Origin: Opitutaceae bacterium
GTDB lineage: Bacteria; Verrucomicrobiota; Verrucomicrobiia; Opitutales; Opitutaceae
Direction of reading: 5' to 3'
DNA: 64,000 nucleotides
Assembly (NCBI GenBank): GCA_014879845.1
Contig: JACSRI010000092.1
Span: 44 to 64,043, forward strand
Shown here: positions 1-64,000 of the stretch, piece after piece
Numbering within the stretch: the stretch's first letter is position 1
Layout of the letters: each line of letters begins with the position of its first letter
Position numbers and translations under genes: made by a program
The notes under the pieces: model-generated
Databases searched by the model: none
Told to the model about the DNA's origin: nothing
What the model saw: the letters and a program-made list of their open reading frames with translations, nothing else

Positions 1-1586
1 AACGCACTGACCTGGGAGAACGCCGCCGTGAGCGCGGGCACGTCCGGAGCCTGGCCCCAGTCGTCGTTGGACGCGACGACCTGGGCGCCGCGATAGATCG
101 AGAGCACGGGGTCGGCGAGGGGGTTGGCCACGCCAAAGCGCGACAGACCCGGGCCCACGGCGCGGATGACGAGCGTGAGCGACACGTCGCCCTCGATGAC
201 AAGGCCGGGTATCAATGTTCCGGTGACAGCGCCCACGCCGGCGCGCGTGGACATGTTGACGAGCCGCGCCGAGCCGGCGGACGCGACCGCGAGGGCGACG
301 GAGTCGCTCGTCGTCGATTGCCCCGTCGTGTTGCTCACGACCACGGCATAGTTGGCGGCATCGGAGGCCTGTACCGTCGCGATGGAGTAGGCGCTGCGGG
401 TGGCGCCAGGGATCGCGACCCCGTTCTTGTACCACTGGTAGGTCAGGCCGGTACCGTTGACCACAACACCGAAGTAGGCCCCGGAGCCGGCGAGCGACGT
501 CATCGCGGCGGGCTGGGTCAGGATCGACGGAGCGGCGGGCGCGCCCACCGTGAGAGTCGCGCCGGTGCTGGTGGCCGAGCCGGCGCTGTTCGTGGCGACG
601 CAGTCGTAGCTGCCGGCGTTGCCAGCCTGGACATTGGCGATCGTGAGGGACGAACCCGTCTGGCCGGCGAGGGCGGCGCCGCCGAACCGCCACTGGAGCG
701 TCGGCGTGGGATTGCCCGTGGCCGCGACGGTGAAGGTAACCGATCCCCCCACGGTCGTCGCCTGCGACGCGGGCTGGGTGGTGAACGCGGGGGCGGTCGC
801 CGCGGCGTTGACGGTGAGTGTGGCCGGGCTGCTCGTGGCTGAACCGGCGCTGTTGGTCGCCACGCAGTCATAGGAGCCGGCGTCGGCGGTTGTAACAGCG
901 CTCAGGGTCAACGACGTGCCGGTCCGGCCCGCGAGCGCGGTGCCGCCCTTGCGCCACTGCAGCGCGGGTGCGGGCGCCCCGGAGGCAGCCACGGTGAAGG
1001 TGACCGAGGCGCCGGCGGTGACCGTCTGCGAGGTCGGCTGGGTGGTGAAGGCTGGAGGTGTCGCAGGCGGGCCGGCGACGTTGATCGTGACGTTGTAGGC
1101 ATTCGTGCTCTTGCCGCCGCGGCTGGCCTTCTCCCATGCCTTGATCTGGACGGTGAACGTTCCCGACTCCGTCGGTGTCCCGGTGATGCTCCCGGTCGAC
1201 GCGTTGAGCGTGCGGTTCGTGCCGCTCACCGTCGCGTTCGGCACGGTGAGGCCCGCCGGCAGAGGACCGTCGATCGAGTAGCACTTCGTGGTCGAGGGCG
1301 CGCCCGTGACCGCGAAGACCATGTTGAACGGATCGTTGACGGTGGCGGCGGCCGGGCTGGCGGGATTGGAGGTGAACTGCGTGGCTCCCGTGACCGTGTT
1401 GACCGCGCCGGCTGCGAGCGCGACAGGCACGAGCGCGCGGAGCATCTCACCGAGGCGGGAACCGGCGGCAAACTCCGCCGAGACCAGCACGCGCAGCACG
1501 GGCGTGCGGCTGAGCAGGAGGACGAGCATCGAGGTCAGCCATGTGATCCTGGCTGAGCGGATACGCCAGAGGACGAGTGTGTTCAT
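1..1586 (-). CDS. Secreted surface protein with tandem immunoglobulin-like repeats (partial; C-terminus lies beyond the window start)
   Basis: Not in the ORF track because no stop lies in the window. My manual minus-strand translation from ATG 1586-1584 reads MNTLVLWRIRSARITWLTSMLVLLLSRTPVLRVLV... The same frame is still open at position 1 (...LADPVLSIYRGAQVVASNDDWGQAPDVPALTAAFSQVSA). Segment 951-1079, checked by hand, reads VAGPPATPPAFTTQPTSQTVTAGASVTFTVAASGAPAPALQWR, an Ig/I-set-like module. Antisense track ORFs 619-873 and 916-1098 repeat one another's peptide, which indicates roughly 285-nt tandem modules. No listed minus ORF occupies this frame. Confidence 0.7.
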   Translation of the reverse strand, partial: MNTLVLWRIRSARITWLTSMLVLLLSRTPVLRVLVSAEFAAGSRLGEMLRALVPVALAAGAVNTVTGATQFTSNPASPAAATVNDPFNMVFAVTGAPSTTKCYSIDGPLPAGLTVPNATVSGTNRTLNASTGSITGTPTESGTFTVQIKAWEKASRGGKSTNAYNVTINVAGPPATPPAFTTQPTSQTVTAGASVTFTVAASGAPAPALQWRKGGTALAGRTGTSLTLSAVTTADAGSYDCVATNSAGSATSSPATLTVNAAATAPAFTTQPASQATTVGGSVTFTVAATGNPTPTLQWRFGGAALAGQTGSSLTIANVQAGNAGSYDCVATNSAGSATSTGATLTVGAPAAPSILTQPAAMTSLAGSGAYFGVVVNGTGLTYQWYKNGVAIPGATRSAYSIATVQASDAANYAVVVSNTTGQSTTSDSVALAVASAGSARLVNMSTRAGVGAVTGTLIPGLVIEGDVSLTLVIRAVGPGLSRFGVANPLADPVLSIYRGAQVVASNDDWGQAPDVPALTAAFSQVSA

Positions 1587-1623
1587 GGGCGAGGATGGAA
1601 TGGTGGAAAGGGTGTGCGCGGGG

Positions 1624-1854
1624 TCAGTTGCAGCCGCAGCCGCCTCCTCCCACACCGCGTCCGCCCGAGGAAGCCTCGCGCGAGAAGTAGATGTGTTCGG
1701 TCATGGAGGCCTGGAGCGGGTCGCGGTCGGGCCGCATGGTGGCATCGGCGAGGTTGCCTCGCTCCCATGGCTGCACGGTCGTGCAACCGGTGAGGGCGAG
1801 CCCTACGGCGAACACGGCCAGGATGGCCGCGATGGTGGCGCGTCGTCGGTGCAT
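1624..1854 (-). CDS. DUF4266-type small lipoprotein
   Basis: Last 76 codons of track ORF 1624-2178, from the internal ATG at 1854: MHRRRATIAAILAVFAVGLALTGCTTVQPWERG...SSGGRGVGGGGCGCN. It has a lipobox (LTGC) and the Gly/Cys tail typical of DUF4266. The ATG overlaps the upstream stop (TGATG). Confidence 0.8.
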   Translation of the reverse strand: MHRRRATIAAILAVFAVGLALTGCTTVQPWERGNLADATMRPDRDPLQASMTEHIYFSREASSGGRGVGGGGCGCN

Positions 1855-2372
1855 CACGGGGTCTCCTGCAGGAGTTGGTCGATCTGCTCGACGTAGCGGC
1901 GGCGCGTCTCCTCGCCGTGGAAACCGGAGTGCGCGAACCGGACGATCCACTTCGCATCGACGACAAACGACGTGGGCATGGTCGGCACCTTCACCCGGGC
2001 GACGAGTTTCGCACCGGCATCGCGGACCACGGTGAAGCCCACCGGCTGCTTCTTCAGGAACGCGGCCATCTGCTTGTCGTTTTGGTCGACGTTGACTGCG
2101 ATGACATACACGCCTTTCCCGGCGTAGTCCTTCTGCAGCTGGTCGTAGACGGGAAACGACGCCTTGCACGGCGCGCACCAGGAGGCCCAGAAGTCGACGA
2201 TCACGACCTTCGCGCCCGCGAGGTCGGGCAGCGTGCCCTCGAGAGCGAACTCCGTGAGCGCGGGAAACGGCTGTCCGGCCGCCAGCGCGTCGGCGGCGCG
2301 TGCGGATGGCGCGGCGGTCGCGAGGACGAAGCCGAGGGTGAGGATGAAGAGCGGATGGACGGGGCGTTTCAT
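1854..2372 (-). CDS. TlpA/ResA-like periplasmic thiol:disulfide oxidoreductase (thioredoxin fold)
   Basis: 172 aa. Signal peptide MKRPVHPLFILTLGFVLATAAPSARA, a WCAPC active site (DFWASWCAPCKASFP), and VYVIAVNVD as in the TlpA family. Confidence 0.9.
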   Translation of the reverse strand: MKRPVHPLFILTLGFVLATAAPSARAADALAAGQPFPALTEFALEGTLPDLAGAKVVIVDFWASWCAPCKASFPVYDQLQKDYAGKGVYVIAVNVDQNDKQMAAFLKKQPVGFTVVRDAGAKLVARVKVPTMPTSFVVDAKWIVRFAHSGFHGEETRRRYVEQIDQLLQETP

Positions 2373-2394
2373 GGGAATGCGGAGGGTGGAGGGA

Positions 2395-3630
2395 TCAGAA
2401 GGAGAGACTCATGCCGGCGGTCAGGATGTCCGCGGTGACGTAGGCGCTGTCGGGCGTCGCGTCATCGCGCCCGCGCATGTCGTAGCGTTCGTAGGTCGCG
2501 TCGAGCGTCCACCGGTCGTTGAACCGCCAGATCGCCTTGAGGCCGATCGTCACGGCGTCGAACTTCGAGAGCCGGTAGTCCGAGGAGTAGTGCGGCGCGG
2601 AGCCGTCGGGCTCGTCGACCGGAACGATGGGGGTGTCGTCGAGGTTGACGTAATAGTAGTCGGCCTGGCTCTGCGTGTAGTAGCGCAGGATCGGGCTGAG
2701 GACGAGGTGATCGCCGACCTTTTGCAGCCACGCGGCCTCGACCGTGGCGCTGCCGATCCCATGCGAGTCCGTGTAGTAGCGGAACGAGGTGTCGAGGCTG
2801 GCGCGGAGATTCTCGAAGTGGTGCGCGACCTGGGTGAACACGATCGTCTTCTCGCGGGACGACGGGCGGTTCTCGGGAAACGTCAGGGGCAGCGGGAACC
2901 CGGGCAGGATCTCGACCGTCTTCTGCACGATCTTGTAGGGATCCGAGAGGAATCCGTCCGACGTGCCATAGCTGAGATTGACGGTGAGGACCGTGTTGCG
3001 ATCGAGGAGCTGGACCAGGCCGACGAGGAAGTCGCGTGAGGCCTTCTTGCGGGCCTCGGTGAAGAACACCGGCTGGATGCTGTCGTCGTTGTAGGCGAAC
3101 CCGAGCTGCAGCTGGGTGTTCTTCTGGTTGAAGTCGCGTATCCAGGTGGCCGCGTAGCCGTCGGAGACGTAGTCGTCCTCCTTGCTGTGCGCGTACTCGA
3201 GCTGCACGGTGTTGCCGCCGAAGGCGCGCGAGGCGTCGACCACCACGGCACGGCGCTCGTCTTCGAGGTGGGCGAGCGGCACCTGGTCGGAACCGGCGGG
3301 CGCGGGCTCGCCCGTGGGCGTGGCGCCGGTGATCGTGTCGATCACGCCGCGCACGCTCAGGTGCGCGGCCTTGCCGAGGTCGAAGGCGGCGCGCACGTTG
3401 TGGTTGGTCACCTTGATGCGGTCGTCGGCCTCCTGGTATATCTCGTATTTATAGGCCAACGACGCGCCGCCCTCCTGGCCCGCGAGGCGGGGCAGGGAGA
3501 GGCCGAGCGCGGCGGCGAACACCGCGGGCCTGGCGGCGCCGCCGCGCGGCTGCGGGCGGACACCGGCGGCGTGGGATGGTGGGGAGCCGGGGGTGGACCG
3601 CCGGCGACGCTGCAGGATCAAGGAGGGCAT
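2395..3630 (-). CDS. DUF3570 family protein (predicted outer-membrane beta-barrel)
   Basis: 411 aa. After a signal-like region it reads SLAYKYEIYQEADDRIKV..., then an alternating beta-strand pattern to a C-terminal ...AGMSLSF aromatic end. The DUF3570 / thioredoxin / DUF4266 gene order is a recurrent conserved trio. The start codon is uncertain. Confidence 0.75.
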   Translation of the reverse strand: MPSLILQRRRRSTPGSPPSHAAGVRPQPRGGAARPAVFAAALGLSLPRLAGQEGGASLAYKYEIYQEADDRIKVTNHNVRAAFDLGKAAHLSVRGVIDTITGATPTGEPAPAGSDQVPLAHLEDERRAVVVDASRAFGGNTVQLEYAHSKEDDYVSDGYAATWIRDFNQKNTQLQLGFAYNDDSIQPVFFTEARKKASRDFLVGLVQLLDRNTVLTVNLSYGTSDGFLSDPYKIVQKTVEILPGFPLPLTFPENRPSSREKTIVFTQVAHHFENLRASLDTSFRYYTDSHGIGSATVEAAWLQKVGDHLVLSPILRYYTQSQADYYYVNLDDTPIVPVDEPDGSAPHYSSDYRLSKFDAVTIGLKAIWRFNDRWTLDATYERYDMRGRDDATPDSAYVTADILTAGMSLSF

Positions 3631-4006
3631 GGGCGCGGGAATGCGGGTGAGGGACGGATCAAACGGGAGCCGGCTGAAATCGCACGCGCGCGGCCGGCGG
3701 GGCGGCGGCGCGACGCGCGCCGGATTTGACGAATTTCTTCCGGGTGCGCCATCCTGCGTAGAATCACGCAGGCTGCGTGCAGGCGTGGACCGTCCGTGGG
3801 TGAAAAGGTGCGGCGCGGGGCGAAGACTTCAGCACGTGTGGTTGACTCGAGCGCATGGCATAAGGCCGGCTTCTTTGCCGCGTTTCGCTCGCGGATCATA
3901 CACGCCACGAGCGGCGACTCCGCATCATGGATACAGTTTCTTAACAAAGGCCTACGCCGTCCGCGGGAAGATTCCGGAGGGATGTCGTCGCGCAGGGCGG
4001 CTGGGC

Positions 4007-4492
4007 TCATGCCGGGTCTGCGGGACCGGCGTCGTCGGTGGCGGGCGCGGCCTCGCCGTCGGGCGTCCGCCCGGCGAGCGGTCGTCGTGCCGCGAGTGCG
4101 GCGGTCGAGGGCGACTGCCGCAGCATGCGCCAGATCGAGACCTTCGAGCAGGTGATGCCGAAGACGCGCTGCACGACCTCGTGCACACGGGCGAGTGTCC
4201 AGCGGTCGTCCTCGAAGCCGCTCTTGCGGGGGCCGGCACGCACGATCGTGCGGAGCCGGCGTCGCTGGTCGGCGTTGAGCAATGGCTCGCGACCGGGCAG
4301 GCCGCGGCTGCGCAATCCGTCGAGGCCCCGGGCGTCGAGCGCCTGCCGCCATTTAGAGGCGGTGCGCCAGGTCACGTCGAACGCGCGCGCCACGTCGACC
4401 GTGCGCGCACCCTCGGCAAACATCTGCGCAGCCTGCAGGCGGCGTTGTTCGAGACGGATGATGCGGGCTGACCGCTTTCGACCGGAACTCAT
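4007..4492 (-). CDS. IS630-family transposase N-terminal HTH / winged-helix ORF (DDE half missing; probable remnant)
   Basis: From the internal ATG 4492 of track ORF 4007-4693: MSSGRKRSARIIRLEQRRLQAAQMFAEGARTVDVARAFDVTWRTASKWRQAL...LLNADQRRRLRTIVRAGPRKSGFEDDRWTLARVHEVVQRVFGITCSKVSIWRMLRQ. This matches the DNA-binding half of IS630-type transposases. It then decays into a low-complexity tail, and no DDE domain follows in any frame. Confidence 0.5.
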   Translation of the reverse strand: MSSGRKRSARIIRLEQRRLQAAQMFAEGARTVDVARAFDVTWRTASKWRQALDARGLDGLRSRGLPGREPLLNADQRRRLRTIVRAGPRKSGFEDDRWTLARVHEVVQRVFGITCSKVSIWRMLRQSPSTAALAARRPLAGRTPDGEAAPATDDAGPADPA

Positions 4493-4625
4493 GCCTGCGT
4501 CCACCGCGGCCGGGCGCGGACAGTCCCGCCCGCGGAGACGGGCACGACTTGAGCACCGCACCAGAAGGCACGCCGTGGCATGCCCCAGATCTATCAAGCC
4601 GAGGTGAACGGTTCCTGAACGACCG

Positions 4626-4641
4626 ATGAAGAATTCTTCAT
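4626..4641. repeat. Perfect 16-bp AT-rich palindrome ATGAAGAATTCTTCAT overlapping the PAP2 stop codon
   Basis: Read directly from the sequence. It is flanked by the partially complementary GACCG / GTGGTC. It lies between the PAP2 gene end (stop 4638-4640) and the IS630-like ORF. Confidence 0.6.
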
Positions 4642-5411
4642 GTGGTCGGCCGGATTGTGCTGTCGGTCGCGTGGGCGAGCGGAGGGAATCCACGCGCGAG
4701 GATCGCGGTGACGAGGCAGGCGATCAGCATCGTGACAAGCGTGTGGCTGAGAAAGTGCGCGCCCTTGAGCATCTGGTAGCCTCCCATCGCCCAGCCGGCG
4801 GCGAGGCCGATCGCGAGGCCGAGTCGCGCATGGCGGCGCGTTGGCCCGAGCAGGGCCAGGCCCACGAGGGCGAAGCCACCACTGGCGTGGCCGGCCGGCC
4901 AGCAGCGCCCGCGGCGTGCGGCGGACTCCTCCGGCGGACGCGACGAGAAGGGGCGGCGCCATTCCTGCGTGCCACCGTAGCGCGCCAACTGTGCGGGGCA
5001 GAAGACATCGGAGCGCGCCTTGAGGAAACCCACGAACGCCGGCACCACCGCCATCACGGCCACGGCCGCCACGAGGCGCATGCGCTGCCAGCCGAGCCGG
5101 GTGCGCCAGCGTTCGGGACCGGCGGCCAGGACGATGAGCGTGGCACCGAGCGCGATGATCAGCACCTTCGGGCCATCGTAGAAGAGCAGACGCGGCACCG
5201 GGGCGAGGGCGTCGACGCGCCACGTTTGTGTCGTTGCCTCGAAGAACCGGTCCTGCACGGCGAAGTCCAGCGGCGTGGCTTCGCCGAGGGCAATCACGGC
5301 GACGAGCAGCGCGAGAAAGATCCAGATGCGCGACTCAGCGGGGTGCCGGCAGCGCGCGGTAGCGCCCGGCTTTGTAGAGTTCGCTGGCGGTCTGGTAGTA
5401 GGCGATGGCAT
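4638..5411 (-). CDS. PAP2-family (acid phosphatase / lipid phosphate phosphatase) membrane protein
   Basis: 257 aa with multiple TM helices. PAP2 motifs: CWPAGHASGGF and KGAHFLSHT. ATG 5411 is the only canonical in-frame start upstream of the first TM (RIWIFLALLVAV). This gives a 77-nt out-of-frame overlap with the upstream gene. Confidence 0.8.
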   Translation of the reverse strand: MPSPTTRPPANSTKPGATARCRHPAESRIWIFLALLVAVIALGEATPLDFAVQDRFFEATTQTWRVDALAPVPRLLFYDGPKVLIIALGATLIVLAAGPERWRTRLGWQRMRLVAAVAVMAVVPAFVGFLKARSDVFCPAQLARYGGTQEWRRPFSSRPPEESAARRGRCWPAGHASGGFALVGLALLGPTRRHARLGLAIGLAAGWAMGGYQMLKGAHFLSHTLVTMLIACLVTAILARGFPPLAHATDSTIRPTT

Positions 5412-7341
5412 CGTTCTCGAGCGCCTCGTCGGCTTGGCGCGGGTGGAGCAGGTCGTCGGAGGCGGAATAGTAAAATGTCTCGAAGGCGCGGGGCGGACTC
5501 AGCACGCCAAGTTCGCCGCCGCGGAGCAATCCGAGTTTCTGATAGGTGGCGAGGAGGGCTCGGCCGGGCCGGGCGGGATCGAGCCGGAGCACGTCCGAAC
5601 CGAAGAAGCGGCTCTCGTAGCTCCAGCCCAGCAGGCCGAGCAACGTGGGTGCGTAGTCGATCTGGCTGGCCAGCGTGGCCACGGCCCCGGGTTTCACCTG
5701 GCCGCCGGGGGCGAAGATGATGAGCGGGATGTGGTAGTTCTCGACCGGGAGGGAGGCTTTGCCCGCGCTGGAGGCGCAGTGGTCGGCGACGATGACGAAG
5801 ACCGTGTTCTTGTACCACGGCTTGGTGGCGGCGGCGCGCAGGAACTCGCCGATCGCGTGATCGGTGTATTTCACGCCGCCCTTGCGGCCCGCCTCCTTCG
5901 ACGGCAGGTCGATGCGACCGTCGGGAAAGGTGTAGGGCCGGTGGTTGGACGTCGTCATGACGAAGTGGAAGAACGGCTTGCCTGCGGCGAAATCGCGGTC
6001 GGCCTCGCGCAGTGTCCAGCGCAGGAGGTCCTCGTCGCATGCGCCCCAGACGTTGGCGAAGGTGATGTCGTCGCGGCCGACCATGGTGCGGTCGACGACC
6101 CGGTAGCCGTTCGCGCCGAAGAAGTGGTTCATGTTGTCGAAGTAACCGTAGCCGCCGTAGATGAACGCGGTCTGGTAGTCGCGGGTGCGCAGCACGGAGC
6201 CGAGGGTGAAGAGGTCCTCGTTGTGCGGGCGCTTCACCAGCGAGCGTCCGGGCGTGGGCGGGATGGAAAGGGTGAGCGACTCCATGCCGCGGTCGGTGCG
6301 GTTGCCCGTGGCGTAGAACTGGTCGAAGACCAGGGACTGCGGGATGAGCGCGTCGAGGTTGGGCGTGAGGCCGTCGGGGCTGCCGTACCGCGTGAGAAAA
6401 CGCGCGCTCAGGCTCTCGACCGTGATCTGGATGATGTTCGGGTGGATCTCCGGCCCGGGGCTCGTGACCTGGCGCAGGGTGTCGGGCGCGCCCGTGGCGC
6501 GCGTGACCGAGCCGTCGCGTGTCAGCATTTCGTTGATACGGCGGAACGCCGCTGCCGAGGGCATGGCGGCGTAGAAGCGGTCGAAGTCGAGCTGGTTCGC
6601 GTGGAACGCCGCGAAGAGCGACCACGGGCCGTTCTGGGCGATCTCGCGGTTGTAGTTGTTGGCAAACTCCGGGAGCTGCTCCAGGCGCAGCCCGAGCGCG
6701 GGCGCGAGGCAGAGCGCCGCTGCAGCCAGGGCGGCGCGCCACCGCCGCCGAGCCGGCGCGGCGGCGTGGTCGAGCCAGTGCCGCACCAGCCCCTGTCGGA
6801 CGGTCCAGAGGTGGAGCGCGACGGTGACCACCGCGACGCCGCCGAGGATGAGCGGCATCGGGTAGGACTCGCGGATGTTGCCGAGGACCTCGGTGGTGTA
6901 GACGAGGTAGTCGACGGCGATGAAGTTGAACCGCGCGCCGAATTCGTCCCAGAAGAACCACTCCGCCACCGAGCCGAACACGGCGATCCCGGCCAGCACC
7001 ACCATGGCCGTGTGGATGGCCGCGCGGCCGGATCGAGCCGCAAACACGCGGTTCGGCAACGCGGCGAGGATGAGGATGAGGGGCAGCGCGAGCCAGGCGG
7101 CGGCGCCAAGGTCGAAGAGCAGACCCCAGCCCAGGGAGGCAAGCAGGCTGGCGCTCCAGTCGAGCAGGTCGAAGGAGCGGCACATCAGCGCGAGTCGCGT
7201 CGCCGTCGAGATCGTGACGAACAGGGCCGCCATCAGCACGACGCCGCCGAAGCGGTGGGCCAGCCAGCGGCGCGGCCGCGCGACTTCGGATCGCTTCGTC
7301 ACCGCGGCGGGGGAAATATCGGTCAGGAGAGTGTCATCCAC
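5335..7341 (-). CDS. LTA synthase / sulfatase-family membrane enzyme (phosphoglycerol- or phosphoethanolamine-transferase-like)
   Basis: 668 aa. The N-terminus has about 5 TM helices. The C-terminal alkaline-phosphatase-superfamily domain shows ...TGNRTDRGMESL..., VMTTSNHRPYTFP and VIVADHCASSAGK...YHIPLIIFAPG. Confidence 0.85.
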   Translation of the reverse strand: MDDTLLTDISPAAVTKRSEVARPRRWLAHRFGGVVLMAALFVTISTATRLALMCRSFDLLDWSASLLASLGWGLLFDLGAAAWLALPLILILAALPNRVFAARSGRAAIHTAMVVLAGIAVFGSVAEWFFWDEFGARFNFIAVDYLVYTTEVLGNIRESYPMPLILGGVAVVTVALHLWTVRQGLVRHWLDHAAAPARRRWRAALAAAALCLAPALGLRLEQLPEFANNYNREIAQNGPWSLFAAFHANQLDFDRFYAAMPSAAAFRRINEMLTRDGSVTRATGAPDTLRQVTSPGPEIHPNIIQITVESLSARFLTRYGSPDGLTPNLDALIPQSLVFDQFYATGNRTDRGMESLTLSIPPTPGRSLVKRPHNEDLFTLGSVLRTRDYQTAFIYGGYGYFDNMNHFFGANGYRVVDRTMVGRDDITFANVWGACDEDLLRWTLREADRDFAAGKPFFHFVMTTSNHRPYTFPDGRIDLPSKEAGRKGGVKYTDHAIGEFLRAAATKPWYKNTVFVIVADHCASSAGKASLPVENYHIPLIIFAPGGQVKPGAVATLASQIDYAPTLLGLLGWSYESRFFGSDVLRLDPARPGRALLATYQKLGLLRGGELGVLSPPRAFETFYYSASDDLLHPRQADEALENDAIAYYQTASELYKAGRYRALPAPR

Positions 7342-7469
7342 GCGCGGTCTGACACGGAAGGATGCCGGTTGTTAGAAAGATGACGGCGTTGTCATCCGGG
7401 ATTCATCCGGGCGCCATCTGGCGGCAGAAATCGGCTCGTGGCGGCCGCAGGGCCCGCTACCCTCGCGCC

Positions 7470-8147
7470 ATGGTCGTGCTTGTCGTCGACGACGAGAAGA
7501 AGGTGGCGGGCCTGGTGCGCTCCGGGCTGGAGGAGCAGGGATGGACGGTCGAGGTCGCGCATGACGGCAACGACGCGCTGACCCTCGCCGGCTCGCGGCA
7601 TTTCGACGCCCTGGTGCTCGACATCATGCTGCCCGGACGCGACGGGCTGAGCGTGCTGCGCAGACTGCGCGAGGAAAAGAACACGGTCCCGGTCGTCCTC
7701 CTCACCGCGCGGGGCGACGTGCGCGAGCGCGTCGAGGGCCTCGAGCTCGGCGCCGACGACTACCTGCCCAAGCCCTTCTCCATGCTCGAGCTTGTGGCAC
7801 GGCTCAAGGCCGTGTGGCGCCGGCGCACCGGCGACGGGCTCAATGTGCTCTCCTACGCCGATCTCGTCGTCAACCTGCACACGCGCGCGGTCCGTCGCGG
7901 CGACCGTGCGATCGAGCTGACGGCGCGCGAGTTCTCCCTGCTCGAGTGCCTGCTGCGCACGCCGGGCCGGGTCGTGACCCGCACGCAACTCTACGAGTCG
8001 GTGTGGGGTTACAACTTCGATCCCGAGACCAACATCGTCGACGTCGCCATTCAGCGACTACGACGCAAGATCGACGATGACTCCGGCCCGCGCCTGATCC
8101 AGACCGTCCGCGGCGTCGGCTATGCCCTGCAGACGGAGGGCCGATGA
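7470..8147 (+). CDS. OmpR/PhoB-family response regulator
   Basis: From the internal ATG 7470 of track ORF 7362-8147: MVVLVVDDEKKVAGLV...LVLDIMLPGRDGLSVL...DDYLPKPFSMLELVARL, followed by a winged-helix domain ...LTAREFSLLECLLR...VRGVGYAL. Confidence 0.9.
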   Translation: MVVLVVDDEKKVAGLVRSGLEEQGWTVEVAHDGNDALTLAGSRHFDALVLDIMLPGRDGLSVLRRLREEKNTVPVVLLTARGDVRERVEGLELGADDYLPKPFSMLELVARLKAVWRRRTGDGLNVLSYADLVVNLHTRAVRRGDRAIELTAREFSLLECLLRTPGRVVTRTQLYESVWGYNFDPETNIVDVAIQRLRRKIDDDSGPRLIQTVRGVGYALQTEGR

Positions 8148-9490
8148 GTCCGCTGCCCGTCCGTGTGCGCGTGGCCTGGTGGTCGGCGATCGCGACCGGC
8201 ACGGCGCTGCTCGCGTTCGCCGCCGGCACCCTGGCCAATCTTGTCCACGAGCAGATCGAGGAGGTCGACCTCAAGCTCGTGGGCGCGGCGCGTCGGCTGA
8301 ACGCAGCCGACGCCGGGGAGCGGGAGGGCGAGGTCTCCCACGAGGCGCGCGAACTCGAGTACGAGCCATGGCTCGCCGCCGCGGTCTTCGCCGCCGACGG
8401 CCGCCTGCTCGTCGACTCGTCGCGCGTACCCGAATCGATCGCACGGGCGGCGCAGGGGCACACCCGGCCGACCACGCTGCACGCGCACGAAGGGGACTGG
8501 CGTGTTCTGTCCGTGTCCGAAAACGACCAGACCGTCGTCCTCGCCTTCGACCTCGAGGAGGTCAACGACATCGTCGCCGATCTTCTCACCGGCTACCTCA
8601 TCGCACTCCCGATCGCTGCAGGCATCGCCGCCCTCGGCGGCTGGATCGTGGCGGGCCGCGCGCTCCATCCCGTGCGGCTGGCGACGGAGGCGGCGGCCGG
8701 CATCACGCCGTCCCGGCTCGACCAACGCCTGCCCGTGCCGCCCGTGCGCGACGAGATCGCCGACCTCGCGCGGGTGATCAACTCCATGCTCGAGCGCATG
8801 GAGAGGAGTTTTCGCCAGGCGGAGCGCTTTGCGGCGGACGCCTCCCACGAGATTCGCACGCCGCTCACCATCATCAAGGGTGAGGTCGAGGCGGCGCTGC
8901 GGACGGCCGACCTCGCCAGCCCGATCCAAACGCACCTGCTCAGCGTGCAGGAGGAGATCGCACGCCTGCAGCGCGTGACCGAGCAGCTCCTGCTGCTCGC
9001 GCGCCTCGATGCCGGGGCGGCGCAACTCCGGCGCGAGCCGGTCGATCTCGCCCGGCTCGTGCGCGGCGCGTGCGAGGATGTCGAGCTGGTCGCGAGCCAG
9101 CAGGCGATCGCGGTCGACGCCTCGGCGGTGGACGAAGCGGAGGTCCTCGGTGACGAGGAACAGCTGCGCCGCGTCGTGCTCAACCTCCTGGACAACGCCT
9201 GCAAGTTCAACGAGCGCGGCGGACGCATCGTCTGCACGCTGCGGTGTGCGCGCGACACGGTCGACCTGCGCGTGGCCAACACCGGCGCGGGCATCCCGGC
9301 TGAGCTGCACCCGCATCTCTTCCAGCGCTTTTTCCGCGCCAATGCCGCGCGCTCGCGCGGCGGGCACGGCCTCGGCTTGAGCCTGAGCCGCGAGATCGTC
9401 CAGGCGCACGGCGGCTCGCTCGAGTTGATGGAGCCGGGCGGCTCGGGCCTGACGGAGTTTCGAGTCGTGCTCCCGGCCAAAGCAGGTTGA
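8144..9490 (+). CDS. Sensor histidine kinase (two TM helices, HAMP, HisKA, HATPase_c)
   Basis: 448 aa. Its start overlaps the regulator's stop by 4 nt. H-box FAADASHEIRTPLT, N-box LLDNACKFN, G-boxes NTGAGIP and GHGLGLSLSREIV. Confidence 0.9.
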   Translation: MSPLPVRVRVAWWSAIATGTALLAFAAGTLANLVHEQIEEVDLKLVGAARRLNAADAGEREGEVSHEARELEYEPWLAAAVFAADGRLLVDSSRVPESIARAAQGHTRPTTLHAHEGDWRVLSVSENDQTVVLAFDLEEVNDIVADLLTGYLIALPIAAGIAALGGWIVAGRALHPVRLATEAAAGITPSRLDQRLPVPPVRDEIADLARVINSMLERMERSFRQAERFAADASHEIRTPLTIIKGEVEAALRTADLASPIQTHLLSVQEEIARLQRVTEQLLLLARLDAGAAQLRREPVDLARLVRGACEDVELVASQQAIAVDASAVDEAEVLGDEEQLRRVVLNLLDNACKFNERGGRIVCTLRCARDTVDLRVANTGAGIPAELHPHLFQRFFRANAARSRGGHGLGLSLSREIVQAHGGSLELMEPGGSGLTEFRVVLPAKAG

Positions 9491-9499
9491 TCGGTTGGC

Positions 9500-10825
9500 T
9501 CAGCTCTTCGGAGGCGGCGTCGCCTCGTCGACGATGCACGCCGTCACCACGTCGGCGCCGACGTTGAGCGCGGTGCGCGCCATGTCGAGGATGCGATCGA
9601 TGCCGAGCACCAGCGCGATGCCCTCGGGCGGCACGTGGAACGTCGCGAGCAGGCCCATGATGAGCGGCAGCGAGCCACCCGGTATCCCCGCCACGGCGAC
9701 GGCGCTCAGCACCGCGAGCAGGAGCAGCGTGACCTGCTGGCCGAGCGAGAGGTCGACACCGAAGACCTGCGCGACGAACAGCACCACGCAGCCCTCGTAG
9801 AGCGCGGTGCCGCTCATGTTCATCGTGGCGCCGAGCGGCAGGACAAAACCCGCGGTGCTCGCGGACACGCCGAGTCTCTCGCGCGCCACCTGGATCGTGG
9901 TGGGGAGCGTCGCGCTGCTCGAACTCGTGGAGAATGCCGTCACCAGGACCACCCGCACTGCGGAGAAGAACTCGCCCAGCGGGCGCCGCGTGAACACCTT
10001 CAGCAGCACGCTCATCGTGCCGAACAGGTGCACGGCCATCACGGCCAGCACGCCGCCGGCGAAGAGCAGGAGCGATCCCAGGAAACTCGCACCGAACTTC
10101 ACGACGGCGCTGCACAGCAGCGCGGCCACGGCGAAGGGCGCGAGCTGCAGGGCCCAGTGCACGATGCGCACCATGAGCTCGTTGAGGGTCTCGAGGGCGC
10201 GCTGCATGCCCGCGCGGTGCGACTCGGCCAGCGTCGTGCCGGCGGCCCCGACGAGCAGGGCGAAGACGATGAGCGGCAGCACGTCGCCGATGCGGTTGAG
10301 ATCCTTGCCCACGACGGCGCCGAGGAGGTTGCGCGGCATGAACATCTCCACGGCCGTGGCGAAGGTGAAGCCGCGCTCGCGCTGTTCGTTCGAGGTCTGC
10401 TGCAGGCGCGCGGTGTCACCTGCGTGCTCGGCGATCATGCGGTCGCGGGTGTCGGCATCGATGCGCGCGCCGGGCTGGAGCGCGTTCATGAGGAGCAGGC
10501 CGAGCGCGACGCCGACGGCCATGTTGAGCCCGAAGAGCGCGAACGTGCGCACCGCGAGCGGGCCGAGCCGATCGAGTCGGCCGAGCTGGAGGACGCCGAG
10601 CGCGAGCGAACCAAACACCAACGGCACGACCACGAAGAAGAGCAGGCGCAGGAAGACCTGGCCGAACGGGTCGAAGATCTCGGTCATCGTCCAGTCCGCG
10701 CGTGGGCCCAGCGCGGGCCACCAGGCGATGGCCTGGCGGACGGCGAGTCCGAGCACCACGCCGATGACGAGGCCGATCATGATGCGCGTGGCGAGGCGAT
10801 CGCTGGAGTTGCGGTGCGTCGTCAT
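9500..10825 (-). CDS. Dicarboxylate/amino acid:cation symporter (DAACS/SDF family, GltP/DctA-like)
   Basis: 441 aa. Motifs: ...SSSATLPTTI..., PLGATMNMSGTALYEG, AGIPGGSLPLIMGLL, GIDRILDMARTALNVGADV. Confidence 0.9.
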   Translation of the reverse strand: MTTHRNSSDRLATRIMIGLVIGVVLGLAVRQAIAWWPALGPRADWTMTEIFDPFGQVFLRLLFFVVVPLVFGSLALGVLQLGRLDRLGPLAVRTFALFGLNMAVGVALGLLLMNALQPGARIDADTRDRMIAEHAGDTARLQQTSNEQRERGFTFATAVEMFMPRNLLGAVVGKDLNRIGDVLPLIVFALLVGAAGTTLAESHRAGMQRALETLNELMVRIVHWALQLAPFAVAALLCSAVVKFGASFLGSLLLFAGGVLAVMAVHLFGTMSVLLKVFTRRPLGEFFSAVRVVLVTAFSTSSSSATLPTTIQVARERLGVSASTAGFVLPLGATMNMSGTALYEGCVVLFVAQVFGVDLSLGQQVTLLLLAVLSAVAVAGIPGGSLPLIMGLLATFHVPPEGIALVLGIDRILDMARTALNVGADVVTACIVDEATPPPKS

Positions 10826-10906
10826 GCCGCGACGCTGATGGCCGTCGCCACCGCTGTCGAGCGGCCAGCCTGCACGAGGGTGGTGGTGCCGGAGCAGCGC
10901 GCCCGG

Positions 10907-11671
10907 TCAGGCTCCCGCCGGCCGGCGCAGCAGCCAGGCGTCCTGGTGGGGATTGCCGAGCGCGCCTTCGGCCACGAACTCCAGCACCTCCAGGGCCGCC
11001 GCGGGCGCGAGGCGGTCGCGCACATAAGCGGGCGGATGAAATGTCGCGCACCGGTTTTTCCCGGCGTCGTCACCCGACCACACGACCGTCTCGCCGCGCT
11101 GGAAGGTCGCGCGGTCGTCGCCGGCAAGTTTCTCCAGGTAGCGATCGCCGTGTGTGGTGATGATGATGAGCCCGCCCGGCCGCGTGATGCGACGCAGCTC
11201 CGCCAGCCATGCGTGCTGGAGCGGCTCGGTCAGGTGCGTGAAGACGGAAAACGCGTAGACGAGGTCGAACGCGCTGTCGGCGTGGCGCGTCGGTGGCGCG
11301 AGGTCGTTCTGGGAAAACTCGGCGACCGGGAGCGCGCGTCGGCACCAGTCGACGAGCGCGGGATTGTAGTCGGTGCCGTGCAACCGTGCGGCCGGCGCGA
11401 GCGCGGCCACGTGGCGGATGACCCGGCCGCAGCCGCAGCCGAAATCCAGGATGCGCGGAAAGTCCGCCGGCGTGTGGCCGCGCCGCGCGAGCAGTTCGAC
11501 GATGGCCCGCGCGCCGAGCTGGCCACCCTGCCAGAACCAGCCGGTGTCCTTCGTGCCGGCGACGGCGTGGATGAGCCGGAGCGGCGGAAAAGGCAGGCCG
11601 TCGGGTGCGAGGGCGGGGCGGGAGAGGAGGGCGCGCGCCCATTGCGTGAGGTTGCCTGCGAGACCGGCCAT
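10907..11671 (-). CDS. Class I SAM-dependent methyltransferase
   Basis: 254 aa. Motif I ILDFGCGCGRVIRH, followed by DLVYAFSVFTHL and RPGGLIIITTHG. Confidence 0.8.
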   Translation of the reverse strand: MAGLAGNLTQWARALLSRPALAPDGLPFPPLRLIHAVAGTKDTGWFWQGGQLGARAIVELLARRGHTPADFPRILDFGCGCGRVIRHVAALAPAARLHGTDYNPALVDWCRRALPVAEFSQNDLAPPTRHADSAFDLVYAFSVFTHLTEPLQHAWLAELRRITRPGGLIIITTHGDRYLEKLAGDDRATFQRGETVVWSGDDAGKNRCATFHPPAYVRDRLAPAAALEVLEFVAEGALGNPHQDAWLLRRPAGA

Positions 11672-11818
11672 GGATGGGAAAAGGGCGCTGAGGGTGCGGG
11701 CGCGGCGGTGACGAGGTCAACCGGAAGATGTCCGGCCCCGCGGTCGCCCGCGCGCACGGCGGGTTCGCTTTGGGTTGGGTTCTTTCGGGGCCAGCCGATA
11801 GTCCGAGGGAGTCCCTCC

Positions 11819-14800
11819 GTGTCCTTCCATCGTCGTCACCGTGTCCTCGTTGTGCGTGCGGCGTGCTTGTCCCGACAGGCGCGAAGGTGCGGCGCGCGCG
11901 GCCTGTTGCTCCTGGCATCATGTCTCGCGCTGATGGCGGGTGCTCGACCGGTGCGGGCGCAGTTGGCTGAACCGGCGGCCGGGGCGCCGGCGACGCCGGT
12001 GGTGCGATCGATCCGCGAGTTCATCGAACTCACGCCGGCCGATCGGCAACAACCCTGGTCCGTCGACCTCGAGTGCGACGTGCTCCATTTCGATCCGGTC
12101 TGGCGGTTGATGTGGATCCGTGACCACGCACAAGGCGCCTTCGTCGACCTGGGGCCGAATCCGCCGCCCCTGCGTGCGGGCCTGCGCGTACGCGTGCGCG
12201 GCCTGCTGCATCCGCCGAACGAACGGCTCTCGTTCGCCGACGTCGCCGTGGACGTGCTCGGTGAAGCGGCGCTACGTCCCGTGCCGCTGGTGGACTGGCA
12301 GGAGTTGAACCCGGCGCTGCTCAATCAACTCGTCGTCGCCGAGGGCGTGGTCGATCGTCAGACGCGCTCGATCGACGACGCGACGCACCTGCGCCTGTTC
12401 CTTTCGATCGAAGGTCGTCCGGTCGTGGCCTGGGTCTACGACCCGGCCATGACCGATCCACCCGACTTCAGCGGCGCGCTCGTGCGTGTGACCGGAATCT
12501 ACAATCCGCGGCTCGAGTCGGCCGCCCCGAAATCCCTCGAGCTCATGGTCCCGGGCATGAGCCGGGTGGAGGTGATCGGGCACCTCGATGTGGACCCGCG
12601 CTTTGACCGGCCGGCGGTGCCGATCGAGTCGCTGCGATCCGCGCCGCAGGGGCAGGTGGTGCGGATCATCGGCGAGGTGCATGGCCAGCAGGCCGGCCGC
12701 GTGCTGACCGTGCGCGACGGCACCGGGCAGGTCGACGTGCTCTCGGCCCAGACCACGGCGCTGGCGGCGCGCGGTCGCGTCGAGGCGATCGGTCACCCGC
12801 GTGCGGACGGCGCGACCCTGCAGCTGACGAGGGCGGTGTATCGCCCGATGGCGGCCGCGGTCGGCGAGGCTGCGACCTCGCCAACGCGCGAGAGGCGGCT
12901 CGCGGCCGAGGTGCTCGAACTCGCGCCCGATGCGGCCGCGCGCTCGCTGCCGGCGCGCATCACCGGCGTGGTCACCTGGTCGCATCCGGACTATCCCTAC
13001 ATCTATGTCCAGGACAACACCGGCGGACTCCGCGTGCAGCGCGGCGACGACCCGGGCAAGGTCCGCCCGCCGGGCCGCCAGGTGGAGGTGCGCGGAGTCA
13101 CCCTCATGGGCACCTTCGCCCCCGAGGTGCGCGCGGCGACCATCGTCAAGCTGGGCGAGTCGGTCGTGCCCGAGGCTCGTCCGGTCTCGCTGGAGCATGC
13201 GCTCTCCGGCGTCGAGGAATCCCAGTGGGTGATGATGCGCGCCTACGTGCGCGCGATCGAGCGGCGGCTCAACGAGCTGGGCCTGGAGGAACAGGTGCTG
13301 CGCCTGGCCACGGCCGCGGGCGATTTCGACGCGATCGTGCCGACGCAGGAGGACCTCGCCGGGCTGCTGCATGCGGTCGTCGCGCTGCGCGGCGTCTGCA
13401 CGGCGCGGACCGACGTCGCGGGCAAGCTCGCCGGCATCGAGCTGCGCGTGCCCGAGGCCGCGCATATCCAGGTCGAGGAGCCGGCGCCGGTCGATGTATT
13501 CGCGATCCCGGCACGAAGTCTCGAGAGCCTCGGCCGCTTCGGCACGACGCAGGCCTTCAACCGACGCGTGCGCGTGGAGGGCACGGTGGTGTATGCCGGT
13601 GTCGGCCGGTTCATCCTGCACGAGGGCGGCGTCTCGGTGGTCGCGCTCACCCGCGAGTCGGAGCTTCCGGAGCCGGGGCGGCGTGTGGAGGCCGTGGGCC
13701 TGCTGGGTCGGCAGGGTGCGCGGGTGGTGCTGCGCGAGACCGTGCACCGCGACATCGGGTTTGACTCGGGCCTGGTCCCCACGGAGCTGGGCGAGTTCGA
13801 CCCGGGCGACCCTGCGCGCGACGGCCAACTCGTGCGCCTCACGGGCACCGTGCTCGACTCGGCCTACGTGGGGCCCGCGCTCGTTCTCACCGTCCAGCGC
13901 GGCACGGCGGTTTTTTCCGCCAGCCTGGTGGGCACGGGACGCGATGTGCTCAAGGGGTCGGAGGTGCAGCTCACCGGCGTCTACGAGGCGCAGTTCGACG
14001 AGTACGGACAGTCCCGCGGGTTCTCCCTGCTCATGCGGCGCGGGGGCGACCTCGTGGTCGTGCGGCCGCCGTCGCCCTTCACGATGCATCGGGTCCTCGC
14101 GCTCATGGGATTGCTCGCGCTCGGAACGGCGGGCGTGGTGGGCTGGGGCGTCATGCTGCGCCGCCGCGTGGGCCAGCAGACCGCGCAGATCCGCGAGCAG
14201 CTCGAGCGCGAGGCGCACCTGCAGCGTGAACTCGAGCGTGCGCAGCGGCTCGAGTCTCTCGGCCTGCTCGCGGGCGGCATCGCCCATGATTTCAACAACC
14301 TGCTCACCGTGGTGATGGGCAACATCTCGCTCGCGCGCGGCGACGGCGGGCTGCAGGCGGAGACGCGCGAGACGCTGGGCGAGGCGGAACTCGCGATCGT
14401 GCGCGCGCGTGATCTCACCCAGCAGCTGCTCACCTTTTCCAAGGGCGGCGCACCAGTGCGCGCCGCGGTCGATCTCGCCGGCGTGGTGCGCGAGGTCGCG
14501 GAGTTTGTGCTGCACGGTTCGGCGGTGCGGCCGGAATTTCGTTTCGCAGCGGGGCTGTGGGTGGCCGATGTCGACAAGGGTCAGGTCGGCCAGGTGGTGC
14601 AGAACATCGTCATCAACGCCGCGCAGGCCATGCCCGGAGGGGGACGCATCGAGATCGAACTGGCCAACGACTCTGTCCCCGCGGGCGCGATGCCCGGGCT
14701 CGAGGGCGGACGCTACCTTCGGCTGGTCATCCGCGACCAGGGTCGCGGCATCAGTGCCGCCGACCTGCCGCGGATCTTCGATCCCTACTTCACGACCAAG

Positions 14801-15406
14801 GCGCAGGGCAGCGGCCTCGGGCTCGCCACCGTCTATTCGATCGTCAAGCGCCATGGCGGCGACATCACCGTCGAGTCCGAGATCGGCCGCGGCACGAGCT
14901 TCCGCGTCTGGCTCCCGGCGGCGGGGGACGCCGTCGCGGCTCCGTCGATACGGGCGCCGGACGCGCCCGCGCCGGCCCGCGCACCTCAGGCGCCGGATTC
15001 GGCCGCGGTTGCGCCGGGACTGACGCGCGTGCTGCTCATGGACGATGACGAGGCCATCCGCAGGGTCGCGCAGGCCATCCTGCGGCGCGCCGGCTACGAC
15101 GTCACCTCGGTGGGCGACGGCGCCGAGGCCGTGCGCGAGTATGCGGCGGCCCGGGCCGCGGGGCGCGGTTATGCGGTCGTCATCTTCGACCTGACCGTCC
15201 CGGGCGGCATGGGCGGCGTCCAGGCGCTGCAGCACGTGCGGCGTGATGATCCGGCGGTGCGCGCGATTGTCTCGAGCGGCTACTCCAACGATCCGTCGCT
15301 CGCCGACCACCGCGAGCTCGGTTTCGCCGCGATGGTGGCCAAACCCTACGAAGTGGCGACGTTGCTCGGGACCGTGCAGGCCGTGCTCGACGGCGGCAGC
15401 GGGTAG
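11819..15406 (+). CDS. Hybrid sensor histidine kinase with a large (~700 aa) periplasmic region, HisKA-HATPase and a C-terminal receiver
   Basis: Only the 3' part of the 1923-aa track ORF 9635-15406 is credible. Candidate starts are GTG 11819, GTG 11852 and ATG 11933, all just ahead of the signal/TM segment GLLLLASCLALMAGARPVRAQ. A second TM is VLALMGLLALGTAGVVGWGVML. H-box GIAHDFNNLL; GRGISAADLPRIFDPYFTTK; GSGLGLATVYSIV. Receiver: RVLLMDDDEAIRR...IFDLTVPGGMGG. Confidence 0.85.
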   Translation: MSFHRRHRVLVVRAACLSRQARRCGARGLLLLASCLALMAGARPVRAQLAEPAAGAPATPVVRSIREFIELTPADRQQPWSVDLECDVLHFDPVWRLMWIRDHAQGAFVDLGPNPPPLRAGLRVRVRGLLHPPNERLSFADVAVDVLGEAALRPVPLVDWQELNPALLNQLVVAEGVVDRQTRSIDDATHLRLFLSIEGRPVVAWVYDPAMTDPPDFSGALVRVTGIYNPRLESAAPKSLELMVPGMSRVEVIGHLDVDPRFDRPAVPIESLRSAPQGQVVRIIGEVHGQQAGRVLTVRDGTGQVDVLSAQTTALAARGRVEAIGHPRADGATLQLTRAVYRPMAAAVGEAATSPTRERRLAAEVLELAPDAAARSLPARITGVVTWSHPDYPYIYVQDNTGGLRVQRGDDPGKVRPPGRQVEVRGVTLMGTFAPEVRAATIVKLGESVVPEARPVSLEHALSGVEESQWVMMRAYVRAIERRLNELGLEEQVLRLATAAGDFDAIVPTQEDLAGLLHAVVALRGVCTARTDVAGKLAGIELRVPEAAHIQVEEPAPVDVFAIPARSLESLGRFGTTQAFNRRVRVEGTVVYAGVGRFILHEGGVSVVALTRESELPEPGRRVEAVGLLGRQGARVVLRETVHRDIGFDSGLVPTELGEFDPGDPARDGQLVRLTGTVLDSAYVGPALVLTVQRGTAVFSASLVGTGRDVLKGSEVQLTGVYEAQFDEYGQSRGFSLLMRRGGDLVVVRPPSPFTMHRVLALMGLLALGTAGVVGWGVMLRRRVGQQTAQIREQLEREAHLQRELERAQRLESLGLLAGGIAHDFNNLLTVVMGNISLARGDGGLQAETRETLGEAELAIVRARDLTQQLLTFSKGGAPVRAAVDLAGVVREVAEFVLHGSAVRPEFRFAAGLWVADVDKGQVGQVVQNIVINAAQAMPGGGRIEIELANDSVPAGAMPGLEGGRYLRLVIRDQGRGISAADLPRIFDPYFTTKAQGSGLGLATVYSIVKRHGGDITVESEIGRGTSFRVWLPAAGDAVAAPSIRAPDAPAPARAPQAPDSAAVAPGLTRVLLMDDDEAIRRVAQAILRRAGYDVTSVGDGAEAVREYAAARAAGRGYAVVIFDLTVPGGMGGVQALQHVRRDDPAVRAIVSSGYSNDPSLADHRELGFAAMVAKPYEVATLLGTVQAVLDGGSG

Positions 15407-15846
15407 GCCGGCGCGGCCGGTGGGACCTGCGCTGACCGGGCGCCGGAAAGGATCTCGTCGGTGATCGCGCCGAACACCCGCGTCCAGGCGGCGCGCGTGG
15501 CCGGGGTGAACGAGTCGCCGAGTTGACCGGCCAGGGTGCCGATCAGGGCGATGCCGGCGATGGCGTAGTGTTCATCGCGCACGTGGTAACCCGCATGGCG
15601 GGCGCCGAGCGCGCGCATCGTCGGGGCGAAGTCGTCGAAGCGCTCGAGGTTGGTCACGAGCACGCCGAGCGTGGAGACGAACTTGTGCCCAAGTTGGCGC
15701 ATATCGCCGTGGAAGAGCCGGCGCAGCGAGCGGTCGAGCTCGAACATCCGGCGGAAAAACGCCGCCGCGAGGGTCTCCGGCGCTGCCGAAGCCTGCTTGA
15801 ACGAGTCGCGCACGAGGGCGATGTCGCCATCGCTGAGTATGGGCAT
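15346..15846 (-). CDS. Single-domain globin
   Basis: 166 aa: MPILSDGDIALVRDSFKQ...AAFFRRMFELDRSLRRLF...FAPTMRALGARHAGYHVRDEHY. This fits the globin-fold pattern with a proximal His in RH. The last ~20 codons overlap the 3' end of the convergent kinase gene. Confidence 0.7.
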   Translation of the reverse strand: MPILSDGDIALVRDSFKQASAAPETLAAAFFRRMFELDRSLRRLFHGDMRQLGHKFVSTLGVLVTNLERFDDFAPTMRALGARHAGYHVRDEHYAIAGIALIGTLAGQLGDSFTPATRAAWTRVFGAITDEILSGARSAQVPPAAPAYPLPPSSTACTVPSNVATS

Positions 15847-15932
15847 GGTGCCATGATGCCAGAGTACCGCGGGCGGGCGTATGGGCCGGTTGGGTGTGGG
15901 CGACTCAGGGAAAGCGTGTAGGAGGCCCGGAC

Positions 15933-18422
15933 ATGCGGCGGGATGCGGGGCGGTCGCAAGGCGGGCCGGGACGCGGCTTGCGCCCTCCGGCGGCGTGGTT
16001 TTTCCTGCGCGGGATGGCGCACCGCTCCCCTCCCGGTCCCGGCACCGATGCTCCCTCGGGTGCCGCCGATGCCTGTGCTCGGCGGATCCTTGAGGCGGCC
16101 CTCGACGGCGCCGTCATGTTCGGGCCCGACGAGATCATCCAGGCCTGCAATCCCGCGGCCGTGCGCATCTTCGGGTTTTCCGGGCCGGAAGCCCTGGTCG
16201 GCCGACGGCTCGGCAGCCTCGTGCGCGCGCCGGGCGAATCAGGCGCGAAGACGGTCCGGCCGAAACCGCTCCTGGGTGACGCGGGACCGGCCCGGGTCGG
16301 CGCCCGCACCGAGATGACCGGGGTGCGGGCGCACGGCGTGGAGTTTCCCTGCGAGTTCACCGTCGTGAGACTCGAGAGCGCCGAAGGCGAGGCCTATGGG
16401 GCGTTCGTCCGCGACATCTCCGACCTGCGGCGTGCGGAGGCGGAGTTGCGCAAGACCAGCGCCGACCTCGAGCAGGAGGTCAAGCAGCGCACCGCCGAAC
16501 TCACCCACGCGGTGCGCGCCTTCGAGCGCGCGCAGCGCGTCAGCCAGACCGGCAGCATCGAGCTGGACCTGCTCACGGCCGAGCACACCAAGTGGTCGCA
16601 GGAGATGTATGCGCTGCTTGAATTCGACCCGGCGCACGGCACGCCGACGCTCGAGGCGTTTCTCGGCCGCATCCATCCCGACGACCGCGGGCGCGCGGCG
16701 CATGTCATCGACGAGGCGTGGCGCGGCCGGGGCTGGGAGCCGTATGATTTCCGCGTCGTGCGCAGCGATGGATCGATCCGCTGGATGCGTGGCGCGGCGC
16801 ACTTCTTCACCAGCGCCGTCACCGCGCACCCGATGCTCTCGGCAGCGCTGCAGGACATCACCGAGCGCAAGACCATCGAGCTCGAGCTCGAGCGCCTCAT
16901 GCAGCGCCTCTCGCGCGCGCAGGAGGTCGCCCGCATGGGTTTCGTCGACATCGACCGCCGCCAGCACCGGCGCGAATGGTCGCGCGAGATGTTCGCGCTC
17001 TTCGGGTTCTCGTGGTCGCCCGAGCCACCCTCCGTCGAGGAGATGCTCCAGCGCGTGCATCCCGACGATCGCGACCGCGTCCGCGCGATCATCGACCGCA
17101 GCTACGCGACCGGCGAACTGGCCGGCACGATCGAATACCGCCTCCTCCTGCCCGACGGCACCACGCGCTGGATCCGCAACATCGCCGAGCACGAGAGCGG
17201 AGACAACGACCGGATCATGTCGATCTACCTCGACATCACCGACCTCAAGTTGGCCCAGGAGGCCGAGGCGCACCGCGCCTCCGAGCTCGCGGCCGCCGTG
17301 CGACATCTCGACCGCACCCGGCGCCGGCTCGAGCGCGCGCAGGCGCTCGCGCGCATGGGTGATGCCGAGCGCGACATCGGCACGCGCCATCGCGTCTGGT
17401 CGCGCGAGTTGTTCCTGCTGCACGGGCTCGATCCCGACCGCGAGCCGCCGACGCGCGAGGAGTTTCTCGCCCGGCTCCACCCTGAGGATCACGGCAAGAT
17501 GGCCGAGAGCCTGCGCGAGGCCGACGGCGGCGCGGACATCCCCTCGTTCGAGTACCGCGTCATCCTTCCCTCGGGCGAGACGCGCTGGCTGCGCGTGCAC
17601 TCGCAAACCACCACCGATCCCGAGAGCGGCGTCGTGCGCGTGGCCTCGTCGACCTTCGACATCACCGAGCAGAAGGCGGTCGAGCAGGAGATGCACCGGC
17701 TGCTCGAGCGCGAGCGTGAGCTCGGACGGCTCAAGGCCGACTTCCTGCACATGGTCACGCACGAGTACCGCACGCCGCTGGGCATCATCGTCTCGGCGGC
17801 GGACATCCTCGAGCGCTACCGCGACCGGCTCTCGCCCGATGAATGGCGCGAGCGGATACGCGACATCCGCAGCGGGGCGCTGCGCCTGGCCGGCCTGATG
17901 GAGGAGGTGCTGTTCCTGGGCAAGGCCGAGGCCGGCACCGTGCCGCTGGAGTTGCACCCGATCGATTTCGGCGCGCTCGTGCGCGATGTCGTGCGCGAGG
18001 TCGTCGCGACGTTCGGCTCCGAGCGCGACATCGAGATCTCGGTGCGCGACGTGCCGTCCGGCGCCCAGGCCGACGAGAAGCTGCTGCGCCACATCCTCGG
18101 CAACCTCGTCTCCAACGCCCTGAAATACTCCAAGCTCGACCAACCCGTGCGCGTCTCCGTCGACCTCGAGGGCGGTCATGTCCGTCTGGTCGTGCGCGAC
18201 GAGGGCATCGGCATCCCCGAGGCCGACCAGCCGCGCATCTTCGAGATGTTTCGCCGCGCCTCCAATGTCGGCACGATCTCCGGCACGGGCCTCGGCCTGG
18301 TCGTGGTCAAGCGCTGCGTCGAGCTGCACGGCGGCAGCATAGGATTGCGTAGCGCGCCGGGCCGCGGCACTGAGGTCACGGTTCTCATTCCCATCAACCT
18401 CCCAGCTCCCCCACGGCCATGA
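15933..18422 (+). CDS. Multi-PAS sensor histidine kinase (four PAS modules, HisKA, HATPase_c)
   Basis: Track ORF 15894-18422. I prefer ATG 15933 because it is preceded by AGGAGG with a 7-nt spacer, a rare clear Shine-Dalgarno in this window. Four repeated PAS units each end in RIHPDDR, RVHPDDRDR or RLHPEDHGK. H-box MVTHEYRTPLG; LGNLVSNALKYS; GTGLGLVVVKRCV. Confidence 0.85.
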   Translation: MRRDAGRSQGGPGRGLRPPAAWFFLRGMAHRSPPGPGTDAPSGAADACARRILEAALDGAVMFGPDEIIQACNPAAVRIFGFSGPEALVGRRLGSLVRAPGESGAKTVRPKPLLGDAGPARVGARTEMTGVRAHGVEFPCEFTVVRLESAEGEAYGAFVRDISDLRRAEAELRKTSADLEQEVKQRTAELTHAVRAFERAQRVSQTGSIELDLLTAEHTKWSQEMYALLEFDPAHGTPTLEAFLGRIHPDDRGRAAHVIDEAWRGRGWEPYDFRVVRSDGSIRWMRGAAHFFTSAVTAHPMLSAALQDITERKTIELELERLMQRLSRAQEVARMGFVDIDRRQHRREWSREMFALFGFSWSPEPPSVEEMLQRVHPDDRDRVRAIIDRSYATGELAGTIEYRLLLPDGTTRWIRNIAEHESGDNDRIMSIYLDITDLKLAQEAEAHRASELAAAVRHLDRTRRRLERAQALARMGDAERDIGTRHRVWSRELFLLHGLDPDREPPTREEFLARLHPEDHGKMAESLREADGGADIPSFEYRVILPSGETRWLRVHSQTTTDPESGVVRVASSTFDITEQKAVEQEMHRLLERERELGRLKADFLHMVTHEYRTPLGIIVSAADILERYRDRLSPDEWRERIRDIRSGALRLAGLMEEVLFLGKAEAGTVPLELHPIDFGALVRDVVREVVATFGSERDIEISVRDVPSGAQADEKLLRHILGNLVSNALKYSKLDQPVRVSVDLEGGHVRLVVRDEGIGIPEADQPRIFEMFRRASNVGTISGTGLGLVVVKRCVELHGGSIGLRSAPGRGTEVTVLIPINLPAPPRP

Positions 18423-19048
18423 GCAAGAAGACCCGCATCCTCGTGATTGAAGACGAGTCGCGCATGCGCGCCAACCTCGTGACCATCCTGCGTATGGAGG
18501 GCTTCGAGGCCCTCGACGCGCCTGACGGCGCCGCCGGGATCGACATCGCCAAGCGCCAGCTGCCCGAGCTCATCCTTTGCGACATCTCGATGCCAAAGAT
18601 GGACGGCCACGCCGTGCTCGCCGCGCTCCGCGCCGAGCCCGCGACCGCGCGCATCCCGTTCATCTATCTCACCGCCCGCGGCGACAAGGGCGACGTGCGC
18701 AGCGGCATGAACCTCGGCGCCGACGACTACCTCGTGAAGCCCGTCGAGATCGACGAACTGCTCTCCGCCATCCAGGCGCGCCTCGAGCGCCGGCAGCAGT
18801 TCACCCCGGGCGCCACGCCGCGGGCCGAGCCGACCCCGGCCATGCTCCTCTCGCTCGGCCTGACCGAACGCGAGGCCGAGGTCCTGTTCTGGGCCGCCCA
18901 GGGCAAGACCAATCCTGAACTCTGCGTGCTCCTCGACCTGCAGCTCACGACCGTGAAGAAGCACCTCGCCAGCATCTTCCAGAAGCTCGGGGTGGAAAAT
19001 CGCACCTCCGCGGCCGCGATGGCGCTGGAGAAGTTCAACGCCTCCTGA
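18419..19048 (+). CDS. NarL/FixJ-family response regulator (receiver plus LuxR-type HTH)
   Basis: 209 aa with a 4-nt overlap on the kinase stop. ILVIEDESRMR...LILCDISMPKMDGH...DDYLVKP. C-terminal LTEREAEVLFWAAQGKTNPELCVLLDLQLTTVKKHLASIFQKLGV. Confidence 0.9.
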   Translation: MSKKTRILVIEDESRMRANLVTILRMEGFEALDAPDGAAGIDIAKRQLPELILCDISMPKMDGHAVLAALRAEPATARIPFIYLTARGDKGDVRSGMNLGADDYLVKPVEIDELLSAIQARLERRQQFTPGATPRAEPTPAMLLSLGLTEREAEVLFWAAQGKTNPELCVLLDLQLTTVKKHLASIFQKLGVENRTSAAAMALEKFNAS

Positions 19049-19258
19049 GGGCGGTCGACCGGGAGCAGAAGCCGGGGAGAGCAGGGCAAACCGGTCGGCG
19101 ACTCAGGCGCTGCGTGCGCCTGCCTGCCTCCGCGCGACTCTCGTCGTCGCCGCCCCCCACAGGGTGCCCTCTGGGCCGATCGGCCCGGGTCCGGCGGACC
19201 ATGGAGAAGCGGCGGATTCTGGCGTATCTTAAGGGGAACAACGATCCCCCTTCCGGCC

Positions 19259-19498
19259 ATGAACGCCCCCGCAGTCTTCCTCGGAATCCAACCTGGGTTT
19301 CTCCATCTCCCGCCGATCGAGCTGTTTAACCTGCTGGCGCCGGTCGGTGAGTATCCGATCGGGTCCACCGTTTCGCGCCAGACGCTGGAGAGCCACGGGT
19401 ACCGCGTCGATTTCGTGCAGCCCGAGCCCGTCCGGCGTCGCCTCAAACGTGCGGTCGCCCTCGTGTCCCGCGTCGAATCCCCGGCCCGCGCCGCCTAA
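19259..19498 (+). CDS. Hypothetical small protein (79 aa)
   Basis: I read the codons by hand. The third position is G or C in the large majority of codons, as in the real genes here. The TAA stop lies 5 nt before the next ATG. No recognisable family. Confidence 0.4.
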   Translation: MNAPAVFLGIQPGFLHLPPIELFNLLAPVGEYPIGSTVSRQTLESHGYRVDFVQPEPVRRRLKRAVALVSRVESPARAA

Positions 19499-19503
19499 CC
19501 CTT

Positions 19504-19974
19504 ATGCACCTTTTCGCCATGGCCTCGCCCGAAAACTCGACCCTCATCGAAGCCCCCGCCTCCAACGCCGTGGCCGCCTATGAGACGCTTGGTTACGTCG
19601 AGGCGCATGACGACGTGCTCGACCTCGACTACGCCTTCGTCGCCTACAAGGAGACGTCGCGGGCGACCGGCGAGTGGCGCGTGCGTATCCGCTCCTCGCG
19701 CACGGGGGGTGCCGTGCTCGAGCCGCTCCTCATGGCCTACAACGCCCGCGTGGCCTGGGGCGAGGGCCGCACGTGGTTCAGCTGGGGCTACACGCTCGAG
19801 CCGCAGGCCGGCGACCCGCGGTTGATCCAGTTCCGCGTCTACGTGCGCGACGGCCAGCCCACCGAGGTGGAGATGCTGGTGCGCCTGCGCCGCGCCGATC
19901 ATTCGGCGGGCGAGATGCGCACCGCCCGCTTCGCCTGGCCGCACGAGGAGTCCGCCGGCTCGCGCGCGGCCTGA
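19504..19974 (+). CDS. Hypothetical protein (156 aa), beta-rich, no recognised family
   Basis: Clean ORF with gene-like composition: MHLFAMASPENSTLIEAP...WRVRIRSSRTGGAVLEPLLMAYNARVAWGEGRTWFSWGYTLEPQ... It sits immediately after the 79-aa ORF. Confidence 0.55.
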   Translation: MHLFAMASPENSTLIEAPASNAVAAYETLGYVEAHDDVLDLDYAFVAYKETSRATGEWRVRIRSSRTGGAVLEPLLMAYNARVAWGEGRTWFSWGYTLEPQAGDPRLIQFRVYVRDGQPTEVEMLVRLRRADHSAGEMRTARFAWPHEESAGSRAA

Positions 19975-20211
19975 TCAGGCGCCGAGTCGCGCGAGCCTGC
20001 CGCGGTCAGCGGCGCTCGTCGGGCAGGGAGGCTTCCGCAGGGACGCATCGACCTGCGCATGGGCGCGCGTTTTTCGCCCGACGACCGCCGCCGGGCAGGA
20101 GCCCGGTCCTCCATTTCTGACCAGACGCGGGGGCCGATGCGAGGTTCGATGGCACGCCCCAGGACGTCGCGGCCTGGGCGATGAGTGCGATAAAGGGGCC
20201 GCGCGGTCCCT

Positions 20212-22692
20212 CTACTCCACCGTCCACTCCAGCAGGCCCACGGCCGCGCCATCCTGCGGTGTCAGCTCGAGCCGCAGCGCGGCGGTGGTGACCGGCGTGA
20301 AGGTGATGCGGTTGAAGGTGTCCAGCGCGATGCCGGGCGTGTCCTTTGTCTGCACGGGCTTCCACGCGTCGCCGTCGCGGTAGAGCACCCGCCACGACTT
20401 GGGCGGAAGGTCGCGAGCCCACGGATACGGCGAGTCGAACCAGTAGGCCGCGGCCTTTGAGACGCGCGTCGGTTTGGCGAAAGTGTACTCGATCCAGGCG
20501 GCCGCCGCGCCCCCGGCGGTGCTCACGCGCGTGAACTTGTGCGACTCGTCCCGCGAGTTCGCGACCGGCGCTTGGTCCTGGGCGGCGCGGAGCGTCTCGC
20601 CGCCGGAAGCGGCGACCTTGCTCGTCGAGGCGATCGTCGGCGCCGGGCGCACCCACGTGGTGGCGCGGTCGCGCGGAATCCAGACCAGCATTTCGGCCGG
20701 GCCGCGGTTGGCCCAGGTCGCATAGGGGATCGCGGTGAACGCACCATCCTCGCGCTGCACCCCGCCCGAAGCCGAGCGGCGCGCGCGCGTGACCTTGCCC
20801 GAGATCGTGACCACGCCGCCGAGCAGGTCCGGGCGGAATGCCGCGGTGAGCGGTGCGTCGTCGGCCAGCATGGTGTTCAGCACCTCGCCGCCGGGGTTGT
20901 CGGGACCCTCGAGGGCGAAGATGATCGGGCCCCGCTGCAGCGCCACCCGACGGCGGTCGGCCTCGACCTCCGGACGGGCCGCCACGCGGCGCACGGGCAT
21001 GGGCAGTTCGAGGGTGACCACGTCGCCGGCTTTCCAAGCCCGGCGCACGGTGGCGAAACCCTTGTCGACCACGAGCGGCACGGTCTCGCCGTTGACGGAG
21101 ATCGTCGCTGCGTCGTGGTTTTCATCGGCGAATTGGTAGAGCCCGCCCGGCACGACCTCGCCGCGCGCCCAGCCGGGGATGCGCAGGGCGAGCGTGAACT
21201 CTCCGGAGCCCTCGGCCGGCGGAGTCAGTGTGAACTTCACCGCGCCCTCCCAGGGGTAGCGCGTCTCCTGCGTGAGCTGGATGACGCGCCCGTCCTCCAG
21301 GCGCACGCTGCCCGTGCCCGCGGCATAGAGATTGGCGAAGACCGTGTCCCCGCGCATCGCATACACGTAGCCGGGCACGGACGCGAGGAAGCGCGTGATG
21401 TTGCCCGGGCAGCAGGCGCAGCCGAACCACGCGCTGCGCTCATACTCGCCGAACGACTCGAGGGGATTCGGGTAGAAAAAGCCCTTGCCGTCGAGCGAGA
21501 CGCCGGAAAGCACGCCGTTGTAGAGCGTGCGCTCGAGCACGTCGACGAAGCGCGCGTCGCCGGTGAGCAGGAACATGCGATGGTTCCAGTAGTCGTTGCC
21601 GATGGCGGCGCAGGTCTCGTTGTAGGCTGTGAGATTCGGCAGCTCGTAGGGCTCGCCGAAGGCCTCGCCGGCGTGGCGCGCGCCGATGCCGCCGGTGATG
21701 TGCAGTTTGGTCGAGACGACGTCGCGCCAGATGGCGGTGAGCGCCTGGAGGTAGTCCGCGTCGCCGGTCAACGCGGCCACGTCGGCCATGCCCGCATACA
21801 TGTAGGTCGCGCGCACCGCGTGGCCCATGGCGGTGGTCTGGTCGACGACCCGTGCCTTCGACTGGTTGTACTCGCTGCCGGCGCGCGGCAGGTCGCCGGG
21901 GCCTCGTGCGTCGAGCATGAACTTCGCGAGCTTGAAATAGCGCACGTCACCGGTGATCCGATACAGTTTTACCAGTCCCATCTCGACGATCTGGTGGCCG
22001 GGCCAGATCGTGCGCTTGTCGGGGCCGAACGTCTGGTCGAGCAGGTCGGCGGTCTTGATCGCGATGTCGAGGAGCGAGCGCTTGCCGGTCGCCTGGTAGT
22101 GGGCGACGGCCGCCTCGTAGAGATGGCCGAGATTGTAGAGTTCATGGCTGAGGTCGGTCTCCAGCACCCAGCGCTCTTTGCCCGCCCAGGGATGCGGCGC
22201 ATCCGGCGCGAGTGTGCGGGCGGGATACAGGTAACCATCCGGCTCCTGGGCCGCGGCGATCTTCGCGATCAGGCTGTCGATGTAGGCGTCGAGCGCGGGA
22301 TCGGGCTGCACGGTGAGGCAGTACGACGCGCCCTCGATGATCTTGTAGATGTCGGTGTCGTCGAAGGGAAATCCCGGCGGCGTCTTGTCGGCCACCTCCT
22401 CGCCGCGCAACGCGGCGGCGGCGCGCTCGAAGTTCCACACGCGGCCGGTCTCCTCGCATTTCTTGAAGGCGAACGGAATCGTGACCGTGCGGTTGGTCTC
22501 GATACGCGGGCTCCAGAATACGTCGTGCAAGTGCACGGCGGTGAAGGGCACGGGCTTGACCGGATAGTCGTCGATCGCGGTCTTCTCCGTGATCGCGGCG
22601 ACGAAGGCCGGTGACTCGTCGGCGGCGAAGGTGGCGGCCAGCAGGGTCGAGAGCGCGGTGAGGATCGCGAAGGGGCGCACGAGGGTGGTCAT
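20212..22692 (-). CDS. Glycoside hydrolase family 127 (beta-L-arabinofuranosidase / DUF1680-like) with a C-terminal discoidin-like domain
   Basis: From internal ATG 22692 (MTTLVRPFAILTALSTLLAATFA signal). HELYNLGHLYEAAVAHYQATGK, GHQIVEMGLVKLYRITGD, the NETCA motif, and the Cys cluster WFGCACCPGNITRF typical of GH127. Confidence 0.85.
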   Translation of the reverse strand: MTTLVRPFAILTALSTLLAATFAADESPAFVAAITEKTAIDDYPVKPVPFTAVHLHDVFWSPRIETNRTVTIPFAFKKCEETGRVWNFERAAAALRGEEVADKTPPGFPFDDTDIYKIIEGASYCLTVQPDPALDAYIDSLIAKIAAAQEPDGYLYPARTLAPDAPHPWAGKERWVLETDLSHELYNLGHLYEAAVAHYQATGKRSLLDIAIKTADLLDQTFGPDKRTIWPGHQIVEMGLVKLYRITGDVRYFKLAKFMLDARGPGDLPRAGSEYNQSKARVVDQTTAMGHAVRATYMYAGMADVAALTGDADYLQALTAIWRDVVSTKLHITGGIGARHAGEAFGEPYELPNLTAYNETCAAIGNDYWNHRMFLLTGDARFVDVLERTLYNGVLSGVSLDGKGFFYPNPLESFGEYERSAWFGCACCPGNITRFLASVPGYVYAMRGDTVFANLYAAGTGSVRLEDGRVIQLTQETRYPWEGAVKFTLTPPAEGSGEFTLALRIPGWARGEVVPGGLYQFADENHDAATISVNGETVPLVVDKGFATVRRAWKAGDVVTLELPMPVRRVAARPEVEADRRRVALQRGPIIFALEGPDNPGGEVLNTMLADDAPLTAAFRPDLLGGVVTISGKVTRARRSASGGVQREDGAFTAIPYATWANRGPAEMLVWIPRDRATTWVRPAPTIASTSKVAASGGETLRAAQDQAPVANSRDESHKFTRVSTAGGAAAAWIEYTFAKPTRVSKAAAYWFDSPYPWARDLPPKSWRVLYRDGDAWKPVQTKDTPGIALDTFNRITFTPVTTAALRLELTPQDGAAVGLLEWTVE

Positions 22693-22761
22693 CGGGGTGT
22701 GGGTGAGATGAGACGGTGGAGTTTTGTGGACGCGCAAGCGGCCGCAATGGCCAAGCTGCAC

Positions 22762-23088
22762 CTACGCCCGGCGCCGGCTGTAGAGCCACCAGCGAGCCTT
22801 GGTGGACCGGCGCGAGGCGGGCTGGCGCTCGAAGTAGAGCTTCATGATCGAGCCGTCGTCCACTTCCACCTCGAGCCAGTGCCGGTGCAAGTAGAGCTCG
22901 CCGCTGCCGTGCGTCCGGTCGGCGCCATAGCCCTTGTGCCGGGCGAGCACGCGCGTGACGGCGTAGCTCGTTCCCCGCCAGGAAAACCGCAGCGGGATCG
23001 CCGGTTCGCCGAGCGCGGCGGTCGACGCATCCAGCGCCGCCGGGTCGGGCGTGACGCTTTCGCTGATGAACTCCTCGTTCGCGGACAT
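22762..23088 (-). CDS. Small conserved hypothetical protein (108 aa)
   Basis: ...IPLRFSWRGTSYAVTRVLARHKGYG...LYLHRHWLEVEVDDGSIMKLYFERQPASRRSTKARWWLYS. It resembles a widespread ~100-aa family of unknown function that I cannot name confidently. It sits 9 nt after the upstream gene. Confidence 0.6.
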   Translation of the reverse strand: MSANEEFISESVTPDPAALDASTAALGEPAIPLRFSWRGTSYAVTRVLARHKGYGADRTHGSGELYLHRHWLEVEVDDGSIMKLYFERQPASRRSTKARWWLYSRRRA

Positions 23089-23097
23089 GACTGCGTG

Positions 23098-24594
23098 TCA
23101 GGGAACCGCCGCCGGCTCGAGCCGCCACACACCGAAGTCCCCGAAGCGCCGCACCTCGCACCACGCACCCGGCAGGCGTTGCGGCAGCGTGCGCTCATCG
23201 TCGTCGCGCGCGACGATGGCGTAGACCGGACGCCCGGCATCGCGCGCCGCGCGGTCGAGGGCGGCGAACCGCCCGGGCTTGAGCACGTCGGAGCGCAGGA
23301 TGGCGCGGTCGGTGTAGAAGTAGAACGAGCAACTGGGATACAGCGTGAGCACGATCGCCTCGCGCGGCAGCGTCGTATCCACCCAGCTGGGAATCTCACG
23401 ATAGACCACGGCGTGATCCTTCATCCCCGCGAGGCGCCCAGCCCGGCTGTGATGCCACGCCGCCGCGAAGCAGAGCCCGGCGAGCAGCGCCACAGTGGCG
23501 ACGCGCGCGGGCGCCCGGCGCGAATGCCGCACGCGATCCGCGACCGCTTCGAGCGCGAGCGCGGCGAGTGCGAGGAGCGCGGGAAACATCGGCACGATAA
23601 AACGCAGGTACCACCGGTGCTCGTGCGTCGGCGGGTAGAACGCGTAGAACCCTCCGTACGCGACGACCCAGAGCACGAGCGCCGCGAGTTCGCGGGCACG
23701 CGTCCGCCAGGGCCACCACGGCGCCAGCACCACGGCCGGCACGGCGAGCGGGAGAAAGGCGGGCCCCCAGGTGAGGTACTTGTGCAGCGACGGCGCGACG
23801 TGCTCCGGACCAAACATGCCCCAGACCGAGCCATAACCGGTCACGAGGACGCTGCCATAGAGCGCGTGGTGGTACCAGCCGAGAAACACGGCGCCGGGCA
23901 AGCCGCCGAGAAACGCCGCGACGAGCAGGCGCGTGCGTCCGAGGAACAGAGCCACGATGGGCGCCATGAGCAGGTTCGACGGCCGGATCAGCACGGTGAG
24001 CGCGAGCGCGGCGCCTGCGGCCAGGCCCCAGCGCGAGCCTTCGGTGCGGCGTGCGCGCAGCGCGCACCAGGCGGCTGCGGCATTGCAGCAGGCCGAGGCG
24101 GTATCGCTCATCGGCTGCAGCGTGGTGACGAGCACGAGCGGGCACACCGCCAGCGACGCCGCCGCGAGGGCCGCGAGGTCGCGCCCGACGCCGAGCTCGC
24201 GTACGAGCAGGAACGTGAAGAGGACGGCGCCGCAGGCCAGGAGCGTGGCCACGAGGACCGGCCCGAGCGTCCATCCGGCCACGGGGGCCGCGGCCGCGTA
24301 GAGCAACGGCAGGCCGATCGGGTAGGTCGGGATGAGCGCGCCGAGGCGCTCGGAGTAGATCATCCCGAGCGGGGTGTATTCAAAAATATCGTCCGGCGGA
24401 AACTCCGGCAGCGTGCGCAGCGGCGTGGAAAGTCGGCCCTCGGTCAGCAGTTTCGCGCTCAGGAGATAGCCGGCCGGATCCGAGCCCGCCGCGACGGGCG
24501 AGGTATGCGCGCCCACCCACGCGGCGTAGGCGAGGAGGGCGAGGCCGGCGAACAGAGAGAAGAGGTGTCGATCGATGCGGCGGGTGGACGTCAC
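23098..24594 (-). CDS. GT-C-fold membrane glycosyltransferase-like protein (ArnT/PMT family 39-like), paralog A
   Basis: 498 aa with about 11 TM helices. The first loop is GSDPAGYLLSAKLLTEGRL...TYPIGLPLL. A soluble C-terminal tail follows. It is clearly paralogous to 31757-33295. Confidence 0.65.
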   Translation of the reverse strand: MTSTRRIDRHLFSLFAGLALLAYAAWVGAHTSPVAAGSDPAGYLLSAKLLTEGRLSTPLRTLPEFPPDDIFEYTPLGMIYSERLGALIPTYPIGLPLLYAAAAPVAGWTLGPVLVATLLACGAVLFTFLLVRELGVGRDLAALAAASLAVCPLVLVTTLQPMSDTASACCNAAAAWCALRARRTEGSRWGLAAGAALALTVLIRPSNLLMAPIVALFLGRTRLLVAAFLGGLPGAVFLGWYHHALYGSVLVTGYGSVWGMFGPEHVAPSLHKYLTWGPAFLPLAVPAVVLAPWWPWRTRARELAALVLWVVAYGGFYAFYPPTHEHRWYLRFIVPMFPALLALAALALEAVADRVRHSRRAPARVATVALLAGLCFAAAWHHSRAGRLAGMKDHAVVYREIPSWVDTTLPREAIVLTLYPSCSFYFYTDRAILRSDVLKPGRFAALDRAARDAGRPVYAIVARDDDERTLPQRLPGAWCEVRRFGDFGVWRLEPAAVP

Positions 24595-26510
24595 GGGACC
24601 GCCACGAGCTTGGCGGCCCAGTCTCGCATGGGCGAGGCGCGATCAGCGGGATATGGCGGGGTGGCGAGCGACCCGTCCGCCTGGGTCTTCACCGTCGTCG
24701 GCGCTGCCCAGGCACCGGTGCGCGGGTTGAACCACGTCCAGCGATAGCGCGTCGACGGCTGCAAGCCGCCGATGCGCGGCCGCTCGGCCTGATGCTCGAA
24801 GTAGAGCAGCGCGAGCGTACGGTCCGCCGTGCGCAGCATGAACGACCAGCCGTCGAGCCCGTCGGCCGCCGCCGTCGCGCTGGCGCGCGGCTGCAGGTCC
24901 TGCGAGGCTGGTGCGAGTTCGCGGTAGCGCAGGCCCTCGCTCAGGACGAAATCGCGCAGGTGGTGCATCTGTGCGCCCGACTCGTAGCGCAGCGCCTCCC
25001 AGATGAACGGGCGCCAGCCCTCGGGTTCGCCCGTCGTGGTGATGTCGTAGGCGCCGGTGCCGTGCACGTGGCCGGCGAGGCCGCCGGAGAGCACCGAGCC
25101 GTACATCTGGGCGCGGGCGAAATAGACGTCGCGCGGCGAGCCGGCCTCGGGTGTCTCGCCGCCGGGGCGGTTGATCTCGTGGTTCCAGCCCGTGTAGTAG
25201 GGCTCGAGGTTGGCGGCTGGATACGCGGGCGTGAGATGGAAGAGTTCCTCGATCGAGGCGTAGATGGCGTGGTTGCGCGGATTGTTGCCCACCGTGTGCA
25301 TGGTGAGCCACGGCGCGGCCTCGCCGTGGCCGAAGCGCTGGTAGGTCGAGCTGTCGATCAGCGTGGTGTAGGGCTGGCCGAAGGGCAGGCCGCCGTAGGT
25401 GCGCCAGTGGTGCGTGAGCGCGGCGTTGAAGGTGTCGGCGGACAGGCTCAGCTTTTCGGGGATCCAGTCGAGGTGGATGCCGCTGAAGATGAGGTTGTGG
25501 GCGCCGTATCGGGCGATCAGGTACTGGACGAAGCGTGCGTAGGAGGTGTTGAAGTCGAAATAGGCCGCCCACGACGGACAGGTGTCGCGCCGCACGGTTT
25601 CAAGAAACGGCACGAAGCCCTCGGCCGCGAGGTGCTGCATCTTGCGGTCGAGGCTGCGGAAGTAGGCGGGGTTGATGCGGTCGAAGTCCGCGAGCCCGTC
25701 GCGGTCCTCGAGCACGGCGAACGGCCGGTGGCCCGCTTCGTCGTGCATGTCCTTGCCGGTGGTGGTGGCGCCGTCGGCGGTGCTGATCTGCGCGCCCGGT
25801 GCCCAGTGACCGAACTTTTCCCAGGCGTTGCGCAGGAAGATACCGTCGGCGTTGGCGAAGGTCGCGCCGCGGTGGTCGGCCGCCCAGTTGGGGAACGCGG
25901 CGATGAAGCTGACGGAGTTAAACCCCTGCTTCTTCCGCCAGGCCACGGCGTCCTCGAAGCTCAGCCCCGGGCCGGGCTCGACGTCGGGCCGCGCCGGCAC
26001 GCCGCGGTAGGGCAGCCGCCAGGTCGAGGCCGCGAGCCAGGTGTCGCCGAGGAGGAAGAACGGCGTGCCGTCCGCGTGCTCGAGCGTGTGGCCGCCGGGC
26101 GCGGTGCGGATGAAGCCGCGGCGATTGATGTTTTGCGCGAGCTCGGCCGGCGTCCAGGCGACGGCGCGGAGCGCGCCGGTGCCGAAGTTGAGACCGGCGT
26201 CGTCGGGCTGATTCGATCCGCTGCGCCAGCGCCACTCGCCGGGCGCGGTCGCAACGAAACGCACACGGAAGGTGCGGGCGCCGTCCCAGAATCCATACAC
26301 GCGACGCGCGAAACCCGGCCCCTCCAGCTCGATCCAGCAGGTGACGTCGACGTAGGGATGGGCGTAGTCGCGGGCCGCTTGGAACGTGATCTCCTGTGTC
26401 TCCCAGACGTGGACTTCGCCGCGATTCAGCCGCGCATGCGTGGTGGAGCCGAGGAGTCCGGCGACGACGACCAGGCTGAGGACGAAGACACGTCGTGTGA
26501 GGTGGGGCAT
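24591..26510 (-). CDS. DUF5060 + DUF4038 glycoside hydrolase-like protein (GH140 / apiosidase-like)
   Basis: From internal ATG 26510 (MPHLTRRVFVLSLVVVAGLLG signal). The N-terminal Ig-like module is EVHVWETQEITFQAARDY...FWDGARTFRVRF...GEWRWRS. It is followed by a TIM-barrel-like region, ADGTPFFLLGDTWLAAST... Confidence 0.7.
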   Translation of the reverse strand: MPHLTRRVFVLSLVVVAGLLGSTTHARLNRGEVHVWETQEITFQAARDYAHPYVDVTCWIELEGPGFARRVYGFWDGARTFRVRFVATAPGEWRWRSGSNQPDDAGLNFGTGALRAVAWTPAELAQNINRRGFIRTAPGGHTLEHADGTPFFLLGDTWLAASTWRLPYRGVPARPDVEPGPGLSFEDAVAWRKKQGFNSVSFIAAFPNWAADHRGATFANADGIFLRNAWEKFGHWAPGAQISTADGATTTGKDMHDEAGHRPFAVLEDRDGLADFDRINPAYFRSLDRKMQHLAAEGFVPFLETVRRDTCPSWAAYFDFNTSYARFVQYLIARYGAHNLIFSGIHLDWIPEKLSLSADTFNAALTHHWRTYGGLPFGQPYTTLIDSSTYQRFGHGEAAPWLTMHTVGNNPRNHAIYASIEELFHLTPAYPAANLEPYYTGWNHEINRPGGETPEAGSPRDVYFARAQMYGSVLSGGLAGHVHGTGAYDITTTGEPEGWRPFIWEALRYESGAQMHHLRDFVLSEGLRYRELAPASQDLQPRASATAAADGLDGWSFMLRTADRTLALLYFEHQAERPRIGGLQPSTRYRWTWFNPRTGAWAAPTTVKTQADGSLATPPYPADRASPMRDWAAKLVAVP

Positions 26511-26687
26511 GGGCGAGAGCCTTGTCCCCGGCCCGCGCGCCGGGCAAGGGCAACTGCCCCGTGTGCCGGTTCGCGCACGCGACGAGTTTCGTCTAACATT
26601 CGCCTCCGGAAACTTCGCGCTGGTGCGGGGCGTCACCTCGGCCGATCACCAGTCTCTGCTTTCCACCGTTCGTCGATTTCCCCGCCC

Positions 26688-27818
26688 ATGCGATCCGCTA
26701 TGACACGTCTCGCCCTCCTTCCGTTTGCCTTCGCCGCGGGAGCCGTCGCGCTCGCCGCCGCTCCTGCCACCACACTCAAGGACGCCTTCGCCGATCACTT
26801 CACGGTCGGCGCAGCGCTCAACACCCAGATCATCGTGCAGCCCGAGCATCCGGCGCGCGCCCTGGTCAAGCGGCACTTCAACAGCGTGACCGCGGCCAAC
26901 GCCATGAAGTGGGGCCCGTTCAACCCCGAGCCGGGGGTCCATGTCTTCGAGCACGCGGACGCGCTCGTCGCTTTCGCCGAGGCCAACGGCATGCAGGTGA
27001 TCGGGCACACGCTCTTCTGGCATCAGCAGACGCCGTCCTGGGTGTTTCAAGATGAGGCGGGCGCCCCGATCTCTCGCGAGGCGCTGCTCAAGCGCATGCG
27101 CGAGCGCGTCCGTGTCGTCGCCCAGCGCTACGGCACCCGCGTGCATCTCTGGGATGTGGTCAACGAGGCGATCGAGGACGACGGTTCGCCGCGCAAGAGC
27201 AATTGGTATCGCGTCCTTGGTGACGACTTCGTGCCCGAGGCGTTCCGTATCGCGGGGGAGGAACTCCCGACGAGCGTGCAGCTCATCTACAACGACTACT
27301 CCATGTTCCAGCCCGGCCGCCGTGCCGCCGTGGTGAAGATGATCCACGACCTGCGCGCCCGCGGGCTGCGCATCGATGGCGTGGGACTGCAGGGCCACTG
27401 GGGCCTGGACTTCCCGAAACTTGAGGACGCCGAGGCGAGCATCGTCGCCTTCGCCGAAGCCGGCGTGCGCGTGCACATCACCGAGCTCGACGTCGACGTG
27501 CTGCCCCGCTCGCCCGACATGTTCGGCGCCGACCTCAACAAGCGCGCCCAGCTCTCGCCCGAGAACAACCCGTACACCGCGGGCCTTCCGGCCGAGATGC
27601 AGGAGAAACTTGCGCGCCGCTACGCCGAGATCTTTGCGCTCTTCGTGAAGCATGCGGACAAGATCGACCGCGTCACCTTCTGGGGCGTGACCGACGGCGA
27701 CTCGTGGCTCAACGGCTTCCCCGTGCGCGGCCGCACGAATCATCCGCTGCTCTTCGCCCGCGCCAACCAGCCGAAGCCGGCGCTCGACGCCGTGCTGGGC
27801 GTGGCCGCGGGCCGATAA
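26688..27818 (+). CDS. GH10 endo-1,4-beta-xylanase
   Basis: Only the 3' third of track ORF 24792-27818 is credible. ATG 26688 or 26700 precedes the signal MTRLALLPFAFAAGAVALAAAP. Motifs: ANAMKWGP, IGHTLFWHQQTPSW, WDVVNEAI (acid/base Glu), IYNDY, VHITELDVDV (nucleophile Glu). Confidence 0.9.
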   Translation: MRSAMTRLALLPFAFAAGAVALAAAPATTLKDAFADHFTVGAALNTQIIVQPEHPARALVKRHFNSVTAANAMKWGPFNPEPGVHVFEHADALVAFAEANGMQVIGHTLFWHQQTPSWVFQDEAGAPISREALLKRMRERVRVVAQRYGTRVHLWDVVNEAIEDDGSPRKSNWYRVLGDDFVPEAFRIAGEELPTSVQLIYNDYSMFQPGRRAAVVKMIHDLRARGLRIDGVGLQGHWGLDFPKLEDAEASIVAFAEAGVRVHITELDVDVLPRSPDMFGADLNKRAQLSPENNPYTAGLPAEMQEKLARRYAEIFALFVKHADKIDRVTFWGVTDGDSWLNGFPVRGRTNHPLLFARANQPKPALDAVLGVAAGR

Positions 27819-27827
27819 GACAGAACG

Positions 27828-27904
27828 GGTAGGGCGAGCCCTCCGGCCGAGCCGCGCAGGCGATAGGCCTACGGTGCCGGCCCGGCCGGAGGCCTCGCCC
27901 TACC
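27828..27904. repeat. REP-like inverted repeat of the GTAGGGCG family (22-bp arms, 33-nt loop)
   Basis: GGTAGGGCGAGCCCTCCGGCCG at 27828-27849 pairs with CGGCCGGAGGCCTCGCCCTACC at 27883-27904, matching 21 of 22 positions. It begins about 10 nt after the xylanase TAA. Confidence 0.7.
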
Positions 27905-27970
27905 TGAACGGCGGAGCCCGACCCTCTCCAGGCTTGGCCCGCGCCTGCGCCTTCCCCAACCTGCGCGCAC

Positions 27971-29359
27971 ATGCACCACCCCCAAGGCATGCGCGACGGG
28001 CTGTCGCTGCGCGAGTATGTCGGCTACGCGCTCGGCGACACGGCCTCGAACCTGTTCTTCAAGACGTTCGGCTTTTTCCTGACGTACTACTACGTCGACG
28101 TCTGGGGGCTCGATCCGGCCGCGGTCGCCTCGATGTTTCTCCTCGTGCGCTTCTGGGATGCGGTCAACGACCCGATGATGGGCGCGATCGCCGACCGCAC
28201 GCAGACGCGCTGGGGCAAGTTTCGGCCCTTTCTGCTCTGGTTCGCCGTGCCGTATGGCGTGAGCGGGTACCTGGTCTTCGCCAATCCCGACCTCGGTCCG
28301 ACCGGCAAGCTCGTCTACGCCTACGCCACCTACACGCTCATGCTCATGGTCTATACGGCCATCAACGTGCCCTACTCGTCGCTCCTCGGCGTGCTCAGCG
28401 CGTCGTCGCGGACGCGCACGGTGGCCTCGAGCTGGCGTTTCGTCGGCGCCTTCGGAGGCGGCCTGCTCGTCACGCTCGGCGTGCGCCCGCTCGTGCGCCT
28501 GCTCGGCGGCGACGATGAGGTGCTCGGCTTCCAGCTCACCATGGCGATCTTCGCACTGGTCTCGGTCGGCATGTTCTGGACGTGCTTCTTCACCACGCGC
28601 GAGCGCGTCACGCCGCCGCCCGGCCAGAAGACCGACCTGCGCCGCGAGCTGCGCGACCTTGCGGGCAACTGGCCGTGGGTCACGCTCCTGTTCGCGGCGA
28701 TCTTCTCCACAACGTTCATCTTCATGCGGGACAGCTCCACGCTGTTCTACTTCAAGTATGTGGCGGGCGACGACGGAGCGCCGTGGCTCTTCGGCACCTT
28801 CGACCGGTTCACGGTCTTCGTCGCCAGCGCCGCGGCCTGCCAGATGCTCGGCGCGGGTTGTCTCGGTTTCGTGGCCGGGAAGATCGACAAACGAAACCTC
28901 GCCGCCGCGCTCTCGGTCGTGACCGGCGTGTGTTACGGCGCGTTCTACTTCCTGCCGCCCGATGCCTTCGGGCTGATGCTCGTGCTCAACGGCTTCGCCG
29001 CCTTCGCCGCCGGGCCGACCTCCGCGCTCGTGTGGGCGATGTATGCGGACGTGGCCGATTACGGGGAGTGGAAGTTCGGCCGCCGCGCCACCGGGCTGGT
29101 CTACTCGGCGTCGCTCTTCGCGCTCAAGACCGGCACGATGTGCGCGGGGTGGCTGGTGCCGATGTTTCTCAATTGGTTCGGCTTCGTACGCGGCGGCGAG
29201 CAGACGCCGCGCGCGCTCCTCGGCATCACGCTGGCCTTCACGCTCGCGCCATGTCTCTTCGCGTTGCTCAAGGCGGCGGCGATCTGGATGTATCCGCTGA
29301 GCAAGTCGCGCGTGGCCGAGATCGAGCGCGACCTGGCGACGCGGCGGGCGGCTGGGTAG
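27971..29359 (+). CDS. Glycoside-pentoside-hexuronide (GPH):cation symporter, MFS superfamily
   Basis: 462 aa. LREYVGYALGDTASNLFFKTFGFFLTYYYVDVWGL, FWDAVNDPMMGAIADRTQTRWGKFRPFL. 12 TM helices. Confidence 0.9.
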   Translation: MHHPQGMRDGLSLREYVGYALGDTASNLFFKTFGFFLTYYYVDVWGLDPAAVASMFLLVRFWDAVNDPMMGAIADRTQTRWGKFRPFLLWFAVPYGVSGYLVFANPDLGPTGKLVYAYATYTLMLMVYTAINVPYSSLLGVLSASSRTRTVASSWRFVGAFGGGLLVTLGVRPLVRLLGGDDEVLGFQLTMAIFALVSVGMFWTCFFTTRERVTPPPGQKTDLRRELRDLAGNWPWVTLLFAAIFSTTFIFMRDSSTLFYFKYVAGDDGAPWLFGTFDRFTVFVASAAACQMLGAGCLGFVAGKIDKRNLAAALSVVTGVCYGAFYFLPPDAFGLMLVLNGFAAFAAGPTSALVWAMYADVADYGEWKFGRRATGLVYSASLFALKTGTMCAGWLVPMFLNWFGFVRGGEQTPRALLGITLAFTLAPCLFALLKAAAIWMYPLSKSRVAEIERDLATRRAAG

Positions 29360-29466
29360 GGCGCGGTCTCCGCGCCGCATGACTGGAAGGCCGCGCTCCT
29401 GCGCGGCCACGGCGACTCGCGGCGGTGCGGGAGCACCGCCCTCCACGGTTGCGGCTCGGCCCGTGG
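29357..29466. repeat. Cluster of four GC-rich hairpins (REP-like; the first is GTAGGGCG-type and contains the GPH stop codon)
   Basis: Four stems: GGCGCGG-TCT-CCGCGCC (29360-29376); GGCCGCGC-TCCT-GCGCGGCC (29389-29408); GGCGGTGC-GGGA-GCACCGCC (29421-29440); CCACGG...CCGTGG (29443-29466). They lie between two convergent genes. Confidence 0.65.
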
Positions 29467-29478
29467 CCTCGCGCTATC

Positions 29479-31635
29479 TCAGGCCCGCTTCACCGACTTC
29501 ACCGGGTACTTGGTCACGGTGATGCCCTTGGCGCCGCGCGTCGACACGCCGAGCTCGGAGAGGTCGAACTCGAACTCCTTCACGCGCGCGCTGCAGCGAC
29601 CGCTGAGGGTGACTTCGACCTTCTTCGGCATGTCCTTCTCGTTCTTGGCCACGTCGAAGAACACGACCTTGGAGCCGGCGCTCGGGGCGAGCGTGTAGAG
29701 CTTTTCGCGGGTCGTCCCGCCGAGTTGGAACTTCTTCGCGAAGGCCTTCCCGCTCTCCTTGTCCTGGGTGATCATCGTGTAGAACGCCTTGTCGCCGTCC
29801 TTCGGCAACAGGGCGATGTGGATGATGTCCCGGCCCATGAAAACTTTGTCGGCCACCCGCGCGACCTTCATCGTGCCGTCGGCCATGAAGCAGAGCACAT
29901 CGTCGAGGATCGTGCACTCGGTGATGAACTCGTGCTGGCGCCAGTTCAGGCCGATGAAGCCCTCCTCGCGGTTGACGTAGAGGCGCTGGTTCGCGGCCAC
30001 GACGTCGGCGGCGTTGATCTGCTCGATCTCGTCGTACTGCGTGCGGCGCTTCAGGCCCTTGCCGTACTTCTCCTGCAGCTTCTCGAACCACGCGATGGCG
30101 TAGGCCGTGAGGTGCTTGAGGTGGTGCTTCACCTGCTTGATGTCGTCCTCGATCTTCTTGATCTGCTCGTCGGCCTTGAAGCGGTTGTAGGCGGAGATGC
30201 GCTTGATGCGGATCTCGGTCAGGCGCGTGATGTCGTCGTCGGTCACCTCGCGGCGCAGCTGCTTGAGGAACGGCTTGAGGCCCTCGCGGATCTCCTCGAG
30301 CACACTCTCCCACGTCTTCGATTTCTCGATGCGGCGGTAAATGCGCTCCTCGATGAAGATGCGCTCGAGGCTGTCCCAGTGCCACTGCTGCTCGAGCTCG
30401 CCGAGCTGGATCTCGAGCTCGGCCTTGAGGATCTGCACGGTCTTGTCGGTCGAGCGTCGCAGGATCTCGGAGACGCCCATGAACGAGGGCTTCTCGCCGT
30501 CGATCACGCAGGCGGCGGGTGAGATCGAGTTCTGGCACGAGGTGAAGACGTAGAGCTGCTGCGTGACCTGGTCGGGATCGCTGCCCTGCGGCAGGTGCAC
30601 GAGGATCTCGACGTTTTCCGCCGTGTTGTCGTCGATGTGCTTGATCTTGATCTTGCCCTTGGCGTTGGCCGAGAGGATCGACTCGATGAGCGACTCCGTC
30701 GTCGTGCCGTAGGGCAGCTCGGTGATCGCGAGCAGGTACTTGCTGCGCTGCTCGATCTTGGCGCGGACCTTCACCTTGCCGCCGCGCTCGCCGTCGTTGT
30801 ATTCGGAAAAGTCGGCGATGCCGCCGGTGGCGAAATCCGGGAAGATGCGGAAGCGTTTTCCCTGCAGGTGATTGATCGCGGCGCGGCAGAGGTCGTTGAA
30901 GTTGTGCGGCAGGATCTTGGTCGCGAGACCCACGGCGATGCCGTCGGCGCCCTCCAGCAACGTGACGGGAAACTTCGCCGGCAGCGTGACCGGCTCCTTG
31001 GCGCGACCGTCGTAGCTGGCCTGCCACGTCGTGACCTTCGGGCTGAAAAGCACCTCGCGCGCGAAGGCGGTGAGACGCGCCTCGATGTAACGGGGCGCAG
31101 CGGCGTCGTCGCCGGTGAGCGGGTTGCCGAAATTGCCTTGTGGCTCGATCAGCCAGCCGCGCTGCGCGATGCCGACGAGCGCGGCGCCGATCGAGGCGTC
31201 GCCGTGCGGGTGGTAGCGCATGGTCGCGCCGACGACGTTGGCGACCTTGTGGAAGCGGCCGTCGTCCATCTCCCAAAGCGTGTGCAGGATGCGGCGCTGC
31301 ACGGGCTTGAGGCCGTCGTCGAGGTGCGGCACGGCGCGGTCGAGGATGACGTAGCTGGCATATTCGAGAAACCAGCCGCGGTAGGCCTGGGCGAGCGGCG
31401 CGTCGTGGGGATTTTCCAGTTTTGCCGGGGAGGCGTCACTCGGTGCGGAGTCGGAAGTCTTTGGCGTCTCGTCGGACATGGATGCGGGGGAGGCCGGCGC
31501 TGCGGCCGGTGTGGAGTCGGTGGCGGATTTTTCCGCCTGCTCGGCGCGCTCGAGTGCGCGCTTGGCGGCCTGGCCGGGATTGGGCTGGAGGTCGAAGGTT
31601 CCCTGGTGGTCGTCGGGCTTTTTGCGGCGGGCCAT
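29479..31635 (-). CDS. Type IIA topoisomerase subunit A (ParC/GyrA-like)
   Basis: 718 aa. YASYVILDRAVPHLDDGLKPVQRRILHTLWEM, MRYHPHGDASI, and the catalytic-Tyr region AAPRYIEARLT. There is an ~85-aa low-complexity N-terminal extension and a short C-terminal domain. Confidence 0.85.
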   Translation of the reverse strand: MARRKKPDDHQGTFDLQPNPGQAAKRALERAEQAEKSATDSTPAAAPASPASMSDETPKTSDSAPSDASPAKLENPHDAPLAQAYRGWFLEYASYVILDRAVPHLDDGLKPVQRRILHTLWEMDDGRFHKVANVVGATMRYHPHGDASIGAALVGIAQRGWLIEPQGNFGNPLTGDDAAAPRYIEARLTAFAREVLFSPKVTTWQASYDGRAKEPVTLPAKFPVTLLEGADGIAVGLATKILPHNFNDLCRAAINHLQGKRFRIFPDFATGGIADFSEYNDGERGGKVKVRAKIEQRSKYLLAITELPYGTTTESLIESILSANAKGKIKIKHIDDNTAENVEILVHLPQGSDPDQVTQQLYVFTSCQNSISPAACVIDGEKPSFMGVSEILRRSTDKTVQILKAELEIQLGELEQQWHWDSLERIFIEERIYRRIEKSKTWESVLEEIREGLKPFLKQLRREVTDDDITRLTEIRIKRISAYNRFKADEQIKKIEDDIKQVKHHLKHLTAYAIAWFEKLQEKYGKGLKRRTQYDEIEQINAADVVAANQRLYVNREEGFIGLNWRQHEFITECTILDDVLCFMADGTMKVARVADKVFMGRDIIHIALLPKDGDKAFYTMITQDKESGKAFAKKFQLGGTTREKLYTLAPSAGSKVVFFDVAKNEKDMPKKVEVTLSGRCSARVKEFEFDLSELGVSTRGAKGITVTKYPVKSVKRA

Positions 31636-31699
31636 GCGAAGTTATCGAAGGGAAACAACGAGCATTCGATCGACGGACTTGTCCACGGGGAAATGGAGG

Positions 31700-31757
31700 C
31701 CGTCCCGATCCGTTGGGACGGCTGGCCCATGGAGCAGGCGGCTCCGGCCGCGGAGCC
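31700..31757 (-). terminator. Two tandem hairpins immediately 3' of GT-C paralog B (possible terminator or RNA-stability element; no U-tract)
   Basis: GGCTCCG-GCCG-CGGAGCC (31740-31757) abuts the TAG stop. CCGTCCC-GATCCGTT-GGGACGG (31700-31721) follows it. Confidence 0.35.
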
Positions 31758-33295
31758 TACGGAGAATGTCGCAGCTCCCAGAGTGAGAGCATCTGCACGC
31801 GATGGATTTCTACCCAGTCGCCTGGAATCAACTTCTGCCGGCGATGTTCGTCGTCGTATTGATTGAGCAGGGCGTAGGCTGGTCGGCCGCTCGCACGCAG
31901 GCGTTCACGCAGTCCGAGAAATCGATCCGGACCGACCAGATCGCTGCGGATCGTCGGGAAATCCGTGTAGAAATAGAGCGAGCAGCTGGCATGCAGCGTC
32001 AGAATGACCGCGTTGCCCGGGATATGGTCTCGTGCCCAGAGCGACAAGTCGCGGTAGGGGCGCTGAAGCTCTTTGGTGTCGTAGGCGCGCTGCTCCATCA
32101 GCGTGCGATGGCAGAGGCTGAGGCAGAGGATTGCGACGACCACCGTGGCGGCGAACTGGATCGAAGACTGGCGACGGAGAGGGAGTCGCTCCAGGGCCTT
32201 GTCCATCGCGAGTGAACCTACGATCGCGAGTGCGGGAAACGAAGGGAGAAGGAAGCGCAGGTACCAGAGATTCTCGTGAGTGCAGAGGTAGATGGAGTAG
32301 AGCGCGGCCAGCGTGAGGAACGAGCCGAGCAGGGCGGCCAAGTCGCGCCAGGCGCGCCGCCAACGAAGGACGGGGAGTAGGAACAGTGCGGGTACGATCA
32401 GCGGCAGTGCCACGGGGAGGGCGGTGACATAGTGGAGCAGCGTCGGTCCCAGCCAGGACCAGGAAAACAGGTAGCTGGCGTCGCCGTAGCCGGTTTGGAG
32501 CGCCGACCCGTAGAGGGTCGCCTGATACCAGGCGAGAAACGCGGCTCCCGGCAATCCACCGCCGATGGCCGCGAGCAGGGCGCGCCAATCCCGGAGGAGC
32601 AGCGCCAGAGCCGGAGCGATCACGACGTTGGTCGGACGAACCAGGACGGACATCGCGAAGGCGAATCCGCAGGCCAGGGCCCAGGCGGTGCTGTGCGAAG
32701 TGCGGGACGGGAGGTGCTCAGCGTCGTGCGATGGTTGTCGCGTCGCCAGCGCGCAAGCCATGGCTGCCACGGTCCAGGTCGTCGCGAGTGTGTCGCTCAG
32801 TGGCTGGATGGACGTGAAGACAAGAACGGGCGATGTGGCCAGCGAGGCAGCCCCGGTGGCGGCCCAGGGCCGACTGACGCCGAGCAGGCGGGCGCAACGA
32901 AAGGTCAGGAGCACAGCTGCCACCGCGCCGATCACATTGACGAATATCGGCCCCCAGTGCCATCCGAGCACACGGGCGCTGAGCGCGACCAACAACGGCA
33001 TGCCCACCGGGTAGGTGGGTCGAAGCGCGAGGTCGGCCTCATTCATCTTCAGGCCCAACGGACAATAACTCCACAACTCGTCACCGGCCGCCGGCCACTC
33101 AGGGATCGTCCGCACGGGCATTGTCGTCCGGCCCTCGGTGATCAGTTTCGCGCTTGTGAGGTAGCCCGCTGAGTCCGCCCCTCCAGCTACGCTGGTCGAG
33201 AAACGGACGAGGAACGCGGCATAGAGCGCGAGCAACCCGAGACAGACGAGCGCGAAGGCATCGGGGCGGCGCGGTGAGGTCTTCGGGTTTGACAT
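31757..33295 (-). CDS. GT-C-fold membrane glycosyltransferase-like protein, paralog B
   Basis: From internal ATG 33295 of track ORF 31757-34099: MSNPKTSPRRPDAFALVCLGLLALYAAFLV...GGADSAGYLTSAKLITEGRT...TYPVGMPLL... The C-terminal tail YFYTDFPTIRSDLVGPDRF...GRPAYALLNQYDDE...PGDWVEIHR parallels paralog A. Confidence 0.65.
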   Translation of the reverse strand: MSNPKTSPRRPDAFALVCLGLLALYAAFLVRFSTSVAGGADSAGYLTSAKLITEGRTTMPVRTIPEWPAAGDELWSYCPLGLKMNEADLALRPTYPVGMPLLVALSARVLGWHWGPIFVNVIGAVAAVLLTFRCARLLGVSRPWAATGAASLATSPVLVFTSIQPLSDTLATTWTVAAMACALATRQPSHDAEHLPSRTSHSTAWALACGFAFAMSVLVRPTNVVIAPALALLLRDWRALLAAIGGGLPGAAFLAWYQATLYGSALQTGYGDASYLFSWSWLGPTLLHYVTALPVALPLIVPALFLLPVLRWRRAWRDLAALLGSFLTLAALYSIYLCTHENLWYLRFLLPSFPALAIVGSLAMDKALERLPLRRQSSIQFAATVVVAILCLSLCHRTLMEQRAYDTKELQRPYRDLSLWARDHIPGNAVILTLHASCSLYFYTDFPTIRSDLVGPDRFLGLRERLRASGRPAYALLNQYDDEHRRQKLIPGDWVEIHRVQMLSLWELRHSP

Positions 33296-33316
33296 GCGGG
33301 AGTGCGGACGGGCCAG

Positions 33317-34333
33317 ATGAGCGAACAGAAAGATCGGCCAGTGAACCCCGACGGAGAAGCAAAAAAACAGAATCCGAATTCGGGTCCGTTGACCCGGGCA
33401 TTCCTGCGCTGGTTCCGCCACGTGCGGCGGCTGGAGAAGCGCGTCGCGCTCCTCGAGCAGGAAAACGCCCGCATGGAAGCGGAGACGCGGGAGTGGCGAC
33501 GCTTCCATCCCCCGGGGCATTTCTACTCGCCGATCCCCGCGCGCGAGGAGATCGACGACGCCTTCCGCCGGGCCGATCCCACGCTCGCCTTCGGGGGCGT
33601 CGAGCTCGACGAGGCGGCGCAGTTCGCCCTGCTCCAGACCTTCGCCGGGTGGCTGCCTCAGATGCCGTTCCCCGAGCATGCCACGCCGGAGTGGCGCTAC
33701 CATCTGGACAACCCCTCCTACGCGGCCTTCGACGGCGTGATGCTGTATTCGATGCTTCGGCACGCGCAGCCGCGGCGGATCATCGAGGTGGGCTCGGGCT
33801 TCAGCTCCGCCGCCATGCTCGACCTCAACGAGCATGTCTTTGGAGGGCGGATGGAGTTGACGTTCATCGACCCCGACATGCGCCGCCTGCGGGCCTTGCT
33901 GCGGCTCGGCGACGAGTCGCGCGTGCGCATGCTGGAGCAGCGCGTGCAGGAGGTTCCGCTGGCGGAATTCGACCGGCTCGAGGCCGGCGACGTGCTCTTC
34001 ATCGACTCGTCGCACGTCGCGAAGATCGGCAGCGATGTGAACCGGCTCTATTTCGACGTCCTGCCGCGCCTGAAGCCCGGCGTCTTCATCCACATCCACG
34101 ATGTCGCGGCCAACTTGGAGTACCCGCGGGAATGGCTCGAGGAGGGGCGTGCCTGGAACGAGAGCTACCTACTGCGTGCCTTTCTCATGTACAACGGCGC
34201 GTTCGAGGTCGTGCTCTTCTCCCCGTGGATCGCGGCGCTCAGGGCCGCCTGGCTGCATGAGCACATGCCCGTGTGCGCACGCGGTGGCGGCGGGCAGATC
34301 TGGCTCAGGCGGAAGCAGGTCGCGGGAAGATAG
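33317..34333 (+). CDS. Class I SAM-dependent methyltransferase (Methyltransf_24-like) with an N-terminal coiled coil
   Basis: The track ORF starts at GTG 33302; ATG 33317 (MSEQKD) is the likelier start. RRLEKRVALLEQENARMEAE coiled coil, GHFYSPIP, RIIEVGSGFSSAAMLD, VLFIDSSHVAKIGSDVN, FIHIHDV. Confidence 0.75.
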   Translation: MSEQKDRPVNPDGEAKKQNPNSGPLTRAFLRWFRHVRRLEKRVALLEQENARMEAETREWRRFHPPGHFYSPIPAREEIDDAFRRADPTLAFGGVELDEAAQFALLQTFAGWLPQMPFPEHATPEWRYHLDNPSYAAFDGVMLYSMLRHAQPRRIIEVGSGFSSAAMLDLNEHVFGGRMELTFIDPDMRRLRALLRLGDESRVRMLEQRVQEVPLAEFDRLEAGDVLFIDSSHVAKIGSDVNRLYFDVLPRLKPGVFIHIHDVAANLEYPREWLEEGRAWNESYLLRAFLMYNGAFEVVLFSPWIAALRAAWLHEHMPVCARGGGGQIWLRRKQVAGR

Positions 34334-34400
34334 GTGTGCTCGATTGTTGGGTGCGGTCGTGGTTTGCGCCCGTGGGCGAAGGCGCCTTGGCTCGCCGCCG

Positions 34401-34946
34401 ATGCATCCCCCCGCCGCCGATGCCGGCATCCTCACGATCGAGCGCCCGCACCAGGACCTGCTCACCTACTACGTCATCTCGTCGCTCGCCGCGGGGCCGC
34501 TCTTCCTCGTCCCGCTCATCTATCGCATGATCCGGTTCCGCACGATGCGCTATCGGTTCTCCAGCGAGGGACTCTCGATGAGCTGGGGCATCCTCTTTCG
34601 CCGCGAGATCATCATCCAGTATGCGCGGATCCAGGACATCCACCTGCGCTCGAATGTGGTCGAGCGCTGGCTCGGCCTCGCGCGTGTGCTCATCCAGACT
34701 GCGAGCGGCAGCGCGAGCGCCGAGATGACGCTCGAGGGGCTGAAGGAGTTCGAGGCGGTGCGCGACTTTCTCTACCACCGCATGCGCGGCGTGCGCGAAC
34801 ATCCCGGCCATGCCCCCGCAGTCGCCCTGTCGGGCGCGCCCATGGCGTCCGCGTCGTCGTCCGAACTCGCCGGCGTGCTCGCTGAGATCGCGGCTGAGTT
34901 GCGCGGCCTGCGTGCCGACCTCGCGGCGCGAAAGGAGCGGTCGTGA
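34401..34946 (+). CDS. Bacterial PH-domain (bPH_2, YdbS-like) membrane protein
   Basis: From internal ATG 34401: two TM helices (YYVISSLAAGPLFLVPLIY), then RYRFSSEGLSMSWGILFRREIIIQYARIQDIHLRSNVVERWLGLARVLIQTASG. Confidence 0.7.
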   Translation: MHPPAADAGILTIERPHQDLLTYYVISSLAAGPLFLVPLIYRMIRFRTMRYRFSSEGLSMSWGILFRREIIIQYARIQDIHLRSNVVERWLGLARVLIQTASGSASAEMTLEGLKEFEAVRDFLYHRMRGVREHPGHAPAVALSGAPMASASSSELAGVLAEIAAELRGLRADLAARKERS

Positions 34947-35905
34947 GCGCGTCGTGGGAGATGCGGGCGCTGCGCTGGCTGCGTGTGCCGCCCGAGCCGC
35001 AGCCGCCCTCGGGCTCGCCGGGATCGCTGCGCGTGTTTCGCGCCGGCCGCAATTTTCTGCGCCTGCGCTTCGCGCGCTGGATGCTCACGCAGGTGGGCGC
35101 GGTGTTTGGCGTGCTGGCCTCACTGGTTTTCATTCGCGAGGTCGAGATCCAGGTCGAACTCGCGCGCCTCCGCGCCGAGCAGGCGGCAGCCACGGCGCCC
35201 GCCGCGGAGGATGGCGCGTCCGGGGCCGCGCCGACCGAAACGGCGGACTCCGCGAAACCCGCCGATCTCGCGCCGGAGCCGGATCCGCAGCAATGGCGTG
35301 GCGCGTTCCACCGCGCGCTCTACGCCGTCGCCCCGCGCTGGCTGCGCGAACTGCCGCAACGCATCCCGCCGGAGGCGCTCGTGTGGATCAAGGTCGTCGA
35401 GGCGCTCGGTATCCTCGGCTTCATCGTGCAGCTGCCGTGGTCGCTCGCTGTCGTGGTGCTCGACTATCGCCAGCGTTGGTACATGGTGACCGACCGGAGC
35501 CTGCGGCTGCGCTGGGGCGTGATGACCGTGCACGAGGCGACGATGAGTTTCGCGAACCTGCAGCAGGTGGCGGTGCACCAGGGTCCGCTCGGGCGCGTGC
35601 TCGGACTCTGGGATGTCCAGGTCGAGTCAGCCGGCGGCGGCTCGGGCAAGCACGAGGAGGAGGATAGGGAATCCATGCACCGCGCCGTCTTCCAGGGCGT
35701 GGAAAACGGTCAGGAAATTCGCGATACGATCCTCGCGCGCCTGCGCCTCTTCCGCGAATCCGGGCTCGGCGATCCGGACGACCACCTTTCGCATGCCGCC
35801 TCAGCTCCAGCGGCCCAGCCGGTCGCAGCCACCACCGCGACGGACGCCATGCGGGCTGCCCGCGAGGTCCTCGCCGAGGTGCGTGCGCTGCGAAGCCAGT
35901 TGTAG
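34943..35905 (+). CDS. Bacterial PH-domain (YdbT-like) membrane protein
   Basis: 320 aa with a 4-nt overlap on the previous gene. ...WYMVTDRSLRLRWGVMTVHEATMSFANLQQVAVHQGPLGRVLGLWDVQVESAGGG. A low-complexity Ala/Pro/Glu insert lies between the TM segments. Confidence 0.65.
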   Translation: MSASWEMRALRWLRVPPEPQPPSGSPGSLRVFRAGRNFLRLRFARWMLTQVGAVFGVLASLVFIREVEIQVELARLRAEQAAATAPAAEDGASGAAPTETADSAKPADLAPEPDPQQWRGAFHRALYAVAPRWLRELPQRIPPEALVWIKVVEALGILGFIVQLPWSLAVVVLDYRQRWYMVTDRSLRLRWGVMTVHEATMSFANLQQVAVHQGPLGRVLGLWDVQVESAGGGSGKHEEEDRESMHRAVFQGVENGQEIRDTILARLRLFRESGLGDPDDHLSHAASAPAAQPVAATTATDAMRAAREVLAEVRALRSQL

Positions 35906-36047
35906 GAGCCTGCTGGTTCGTGTTTGGCGTGCGGCCTGCAGGTCCGGTCACCGACCGGGCGCGACTGCGCGAGGGACTGCAGCCCCGGGTGGGGTCACCC
36001 GGCCTGCACCCCGAGGGCGAAACAGATACGCCTGCAAGCAGGCTCCT
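35904..36047. repeat. Nested inverted-repeat element in a convergent intergenic gap (REP-like; possible bidirectional terminator or structured RNA)
   Basis: The outer 11-bp perfect arms are AGGAGCCTGCT (35904-35914) and AGCAGGCTCCT (36037-36047). Inner hairpins are CCGGTC-ACC-GACCGG and CCGGGT-GGGGTC-ACCCGG. CGGCCTGCA and CCTGCAGG each occur twice. Confidence 0.6.
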
Positions 36048-36066
36048 GCAGGTTGCGGCAATCGTC

Positions 36067-36732
36067 TCACCCGACCAGCATGCCGTCCGCCAGGCGGATG
36101 ACGCGCGAGCCGTAGGCGGCGTTGGCGTCGGAGTGGGTGACCTGCACGATCGTCACGCCGTCCTCCGTATTCAGCGCCTTGAACAGCTCCATGATCTCGC
36201 GTCCCTGGTCGCTGTGCAGGTTGCCCGTCGGCTCGTCGGCGAGGATGACCGGCGGCTTGGCCACGAGCGCGCGCGCCACGCCGACGAGCTGTTGCTGGCC
36301 GCCGGAGAGTTGGTTCGGGTAGAGGTCGCGTTTGCCGACGATGTGGAAGCGGTCGAGCGTGTCGCACACGATGCTCTCGCGCTCCTTTTTCGGCACGTTG
36401 CGGTAGGTGAGCGGCACCTCGAGGTTCTCGTAGACGGTGAGGTCGTCGAGCAGGTGGTAGCTCTGGAAGACGAAGCCGAACGAGCGCTTGTGCAGCTCGA
36501 AGCGCTGCTTGACGTTGAGCTTGTGCACGGCGTCTTCGCCGCACCAATACTCGCCGTCCCAGCCCGAGTCGTGCATGCCCAGGATGTGCAGCAGCGTGGA
36601 CTTGCCCGAGCCGGACGGGCCCATGACGGAGACGAATTCACCCTGCTTGATCTCGAGCGAGATGTTGCGCAGCGCGAAGAACGGCCCGCCCTTGAGCGGG
36701 TAGACGCGGTTGACGGAGTGGAGGCGGAGCAT
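36067..36732 (-). CDS. ABC transporter ATP-binding protein (MacB/LolD-type), ATPase-B at the distal end of the permease array
   Basis: 221 aa. Walker A GPSGSGKST, signature LSGGQQQ, Walker B ILADEPTGNL, H-loop VTHS. Confidence 0.9.
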   Translation of the reverse strand: MLRLHSVNRVYPLKGGPFFALRNISLEIKQGEFVSVMGPSGSGKSTLLHILGMHDSGWDGEYWCGEDAVHKLNVKQRFELHKRSFGFVFQSYHLLDDLTVYENLEVPLTYRNVPKKERESIVCDTLDRFHIVGKRDLYPNQLSGGQQQLVGVARALVAKPPVILADEPTGNLHSDQGREIMELFKALNTEDGVTIVQVTHSDANAAYGSRVIRLADGMLVG

Positions 36733-36855
36733 GGTGAAGGAGAACGTGAGGGATGACGTTGGGAGTTGAAGTTGAAGTGAGGAGAACGAGCAGATGATGA
36801 GGTCGAGGTGGGAGTCGGATTAGAAGTGCGGGCTGCGGAATCGGGCGTCTCGTCT

Positions 36856-36918
36856 GAGCTTCAGCTTCAACTTCAACCTTCCACTTCAACTCGAGTGAGA
36901 CGCGTCGGCGTCTCACTC
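36856..36918 (-). repeat. Stop-codon-embedded hairpin + TCGAG + (TTGAAG)n element, copy 2
   Basis: An 11-bp perfect stem, GAGTGAGACGC-GTCG-GCGTCTCACTC (36893-36918). Its mRNA 5' arm starts with the last sense codon GAG and the TGA stop of the permease. In mRNA sense it is followed by TCGAG and hexamer repeats (plus strand GCTTCAGCTTCAACTTCAACCTTCCACTTCAAC). An inverted partial copy, GTTGAAGTTGAAG, lies at 36765-36777. Confidence 0.7.
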
Positions 36919-39369
36919 GCAGCGCAGCGCGGTGAGCGGGTCGACCTTGGTGGCGCGGCGGGCGGGCAGCCAGCTCGCGAGCAGCGCGCTCGCGGCCAGC
37001 ACGAGCGCGACGGCGATGAAGGTGAGGGGATCAAACGCGCTGATGCCGTAGACCATCGTGTTCATGGCGCGCGCGGCGAGGAGCGAGAAGAACAACCCGA
37101 AGCCGAGCCCCACGCCGACGACGTGCATCGATTGGACGATGATCATGCGCAACACGCTGGTGCGTTCGGCGCCGAGCGCGAGGCGGATCCCGATCTCGCG
37201 CGTGCGCTGCGTGACGTTCCACGAGACGACGCCGTAGATGCCGACGGCTGCGAGCGCGAGCGCCACCGCGGCGAACAGGCCGAGCAGCACGACGTTAAAC
37301 CGTTCGCCCCGCAGCGTGTCGCCGATCATGGCGTCGGCTGTGACGATGCGGCCGAGGGGCAGTGCGCGATCGAGCGAGGCGAGCAACGCACGCACTTCAG
37401 GCACGATCCGCTCGGGCGCGCCGGCCGTGCGCACGAGCAGGAACATCGAGCGGCGCAGGTCCGGATAGTCCCACGCCTGGTCAGCCGGGATGTAGACCGA
37501 GGGCGGTGGCTCGGCCTGCAGGCCAAAATGCCGCGTGCTCGGCACCACGCCCACGACCGTGGCCCACTGGAACTTGTCCAGTCCCGGTGGCAGCAGCCCC
37601 GGCGTGATGAGGTGCTCGGGCAGGCCGAGCATCACGCGCTTGCCGATCGGGTCGCCCTCCGGGAGGAATTTCGTCACCGCCGCCTCATTGAGGATGATGA
37701 CGGGCTGCGAGCCGGCGCGATCGGCGCTGGTGAAGGCGCGGCCGCGCGCGATGCGCAGACCCTGCGCGGTGAAGTAGTCGTCGAGCACGAGCGAGATCTG
37801 CACGCCCTCGACCTGGCTCAGGTCCGTGTAGGTGCGGTCCTCGGTGATGAGCGGCATGCCGATGCCGCCGGCGAACGGCGCGTTGTTGCTCGCAGAGGCC
37901 GAGGCGACGCCGGGGAGCGCGCGCAGGCGGTCGACCGCCTCCTGGAAAAACGCCATGGCCGACTGCGTCGACGGGTAACGCGCGGACGGCAGCTGCACCG
38001 GCACCATCACGAGCCGCTCGCGCACGAACCCCGGATCCACGGCCGTGAGCTGGCCGAAGCTGCGCAGGAGCAGGCCCGCCGCGATCAGCAGCGCGAGCGA
38101 GAGCGCGACCTCGGCGATGACGAGGCAGGCGCGCACGCGACCGGTCCTGCGGCTGGCCGTGCCGCGGCTGCTCTCCTGCAACGCAGGCTGCAGTGCGGCC
38201 CGCGAGCCCTCGAGCGCCGGAAACAGCGCGAACAGCAGCGTCGTGCCGAGCGTGACGGCGAGCGCGAAGAGCATGACCGGCCCGTTGACGTGGATCTGCG
38301 CCTCCGCCGGCACAGCGTCGCGCGGCAGGATGATGAGCAGTGCATCCAGACTCCAGGTACCGACGAGCAGTCCCGCGGCGCCGCCCAGCAGCGCGAGGGG
38401 CAGGCTCTCGAGCAGCGTCTGGCGCACGAGGTGTCCGCGGCTCGCGCCGATCGCCGCCCGCACGGCAAACTCGTGCTGCCGCGTGCTCATGCGCGCGAGC
38501 ATGAGGTTGGCGATGTTGGCGCAGGCGATGAGCAGCACGCCGGCCACGGCGCCGAGCAGCACCATGAGCGGGCGCCGGAACGGCCCGGTCACCGAGTCGC
38601 TCAGCCGCCGCACCGACACGCCGACATCCTTGTTCGAGTCCGGATACTGCTGCGCGATCTGGTCGGCGATGAGGTTGAGCTCCACGCTGACGTCGTCGTC
38701 GGTCTTGCCTGGCGCAGCTCGCGCCACGACCCAGGAATCGGCGCGCATCACGCGGCTGCGCATCAGGTCGGTGTCGGCCTGCAGGCCCACCGGCGTCCAC
38801 ACGTCGGCGGCCCAGAACTTGAAGCTCGGCGGCATCACGCCGATCACCGCGTAGGCGCGATCGTTGAGTGTGATCGAGCGCTGCAGGATGTCCGGGTCGG
38901 CCTGGAACTGGTTGACCCACGTCGCGTGGCTGAGCACCACGACCGGTGTCGCGGCGGGCTGGTCGTCCGCGGCCCCGAAGAAGCGGCCGAGCACGGGCTG
39001 GATGCCGAGCAGGGGCCAGATATCGGAGGAGACCGCGCCCTCGCGCACGGTGAGCGGCTCCGTGCCGCCGCTTAGCGTCGTGGAGTTGCCGTGGGCGTAG
39101 GCGAGGTGGCTCGTCGTCTGCGCCCGCGCTCGCCAGTCCAGGAAATCCGGGTACGTGACCGGCATGTTCCCCTGCTGCGTCCGCGGGGCCGAGCCGATGA
39201 AGAGGATCGCGTTGCCGTCGACGTAGGGGAACGGATGCAGGAGCACGGCATGCACCACGCTGAAGATCGCGGTGGTGGCACCCACGCCGAGGGCGAGCAC
39301 GAGGACCACCACGGCGGTGAAGCCGGGCGCCTTGGCGAGTTGTCGGAAGACGAAGGTGAGGGCGGACAT
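36913..39369 (-). CDS. ADOP-type ABC permease (duplicated FtsX / MacB periplasmic-domain architecture), array member 8 of 8
   Basis: From internal ATG 39369: MSALTFVFRQLAKAPGFTAVVVLVLALGVGATTAIFSVV... ANIANLMLARMSTRQHEFAVRAAIGASR... VTQRTREIGIRLALGAER... The C-terminus is KVDPLTALRCE. 818 aa. Confidence 0.9.
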   Translation of the reverse strand: MSALTFVFRQLAKAPGFTAVVVLVLALGVGATTAIFSVVHAVLLHPFPYVDGNAILFIGSAPRTQQGNMPVTYPDFLDWRARAQTTSHLAYAHGNSTTLSGGTEPLTVREGAVSSDIWPLLGIQPVLGRFFGAADDQPAATPVVVLSHATWVNQFQADPDILQRSITLNDRAYAVIGVMPPSFKFWAADVWTPVGLQADTDLMRSRVMRADSWVVARAAPGKTDDDVSVELNLIADQIAQQYPDSNKDVGVSVRRLSDSVTGPFRRPLMVLLGAVAGVLLIACANIANLMLARMSTRQHEFAVRAAIGASRGHLVRQTLLESLPLALLGGAAGLLVGTWSLDALLIILPRDAVPAEAQIHVNGPVMLFALAVTLGTTLLFALFPALEGSRAALQPALQESSRGTASRRTGRVRACLVIAEVALSLALLIAAGLLLRSFGQLTAVDPGFVRERLVMVPVQLPSARYPSTQSAMAFFQEAVDRLRALPGVASASASNNAPFAGGIGMPLITEDRTYTDLSQVEGVQISLVLDDYFTAQGLRIARGRAFTSADRAGSQPVIILNEAAVTKFLPEGDPIGKRVMLGLPEHLITPGLLPPGLDKFQWATVVGVVPSTRHFGLQAEPPPSVYIPADQAWDYPDLRRSMFLLVRTAGAPERIVPEVRALLASLDRALPLGRIVTADAMIGDTLRGERFNVVLLGLFAAVALALAAVGIYGVVSWNVTQRTREIGIRLALGAERTSVLRMIIVQSMHVVGVGLGFGLFFSLLAARAMNTMVYGISAFDPLTFIAVALVLAASALLASWLPARRATKVDPLTALRCE

Positions 39370-39479
39370 GGGGGGGAGGTGGACGAGGGGATGTGGGAGT
39401 GAGGGGTGAGGTTTTCTGGGGACTGGGTGTCTTGGTTCGGTCTTCTGTTCCTTATGCACTCAGTTCCTCATTTCCTTCC

Positions 39480-41990
39480 TCACTCCGCGCGCAGCGCCGT
39501 GAGCGGATCGACCTTCGTCGCGCGGCGTGCGGGTACGAGCGTGGCGATGAGGGAGACCACGACGATGAGCGCGGTCACGGTGCAGTAGGTAACGACGTCG
39601 AGCGGGCTGATGAGAACCAGGATATGGGTGAGCGGGCCCCGGGCCAGGAAGGCCGCGCCGAGGCAGAGGCCCATGCCGAGCACGAGGCCGATGCCGAGCT
39701 GCAGGCCGCCCTGGCGCAGGACGAGCCGAAGCACGTGCATACGTTCGGCGCCGAGCGCCATGCGCACGCCAAACTCCTGCTGGCGCTGATTCACGGAAAA
39801 ACTCATCACGCCGTAGAGACCAATGGAGGCGAGGGCCACCGCGACGGCACCGAAGATCGTGAACATGCGCGCGATGAGTTGGTTTTGCGCGAGGAACACC
39901 TCGATCGATTCGCGCGGGGTGGAGACGAAGTAGAGCGGAAGGTTCGGGTCGACGCGCTTGACGACGTCCTGCAGCGCCTGGGCGAGCGCTTCCGGTCGCT
40001 GGCCGCCGCGCGGCCGGACGATCGCCGTGCCGAACTGGAGGGCCACGGCTTCCTCGGTGGCTGGACCAAACGGCGTCGCGAAATACGGGATGTAGAAGCC
40101 CGAGCCATCGCTCCGCGCGTTGAACGGCCCCTGCATGCGTACGTCGCCCACCACGCCGATGATCACGCGCCACGGACCCGGTGCGGTGCCGTTGGCCTGG
40201 GTCGTGCGGAAGCGCCGGCCCAGGGGCGACTCGTTGCCGAAGTGCCGGCGCGCGAAGCGCGTGTTGACGATCGCGACCGGCTGGCGCTGGTCGGAGTCGT
40301 CGTCGGTGAAATCGCGTCCCTCGTGCACCGGTACGCGCAGCGTCGCGAAATAGCCGGGCGTCACGTTCTCGAACTGCGTCACCACGCGATCCTCGTCCTT
40401 CGCATAGGTGCGTCCCTCGATCTCCACGGGACCGGCTCCGGAGAAGACCATGCGGAAACGGTTGGTCAAGGCGACGGAGTCAAACTGCGGCGAGACCCGA
40501 AGCTCCCGCAGCAGGCGTTCGTAGAACACCTGGCGCTCCTTCGAGCTGGGATAGTCCCCCTCCATCAAACCCATGCGCCCGGTCAGCACGGCCGAGGTGT
40601 CGTAGCCGTGATCGATGGTCTGCTGGCGCACGATCGACTGGGTGAAGAGGAGCGCGCCGGTGAGGAGCAGGCAGGTCATCACGATCTGGCCGACGACGAG
40701 CGCGCGTGTCATCAGGTTGACGGCACGGCTGGTGTTCCCGCGGCCGGCGTCCTTCAGTGCCTCGACGTTGTTCACGCGCGAGGCCATCCAGGCCGGCAGC
40801 AAGCCCGAGCCGATGGTCGCGAGCACGGTCGCTGCCACCACGAGGGCGAGCACCCGGCCGTCGATGGTGAAGTGCATCCACGCCGGAATCGGGTTCTGCT
40901 GCGTGTGCGTGGCCGCGTCGAGCAGGCCGGTCGCCCAGTAGGCCAGTGCCACCCCGAGCCCCGCGCCGATCGTGGCGAGGAGCAGGCTTTCCGTGAGCAT
41001 CTGGCGCAGCAGACGCACACGCGTCGCCCCGAGCGACGAGCGCACCGCCAGCTCCCGCGTGCGCAGCGCGGCGCGCGCGAACTGCATGTTCATCACATTG
41101 CTGCAGCCGATGAGCAGCACGCCCACGCAGAACACGAGCATGAGCATGAGGAGAAACGTGAGGTTGCCGCCGGTGAACGCGCCGATCAGTGGCCGCACGT
41201 AACCCATCGTGAACTGCCCGTTCGTCTCCGGATACGTCTCGGCGAAGTGCTTGGCGAATCCCGTGATCTCGGCCTGCGCCTGATCGATGGATACGCCCGG
41301 CTTGAGCGTGGCGATGATCGAGATGCCGTTGATCCCGGGATCCTTGCGGTCCTTCACCGGAAACTCCGTGTTCACCGGGAGCCACAGCTGCTCGTTGGCC
41401 GGGAAGGAGAACTTCGGCGGCATCACGCCGACGACCGTGCCGGTGCGGCCGTTGACTCGGACGACCTTGCCGAGCACCCCGGGATCGGCGCCGAAATCCG
41501 AGCGCCAGAGCGAGTCGCTCAGCAGCACGGCCTTGTCCACGCCGGGCCGATCCTCCTCGGGCAGGAAGTCCCGCCCGAGCACTGGTGCGACACCGAGCGC
41601 GCGGAAGAAATCGTGCGTGACGTACCCGCCCTGCAGGCGCTTCGGATTGCCGTCGTTCGTCAGGTTGATGGTCGAGCCGTTGAGGTAGCCGACGAAAAAC
41701 TCGAACGACTGCTGCCGCTCGCGCATGTCCACGAAGTCCGCCGTCGTGATCTGGCCGTTGAAGTTGGCCGGCGAGAAGTTCGTCGGGCTCACCAGGTTGA
41801 CATCCACGAGCCGGTCGGCCGCACGGAAGTCGAAGGCGTGCAGCAGCACGCCGTTGACCACGGCGAACTGCGTGGTGACGGCGCAGATGCCGACCGCGAG
41901 CACAGCGACGGCGAGGGCGCAAAACGCCTTCTCCTTGATCAGGACACGAAGTCCGAAACGTACATCCTGGCGGAATGTCTCGAGCAACAT
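39480..41990 (-). CDS. ADOP-type ABC permease, array member 7 of 8
   Basis: From internal ATG 41990: MLLETFRQDVRFGLRVLIKEKAFCALAVAVLAVGICAVTT... FARAALRTRELAVRSSLGATR... VNQRQQEFGVRMALGAER... KVDPLTALRAE. 836 aa. Confidence 0.9.
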   Translation of the reverse strand: MLLETFRQDVRFGLRVLIKEKAFCALAVAVLAVGICAVTTQFAVVNGVLLHAFDFRAADRLVDVNLVSPTNFSPANFNGQITTADFVDMRERQQSFEFFVGYLNGSTINLTNDGNPKRLQGGYVTHDFFRALGVAPVLGRDFLPEEDRPGVDKAVLLSDSLWRSDFGADPGVLGKVVRVNGRTGTVVGVMPPKFSFPANEQLWLPVNTEFPVKDRKDPGINGISIIATLKPGVSIDQAQAEITGFAKHFAETYPETNGQFTMGYVRPLIGAFTGGNLTFLLMLMLVFCVGVLLIGCSNVMNMQFARAALRTRELAVRSSLGATRVRLLRQMLTESLLLATIGAGLGVALAYWATGLLDAATHTQQNPIPAWMHFTIDGRVLALVVAATVLATIGSGLLPAWMASRVNNVEALKDAGRGNTSRAVNLMTRALVVGQIVMTCLLLTGALLFTQSIVRQQTIDHGYDTSAVLTGRMGLMEGDYPSSKERQVFYERLLRELRVSPQFDSVALTNRFRMVFSGAGPVEIEGRTYAKDEDRVVTQFENVTPGYFATLRVPVHEGRDFTDDDSDQRQPVAIVNTRFARRHFGNESPLGRRFRTTQANGTAPGPWRVIIGVVGDVRMQGPFNARSDGSGFYIPYFATPFGPATEEAVALQFGTAIVRPRGGQRPEALAQALQDVVKRVDPNLPLYFVSTPRESIEVFLAQNQLIARMFTIFGAVAVALASIGLYGVMSFSVNQRQQEFGVRMALGAERMHVLRLVLRQGGLQLGIGLVLGMGLCLGAAFLARGPLTHILVLISPLDVVTYCTVTALIVVVSLIATLVPARRATKVDPLTALRAE

Positions 41991-42161
41991 GGGGGGATGG
42001 GCCGAGGGTTGGATGGAGGTGGACCGGGCGAAGGTGTAAGTGAGGAGAGGTCGGAGTGATGGTTTGCCTGCGCGAGAGGCGGGAGGAGGTGGTGCCGGTG
42101 ATCGGAGTGTTGCTTTTGGTTCGTACCTCTCGCCTAGGGCCCATCGCCTCTCGCCTGCCAT

Positions 42162-44612
42162 TCACTCCGCCCGCAGTGCGACGAGCGGGTTGACCTGCGT
42201 GGCGCGGCGCGCGGGGATCCAGCAGGCGAGCAGCGCGATGCCGAACAACAGTGCGGAGACGCCGATCACCGCGGGGGCGTCAAACGCCGGCAGGCCGTAG
42301 AGAATCTTCGACAGCACCAGGCCGAGCAGCGCGGACATCACGAGCCCCATGCCGATGCCGATCAGCGTCAGGCGCATGCCCTCGCGCAACATCGCGCGCA
42401 CGACATCGCCGCCTTGCGCGCCGATGGCCATGCGGATGCCGATCTCGCGCGTGCGCTGGGTCACGCCGAAGGCGACGACGGCGTAGAGGCCCATGATGGC
42501 GAGCAGCAGCGCGATGACCCCCTGCACGCCGGCCATGAGCGATCCCATGCGCAGCGGCATGAAGGCGAAGGCGCTCTTGCCCATGAGCTCGTTCATCGTG
42601 GTCACTTCGAAGGCGGGAAGGTGCGGGTCGATCTCGCGCAGCGCCGCGCGCAGCGACGAGGTGAGCGCGGCCGGGTCGCCCTGCGTGCGGACCATGATCG
42701 TGAGCGGGGCCGCGGCTTCCTGCGTGAGCGGCACATAGGCATAGGGGCGGGGCGGCTCGCCGACCATCACGTACTTGGCCGTCGGCGTGAGGCCCACGAC
42801 CTCGATCCACGGACCCTGGCGCCACGGCTGGAAGCGGCGGCCGATCGCGTCCTGGCCGGGCCACACGGCGTCGGCGAAGGCCTGGTTGATCACGGCGACG
42901 CGCGGCGTATCCGCCGTGTCGCTCGCGGCGATCATGCGACCGCGGTCGAGGCGCAGGCCGAGCGTCTGGAAAAACTCCGGCGTGATCTGTGCGTAGCCGA
43001 TCGCGAGCTCGTCGTTGGCGAGCGGGACGCCGGGGTTTTCCGGGATGGCGTTGCGCGCACCGATGAAGTAGCTGAACGGCACGGTCGACGTCAGCGCGGC
43101 CGACTCGACGCCGGGCAGGGCCTGTACCCGTTCGATGAGCACGCGGCGGAACTGCTCGGCCCGAGCCTCGTCGTAGCCCTGCAGCTTGAGGTCGAACGAG
43201 GCCATGAGCAGACCGTCGGTCTTGAAGCCGAGGTCGAGGCCTTGGATGCGTGACAGGCTGCGCGCGAAGAGGCCGGCACTGCACAGCACGACGAGGGAGA
43301 GCGCGACCTGGCCGATCACGAACATGTTGCGCATGCGGTGGTGCCGGGCGCCCTGCGGGCCACCGGGGCCGCCCTTGAGATTGTCGACCAGGTCGACGCG
43401 CGAGGCGCGCAGGGCCGGCAGCAGGCCGCTGCCGAGCGCGGCCGCCGCGGAGATGACGATGATGAAGGCATGGTCGCGCCAGCCCGTGGTGAAGTCCGTC
43501 CTCGCGGGCATGTCGCCCGAGGGCGCGAACTGCATGAAGACCGCGCCGATCCAGTCCGAAAGATACCACGCGACCACGCCGGCGATCGCCGCCAGGACGA
43601 GCGACTCGGTCAACAGCTGCCGCACGATCGTCCAGCGCGTCGCGCCGAGCGCGACGCGCACGGTCAGCTCCTTGCGCCGCGCCGCGGTGCGGGCGAGCAT
43701 CAGGTTCGAGACATTCGCGCAGGCGATGACGAGCACGAGCGTCACCATCGCGCCGAACAGCGCCATGATCACGGGCATGAAGTCCGAGAAGATCGGGTCC
43801 GGCCGCGCCTGGCTCTCGCGCATCACCACCGAGGTGACCTCCTTGTGGTCGTCCGGGTATTCCTGCGAGAGGCGGCTGGTCACCACCGCGGCTTCGGCGC
43901 GTGCCGCGTCGAGCGTGGCTCCCGGCGCGAGCAGGCCCATGACCTTGAACGCGCTGACGCCTCGCCAGGTGAGCATCTCGGCGCCCTGGTCGCGCATCAC
44001 GCCGCTGGCGCTGACCGGGACGAAGCCTGCGACAGACATGCTGTAGGAAAAGGCCTGGAACTCCGGCCGCATCACGCCGACCACGGTGAAGGGCTGTCCG
44101 TTGATCATGACGGCCCGTCCGACGATCTCGGGGTCGGCGCCGAAGCGCTCGCGCCAGGCCTTGTCCGTGAGCACGGTGACGAGCGGCGCGCCGGGCGCCT
44201 CGCCGTCACTCGGAAGCAGGGTGCGGCCGAGTTGGGCCTGCAGGCCGAAGGTCTGGAAGGCGTTCGGCGTCACCATCTCGAACCACGCGCGCTCGGGCGA
44301 CTTGCCCTCGGCGCTGAGGTGCGCCGCGCTGGGCAGGAGGGCGAACATGCCCTGCACCGTCTTCATGCTCTCGCGCAGGTCGCGAAAGTCCGGAAACGAG
44401 ATCTGGTGCGGCATCTTCATGGCCGCGCTGCGCTGCGCGAGCAGCACGACGCGGTCAGCATGGGGCACGTCCATCGGCCGCAGCATGAACTGGCTGGCGA
44501 TGCCGAAGAGCATCGTGTTGACAGCGAGCCCGAAGGCGAGGGTGAGCACCACGACGGCGGAGAAGCCCGGGGACTTGAAGATCTGACGGATGGCGAAGCG
44601 CAGGGAGGACAT
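42162..44612 (-). CDS. ADOP-type ABC permease, array member 6 of 8
   Basis: From internal ATG 44612: MSSLRFAIRQIFKSPGFSAVVVLTLAFGLAVNT... LARTAARRKELTVRVALGATR... VTQRTREIGIRMAIGAQ... QVNPLVALRAE. 816 aa. Confidence 0.9.
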   Translation of the reverse strand: MSSLRFAIRQIFKSPGFSAVVVLTLAFGLAVNTMLFGIASQFMLRPMDVPHADRVVLLAQRSAAMKMPHQISFPDFRDLRESMKTVQGMFALLPSAAHLSAEGKSPERAWFEMVTPNAFQTFGLQAQLGRTLLPSDGEAPGAPLVTVLTDKAWRERFGADPEIVGRAVMINGQPFTVVGVMRPEFQAFSYSMSVAGFVPVSASGVMRDQGAEMLTWRGVSAFKVMGLLAPGATLDAARAEAAVVTSRLSQEYPDDHKEVTSVVMRESQARPDPIFSDFMPVIMALFGAMVTLVLVIACANVSNLMLARTAARRKELTVRVALGATRWTIVRQLLTESLVLAAIAGVVAWYLSDWIGAVFMQFAPSGDMPARTDFTTGWRDHAFIIVISAAAALGSGLLPALRASRVDLVDNLKGGPGGPQGARHHRMRNMFVIGQVALSLVVLCSAGLFARSLSRIQGLDLGFKTDGLLMASFDLKLQGYDEARAEQFRRVLIERVQALPGVESAALTSTVPFSYFIGARNAIPENPGVPLANDELAIGYAQITPEFFQTLGLRLDRGRMIAASDTADTPRVAVINQAFADAVWPGQDAIGRRFQPWRQGPWIEVVGLTPTAKYVMVGEPPRPYAYVPLTQEAAAPLTIMVRTQGDPAALTSSLRAALREIDPHLPAFEVTTMNELMGKSAFAFMPLRMGSLMAGVQGVIALLLAIMGLYAVVAFGVTQRTREIGIRMAIGAQGGDVVRAMLREGMRLTLIGIGMGLVMSALLGLVLSKILYGLPAFDAPAVIGVSALLFGIALLACWIPARRATQVNPLVALRAE

Positions 44613-44751
44613 GGGTGAAAGTGTGGGAGGGGGTGAGGGATTGAGGGGGACAGGATGGAGGCGCACTCGTTGAGGCAGCGGGGAAGGAGTGGATGGGTCT
44701 TCTGGGTTTGGACTTCTGTCCGTTATCCACTCAGTCCCGCACTCCCGCATC

Positions 44752-47169
44752 TCACTCCGCGCGGAGCGCGGAGAGCGGGTCGACCTTGGTGGCGCGGCGC
44801 GCGGGGACCCACGCGGCGAAGAGCGCGACGGTGAAGAGCACCGCGGCCGTGGCTCCGAGCGTGAGCGGATCGAGATCCACCGTGCGCGGCATGAAGGAGC
44901 GGAGCGCGACGTTCAGCGCGGTCGCCAGGCTCAGGCCGATGACGAGCCCAATCATCGTGAGCGTGAGACCATGGCGCAGCACCAGGCGCAGCACGTCGCC
45001 GGGACTCGCGCCGAGCGCGAGGCGGATGCCGAACTCGCTCGTGCGCTGCGCGACGAGGTGCGAGATCACCCCGAAGAGGCCGACACCCGCGAGCACGAGG
45101 CCGAGCGCGGCAAACCACGCCATCGTCTCGCCGACGAGAAAGATGTTGTGCCAGTAGACGCCGATCCACTCCGGCACGGTGCGTATCTCCTGCACGGCGA
45201 CGTCGGGGTCGAGGTCGGCCACGATGCGCCGCAGATCCGGGCCATACGCGCCGGGTGTGCTGCTGCGCACGAGCAGTTGCTGGTAGCCCCACGGCTCATG
45301 CACGAAGGGCTTGTAGATCTGCAGCATCGTCGGCGCGGCGGCGAAATTGCCGGGGAACTCGATGTCGCGCACCACGCCGATGATCTCGCGGCGGACGAGG
45401 TTTTCACCTTCACCTTCGACGATCTGCTTGCCGATCGCGCTTTCACCCGGCCAGAACTGCCGCGCGAGGGTCTGCCCGACGACGATCTGCGGCGGGCTGT
45501 CGGGACGGATGTCCTCAGCGAAGAGCCGGCCCTCGATCAGCGGGATGCCGAGCGTCTTGAAATAGCCGGGCGTGACCATGGTGTAGCCGGCCTGCGGTAG
45601 GTTTTTTCCGTCGCTCGAGGTGATGCCCTCGACCTGGATCGGGCGCGTCGCCGAATAGCCGAAGATCGGCAGGCTCGAGCAGATCGCCGTCGACTCCGCG
45701 CCGGGCAGACGCTCGAGGCCGCGCAGCATCTGGTCCATGGCCGCGATTCGTTTCTGCGGTTCGACGTAGGTCGATTGCTCGGGCAGATGCAGCGTCGCCG
45801 AGACCACGCGGTCGGTATCCCAGTGCGCGTCGCGATGGAGGAATGTCTTGAACCCGCGCAGCATCACGCCGGCGCCGCCGAGCAGCGCGAGGGCGAGCGC
45901 GACCTCCGCGACGATGAGCGCCTGCCGGGCGAAATGGTGGCCGCGCCCGGCCGTCGAGCCGCGCGACTCCTGCTTGAGCGAGGTGACCACGTCGGTGCGC
46001 GAGGCGAGCCACGCGGGCACGAGCCCGAAGACGAGGCCGGCCACGAGCGAGGCAAGGACCGTCGCAAGGATGATCGGCACGTTCATCTCGAGCGCGAGCC
46101 CGTCGCGCAGGCCGATGCGGATGTTGCTCCCGAGCACGTCGTTGATCCACATCGCGAGCATCAGGCCGAGGCCGCCGCCCGCGAACGAGAGCATCAGGCA
46201 CTCGGTGAGCTGGTGCACGATGAGCCGCGAGCGCGAGGCGCCGAGCGCGGAGCGGATGGCGAGGTCCTTCGCGCCGGCCGTGGCCCGCGCGAGCTGGAGA
46301 TTGGCGAGATTGGCGCAGGCGATGAGCAGCACGAAGGCCGACAGTCCGTAAAGCATCCAGGTGAAGAACTTTCCCGTGCTGTCCATCGTGGCCTGCTGGA
46401 GCGTGACCACGCGCACGCCGCGGCCGGAGCTGGTCTGCGGATGATCGACGGCCCAGCGCGCCATGAGCGCGTCGAGCTCGGCCTTGGCCTGGGCGATCGT
46501 CGCACCGGGCTTGAGGCGCGCGAACACGCCGAAAAAGCCGTTGGTGCGATCCTCCACGATGACCCGCGGGATGGTGATCGGGCGCCACATGTCGACGGGA
46601 CCCCAGAGCAGTGGGTATTCAAAATCCGCGGGCATCACGCCGATCACCTGCACGGGCTCGGCGTTGAGGCGGATGGAGCGATTGAGGATGGCCGGATCGC
46701 CGCCGAAGCGCTTTTGCCAGAGGGTGTGGCTCAGCACCACGACCTGGTTGCGCCCGGGCACCTGCTCGTCGGCGGTGAAGGCGCGGCCGAGCGCGGGCTG
46801 CACGCGGAAGGTGGAGAAGAAGTGCTCGCTCGAGTCGACGGAGAGCAGCCGCTCGGCCGGCGAGCCCGGCTCGGAGAGCGTGTTGTTCCAGTAGGTCGAG
46901 GTCGTGAGCGACTCAAACGAGCTGACCTGGGCACGCATCTCCTCGATCTCGCGAAACGAGAAGCCGTCGAACTGCGAACTGGCCGTCGTGGCGAACACGC
47001 GCACGATGCGTTCAGGCTCCGGATACGGCGCGGAGCGGAAGAGCAGCGTGTCGACGAGCGTGTACATCGAGGTGTTCACGCCGATGCCGAGCGCGAGCGT
47101 GACCAGCGACACGATGGTGAAGCCGGGTGACTTGAGCAGGGAGCGCAGGGCGATGCGGAGGGAGGCCAT
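44752..47169 (-). CDS. ADOP-type ABC permease, array member 5 of 8
   Basis: 805 aa: MASLRIALRSLLKSPGFTIVSLVTLALGIGVNT... LARATAGAKDLAIRSALGASR... VAQRTSEFGIRLALGAS... KVDPLSALRAE. Confidence 0.9.
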   Translation of the reverse strand: MASLRIALRSLLKSPGFTIVSLVTLALGIGVNTSMYTLVDTLLFRSAPYPEPERIVRVFATTASSQFDGFSFREIEEMRAQVSSFESLTTSTYWNNTLSEPGSPAERLLSVDSSEHFFSTFRVQPALGRAFTADEQVPGRNQVVVLSHTLWQKRFGGDPAILNRSIRLNAEPVQVIGVMPADFEYPLLWGPVDMWRPITIPRVIVEDRTNGFFGVFARLKPGATIAQAKAELDALMARWAVDHPQTSSGRGVRVVTLQQATMDSTGKFFTWMLYGLSAFVLLIACANLANLQLARATAGAKDLAIRSALGASRSRLIVHQLTECLMLSFAGGGLGLMLAMWINDVLGSNIRIGLRDGLALEMNVPIILATVLASLVAGLVFGLVPAWLASRTDVVTSLKQESRGSTAGRGHHFARQALIVAEVALALALLGGAGVMLRGFKTFLHRDAHWDTDRVVSATLHLPEQSTYVEPQKRIAAMDQMLRGLERLPGAESTAICSSLPIFGYSATRPIQVEGITSSDGKNLPQAGYTMVTPGYFKTLGIPLIEGRLFAEDIRPDSPPQIVVGQTLARQFWPGESAIGKQIVEGEGENLVRREIIGVVRDIEFPGNFAAAPTMLQIYKPFVHEPWGYQQLLVRSSTPGAYGPDLRRIVADLDPDVAVQEIRTVPEWIGVYWHNIFLVGETMAWFAALGLVLAGVGLFGVISHLVAQRTSEFGIRLALGASPGDVLRLVLRHGLTLTMIGLVIGLSLATALNVALRSFMPRTVDLDPLTLGATAAVLFTVALFAAWVPARRATKVDPLSALRAE

Positions 47170-47183
47170 GGAGGTTATTCAGT

Positions 47184-49619
47184 TCATTCCGCGCGCAGCG
47201 CGGTGAGGGGATCGACTTTCGTGGCCCGGCGGGCGGGCAGCCAGCAGGCGAGCAACGCGATCGAGGCGAGCAGGAGTGCGACGGAGAGGAAGGCCACGCC
47301 GTCGTGTGTGGACACACCCGGCAGCGCGTGGGCCAGTCCGTGACCCGCCCACCAGGCGATGAGCCCCCCGACGACGAGGCCGGGAGCGAGAAGGCGCAGC
47401 GTCGTGCCCAGGACCATGGCCAGGATGTCGCGCGGCTGTGCGCCGAGGGCCATGCGGACGCCGATCTCCGGCACGCGCTGGCTCACATGGTAGGCCATCA
47501 CGCCGTAGATGCCCATGGCGGCGAGCACGAGCGCCACCGCGCCGAGCGCGGAGAGAAGGAGCGTCGCGATATGGTGCCTCAGGTAGGCGGCCGCGATGTA
47601 GTGCTCCATGGGCAGGGCTGACCAGAGCGCCACGCCGGGATCGAGACCCTGGAGCTCGGCACGCACGGTCGAGAGCAGCGCGCGCGGATCGCCGGACGCA
47701 GCCCGCACGACCGGTCCGAGATTGAGGTCCCAGGCGCCCTGCTGGTAGGGCAGGAAGACAAAGGGCATCGGCGGTTCGTCGAGCCCACGATACTTGCCCG
47801 TCGCGACCACGCCGACCACCTCGGCCGTGCCGCGCCACGTGCGCACCTTGCGGCCGAGCGGACTTTGTCCGGGCCAGTATTTGTCGGCCGCGGCCTGATT
47901 GACGATCATCACCGGCGCGGAGCGGGAATCGTCGCGATCGGTGAAGTCCCGGCCGGCGCGGAGCGGGATGCGCATGGTGGCGAAGTAGTCCGGCGAGACG
48001 ATGGCGTAGGGTACACTCATGTTCTCGCCGGGTGCGGGCGTGTATCCCTCGATCTGGGTACCGATGGACGGCCCTCCCTCGAATCCCAGGGGCAGCCAGC
48101 TCGCCATCGCGGCGACCTCCACGCCGGGCGCCGCGGCGAGACGCTCACGCAGCTCGCGGTAGAAACTCAGCGCACGCGGCTCATCGTAGCCGTTCATGCC
48201 GATCCGGAGACCGGATACAAGCACCTGCCGCGGGTCCAGCCCGGCGTCGATCTCCCGTGCGCGCTGCGTGCCGCGGATGCACAGCACGGCGCCGACGAGC
48301 AGCGCGAGCGCGAGGGCGACCTCGGTCACGACCAGCACCCCGCGCATCCGCGCGGACGAGCTGCCGGCACCGCCCGAGCGGCCGCCCTGCTTGAGCACTT
48401 CCTGCACATTGGCGCGGGCCGCGTGCAGCGCTGGCACGAGGCCGAAGCCGAGGCCCGCGACGAGCGTGAGCGCGGCGACGGCGACGAGCACGCGTCCGCT
48501 CGGCGTGAAGTCATAGCCGGTCGGGAGCGGAGTCTCCGGCATCAAGTGGCCGAAGAGCGACGTTCCCCAGGTCGAGAGAAGAACTCCGAGCGCGCCGCCG
48601 GCGAGCGCGAGCAGCAGACTCTCGGCAAACCACTGGGTCAGGATGTGCCGGCGTCCGGCGCCGACGGCGAGGCGCACGGCGGTGTCGCGCTGGCGCGCGG
48701 TGGCGCGGGCGAGCAGGAGATTGGCCACGTTGGCGACGACGAGGAGCAGGACGACCAGACCCACCACCGCGAGCACGCGCAACACGGGCATGAACACGGC
48801 CTGGCCGCCGTAGGGTGCATCGCGCAGCAGTACCACCGTGGCGCCGATGTCGCGATTGCCCGGGTACGTATCGGCCACCTGCTCCGCCCGCAGCGCGATC
48901 GCCGCGCGGGCGCGTTCGAGCGAGACCCCGGACTGCAGGCGGGCCTGCGTGTGCAGCCAGCGATCGGTCCGCTGGTCGAGCGAGCCGAAGTTGGCGATCT
49001 CCCGGTGCATGGTCACGGGAGCCCAGAAGTCGGCCACCAGTCCGCTCATCGTTCCGCGGAATGCGCCCGGCACCACGCCGATGACGGTGAACGGGTGGCG
49101 GTTAATCTCCACAGCACGTCCGATGATCTCCGGGGCGGCGCCAAAGTGCTGGCGCCAGCAGCGCTCGCTCAGCACGAGTACGGGATTGCCGCCGGGTTTG
49201 TCCCCATCGGCGGGCAGGAAGGTGCGTCCGTATCCAGGCAGGGCATGCACACCGAGGACATCGAAGAAGTTCGGTGTCGCGATCTGTCCGTAGAGCCAGA
49301 CCTGCTGCTGCTCGACCGTCAGGCAGGCCGGGGTGACCTGGGAGCCGACCACACCGGCGAAGATATCGGTGAGTTCACCATAGTCCGCGATGTCGGGTGG
49401 CGATATGCAGTGTCCGACCGGGCGGGCGCCCTGCGTCTGCAGCACCGCGACGATGGCATCGCCATCGCGCACACCGGGGAGCGGACGCAGCAGGATCGAT
49501 TCGATCCAGGAGAATACGATCGCGTTCACGCCGATGCCGAGCGCGAGCGAAGCCACGGCGATCGTCGAGACCGACGGCGTGTGCATGAGCTGGCGGATGG
49601 CGTGACGCAGCAGAAACAT
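47184..49619 (-). CDS. ADOP-type ABC permease, array member 4 of 8
   Basis: Only the part of track ORF 47184-51092 from ATG 49619 is credible: MFLLRHAIRQLMHTPSVSTIAVASLALGIGVNAIVFS... LARATARQRDTAVRLAVGAGR... VSQRVPEIGVRMALGAQ... KVDPLTALRAE. 811 aa. Confidence 0.9.
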   Translation of the reverse strand: MFLLRHAIRQLMHTPSVSTIAVASLALGIGVNAIVFSWIESILLRPLPGVRDGDAIVAVLQTQGARPVGHCISPPDIADYGELTDIFAGVVGSQVTPACLTVEQQQVWLYGQIATPNFFDVLGVHALPGYGRTFLPADGDKPGGNPVLVLSERCWRQHFGAAPEIIGRAVEINRHPFTVIGVVPGAFRGTMSGLVADFWAPVTMHREIANFGSLDQRTDRWLHTQARLQSGVSLERARAAIALRAEQVADTYPGNRDIGATVVLLRDAPYGGQAVFMPVLRVLAVVGLVVLLLVVANVANLLLARATARQRDTAVRLAVGAGRRHILTQWFAESLLLALAGGALGVLLSTWGTSLFGHLMPETPLPTGYDFTPSGRVLVAVAALTLVAGLGFGLVPALHAARANVQEVLKQGGRSGGAGSSSARMRGVLVVTEVALALALLVGAVLCIRGTQRAREIDAGLDPRQVLVSGLRIGMNGYDEPRALSFYRELRERLAAAPGVEVAAMASWLPLGFEGGPSIGTQIEGYTPAPGENMSVPYAIVSPDYFATMRIPLRAGRDFTDRDDSRSAPVMIVNQAAADKYWPGQSPLGRKVRTWRGTAEVVGVVATGKYRGLDEPPMPFVFLPYQQGAWDLNLGPVVRAASGDPRALLSTVRAELQGLDPGVALWSALPMEHYIAAAYLRHHIATLLLSALGAVALVLAAMGIYGVMAYHVSQRVPEIGVRMALGAQPRDILAMVLGTTLRLLAPGLVVGGLIAWWAGHGLAHALPGVSTHDGVAFLSVALLLASIALLACWLPARRATKVDPLTALRAE

Positions 49620-49657
49620 CTTTGGGCGGCGATGAGTCGGAGTTGATCGAGTCGCAG

Positions 49658-52138
49658 CTACTCGGCCCGCAGCGCCTCGATCGGGTTGACCCGTGTGGCG
49701 CGGCGCGCGGGCAGGGTGCAGGCGAGGACGGCGACGATGACCAGGGTCACTGCGCAAAGGAGATAGGTCGGGATGTCCGCGCCCGACGTGTCGAAGAGCA
49801 GACTCTGTGTCCACCGGCTCACGAACCACGCACCCACCAAACCGAGCGCAGTGCCGGTGAGCGTGAGCATGAGGCCGCGGCGGAGGACGTCGCGGAGCAC
49901 CTGCCCGCGCCGGGCGCCGAGCGCCATGCGGATGCCGATGTCGCGCGTGCGCTGGCTCACGAGGCACGCGAGCACGCCGTAGATGCCGATGGCGGCGAGG
50001 AGCAGCGCCGTCGCGGCGAAGAAGGTGAAGAGCGTCATCCGGAACCGGCGGTCCGAGGAGAAACTCGCGATGCGCGCGGACATCAGCTCCACGTCGAAGA
50101 TCGGCTGGTCGGGCACGACCTGCCGCACGGCGTTGCGCACCGAGGCGACCACGCCGGCCGGATCCGCGCGCGTGCGCGCGACGAGGTGCAGGTACATCGG
50201 GGCCGGGAACTGGCGCAGCAGCAGGTAATACTCGGACTGCTCGCCGCGGTCCTGCCCGCGCTGTGTCGTGTTGCCCACGATGCCGATGATGGTGGCCTTC
50301 GGCATCTGCATCCCGGGGAATCCGAACTGGATTTCCTTCCCGAGCGCATCTTCGCCGGGCCAGATCTCCTCGGCCATGCGCCGGCTGATCACGCAGCTGA
50401 GCTTCATGTCGCCATAGATCTGCGGGAGCGTGGCCATCGACAGCTCGGCGCCCTCGGGGAACGGTGGCGTGGGTTCGTGGCCAGTGAAGAATTGGCCGCG
50501 CAGCAGCGGGATGCCCATGGTGCGGAAATAGTCCGGCGTCACCATGTGGGTGTTGGCCACCGGCAGCTTGCCCGCATCGGGCGTGGGGATGTCGGTGCGG
50601 AAGAACACGCTGGTGGACGTGTTCCAGGTGAAGGGCAGGGCGGAGCCGAAGGCGGCGGACTCGACATCGGGCAGGGCCTGCACGGTCTCGAGCAGGCGCT
50701 CGTGGTAACGCACGTAGCCGATCGGGTCGCGCCGGTACTCCTCGAGCGGCGGCGCGGACACGCGCAGCGTGAGCACGCGCTCCGGGCTCAGGCCCGTATC
50801 GACATTCACCAGACGCTGTAGGCTGCGGATGAGCAGCCCGGCGCTGATGAGAAGCACGAGCGCCAGCCCGACCTGCAGCACCACGAGCACGTCGGAAAGG
50901 TGAAACCGCCCGAAAAGCGTGCGTACGACCGGGCGCGAGTTCTTGAGCGCCTCGTTCGGGTTGATGTGCGAGAGCTGCCAGGCCGGCGCGAGGCCGAAGC
51001 CCACGCCCGTGATCAATGTCGCGAGGGAGACAAAGACCCACACGCGCAGGTCGAGCGCCGCGCCGTCGCCCAGAAGGCTCTGCATCTCCCACGGGATGAG
51101 CCGGCGCACGTAGTCGAAGGCCCAGACGCCGAAGACCGTGCCGAGCACGCCGCCGGCCGCCGCGAGGAGCAGGCTCTCCACGAGCAGCTGGCGCACGAGG
51201 GCGAGCCGCGAGGCGCCGAGCGAGGTGCGGATCGCCATCTCGCGGGCGCGGCCGAAGGAGCGCGCGAGCAGCATGTTCGCGACGTTCACGCAGGCGATGA
51301 GCAGCACCAGGCCGACCGCGCCGAGCAGGACGAAGAGCTGGATGCGCGCGCCGCCGGTCATCTGCTCGCGCAACGGCAGGACGGTGACGCGCGCGCCGGC
51401 GTTGGCCTTCGGATACTCGCGCTCGAGCCGCTCGGCGATCGCATCCATCTGCGTGCGTGCGGCCTCGATCGTCACCCCGGGCTTGAGCCGGCCGATCACG
51501 TAGGTGCCGTTGTGGTTCTCGCGCTCGCGCATGAACTGCGCGTCGACGAACGGCTCGATCGGCACGTAGAGGTCGACCGCGCGCTGGAAGCGAAACTCAG
51601 CCGGCAGCACGCCGGCCACCATCGTGCTCTGGCCATCGAGCAGGACGTTTTTCCCGACGATGTCGGGATCGCTCGCGAAATGGCGCTGCCATGCGCCGTG
51701 GGTGAGCCAGAGCACCGGCGCGGCGCCGACGCGGTCGTCGTCGGCCGTCATGGCGCGGCCCCGGGTGACGTTGAGCCCGACGATCGAGAAAAAGTCCGCC
51801 GAGACCTGCGCAATGTGGACCTGCTCGGCCGAGTCGGCGGTCTTGAGTTTCTTGCCGTCGGTGCGGTAGATGGCGAGCCCGCTGAAGACGTCCTGCGCGG
51901 CGCGCCAGTCGATGAAGTTCGGATACGCCACGTTCATGTTCGGGTAGCGCGCCGTCTTCTCCGCGACATGCACGAGGCTGTCGGGATCCGGGTAGGGCAG
52001 GGCGCGCAGGAACGTGGTGTTGACGAGCGAGAAGATCGCGGTGTTCGCGCCCAGGCCGAGCGCGAGCGTCAGCACGATGATCGCCGTGAATCCCGGCGAC
52101 TTGGCGAACTGGCGGAAGGCGAAACGGAGGGAGGCCAT
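49658..52138 (-). CDS. ADOP-type ABC permease, array member 3 of 8
   Basis: 826 aa: MASLRFAFRQFAKSPGFTAIIVLTLALGLGANT... LARSFGRAREMAIRTSLGASR... VSQRTRDIGIRMALGAR... RVNPIEALRAE. Confidence 0.9.
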   Translation of the reverse strand: MASLRFAFRQFAKSPGFTAIIVLTLALGLGANTAIFSLVNTTFLRALPYPDPDSLVHVAEKTARYPNMNVAYPNFIDWRAAQDVFSGLAIYRTDGKKLKTADSAEQVHIAQVSADFFSIVGLNVTRGRAMTADDDRVGAAPVLWLTHGAWQRHFASDPDIVGKNVLLDGQSTMVAGVLPAEFRFQRAVDLYVPIEPFVDAQFMRERENHNGTYVIGRLKPGVTIEAARTQMDAIAERLEREYPKANAGARVTVLPLREQMTGGARIQLFVLLGAVGLVLLIACVNVANMLLARSFGRAREMAIRTSLGASRLALVRQLLVESLLLAAAGGVLGTVFGVWAFDYVRRLIPWEMQSLLGDGAALDLRVWVFVSLATLITGVGFGLAPAWQLSHINPNEALKNSRPVVRTLFGRFHLSDVLVVLQVGLALVLLISAGLLIRSLQRLVNVDTGLSPERVLTLRVSAPPLEEYRRDPIGYVRYHERLLETVQALPDVESAAFGSALPFTWNTSTSVFFRTDIPTPDAGKLPVANTHMVTPDYFRTMGIPLLRGQFFTGHEPTPPFPEGAELSMATLPQIYGDMKLSCVISRRMAEEIWPGEDALGKEIQFGFPGMQMPKATIIGIVGNTTQRGQDRGEQSEYYLLLRQFPAPMYLHLVARTRADPAGVVASVRNAVRQVVPDQPIFDVELMSARIASFSSDRRFRMTLFTFFAATALLLAAIGIYGVLACLVSQRTRDIGIRMALGARRGQVLRDVLRRGLMLTLTGTALGLVGAWFVSRWTQSLLFDTSGADIPTYLLCAVTLVIVAVLACTLPARRATRVNPIEALRAE

Positions 52139-52142
52139 TGGA

Positions 52143-52170
52143 GATTGCGGATTGCCGAATGCCGAATGCG
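52143..52170 (-). repeat. Four tandem heptamers in an intercistronic leader (plus strand GATTGCG GATTGCC GAATGCC GAATGCG)
   Basis: Read directly from the sequence. It lies in the 52-nt spacer between two permease genes. In mRNA sense it reads CGCATTC GGCATTC GGCAATC CGCAATC, followed by TCCA and ATG. Confidence 0.75.
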
Positions 52171-52190
52171 GAGGGGTGGCGAAGACCGGG

Positions 52191-54614
52191 CTACTCCGCG
52201 CGCAGCGCGGTGATCGGGTTGACCGTTGTGGCGCGGCGGGCGGGGAACCAGCAGGCGAGGACGGCGACGAGGCCCAGGAGGGCGGGGATGCCGAAGAGCG
52301 TGGCTGGGTCGAGCGGGCTCACGCCGTAGAGGAAGTTGGTGAGCAGGCGGCTGGCAGCGATGGCGAGCACGAGGCCGGCGAGGCAGCCGGCGGCGGCGAG
52401 AGTGAGGCCCTGGCGCAGCACGTGCCACAAGACCGCGGATACGGTCGCGCCCAGCGCCATGCGGAGGCCGAACTCCTGCGTGCGCTGCGTGACGGTGTAG
52501 GCCATGACCGCGTAGACGCCCATGGCGGCGAGCACGAGCGCCACCGCGCCGAGGAGCACCAGGATCTGCGAGGCCATGCGGTGCGCGAAGAACGAGCCCT
52601 CCATGTAGGAGGTGAGCGGCATCACCTCCAGCAGCCCGACCGCGGGATCGAGGTCGCGCACGGTCTGGCGCAGTGCGTCGGCGGCCGCGAGCGGATCGCC
52701 TGCTGTGCGGAGCACCACGCCGAGATCGAGGTCGGGCACGCCCTGCAGGTAGGGCACGTAGAAGAAGGGCCAGGCATCCTCGTTGAGGCGGTTGTAGCGT
52801 CCGGTCTTGGCCAGGCCGACGATCGTGATGTCGCGACCGAAGGTGCGGAAGGTGCGACCGATCGGATCCTGTCCAGGCCAGAAGCGTTGGGCAAAGGCCT
52901 GATTCACGACTGCCACTCCGGATGATTTTGCGTCATCGGCATCGGTGAAGTCGCGGCCCGCGAGCAGAGGGATGCGCAACGTCTCGAAGTAGCGCGGCGA
53001 GACGATGGCGAACTCGTAGGTGGGATTCTCGCCTTCGGGACGGACGTAGCCGTCGACGCGCACGCCGGTGCCCTTGCAGCCGGAGAGGCCGAGCGGCAGC
53101 CAGCTCGCGAGCGAGGCCTCCTCGATGCCCGGCAACGCCGCGAGACGTTCGCGCAGCGTACGGTAGAAGCCCGGCGCGGTCTCCTTGGTGTAGCCGTTCA
53201 TCCCGATCCGCATGCTTGCGATGAGCACGTTCTTCGGGTCGAGACCCACGTCGATGGCGCGCGCCCGGCTCATGCCCTTCACGCAGAGGGCGGCACCGAC
53301 GAGCAGCGCCATCGCGAGTGCGATTTCCGTCACGACCAGACCGCGGCGCATGCGCTGGTGGAGCGGACCTCCGCTGCCGGTGCGGCCGCCCTCCTTCAGC
53401 GCGTCGTTGAGATCAAACTGCGAGGCCTGCTGCGCCGGCAGCACGCCGAACACCAGCCCGGTCCCGAGTGTGACGGCGAGCGTGAGCGCGAGGGTCCGGC
53501 CATCGAGGGCGAAGTCGAGGCTGACCGAACGTTCCGCCGTCTTCAGCAGCAAGGGGAGGCTGTCGACCGTCCACACGGCGAAGAGCGTGCCGAGCGCTCC
53601 GCCGGCCGCAGCGAGGAGCAGGCTCTCGGTGAGCAACTGGCGCACGAGTCGGCCGCGGCTCGCGCCTGTGGCGAGGCGGATGGCGATCTCGCGGCGCCGG
53701 CTCGTGGCGCGGGCGAGGAGGAGATTGGCGACGTTGGCTGCGACGATGAGCAGTACGCCAGCGCACACCACGAGGAGCAGCCGCATGGCTGGGCCGACGA
53801 CGGTCGGCGCACCCCATGGGCACTGCGAGAGCGGAAGGATGCGGTAGCGCACATCGCGATTGGTATCCGGATACGTGGTGGCGAGGCGGGCCTGCGTCGA
53901 CTGGACGGCGGCTTGCGCGGCCGCGAGCGAGACGCCGGGCTGGAGGCGCACGACATTGTGCCAGCCGCGCGCGGTGCGCTGGTCGATGAAACGCCGGCTC
54001 TGGTTGCGCACTTCCGCGATCATCGAGAGCGGGGCCCACGCATCGGTGACCTGCGGGGCCATCGTGCCGAGGAATGTGGCCGGTACGACGCCGACGATGG
54101 TGAAGGCTTGGTGATTCAGTTCGACCACGCGGCCGACGATCTGCGGATCGGCCGCGAACTGCCCGCGCCAGAGCCGCTCACTGATGACGAGCACGGTGTC
54201 GCCGCCGGGTTTCTTGTCCTCGTCGGGCAGGAAGGTGCGGCCGACGATGGCTTTCACCCCAAGCAGGTCGAAGCCCCGGGCGGAGATCACCTGCGCGGAG
54301 ATCCACTGGGGCGAGTTGTCGACCGTGAGCGAGGCCGGGGTCGGCATCGCGGCGAGCGCGCCGGCGAAGAGGCTGCGATCCGCCGTGAGGTCCTCCATGT
54401 CGGGCAGCGAGACCGGACCGCTGCCCTGGTTCGAGACGAGCACGGCGAGCTGCTCGGGCGCGACCACGCCGGGAATGGGCCGGAGCACGAGGTGCTGCAT
54501 CCAGCACAGCACTGTCGTCGTCGCTCCGATACCGAGCGCGAGCGACAGGACCGCCACGGCCGTGAAGCCGGGCGTCTTGGCGAACTGGCGGAGCGCGAAG
54601 CGGAGGTCGGACAT
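52191..54614 (-). CDS. ADOP-type ABC permease, array member 2 of 8
   Basis: 807 aa: MSDLRFALRQFAKTPGFTAVAVLSLALGIGATT... LARATSRRREIAIRLATGASR... VTQRTQEFGLRMALGAT... TVNPITALRAE. Confidence 0.9.
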   Translation of the reverse strand: MSDLRFALRQFAKTPGFTAVAVLSLALGIGATTTVLCWMQHLVLRPIPGVVAPEQLAVLVSNQGSGPVSLPDMEDLTADRSLFAGALAAMPTPASLTVDNSPQWISAQVISARGFDLLGVKAIVGRTFLPDEDKKPGGDTVLVISERLWRGQFAADPQIVGRVVELNHQAFTIVGVVPATFLGTMAPQVTDAWAPLSMIAEVRNQSRRFIDQRTARGWHNVVRLQPGVSLAAAQAAVQSTQARLATTYPDTNRDVRYRILPLSQCPWGAPTVVGPAMRLLLVVCAGVLLIVAANVANLLLARATSRRREIAIRLATGASRGRLVRQLLTESLLLAAAGGALGTLFAVWTVDSLPLLLKTAERSVSLDFALDGRTLALTLAVTLGTGLVFGVLPAQQASQFDLNDALKEGGRTGSGGPLHQRMRRGLVVTEIALAMALLVGAALCVKGMSRARAIDVGLDPKNVLIASMRIGMNGYTKETAPGFYRTLRERLAALPGIEEASLASWLPLGLSGCKGTGVRVDGYVRPEGENPTYEFAIVSPRYFETLRIPLLAGRDFTDADDAKSSGVAVVNQAFAQRFWPGQDPIGRTFRTFGRDITIVGLAKTGRYNRLNEDAWPFFYVPYLQGVPDLDLGVVLRTAGDPLAAADALRQTVRDLDPAVGLLEVMPLTSYMEGSFFAHRMASQILVLLGAVALVLAAMGVYAVMAYTVTQRTQEFGLRMALGATVSAVLWHVLRQGLTLAAAGCLAGLVLAIAASRLLTNFLYGVSPLDPATLFGIPALLGLVAVLACWFPARRATTVNPITALRAE

Positions 54615-54687
54615 CGGACGCGGAAGTTCAGGTCTAGAGTTTGAGTTCGGGTGTCGGAGCGCGCCTCGCCGTCGAGTTTGGTCGGAT

Positions 54688-54733
54688 CTTCAACTTCAAC
54701 TTCAACTCGAGTGACACGCGAGACGGGTCACTC
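54688..54733 (-). repeat. Stop-codon-embedded hairpin + TCGAG + (TTGAAG)3 element, copy 1
   Basis: Stem GAGTGAC-ACGCGAGACGG-GTCACTC (54709-54733) includes the GAG-TGA end of the permease gene. On the plus strand it is preceded by CTTCAACTTCAACTTCAAC (54688-54706) and TCGAG. Same layout as 36856-36918. Confidence 0.7.
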
Positions 54734-57262
54734 GCTGCGCAGCGCAGAGTTCGGATCGACGCGCGTGGCGCGGCGGGCGGGGATCCAGCAGGCAAACAGG
54801 GCGGCTGCGCCGAGCAGCACCGTGGCGACGAGCAGCGCGAGCGGGTCGGTCGGGCTCACGCGGTAGAGCATGCTGGCGAGGACCTGGCCGACGAGCAGCG
54901 CGAGGACGAGGCCCACGACGGTCGAGACGAGGATCTGCAGCGCGCCCTGGCGCATGATCAGGCGGAAGACATCGCCGCGCCGCGCCCCGAGCGCCATGCG
55001 GATGCCGATCTCGCGGGTGCGGCGGGCGACCGTGTAGGCCTTCACGCCGTAGACACCGACCGTGGCCAGCACGAGCGCGATGCCACCGAACACGCCGAAC
55101 ATGAGCGCGCCGAGCCGCACGATCCAGAGACTGAGATTGGTATCCACGATGTCGGCGAGCCGTTCGAAGCGCAGCAGCGGCACCTCAGGGTCGATGGAGC
55201 GGAGCTTCTGGCGCAGGCTGCCGGAGGCGGCGAGCACGGCCGCTGGGCTTTCGTTGGCGTAGCGCACGCACAGGAAGGCATTCGGGCTGTAGTTCTGCGC
55301 GAGCGGCACGTAGAGGCGATAGCTCGCCTCCTCCTCGTCCTGGAGATCCTGCTGATGGCGGTTCGTGATGCCGACGATCGTCATCTCCGCGGGCGAGCCG
55401 TCGGTCGGCGGCTGGGTATAGCGGATCTGGCGACCGAGCGCGTCCTCGCCGGGGAAGAGTTTTTCGGCAAGCGTCTCGTCGATGATTGCCATGGCGGGTG
55501 AGTCCTTCTCGCGGGCCTCGATCTCGGAGAAATCGCGGCCACGCAGCAGTCGGGCGCCGAGCGCGTCGAGGTATCCGGGCGTGATCGACGCGATCACGGC
55601 ACCGAAACCCGGGGCCGGCTCATCCGGCCCGCGTGTCGTCGGGGCGTTGGCCGGCATGATGCGGGCGCCGTTCGAGATGTTGCCGTAGGGAATCAGCGTC
55701 GTCAGTCCGGCCGCCTTCACGCCGGGCAGCGCGCGCGCGCCGGCGGCCATGTCGGTCAGTCGACGGGTGGCCTCCGGTCGGGGCGTGTTGATCATGGAGT
55801 AGTCGATCGAGGCAACCATCACGCCGGCCGGCCGGAAGCCCGTCTCCATGCCGCTGGCCTTGAGCGCACCGCGGAAGAACAGGGTGGAGGCGAAGACGAG
55901 CACGAGCGAGAGCGCCATCTGCGTCATCACGAGCAGGTGACGACCGGCGAAGAAGCGGTTGAACCGGCCGATCGCGGCGGGGTCGCCGGCCTGGGCCTTG
56001 AGATCGTGCACGAGGTCGGCGCGCGCTGCGCGCCAGGCCGGGCCGACGCTGAACACGAGCGTGGCGAGCACGCAGAAGCCGAAGGTCACGGCGATCACCG
56101 TCAAGTCGGGCTGCAGGCGTGCGCTGAGCGAGAAGCTGATGGCCGCGAGCTTGGTTTGGAACGACGCCTCGAGGAGCGTGTTGGTCCAATCGCTGAGCAC
56201 GAGCCCGACGATTCCACCGGTCACCGCGAGCACGAGGCCTTCGACCGTGAGCTGCCGCACGATATGCCAGCGCGTCGCGCCGACGGCGAGCCGCACGGCG
56301 ATCTCGCGGGCGCGGGCCGAGCCGCGCGCGAGCAGGAGGTTGGCGAGATTGAGACTCGCGATGAGCAGGACGATGGCGGCCATGCCGCACAGGAGCAGGC
56401 CCACGAACGTGACGGGCCCGTCGTCGGTCGGCGCGGTGCTGACGCTCAGGCGCGAAGGCGGCGTGATCTGGAGCGCCCGCGGCTCGGCCTCGGCCGGTGC
56501 GACCGCGTTGAGGCGCGTATCGAGCACGGGGAGACGCGCACGGGCCGTCTCGATCGTGAACCCGGGCTGCATGCGGGCCTTGAGCGTGAGGGAGAAATTC
56601 TGCGGGTGGTTCAGGTCGGTCAGGCTCTTGTCCGCGGTCGGGTCGGCGGAGATGCCGAACATGCCGAGCGGCAGCCAGACCTCGGGCGAGAACAGCACGC
56701 TCACGCCGGCGAAGCCCTCGGGCGCCACGCCGATCACCGTGTGTGGGTGGCCGTTCACGCGCAACGTGCTGCCGACAAGATGGGGCGAGCGACCGGTCTT
56801 CTGCCAGTAGCCATGGCTGACAACGACGACCGGGATGTTCGCGTTCGGCACGCCTTCCTCGGGGGTGAAGAACCGTCCGGCGGCGGGTGTGGCGCCGGAG
56901 AACTGGAAGAAATTGTCCGTGACGAAGAACGTCAGCGCCCGGCGCATCGAGTCGCCCTCGCCGATGCCGGCCAGCGTGAAGGCGATCCCGGTCACCTCGG
57001 CGAACACCTCGGTGTCCTCGCGCAACGCGGTGTATTCACGGTACGAGAACGGGCGATAGTCGCGCTCCGAGGCCTGGCGCGCGGTGAAGACCGAGACGAC
57101 GCGATCGGGCTCGCGCGCGATCGTGGGGCGCAGGAGCAGGCCGTTGACGATCGAGAAGATCGCGGAGTTCACGCCGAGGGCGAGGGCCAGCGTGATCACG
57201 GCCACGGCGGTGAATCCGGGTGACTTGAGCAGGTGGCGAAAGGCGGAGCGGAGGTCGGACAT
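54728..57262 (-). CDS. ADOP-type ABC permease, array member 1 of 8
   Basis: 844 aa: MSDLRSAFRHLLKSPGFTAVAVITLALALGVNS... LARGSARAREIAVRLAVGATR... VARRTREIGIRMALGAR... RVDPNSALRSE. Confidence 0.9.
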   Translation of the reverse strand: MSDLRSAFRHLLKSPGFTAVAVITLALALGVNSAIFSIVNGLLLRPTIAREPDRVVSVFTARQASERDYRPFSYREYTALREDTEVFAEVTGIAFTLAGIGEGDSMRRALTFFVTDNFFQFSGATPAAGRFFTPEEGVPNANIPVVVVSHGYWQKTGRSPHLVGSTLRVNGHPHTVIGVAPEGFAGVSVLFSPEVWLPLGMFGISADPTADKSLTDLNHPQNFSLTLKARMQPGFTIETARARLPVLDTRLNAVAPAEAEPRALQITPPSRLSVSTAPTDDGPVTFVGLLLCGMAAIVLLIASLNLANLLLARGSARAREIAVRLAVGATRWHIVRQLTVEGLVLAVTGGIVGLVLSDWTNTLLEASFQTKLAAISFSLSARLQPDLTVIAVTFGFCVLATLVFSVGPAWRAARADLVHDLKAQAGDPAAIGRFNRFFAGRHLLVMTQMALSLVLVFASTLFFRGALKASGMETGFRPAGVMVASIDYSMINTPRPEATRRLTDMAAGARALPGVKAAGLTTLIPYGNISNGARIMPANAPTTRGPDEPAPGFGAVIASITPGYLDALGARLLRGRDFSEIEAREKDSPAMAIIDETLAEKLFPGEDALGRQIRYTQPPTDGSPAEMTIVGITNRHQQDLQDEEEASYRLYVPLAQNYSPNAFLCVRYANESPAAVLAASGSLRQKLRSIDPEVPLLRFERLADIVDTNLSLWIVRLGALMFGVFGGIALVLATVGVYGVKAYTVARRTREIGIRMALGARRGDVFRLIMRQGALQILVSTVVGLVLALLVGQVLASMLYRVSPTDPLALLVATVLLGAAALFACWIPARRATRVDPNSALRSE

Positions 57263-57272
57263 CGGCAGGAGG

Positions 57273-57300
57273 TTTTCGATTTGAGATTCTCGATCTTCGA
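57273..57300 (-). repeat. Four tandem heptamers in the leader of the first permease (plus strand TTTTCGA TTTGAGA TTCTCGA TCTTCGA)
   Basis: Read directly from the sequence. It lies in the 67-nt spacer between the TolC-like gene stop (57330) and the permease start (57262). Confidence 0.7.
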
Positions 57301-57329
57301 TTGGCCGCGTGCGCCCTCGCTGGAGATCG

Positions 57330-58897
57330 CTACGGGGCTGTCTGCGTACCGGACGCCACCTCGAGCCGGTGGCGCTCGAGGGTGCGGCCGAGCTGGCGGT
57401 CGTATTCGGCGATGGCGTTGCGGTAGGCGACGATGGCGCGGGCCTCGCGCCCCTCGTCGTTGGCGAGGATCTCCTGCTGCTGCAGCACGAAGAACGTGTT
57501 GCCCGTGCCGGCGCGCAGGCGCTTGAGCTCGGCGGAGAGCGTGCGCTCGCTCAGCTCGCGCGAGGCGCGGGTGGAGAGCACACGCTGCCAGGTGGTCCGG
57601 ATGTTGTCGGCCGCGCTGCCCACGGCGACCACGATGTCCTGCTCGAGGCTGTTCAGTGCGATTTCGGCGCGCTCGCGGGCGAGCCGCGCGCTGCGGTAGC
57701 GGGCGCGCTCGGCGTAGGAGGTGATCGGGATGGTGACGGACACGCCGGCCGAGTAGGCGGGATGGTCGCGGTCCTTCACCGAGTCGCGGCTGTCCTTGTA
57801 GTCATTGGCCACGCCTGCGTAGCCGTAGCTTCCATACACGTCGACGGCGGGCAGGAGCTGGTTGCGGTAAAGGCGGTAGTCGAGGTCGTTGCGCTGGAGC
57901 GCGAGGCGCGCCTGCTGGTAGTCGGGTCGGCGCTGCAGGGCGACGTGGATGTCGGCCTGGACGTCGGTCTGGAACTCGCCGGGCACGACCACGTCGGGCA
58001 GCACGATCGTGCGCGAGAGGAGCGCGGCGGATTTCTCGTCGCTGATCAGCTGCTTGAGCAGGTTGGCGGCGTCACGCTCGGCGTTCTCGGCAAGGAGCAC
58101 GCCCTCCTCGCGCGTGGCCACGCGGGCCTGGGCGGAGAGCACGTCGAAGTCCGACATCGCGCCGACGCGAAAGCGCTCCTGGTTCTCGCGGTGGAGGCTG
58201 GCGGCGTTCTCGCGCAGTCGGCGTGCGATGGCGAGGTTGGCGCGGGCGAAGAGCAGCTCGTCGTAGGCGTAGACCACGCGCGTGACCGTGTTGATCAGCG
58301 TGGCCTGGAACTCCCACTCCGAGATGGTGCGGTCGGTCTTGGCGATGCGGATGGCCGTGGACGTGGACGCGCCGCCGAAATCGCGCAGCAGCGGCAGGCT
58401 GCCGCTCACGCCGGAGAATGCATTCCAGTAGTCGAAATCCGGCCGCATCGGATCGTTGAACGCGCCGCGCGGGTTGTTCGTCGAGGCGCTGAGACGATAG
58501 CTGAGGCCGAGCGGCAACTCGCCCTCGAGTTTGCCGTCGTAGATCGCATTGTCGTAGATCGAGGGCGGGAGGTCCTCCCCCGTCTGCTCATCCGTGCCCG
58601 AGGGCTGGTTCTCGCGCGACTTCGTGTAGGAAAACACGAGCCGCGGGTCGAAACGACTGTAAGCGAGCGACACGCCCGTGTCGGCGATGGCGCGCGTGCG
58701 CTGCTCGACCTGGATCGTGTAGTTCTTTTCCAACGCCTGGCGCACGGCCTCCGCCAGCGTGAGCGGGGCGGAGTCGGGCGCCGGGGCGGTGGCGGGTTCG
58801 TTCGACACCGCGGGCGCCGCGGCCGCTTCGTCGGCCGCCGAGAGCGGCGAGACGAACGCGAGCGCGACGCACGCGAGGACAGCTGGGGCGCGGTGAA

Positions 58898-58901
<4 letters not shown>
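57330..58901 (-). CDS. TolC-family outer-membrane efflux protein
   Basis: 523 aa. Signal MIHRAPAVLACVALAFVSPLSA, LTLAEAVRQALEKNYTIQV, and two OEP-type repeats (...RLRENAASLHRENQERFRVGAMSDFDVLSAQ... and ...RTLSAELKRLRAGTGNTFFVLQQQ...). It overlaps the upstream ATPase stop by 4 nt. Confidence 0.85.
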
Positions 58902-59611
<710 letters not shown>

Positions 59612-59623
59612 GGCGGGGATGGT

Positions 59624-59658
59624 GAATTGCGGATTGTGGAGTGCGGATTGTGGGTGGG
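59624..59658 (-). repeat. Heptamer-periodic tract in the ATPase-A leader (plus strand GAATTGC GGATTGT GGAGTGC GGATTGT GGGTGGG)
   Basis: Read directly from the sequence. It belongs to the same GGATTGY unit family as 52143-52170. It lies in the 65-nt spacer after the adaptor gene. Confidence 0.7.
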
Positions 59659-59676
59659 TTGGGAGAGAGGCGGGGG

Positions 59677-60930
59677 TTAGCGCAGGCGGACGCGCTCGTT
59701 TTCCGACCACTGCTGCATGTCGGAGAGGATCACGCGGTCGCCGGGGGTGAGGCCGGCGAGGATCTCGATCGTATTCACGGAGGCCCGACCGAGCTTGACC
59801 TGGATGCGCTCGGCCATGTCGCCGTCGGGCGTGAGCCGGTAGATGCCGACCGTGGTCTGCTCCTGGCCGAAGGCCGGGCGGCCGACGAAGAGCACGTCGG
59901 CGAGGCGGTCGAGCTCGATCACGCCGTCGACGCTCAGGTCGGGGCGCGCGCCCTTGGGCAACTCGCCGTTGAGCATGACGTCGACCGTGACCGTACCGTT
60001 TTGCACGGCGGGATCGATGCGCGAGACGCGGCCGGCGACCACGCCGTTGCGCGTGTCGATCGTGGCGTCCTGGCCGATGAGGATATCCTTGGCCTGCGTC
60101 TCGGCGATGCGCACTTCGGCCTTGAGGCGGGCGGGATCGGCGACGCGGGCGAGATTCGTGCCCGGCTGCACCTGGGCGCCGACCTCGACCGGGAGCACCT
60201 GGAGCACGCCATGCACGCCGGCGCGGACCTTGAGGGCATCGTATTCCTCGCGACGGAGCTTGGCCTGGGCGCTGAGGCGGTTGACCTCCGCGCGTTTCAC
60301 CGAGAGGCGCGGGTCGATCGACTCCTTCGTGAACTCGAAGCGCTTCTTCTCGATCTCGTAGCGCGTGGCGGCCTCCTCGGCCGTGACGACGGCGCGGCGT
60401 AGTTCGAGGGCGGAGACGAGGCCCTCGCGGAAAAGCTCGTCGTTGACCTCGGCCTGGAGTTTCGAGGTCTCGAAGTTGGACTTGGCACTGGCCAGGGTGG
60501 ACTCCATCGCGAGCAGGCCGCTCTCAAGCTCGATGCGCAGGTTGTTGAGCTCGGCCGTGGCGGCCTCGAGCTGCGACTCGGCGGCGGTGGCCGCCTGCTC
60601 GACGTCGGGATTCATCATCTCGAGGATGACCGAGTCGGGCGTCACGAGCGCGCCGGGGCGCAGGATGATGCGATCGACGCGGGCGGAGGTGCGGGCGGCG
60701 ATCCAGCGGATCTCCTCGGGCACGAGCGTGCCGAGGCCGCGGACCTGGCGGACCATCGGACCGCGCTTCACCGTGTCGACCCAGACCAGATTGCGGTCGA
60801 CGACCGGAGCGGCGGGCCCGAGGCGGGCGAGGAAGATCGTGATGCCGGCGAGGACCGCAACGACGACGATGGCGAGAAGGATGCGTTTGCGGAGCTTGGC
60901 TTTGGCCTGGGACGGGCGCGGGATATCCAT
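59677..60930 (-). CDS. Periplasmic adaptor (membrane fusion protein, MacA/HlyD family)
   Basis: From ATG 60930 (MDIPRPSQAKAKLRKRILLAIVVVAVLAGITIFLA). The ATG at 60960 lies inside the sigma-54 promoter, so I rejected it. Features: a coiled-coil hairpin region, a lipoyl/beta-barrel segment ...LKVRAGVHGVLQVLPVEVGAQVQPGTNLARVADP..., and GRVSRIDPAVQNGTVTVDV. Confidence 0.85.
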   Translation of the reverse strand: MDIPRPSQAKAKLRKRILLAIVVVAVLAGITIFLARLGPAAPVVDRNLVWVDTVKRGPMVRQVRGLGTLVPEEIRWIAARTSARVDRIILRPGALVTPDSVILEMMNPDVEQAATAAESQLEAATAELNNLRIELESGLLAMESTLASAKSNFETSKLQAEVNDELFREGLVSALELRRAVVTAEEAATRYEIEKKRFEFTKESIDPRLSVKRAEVNRLSAQAKLRREEYDALKVRAGVHGVLQVLPVEVGAQVQPGTNLARVADPARLKAEVRIAETQAKDILIGQDATIDTRNGVVAGRVSRIDPAVQNGTVTVDVMLNGELPKGARPDLSVDGVIELDRLADVLFVGRPAFGQEQTTVGIYRLTPDGDMAERIQVKLGRASVNTIEILAGLTPGDRVILSDMQQWSENERVRLR

Positions 60931-60956
60931 GCAGATCAGTGGTTGCAGGAATAAAC

Positions 60957-60970
60957 GCAATGGCCGTGCC
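60957..60970 (-). promoter_or_regulatory. Sigma-54 (-24/-12) promoter for the efflux operon
   Basis: The minus strand reads cGGCACGGCCATTGCg. This gives GGCACG-N4-TTGC with exactly the consensus TGGCACG-N4-TTGCW spacing. The TTGC ends 26 nt upstream of the adaptor ATG. A sigma-54-dependent regulator is encoded directly upstream. Confidence 0.65.
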
Positions 60971-61054
60971 GAGTTGCAGCGAGTTGTCTAAGTCGCTGGT
61001 TGAAAGCGGAATTCCTTGTTTTCGCGATTTTGGGAGTTTGTCCCGGCATCGGTG

Positions 61055-61101
61055 CCGCACGCGGGTGCGGGACGGTGCAATCCCACAAATGGGACGGTGC
61101 G
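61055..61101. promoter_or_regulatory. Candidate enhancer (UAS) sites for the NtrC-family regulator
   Basis: A palindrome CCGCAC-GCGG-GTGCGG (61055-61070), plus the direct repeat GGGACGGTGC at 61069-61078 and 61091-61100 (22-nt spacing). They lie about 90-140 bp upstream of the -24/-12 element, with an AT-richer tract (61000-61045) in between. Confidence 0.35.
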
Positions 61102-61319
61102 AAACGCGGCTTGCGACGTGCGCTGGGCGCAGTGGTCGGATGGTGGAGCACGCGGTGCAGGCTGCGGCGGCAGGCAGTCCGCTCTCTTGGGGTAGGGCGA
61201 GGCCTCGGGCCGATCCGTGCGGCGGACGCGAACGGGTTCGGAGATCCGGGAGCCGATGTCGGAAAGCGGAGGCCTGAAATGCTCACCTCAGCCGTCTGGC
61301 CGCTGCTGACGCGGCTCGA

Positions 61320-61337
61320 CCGGAGGCCCCGCCCTAC
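61320..61337 (-). repeat. GTAGGGCG-family REP-like copy 3' of the kinase gene
   Basis: The minus strand reads TGA-CGAGTTTCCA-GTAGGGCGGGGCCTCCGG, i.e. 10 nt after the stop. This is the same placement as after the xylanase gene. Confidence 0.5.
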
Positions 61338-61347
61338 TGGAAACTCG

Positions 61348-62721
61348 TCACAGCGGCAGACGCAACCGCGCGATGCAGCCGGACGGGCCGTCCGTGCGGT
61401 TCTCGAGGGTGATCGAGCCACCGTGGTTTTCCGCGATCTGGCGGCAGAGCACGAGGCCGATGCCCGAGCCCTTTTGTTTCGTCGTGAAGAACGGGACGAA
61501 GAGGTTCGAGGGATTGGCGATGCCCGGGCCCGCGTCGGTGATCATGATCTCGATTGCGCCGGGCAGCCGCTGCCAGGTCAGCTCGACGCCGGCTTCGGCG
61601 CGGCCGGCCTGTTGCGCCTCGAGCGCGGCCTCGGTGGCGTTGGCGATGAGGTTGATCAACACCTGCTCGATCTGGGCCGCGTCGAGCTGCACCTGCATTT
61701 CCGGACCGGATACGACGTGCACCACCAGGCGGACCTCGAGCGAGGCCGTTCGCCGCACGAGTGGGCCGATCTCCACCGGCGCGAGCGCGGGCGGAGGCAG
61801 GCGCGTGAGGCGCGCATAGGCCTGCATGAACCGCGTGAGCCCGTCGGCGCGCGCGGCGACGATGCCCAGGCCGGAGCGCATGTCGTCCTCCCAATCCGAG
61901 GCACGCGCGGTCGCGGGCTTTTCCAGCATGGCGCCGAGACTGCCGGCGATCGACTTGATGGGCGCAAGTGAGTTGTTGAGCTCGTGGCCGAGCACGCGCA
62001 CGAGGCGTTGCCAGGCCTTGATCTCCTCCTCGCGCAGCGCCTGGCTGACATCGGAAACTACGACGAGCGTGTGCGGCACGCCGCGCTCGCGGAACGTCGA
62101 GCGGCGCAGGCTCCAGCGCGCCTTGGCCTGGGCGCCGGCAAACCGCGCGGCCTCGAGCACGCGCACATCCTCCCCCTCGAGCAGTTCGTCCAGGCCGATC
62201 TCGGCGGCCGTGCGATCCAGCAGGCGTTCGGCGGGCGAGTGCATGAGCTTCTGTCCGGCGGGATTGACCAGACGCAGCACATCGCGCTCGTCGAAGGCGA
62301 AGATCGCCACCTCGATCTCGGCCATGACCGTGCGCAGCAGGGCGGTGGCCTCCATCGCTCCGAGACGTTGCTCGTTCAGCGTCTGGCTGAGCGTGTTGAT
62401 CTCCGTCATCACGTCGCCGAGCGGATCGTCGACATTTGCCCCGCGGCCGCGCACGGAAAAGTCGCCCTCGCGCAGGGCGGAGAGGAGATTCGCGACGGTC
62501 TGGAGCGTGCGCACCACCCGCACGTGGGCCGCGGCGGCGAAGACAAGCCATGCTCCGCCGACGGCGAGCAGCACGGTCGTGAATGTCTTGCTGCTGGCCT
62601 CGGCCTGATGGAGCAGGACGACGGTCGCAAGGACCGCGGGCGCGCCGGCAAGCAGCGCATACAGCGCGATCAGGCGGTCGTGGGAAAGACGTGGAGGACG
62701 GGGCACGGGGAGAAGAACCAC
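61348..62721 (-). CDS. Sensor histidine kinase (two TM helices, HAMP, PAS-like, HisKA, HATPase_c; NtrB/AtoS/NtrY-like partner of the sigma-54 regulator)
   Basis: 457 aa; the start at 62721 is a GTG. H-box LGHELNNSLAPIKS, INLIANATEA, DAGPGI, GSGIGLVLCRQIAENHGG. Confidence 0.85.
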   Translation of the reverse strand: MVLLPVPRPPRLSHDRLIALYALLAGAPAVLATVVLLHQAEASSKTFTTVLLAVGGAWLVFAAAAHVRVVRTLQTVANLLSALREGDFSVRGRGANVDDPLGDVMTEINTLSQTLNEQRLGAMEATALLRTVMAEIEVAIFAFDERDVLRLVNPAGQKLMHSPAERLLDRTAAEIGLDELLEGEDVRVLEAARFAGAQAKARWSLRRSTFRERGVPHTLVVVSDVSQALREEEIKAWQRLVRVLGHELNNSLAPIKSIAGSLGAMLEKPATARASDWEDDMRSGLGIVAARADGLTRFMQAYARLTRLPPPALAPVEIGPLVRRTASLEVRLVVHVVSGPEMQVQLDAAQIEQVLINLIANATEAALEAQQAGRAEAGVELTWQRLPGAIEIMITDAGPGIANPSNLFVPFFTTKQKGSGIGLVLCRQIAENHGGSITLENRTDGPSGCIARLRLPL

Positions 62722-62787
62722 GGATGAACACGGATGGACACGGATACGGAGTGGTCTGGATCCGTGTGCATCCGTGTCTATCCGTGG
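62718..62787. repeat. Long imperfect hairpin built from 10-nt CACGGAT-containing units, between the regulator and kinase genes
   Basis: Left arm CCACGGATGAACACGGATGGACACGGATACGGA (62718-62750). Right arm TCTGGATCCGTGTGCATCCGTGTCTATCCGTGG (62755-62787). The arms are complementary apart from about 5 mismatches. The left end overlaps the kinase GTG start. Confidence 0.75.
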
Positions 62788-62803
62788 TTGAAAGCGCAGG
62801 ACA

Positions 62804-64000
62804 TCAGAGCCCGTACTTTTCGAGCCGGCGGTAGAAGGCGCTGCGGCTCAGGCCGAGTTCGTCGGCGGCCTGGCGGGCGTTGCCGTTGCAGCGCTGCAGG
62901 GTCTTCTTGATCAGGAAGCCTTCCACCTCTTCGAGGCTCATGTCCTCGAGGCGCGGGGCGCTCTGGCCGGCGTTGAGGCCGAGGTCGGCGGCGCGCACGG
63001 CCTTGCCCTGGGCCATCAACACGCCGCGCTCCACCGCATGATCCAGCTCGCGCACATTGCCCGGCCAGGCGTAGTGGCGCATGGCCTGCAGCGCGCTCTC
63101 GTCGAAACCGGTGATCGCCTTGCGGTAGCGCGCGACGTGCGCCTTGAGGAAATGCTGCGCGAGCAGCGGGATGTCCTCGATGCGGTCGCGCAGCGGCGGC
63201 AGGTGGATGTGGATGGTGTTGAGTCGGAAGAGGAGGTCCTGGCGAAAGCGCCCGGCGGCCACCTCGCCGGCGAGGTCCGAGTTGGTGGCGGAGACGAGGC
63301 GCACATCGACGCGGTAGGTCTTCGATGAGCCGACGCGCTCATATTCGCCGCGCTCGAGCGTGCGCAGGATTTTCGCCTGCTGGCTGAGCGGGATGTTGCC
63401 GATCTCGTCCATGAAGAGCGTGCCGCCGTGCGCCAGCTCGAAGCGCCCGGCGCGATCGGACTTGGCGTCGGTGAACGCGCCGCGCACGTGGCCGAAGAGT
63501 TCGCTTTCGAAAACGCCCTCGGGGATGCCGCCCATGTTGACCGAGATGAGCGACTTCGCGGCGCGCGCCGAGACGGCGTGCAGGGCCTGGGCGATCAGGC
63601 CCTTGCCGGTGCCGTTTTCGCCGGTGATGAGGACGTTCGCGTCGGACGGGCCGACGCGCGCGATGATCTCGAGCACGGGCTTCATCGCGGGCGACTCGGC
63701 GATGATCGTCGGACCCTCGGCCTTGCCGCCGCGCAGCAGGCGATTCTCCTCCTCGAGGCGGCGAAAGGCGCGGATCGCGGTGCAGCACTCGATGTGTGTG
63801 CCGACCGTGGCGAGCAGGCGGTTGTTGTCCCAGGGCTTGGTGATGAAGTCCTTGGCGCCGCGGCGCATGGCCTCGACGGCGATGTCGACGCTCGCCCAGG
63901 CCGTCATGACCAGCACCGGCAGCGTGGGATCCAGGCCTTGGATACTCTTGAGCAGGTCGAGGCCTTCCTGGCCCGAGGTGGTGTCGCGGGCGTAGTTCAG
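62804..64000 (-). CDS. Sigma-54-dependent response regulator (NtrC family; receiver N-terminus beyond the window end, partial)
   Basis: Track ORF 62804-63916 begins inside the receiver domain, and the frame continues to 64000. AAA+ motifs: [27 protein letters not shown] (GAFTGA-type loop), [19 protein letters not shown]-terminal Fis-type HTH: [27 protein letters not shown]. Confidence 0.9.

Follow-up and report, generated by a model that had tools for sequence, protein, structure and literature searches.

Eight diverged ADOP permease genes linked to an adaptor, a TolC-like channel and two ABC ATPases in a predicted sigma-54-regulated unit of an Opitutaceae bacterium

The window, the whole 64-kb stretch of DNA analysed here, carries on its minus strand a string of twelve genes: an adaptor, ATPase-A, a TolC-like gene, eight ADOP permeases (P1-P8) and then ATPase-B. 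As originally predicted, the eight permease ORFs encode proteins of 844, 807, 826, 811, 805, 816, 836 and 818 amino acids at the assigned coordinates, and their translations from the start codons first proposed contain no internal stops. The spacing was also as described. ATPase-A and the TolC gene overlap by 4 nt, and the remaining spacers measure 65, 67, 113, 52, 38, 14, 139, 171, 110 and 180 nt. No other ADOP, ATPase, adaptor or TolC genes were found elsewhere in the 64-kb window, nor any further FtsX-type permease that would be available in cis to ATPase-A or ATPase-B. The closest relatives of every gene are from Opitutaceae, Verrucomicrobiota.

All eight permeases match the ADOP family model TIGR03434 with 738-866 bits (curated cutoff 622.3 bits), from profile positions 1-5 through to position 803. 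Because the alignments begin at profile positions 1-5, the shorter start codons for P4, P6, P7 and P8 are supported. Pfam finds two MacB_PCD and two FtsX stretches in each protein; the family and architecture proposed for the eight thus held up in the HMM searches, and the N-terminal, coupling-loop and C-terminal ALR[ACS]E motifs noted earlier are conserved in the permeases. Hydropathy peaks give eight TM helices per ADOP, TM4 and TM5 being joined by a short linker on the cytoplasmic side. In the AF2 model of P8 (pLDDT 82.8), two bundles of helices are accompanied by two periplasmic domains of mixed alpha/beta fold. Its best fold match is YbbP, followed by MacB, Spr0695, LolE/C and BceB. Together, profile matches, topology and model show the predicted form of an ADOP protein, a single-chain pseudo-dimer of two MacB-type units with 8 TM helices, two periplasmic core domains and two coupling loops. 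TIGR03434 was originally described as a family of orphans with no ABC ATPase gene adjacent. Its original definition referred to an acidobacterial lineage. Neither "orphan" nor "acidobacterial" holds for P1-P8, which are linked to two ATPase genes and belong to Opitutaceae.

The eight permeases are all encoded on the minus strand and differ in their distribution among related loci, which are numbered here with the prefix L. P1 (54728..57262; 738 bits with TIGR03434) is missing from the four-cassette relatives, and P2 (52191..54614; 846 bits) has a 61% identical ortholog in L012. P3 (49658..52138; 860 bits) has orthologs of 91% identity in L024, 78% in L001/L025 and 73% in L027. Orthologs of P4 (47184..49619; 792 bits) are 65-76% identical and those of P5 (44752..47169; 795 bits) 77-78%, the gene in the same slot of L027 being only 49% identical to P5. 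P6 (42162..44612; 796 bits) has orthologs of 96% (L024), 70% (L025) and 53% (L027). P7 (39480..41990; 779 bits) is not present in L024, L025 or L027 and has orthologs of 54-58% in other arrays (L010, L015, L023). P8 (36913..39369; 866 bits) has orthologs of 56-66% across Opitutaceae, plus one at 92%.

Among themselves, P1-P8 are 29-49% identical in pairwise comparison, the closest pair being P2 and P4 (49%). Because of this low identity they are old, strongly diverged paralogs, as had been proposed, and not the product of recent amplification. The divergence is unevenly distributed: conservation among the eight is 81% in the C-tail, 52-57% in the coupling loops and 27-28% in the periplasmic domains. 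A conserved cytoplasmic side combined with a variable periplasmic side is typical of the whole FtsX/MacB superfamily, so the pattern alone is no proof of a shared ATPase.

The partner genes were assigned by profile searches, which agreed with the MacA/HlyD adaptor, two ABC ATPases and TolC-family channel named in the original prediction. The periplasmic adaptor, a MacA/HlyD-like membrane fusion protein of 417 amino acids (59677..60930, minus strand), matches HlyD_3, HlyD_D23 and TIGR01730 (114 bits; cutoff 94.9), with DarC as the second hit. It has a single N-terminal TM anchor (residues 17-35), and it matches the solved MacA weakly (E = 5e-5). The putative TolC-family outer-membrane factor (57330..58901, minus strand; 523 amino acids) has an N-terminal signal peptide-like segment and two PF02321 OEP repeats scoring 147 bits against a cutoff of 22. 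TIGR01844 gives 97.5 bits, which is under its cutoff, and the scores with the TolC and NodT subfamily models of NCBIfam are also under their cutoffs.

Both ABC ATPases match PF00005, and the array is therefore not an orphan. ATPase-A (58898..59611, minus strand; 237 amino acids) has a canonical NLDS D-loop, and its best NCBIfam hits are DarD, the MacB NBD and LolD. In ATPase-B (36067..36732, minus strand; 221 amino acids) the D-loop Asp is replaced by His, and this NLHS D-loop is present in all ATPase-B-type copies of the loci scanned. The closest solved relatives of ATPase-B are the type VII NBDs MJ0796, Spr0694, MacB NBD, YtrE, LolD and BceA. Walker A, the Q-loop, LSGGQ, Walker B and the H-switch are intact in both proteins, which are predicted on these motifs to be catalytically competent; both belong to the MacB/LolD clade of NBDs. 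Homologs of ATPase-A are 81-97% identical and fall in more than 120 clusters, of which the named ones are from Opitutaceae; ATPase-B orthologs, also in more than 120 clusters, are 77-97% identical. Across relatives the two ATPases are thus conserved at 77-97%; the values are lower for the orthologs of P8 (56-66%) and for most relatives of TolC (41-50%).

Upstream of the adaptor gene lies a regulatory module (60957-64000) that the original prediction overlooked. It includes an NtrC-type enhancer-binding protein, a sigma-54-dependent response regulator (62804..64000, minus strand) that loses its N-terminus at the window edge. Pfam finds Sigma54_activat (215 bits), AAA_lid_14, HTH_8 and a partial Response_reg in it, the NCBIfam matches are of the NtrC, AtoC and ZraR types, and an ortholog occupies the same position in L001, L032 and L033. 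The sensor histidine kinase (61348..62721, minus strand) has a HATPase_c domain and an AtoS-like match over residues 50-456. Its two N-terminal TM helices (hydropathy peaks at about 17-40 and 45-70) are connected by a loop of about 6-8 residues. Hydropathy gives no periplasmic sensor domain, a topology of the intramembrane-sensing type.

The module also contains a sigma-54-type promoter, CGGCACGGCCATTGC (60957..60971, minus strand; -24 GG / -12 GC), whose start lies about 40 nt before the adaptor ATG. It is the single match in the 64-kb window to TGGCAC-N5-TTGC with at most one mismatch, and in L001, L032 and L033 the adaptor gene is likewise preceded, at 35-45 nt, by an equivalent element. 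The palindrome TCCCATTTGTGGGA (61081..61094, minus strand) is a candidate upstream activator site conserved in four loci: in the window as in L001, L032 and L033, TCCCA-N4-TGGGA precedes the adaptor ATG by 148-169 nt, with the arms kept and the spacer variable. Regulator/kinase pair, promoter and palindrome are thus kept together in three other Opitutaceae loci. The promoter, its distance from the gene and the upstream site are as in a sigma-54-dependent operon with an adjacent enhancer-binding protein gene, and we predict the locus to be one.

How far transcription would run can be judged from the gaps. A terminator scan found no minus-strand terminator-like sites in the gaps between genes, ADOP-ADOP gaps included. 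A terminator-like hairpin was picked up by consensus scan at 36031..36052 (minus strand), 15 nt past the ATPase-B stop. It is weak, with a poor T-run and folding no better than shuffled sequence, and is the likely end of the transcription unit. Promoters of a type missed by the sigma-70 scan could lie in the 110-180 nt spacers. Where ATPase-B is detached from ADOP genes it has its own sigma-54-like promoter, as in L034, where it is solitary, and before ATPaseB-TolC in L026, L014, L018 and L022. No sigma-54 promoter of its own was found for the ATPase-B that closes an ADOP array in the window, L024, L025 and L027. Since the promoter appears only where ATPase-B is detached, read-through from the array is implied. 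The twelve-gene string is most likely a single regulated unit of the Opitutaceae (Verrucomicrobiota; soil/water) chromosome, with co-transcription predicted.

The same observations bear on whether the arrangement is a genomic accident, in which tandem, independently expressed ADOP units have settled at a permissive site between two efflux-related modules and the ATPases serve permeases encoded elsewhere. Spacers of up to 180 nt would suit such an accident. It is hard to reconcile with 12 of 12 genes on the same strand without a terminator-like site between them, and with an ATPase-B that goes without a sigma-54 promoter exactly where an ADOP array precedes it. The ATPases, moreover, belong to a clade that partners FtsX-type permeases, and the ADOPs are the sole such permeases nearby.

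Comparison with relatives cuts both ways. The synteny search in Opitutaceae showed that the adaptor-ATPaseA-TolC-ADOP order recurs in L001 and L032; the full order regulator-kinase-adaptor-ATPaseA-TolC-ADOPn is found in L001/L025 and L032, and ATPase-B closes the array in L001/L025. In L017 the order is adaptor-ATPaseA-ADOPx3-TolC, and at least nine loci have an ADOP array followed by ATPaseB-TolC. The search found 22 TolC-related loci in Opitutaceae, and about 16 of the 22 TolC-anchored loci show linkage of ADOP genes to ATPase, adaptor or TolC, in three gene orders. This recurrence is unexpected for an accident. The number of cassettes on the constant frame varies: four in L025, at least five in L024 and eight in the window. 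L024 is without P7 and has P4/P3 swapped, and L027 has the same four-cassette run as L025 at the end of its array, before ATPase-B. Such fast turnover of array content between close relatives is what an accident could also produce, as is the occurrence of the modules apart. Lacunisphaera limnophila has an orphan array of five ADOP genes, the P8 ortholog among them, around which no ATPase, adaptor or TolC gene lies within 5-10 kb, and strain EW11 has regulator-kinase-adaptor-ATPaseA with no ADOP or TolC adjoining. Linkage of ADOP genes to ATPase, adaptor and TolC is thus not obligatory. The separated modules (Lacunisphaera limnophila, EW11 and the solitary ATPase-B of L034) fit parts that act in trans, and they equally allow other partners. 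On balance we regard the accident as improbable. The original proposal, a shared scaffold served by interchangeable permeases, finds comparative support in the variable cassette number, the three gene orders and the lack of any other FtsX-type permease in cis in the window; a scaffold that always accompanies its permeases is not supported, given the Lacunisphaera limnophila array.

We favour, and hold to be probable, the reading that one sigma-54-regulated unit encodes a trans-envelope efflux machine of MacAB-TolC-like (type VII ABC) build in which the permease position is modular. The kinase, without a periplasmic sensor domain, and the NtrC-type regulator would activate the sigma-54 promoter before the adaptor gene, and transcription would proceed through adaptor, ATPase-A, TolC, P1-P8 and ATPase-B. 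On the model of YbbA2-YbbP, two nucleotide-binding subunits would be needed for each ADOP. The free-standing ATPase-A and ATPase-B would supply these NBDs in trans, as an A/B heterodimer or as homodimers, and the membrane-anchored adaptor and TolC-like channel would complete the duct. Because the ATPase-contact elements are kept while the periplasmic domains are very different, the eight permeases may be alternative substrate-selecting modules. Different compounds, perhaps amphiphilic or periplasmic ones, would be expelled by mechanotransmission. A point of geometry was weighed against this shared chassis: a hexameric MacA-like adaptor would need to be seated on a pseudo-asymmetric single-chain permease.

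A bolder extension, which we offer tentatively and rate as rather unlikely, is that the two free ATPases are the missing motors of the ADOP family. In this view ATPase-A, with its D-loop Asp, would pair with ATPase-B, which has His there; both are conserved at about 80% or more, and a genome probably has one of each. The resulting asymmetric heterodimer would sit on the two non-equivalent coupling helices that any ADOP offers. One motor pair, adaptor and TolC would then serve many cassettes in cis or in trans, and the cassettes would be gained, lost and shuffled between arrays. The sensor-less kinase would read permease activity, as in Bce-type flux sensing, and signal to the sigma-54 promoter.

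Alternatively, the ADOPs may use the ATPases but bypass the adaptor/TolC duct, and at most a subset would couple to the adaptor. They would then be stand-alone type VII machines, either drawing hydrophobic compounds, lipids or lipoproteins out of the outer leaflet (as LolCDE and YbbAP-TesA) or acting in Bce-like target protection and flux sensing to the sensor-less kinase. This is a possibility to which we give about one part in four of our belief. The best fold match of P8, YbbP, works without TolC, and LolE/C and BceB come next. The intramembrane-sensing topology of the kinase resembles that of BceS-type kinases, which depend on their transporter (see PMC9169098). In addition, some ADOP arrays are orphans with neither an adaptor nor TolC close by, and in several loci unrelated genes lie between the ADOP array and ATPaseB-TolC. 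A stand-alone role would, however, leave the adaptor and TolC of the unit without an inner-membrane partner in cis. It also fits poorly with L017, where three ADOP genes are placed between adaptor-ATPaseA and TolC, and with the adaptor-ATPaseA-TolC-ADOP order repeated in L001 and L032. For a Bce-like function in particular, an ADOP has two MacB-like periplasmic core domains and 8 TM helices, whereas BceB has 10 TM helices and, according to a review, a single large periplasmic domain.

The ADOP family is far wider than its name suggests, with 130,719 cluster representatives (50% clustering, E <= 1e-30). Tens of copies occur in the genomes of some soil bacteria: Dyadobacter has 28-33 copies, and two Gemmatirosa plasmids have about 41 matching places. 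In the literature searched, no function or energising partner was assigned to ADOP. Candidates can now be named for a motor (the two ATPase orthogroups), a duct (adaptor and TolC-like channel) and a regulator, which opens the orphan-permease question to direct experiments on binding, transcription and gene deletion. Should the shared-chassis model be true, it would represent a modular route to wider efflux specificity, and it would bear on the antimicrobial tolerance of environmental bacteria and on the evolution of ABC permease/ATPase specificity.

Among known systems, MacAB-TolC of E. coli and A. baumannii (PDB 5nik) shares with the window a permease that combines an FtsX-type TM bundle and a MacB periplasmic core domain, an NBD of the MacB/LolD clade and a membrane-anchored adaptor, all encoded together with a channel that in the window is putatively of the TolC family. 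Its permease, however, is a homodimer of 4-TM subunits with the NBD fused N-terminally, whereas an ADOP is a single-chain 8-TM tandem of two MacB units. A strict MacB architecture is ruled out, the ATPases being separate genes and the permease an 8-TM tandem. The window further differs in having NBDs of two kinds as separate polypeptides, eight alternative permeases per adaptor/TolC, and sigma-54 and two-component control.

YbbAP-TesA of E. coli (PDB 9ge6/9ge7) is alike in its fused, pseudo-symmetric double MacB-type permease with two periplasmic domains and two coupling helices, and in its separate ATPase at 2:1. Its fused permease carries two ATPases, one at each of the coupling helices (PMC12646458). 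YbbP has 10 TM helices with a linking pair (PMC12646458), and the eight TM segments of the ADOPs rule out this topology for them. Sequence identity between ADOP and YbbP is only 14-15%. YbbAP has one permease gene and one ATPase species, and its partner is the periplasmic hydrolase TesA instead of an adaptor and TolC.

DarBCD (NF038008, NF038010, NF038007), from the darobactin gene cluster, is described as a tripartite trans-envelope exporter of permease, adaptor and free ATPase (PMC8442675). In NCBIfam both ATPases hit DarD best and DarC ranks second for the adaptor, while the ADOPs match the DarB model (777 positions) weakly. Identity with DarBCD was rejected because every score falls far short of its equivalog cutoff (232-250 versus 375, 85 versus 450, at most 28 versus 700). 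DarBCD has one permease, within a peptide biosynthetic cluster with a radical SAM enzyme; the window has eight, and among those of its ORFs that were scanned neither a radical SAM gene nor a precursor gene turned up.

The orphan ADOP genes known from Acidobacteriota and Gemmatimonadota belong to the same family and have the same architecture, but stand alone or after a PadR regulator, without an ATPase, as on an Acidisarcina plasmid and Gemmatirosa plasmid 2. The window ADOPs, unlike these orphans, sit inside a complete efflux gene set. Another precedent is genomic island 43 of Psychroflexus torquis, where a 42-kb cluster encodes ADOP paralogs together with further transport proteins, some of them ATP-binding (Feng et al. 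2014, PMC3914696). That paper counts ten ADOP paralogs in the text and eight in a figure legend, reports the proteins as abundant and suggests efflux. The cluster belongs to Bacteroidota and lies on a genomic island with transposases, and the paper gives no partner assignment, regulation or comparative analysis. The original statement that no system with such a layout had been described was thus overstated, given this cluster (PMC3914696), DarBCD (PMC8442675) and the two-ATPase stoichiometry of YbbAP (PMC12646458). The kind itself has precedents; what is new here is the combination of eight diverged ADOPs with one adaptor, one TolC-like channel and two ATPases in one predicted sigma-54 unit.

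Twelve genes lie on one strand, the minus strand, in a window with a G+C content of ~69%. The string, assembled from the ORF list and from translation with the originally predicted start codons, has no internal stops in the 12 genes. It begins with a MacA/HlyD-like periplasmic adaptor (59677-60930, 417 aa), an ABC ATPase, ATPase-A (58898-59611, 237 aa), and a TolC-like outer-membrane factor (57330-58901, 523 aa). Eight permeases follow back to back: P1 (54728-57262, 844 aa), P2 (52191-54614, 807 aa), P3 (49658-52138, 826 aa), P4 (47184-49619, 811 aa), P5 (44752-47169, 805 aa), P6 (42162-44612, 816 aa), P7 (39480-41990, 836 aa) and P8 (36913-39369, 818 aa). A separate ABC ATPase, ATPase-B (36067-36732, 221 aa), closes the string. 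ATPase-A and TolC overlap by 4 nt and the remaining spacers are 14-180 nt. As predicted, the ORF list and translation bear out the coordinates and lengths of the eight permease genes, and profile matches uphold the assignments of the flanking adaptor, two ATPases and TolC-family channel. The predicted ADOP identity also held: all eight permeases match TIGR03434 over its full length at 738-866 bits (cutoff 622.3), each with two MacB_PCD and two FtsX stretches. Among themselves P1-P8 are 29-49% identical. No further ADOP, ATPase, adaptor or TolC gene was found in the window beyond this string. The gene arrangement is real, sharply delimited and conserved across relatives.

The original prediction missed a regulator and kinase pair immediately upstream, also on the minus strand. 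A sigma-54-dependent NtrC-type response regulator extends from 62804 to the window end (minus strand), and a histidine kinase occupies 61348-62721 (minus strand). A loop of just ~6-8 residues joins the two TM helices of the kinase, which hence lacks a periplasmic sensor domain. Intramembrane-sensing kinases such as BceS share this topology, and sensing by these relies on their type VII transporter. A candidate sigma-54 promoter, CGGCACGGCCATTGC (60957-60971, minus strand), starts ~40 nt before the start codon of the adaptor gene and is the sole match with at most one mismatch to TGGCAC-N5-TTGC in 64 kb. Across the window the motif is no more frequent than chance predicts (~4 expected), so the match is credible by its position and its conservation across loci, not by count. 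Three independent loci from Opitutaceae (L001, L032 and L033) with a regulator-kinase-adaptor arrangement like that of the window also have GGCAC-N5-xTGC, 35-45 nt before the adaptor ATG. The palindrome TCCCA-N4-TGGGA (61081-61094 in the window), 148-169 nt upstream of the adaptor ATG, recurs in the same three loci with its arms kept and its spacer varying. In many other loci, a perfect TGGCAC-N5-TTGC precedes related TolC genes and ATPaseB-TolC pairs. From these sequences, the outer-membrane efflux components of Opitutaceae appear to form a sigma-54 regulon.

We infer that the genes from the adaptor to ATPase-B probably form a single transcription unit. A scan of all gaps between the genes found no minus-strand terminator-like sites, and a weak hairpin lies downstream of ATPase-B. 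Loci in which ATPase-B stands apart from ADOP genes (L034, L026, L014, L018, L022) have a sigma-54-like promoter in front of it or of the ATPaseB-TolC pair; those in which it ends an ADOP array (the window, L024, L025, L027) lack this element at that place. The contrast argues for read-through from the array. A sigma-70 promoter scan, uninformative for this phylum, gave no match in the region, and internal promoters of an unrecognised type may be present in the spacers. None of the intergenic spacers folded for attenuators or processing hairpins clearly beats shuffled sequence, the best z-score being -2.0 (P5-P6 gap).

Several features of the spacers and promoters were observed separately. The P1-P2 (54615-54727, minus strand) and P8-ATPaseB (36733-36912, minus strand) spacers have a common element, CACTCGAGTTGAAGT(T/G)GAAG..., with complementary CTTCAACTTCAAC repeats farther along in the latter. 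The CACTCGAGTTGAAGT element is kept in the P8-ATPaseB spacer of L024 (about 12460-12630). The predicted folds are no stabler than shuffled sequence. The P5-P6 (44613-44751, minus strand) and P7-P8 (39370-39479, minus strand) spacers have the common motif ACTGAGTG.ATAA.GGA.CAGAAG right after the upstream stop codon. Every spacer ends in a C-rich, purine-poor leader with no Shine-Dalgarno-like sequence. A perfect TGGCAC-N5-TTGCA is located 20-30 nt upstream of related TolC genes in L002-L006, L008 and L020 (about 9830-9945), and upstream of a short signal-peptide-like ORF preceding ATPaseB-TolC in L014, L018 and L022 (about 8715-8885).

The nearest relatives of every gene are from Opitutaceae, Verrucomicrobiota. 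The closest are 92-97% identical at single genes, and the downstream synteny (topoisomerase IV, GH10, GH127) agrees with the relatives. Related loci were gathered by searches anchored on TolC (22 loci), P8 and both ATPases, and their ADOPs were scored with an HMM from P1-P8. A MAG contig, JAEWQP010000022.1 (L001 and L025), has the order regulator-kinase-adaptor-ATPaseA-TolC-P3-P4-P5-P6-ATPaseB, that is, four ADOP cassettes. A similar four-cassette run ends before ATPase-B in L027/L028; the P5- and P6-slot genes there are only 49% and 53% identical, yet ATPase-B is 96%. The closest relative, L024 (P8 92%, P6 96%), has P4-like, P3, P5, P6, P8 and ATPase-B, with P7 missing and the P4/P3 order swapped. 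In L032, regulator-kinase-adaptor-ATPaseA-TolC is followed by at least four ADOP genes, and the order in L017 is adaptor-ATPaseA-ADOPx3-TolC. In at least nine loci a sigma-54 promoter and ATPaseB-TolC come after an ADOP array, in some cases with a few unrelated genes between. The modules are also found apart. In Lacunisphaera limnophila an array of five ADOP genes, P7 and P8 orthologs among them, lacks any ATPase, adaptor or TolC gene within 5-10 kb, and strain EW11 has regulator-kinase-adaptor-ATPaseA with neither ADOP nor TolC adjacent. A solitary ATPase-B (L034, 10001-10666) lies among unrelated genes 83 kb from the L032 array on the same contig (ena:ERZ25039533:contig_37510), an "orphan ATPase" counterpart to the "orphan permeases".

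Linkage of ADOPs to ATPases, adaptor and TolC thus recurs through several rearrangements, a classical signature of functional coupling, and from the separated modules it is clear that trans encoding of the parts also occurs. The co-location of the genes could be accidental, a reading that meets separated modules in some relatives and recurring linkage in others; we regard it as very improbable. Relative to a core of four genes, P1, P2, P7 and P8 are additions. Cassettes move between arrays, given that P7 and P8 belong to old orthogroups present in other arrays.

ORFs of 400-470 aa by ATPaseB/TolC in L006, L007, L009, L013 and L021 were considered as single-FtsX permeases or diverged adaptors and rejected. 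The candidates of ~400-470 aa in L006 proved to be periplasmic-binding-protein-like proteins and methyltransferases, the L009 ones look soluble and have no Pfam match, and the L007, L013 and L021 ones are either homologs of these or unrelated. In Cephaloticoccus MAGs, ADOP genes and ATPaseB-TolC are separated by a conserved soluble protein of ~415 aa without a Pfam match (L009 5253-7787, L013 3922-5160). L009 carries a tandem duplication of it (71% identity), and identity from one MAG to the other is 86%.

Each ADOP shows eight hydropathy peaks and no linking helices between its halves. An AF2 model of P8 from a 51-sequence alignment (mean pLDDT 82.8, pTM 0.70) matches, in rank order, E. coli YbbP in YbbAP (E = 1.5e-17), MacB, S. 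pneumoniae Spr0695, LolE and LolC, and BceB; no ADOP-type structure was found in the PDB by sequence alone. The ADOPs could instead act as extractors on their own, or as Bce-like machines for protection or sensing, with the ATPases as sole partners. BceB is in the ranking and the kinase has a BceS-like topology; the adaptor and TolC genes share the string. This reading is considered unlikely, and an efflux chassis with exchangeable permeases is preferred. In YbbAP-TesA, two YbbA ATPases bind each fused YbbP, each with its own coupling helix (PMC12646458), and the analogy predicts two ATPase subunits per ADOP. ATPase-A and ATPase-B, which are 45% identical, both have intact Walker A, Q-loop, LSGGQ, Walker B and H-switch motifs. 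ATPase-A-type copies retain the D-loop Asp (EPTGNLDS); His replaces it (EPTGNLHS) in ATPase-B and in every ATPase-B-type copy in the loci scanned, L005-L024 among them. The asymmetric D-loops, the co-conservation of both ATPases and their presence together in single genomes (window, L001/L025, L032/L034) suggest that the two might dock on one ADOP as an A/B heterodimer.

Conservation differs sharply between components. ATPase-A and ATPase-B are 81-97% and 77-97% identical to relatives, each over >120 clusters. P8 orthologs are 56-66% identical, with one at 92%, and most TolC relatives are 41-50% identical, with one at 75%. Among P1-P8, mean pairwise identity is 81% in the C-terminal tail, 57% in coupling loop TM6-TM7, 52% in coupling loop TM2-TM3, 48% in the N-terminus and TM1, and only 28% and 27% in periplasmic domains 1 and 2. 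Between orthologs the periplasmic domains are about as conserved as the membrane domains, indicating that each paralog's own periplasmic domain is under constraint. The adaptor has a single N-terminal TM anchor, and the N-terminus of the TolC-like protein is signal-peptide-like.

The ADOP family has 130,719 representatives at E <= 1e-30. Outside the phylum, the Gemmatirosa plasmids have ~41 ADOP-like places, with no ATPase in the 42 kb inspected, and an Acidisarcina plasmid carries an orphan pair, PadR and ADOP. A tblastn search of plasmids with ATPase-B, aimed at an ortholog on these ADOP-rich ones, found only generic MacB-type NBDs at <=50% identity. Many representatives are 870-906 aa long, and the profile match begins near residue 80; this N-terminal extension of ~80 residues is present in the Acidisarcina PadR-linked ADOP (L029 7749-10445) and absent from P1-P8. 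The Gloeobacter morelensis plasmid pGMOR1 (L030 4008-10391) has a darobactin-like set of adaptor, small ORF, radical SAM, ABC ATPase and double-FtsX permease, then a cache-domain protein and a response regulator.

Elsewhere in the window, two overlapping bPH_2 (bacterial PH domain) genes (34101-34946 and 34943-35905, plus strand) converge on the operon end; a bPH_2 gene is at the equivalent position in L024 and absent there in L025 and L027. A 780-aa ORF between them and topoisomerase IV (31757-34099, minus strand), without a Pfam/NCBIfam match, could encode a protein specific to the lineage or be a spurious ORF of high-GC sequence. The upstream half is signalling-rich (9635-15406, 15894-18422 and 8144-9490, plus strand), including a 1923-aa hybrid histidine kinase/receiver ORF and a multi-PAS kinase, alongside GH127 and GH10 glycoside hydrolases. 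The window ORFs scanned include no biosynthetic genes.

In the preferred model, sigma-54 and the two-component system would control a MacAB-TolC-like efflux chassis consisting of the adaptor, the TolC-like channel and two trans-acting ATPases. Any one of the eight ADOPs, single-chain pseudo-dimers that differ in their periplasmic domains, would occupy the permease position. The model as a whole is held with moderate confidence. That the ADOPs use ATPase-A and ATPase-B is quite likely; that the adaptor and TolC are also common to all eight is close to an even call. The arrangement offers a very large, uncharacterised family candidate partners and a regulator that can be put to the test.

Literature searches on TIGR03434 and on MacB/FtsX/Acidobacteria paralogs returned nothing, and those on tandem FtsX-like permeases with TolC nothing relevant. 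A 2018 review of the MacB family (PMC5985334) lists no fused architecture other than the 10-TM kind, and ADOP does not appear in it. The layout had been thought undescribed. It does differ from MacAB-TolC, YbbAP and DarBCD, but Psychroflexus torquis had already yielded a multi-paralog ADOP cluster accompanied by other transporter genes, its proteins abundant and given no functional assignment (PMC3914696). The likeness to MacAB-TolC would be in mode of working, and the window system is not a strict member: its NBD is unfused, its permease is not a 4-TM homodimer and one adaptor would serve eight permeases. YbbAP is alike in fold and probable stoichiometry, although ADOP has 8 TM against 10 in YbbAP and the partners differ. 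DarBCD is alike in gene content, but the window proteins fall below all three equivalog cutoffs and are without a peptide biosynthetic cluster. The arrangement varies a known type of machine and does not amount to a new type.
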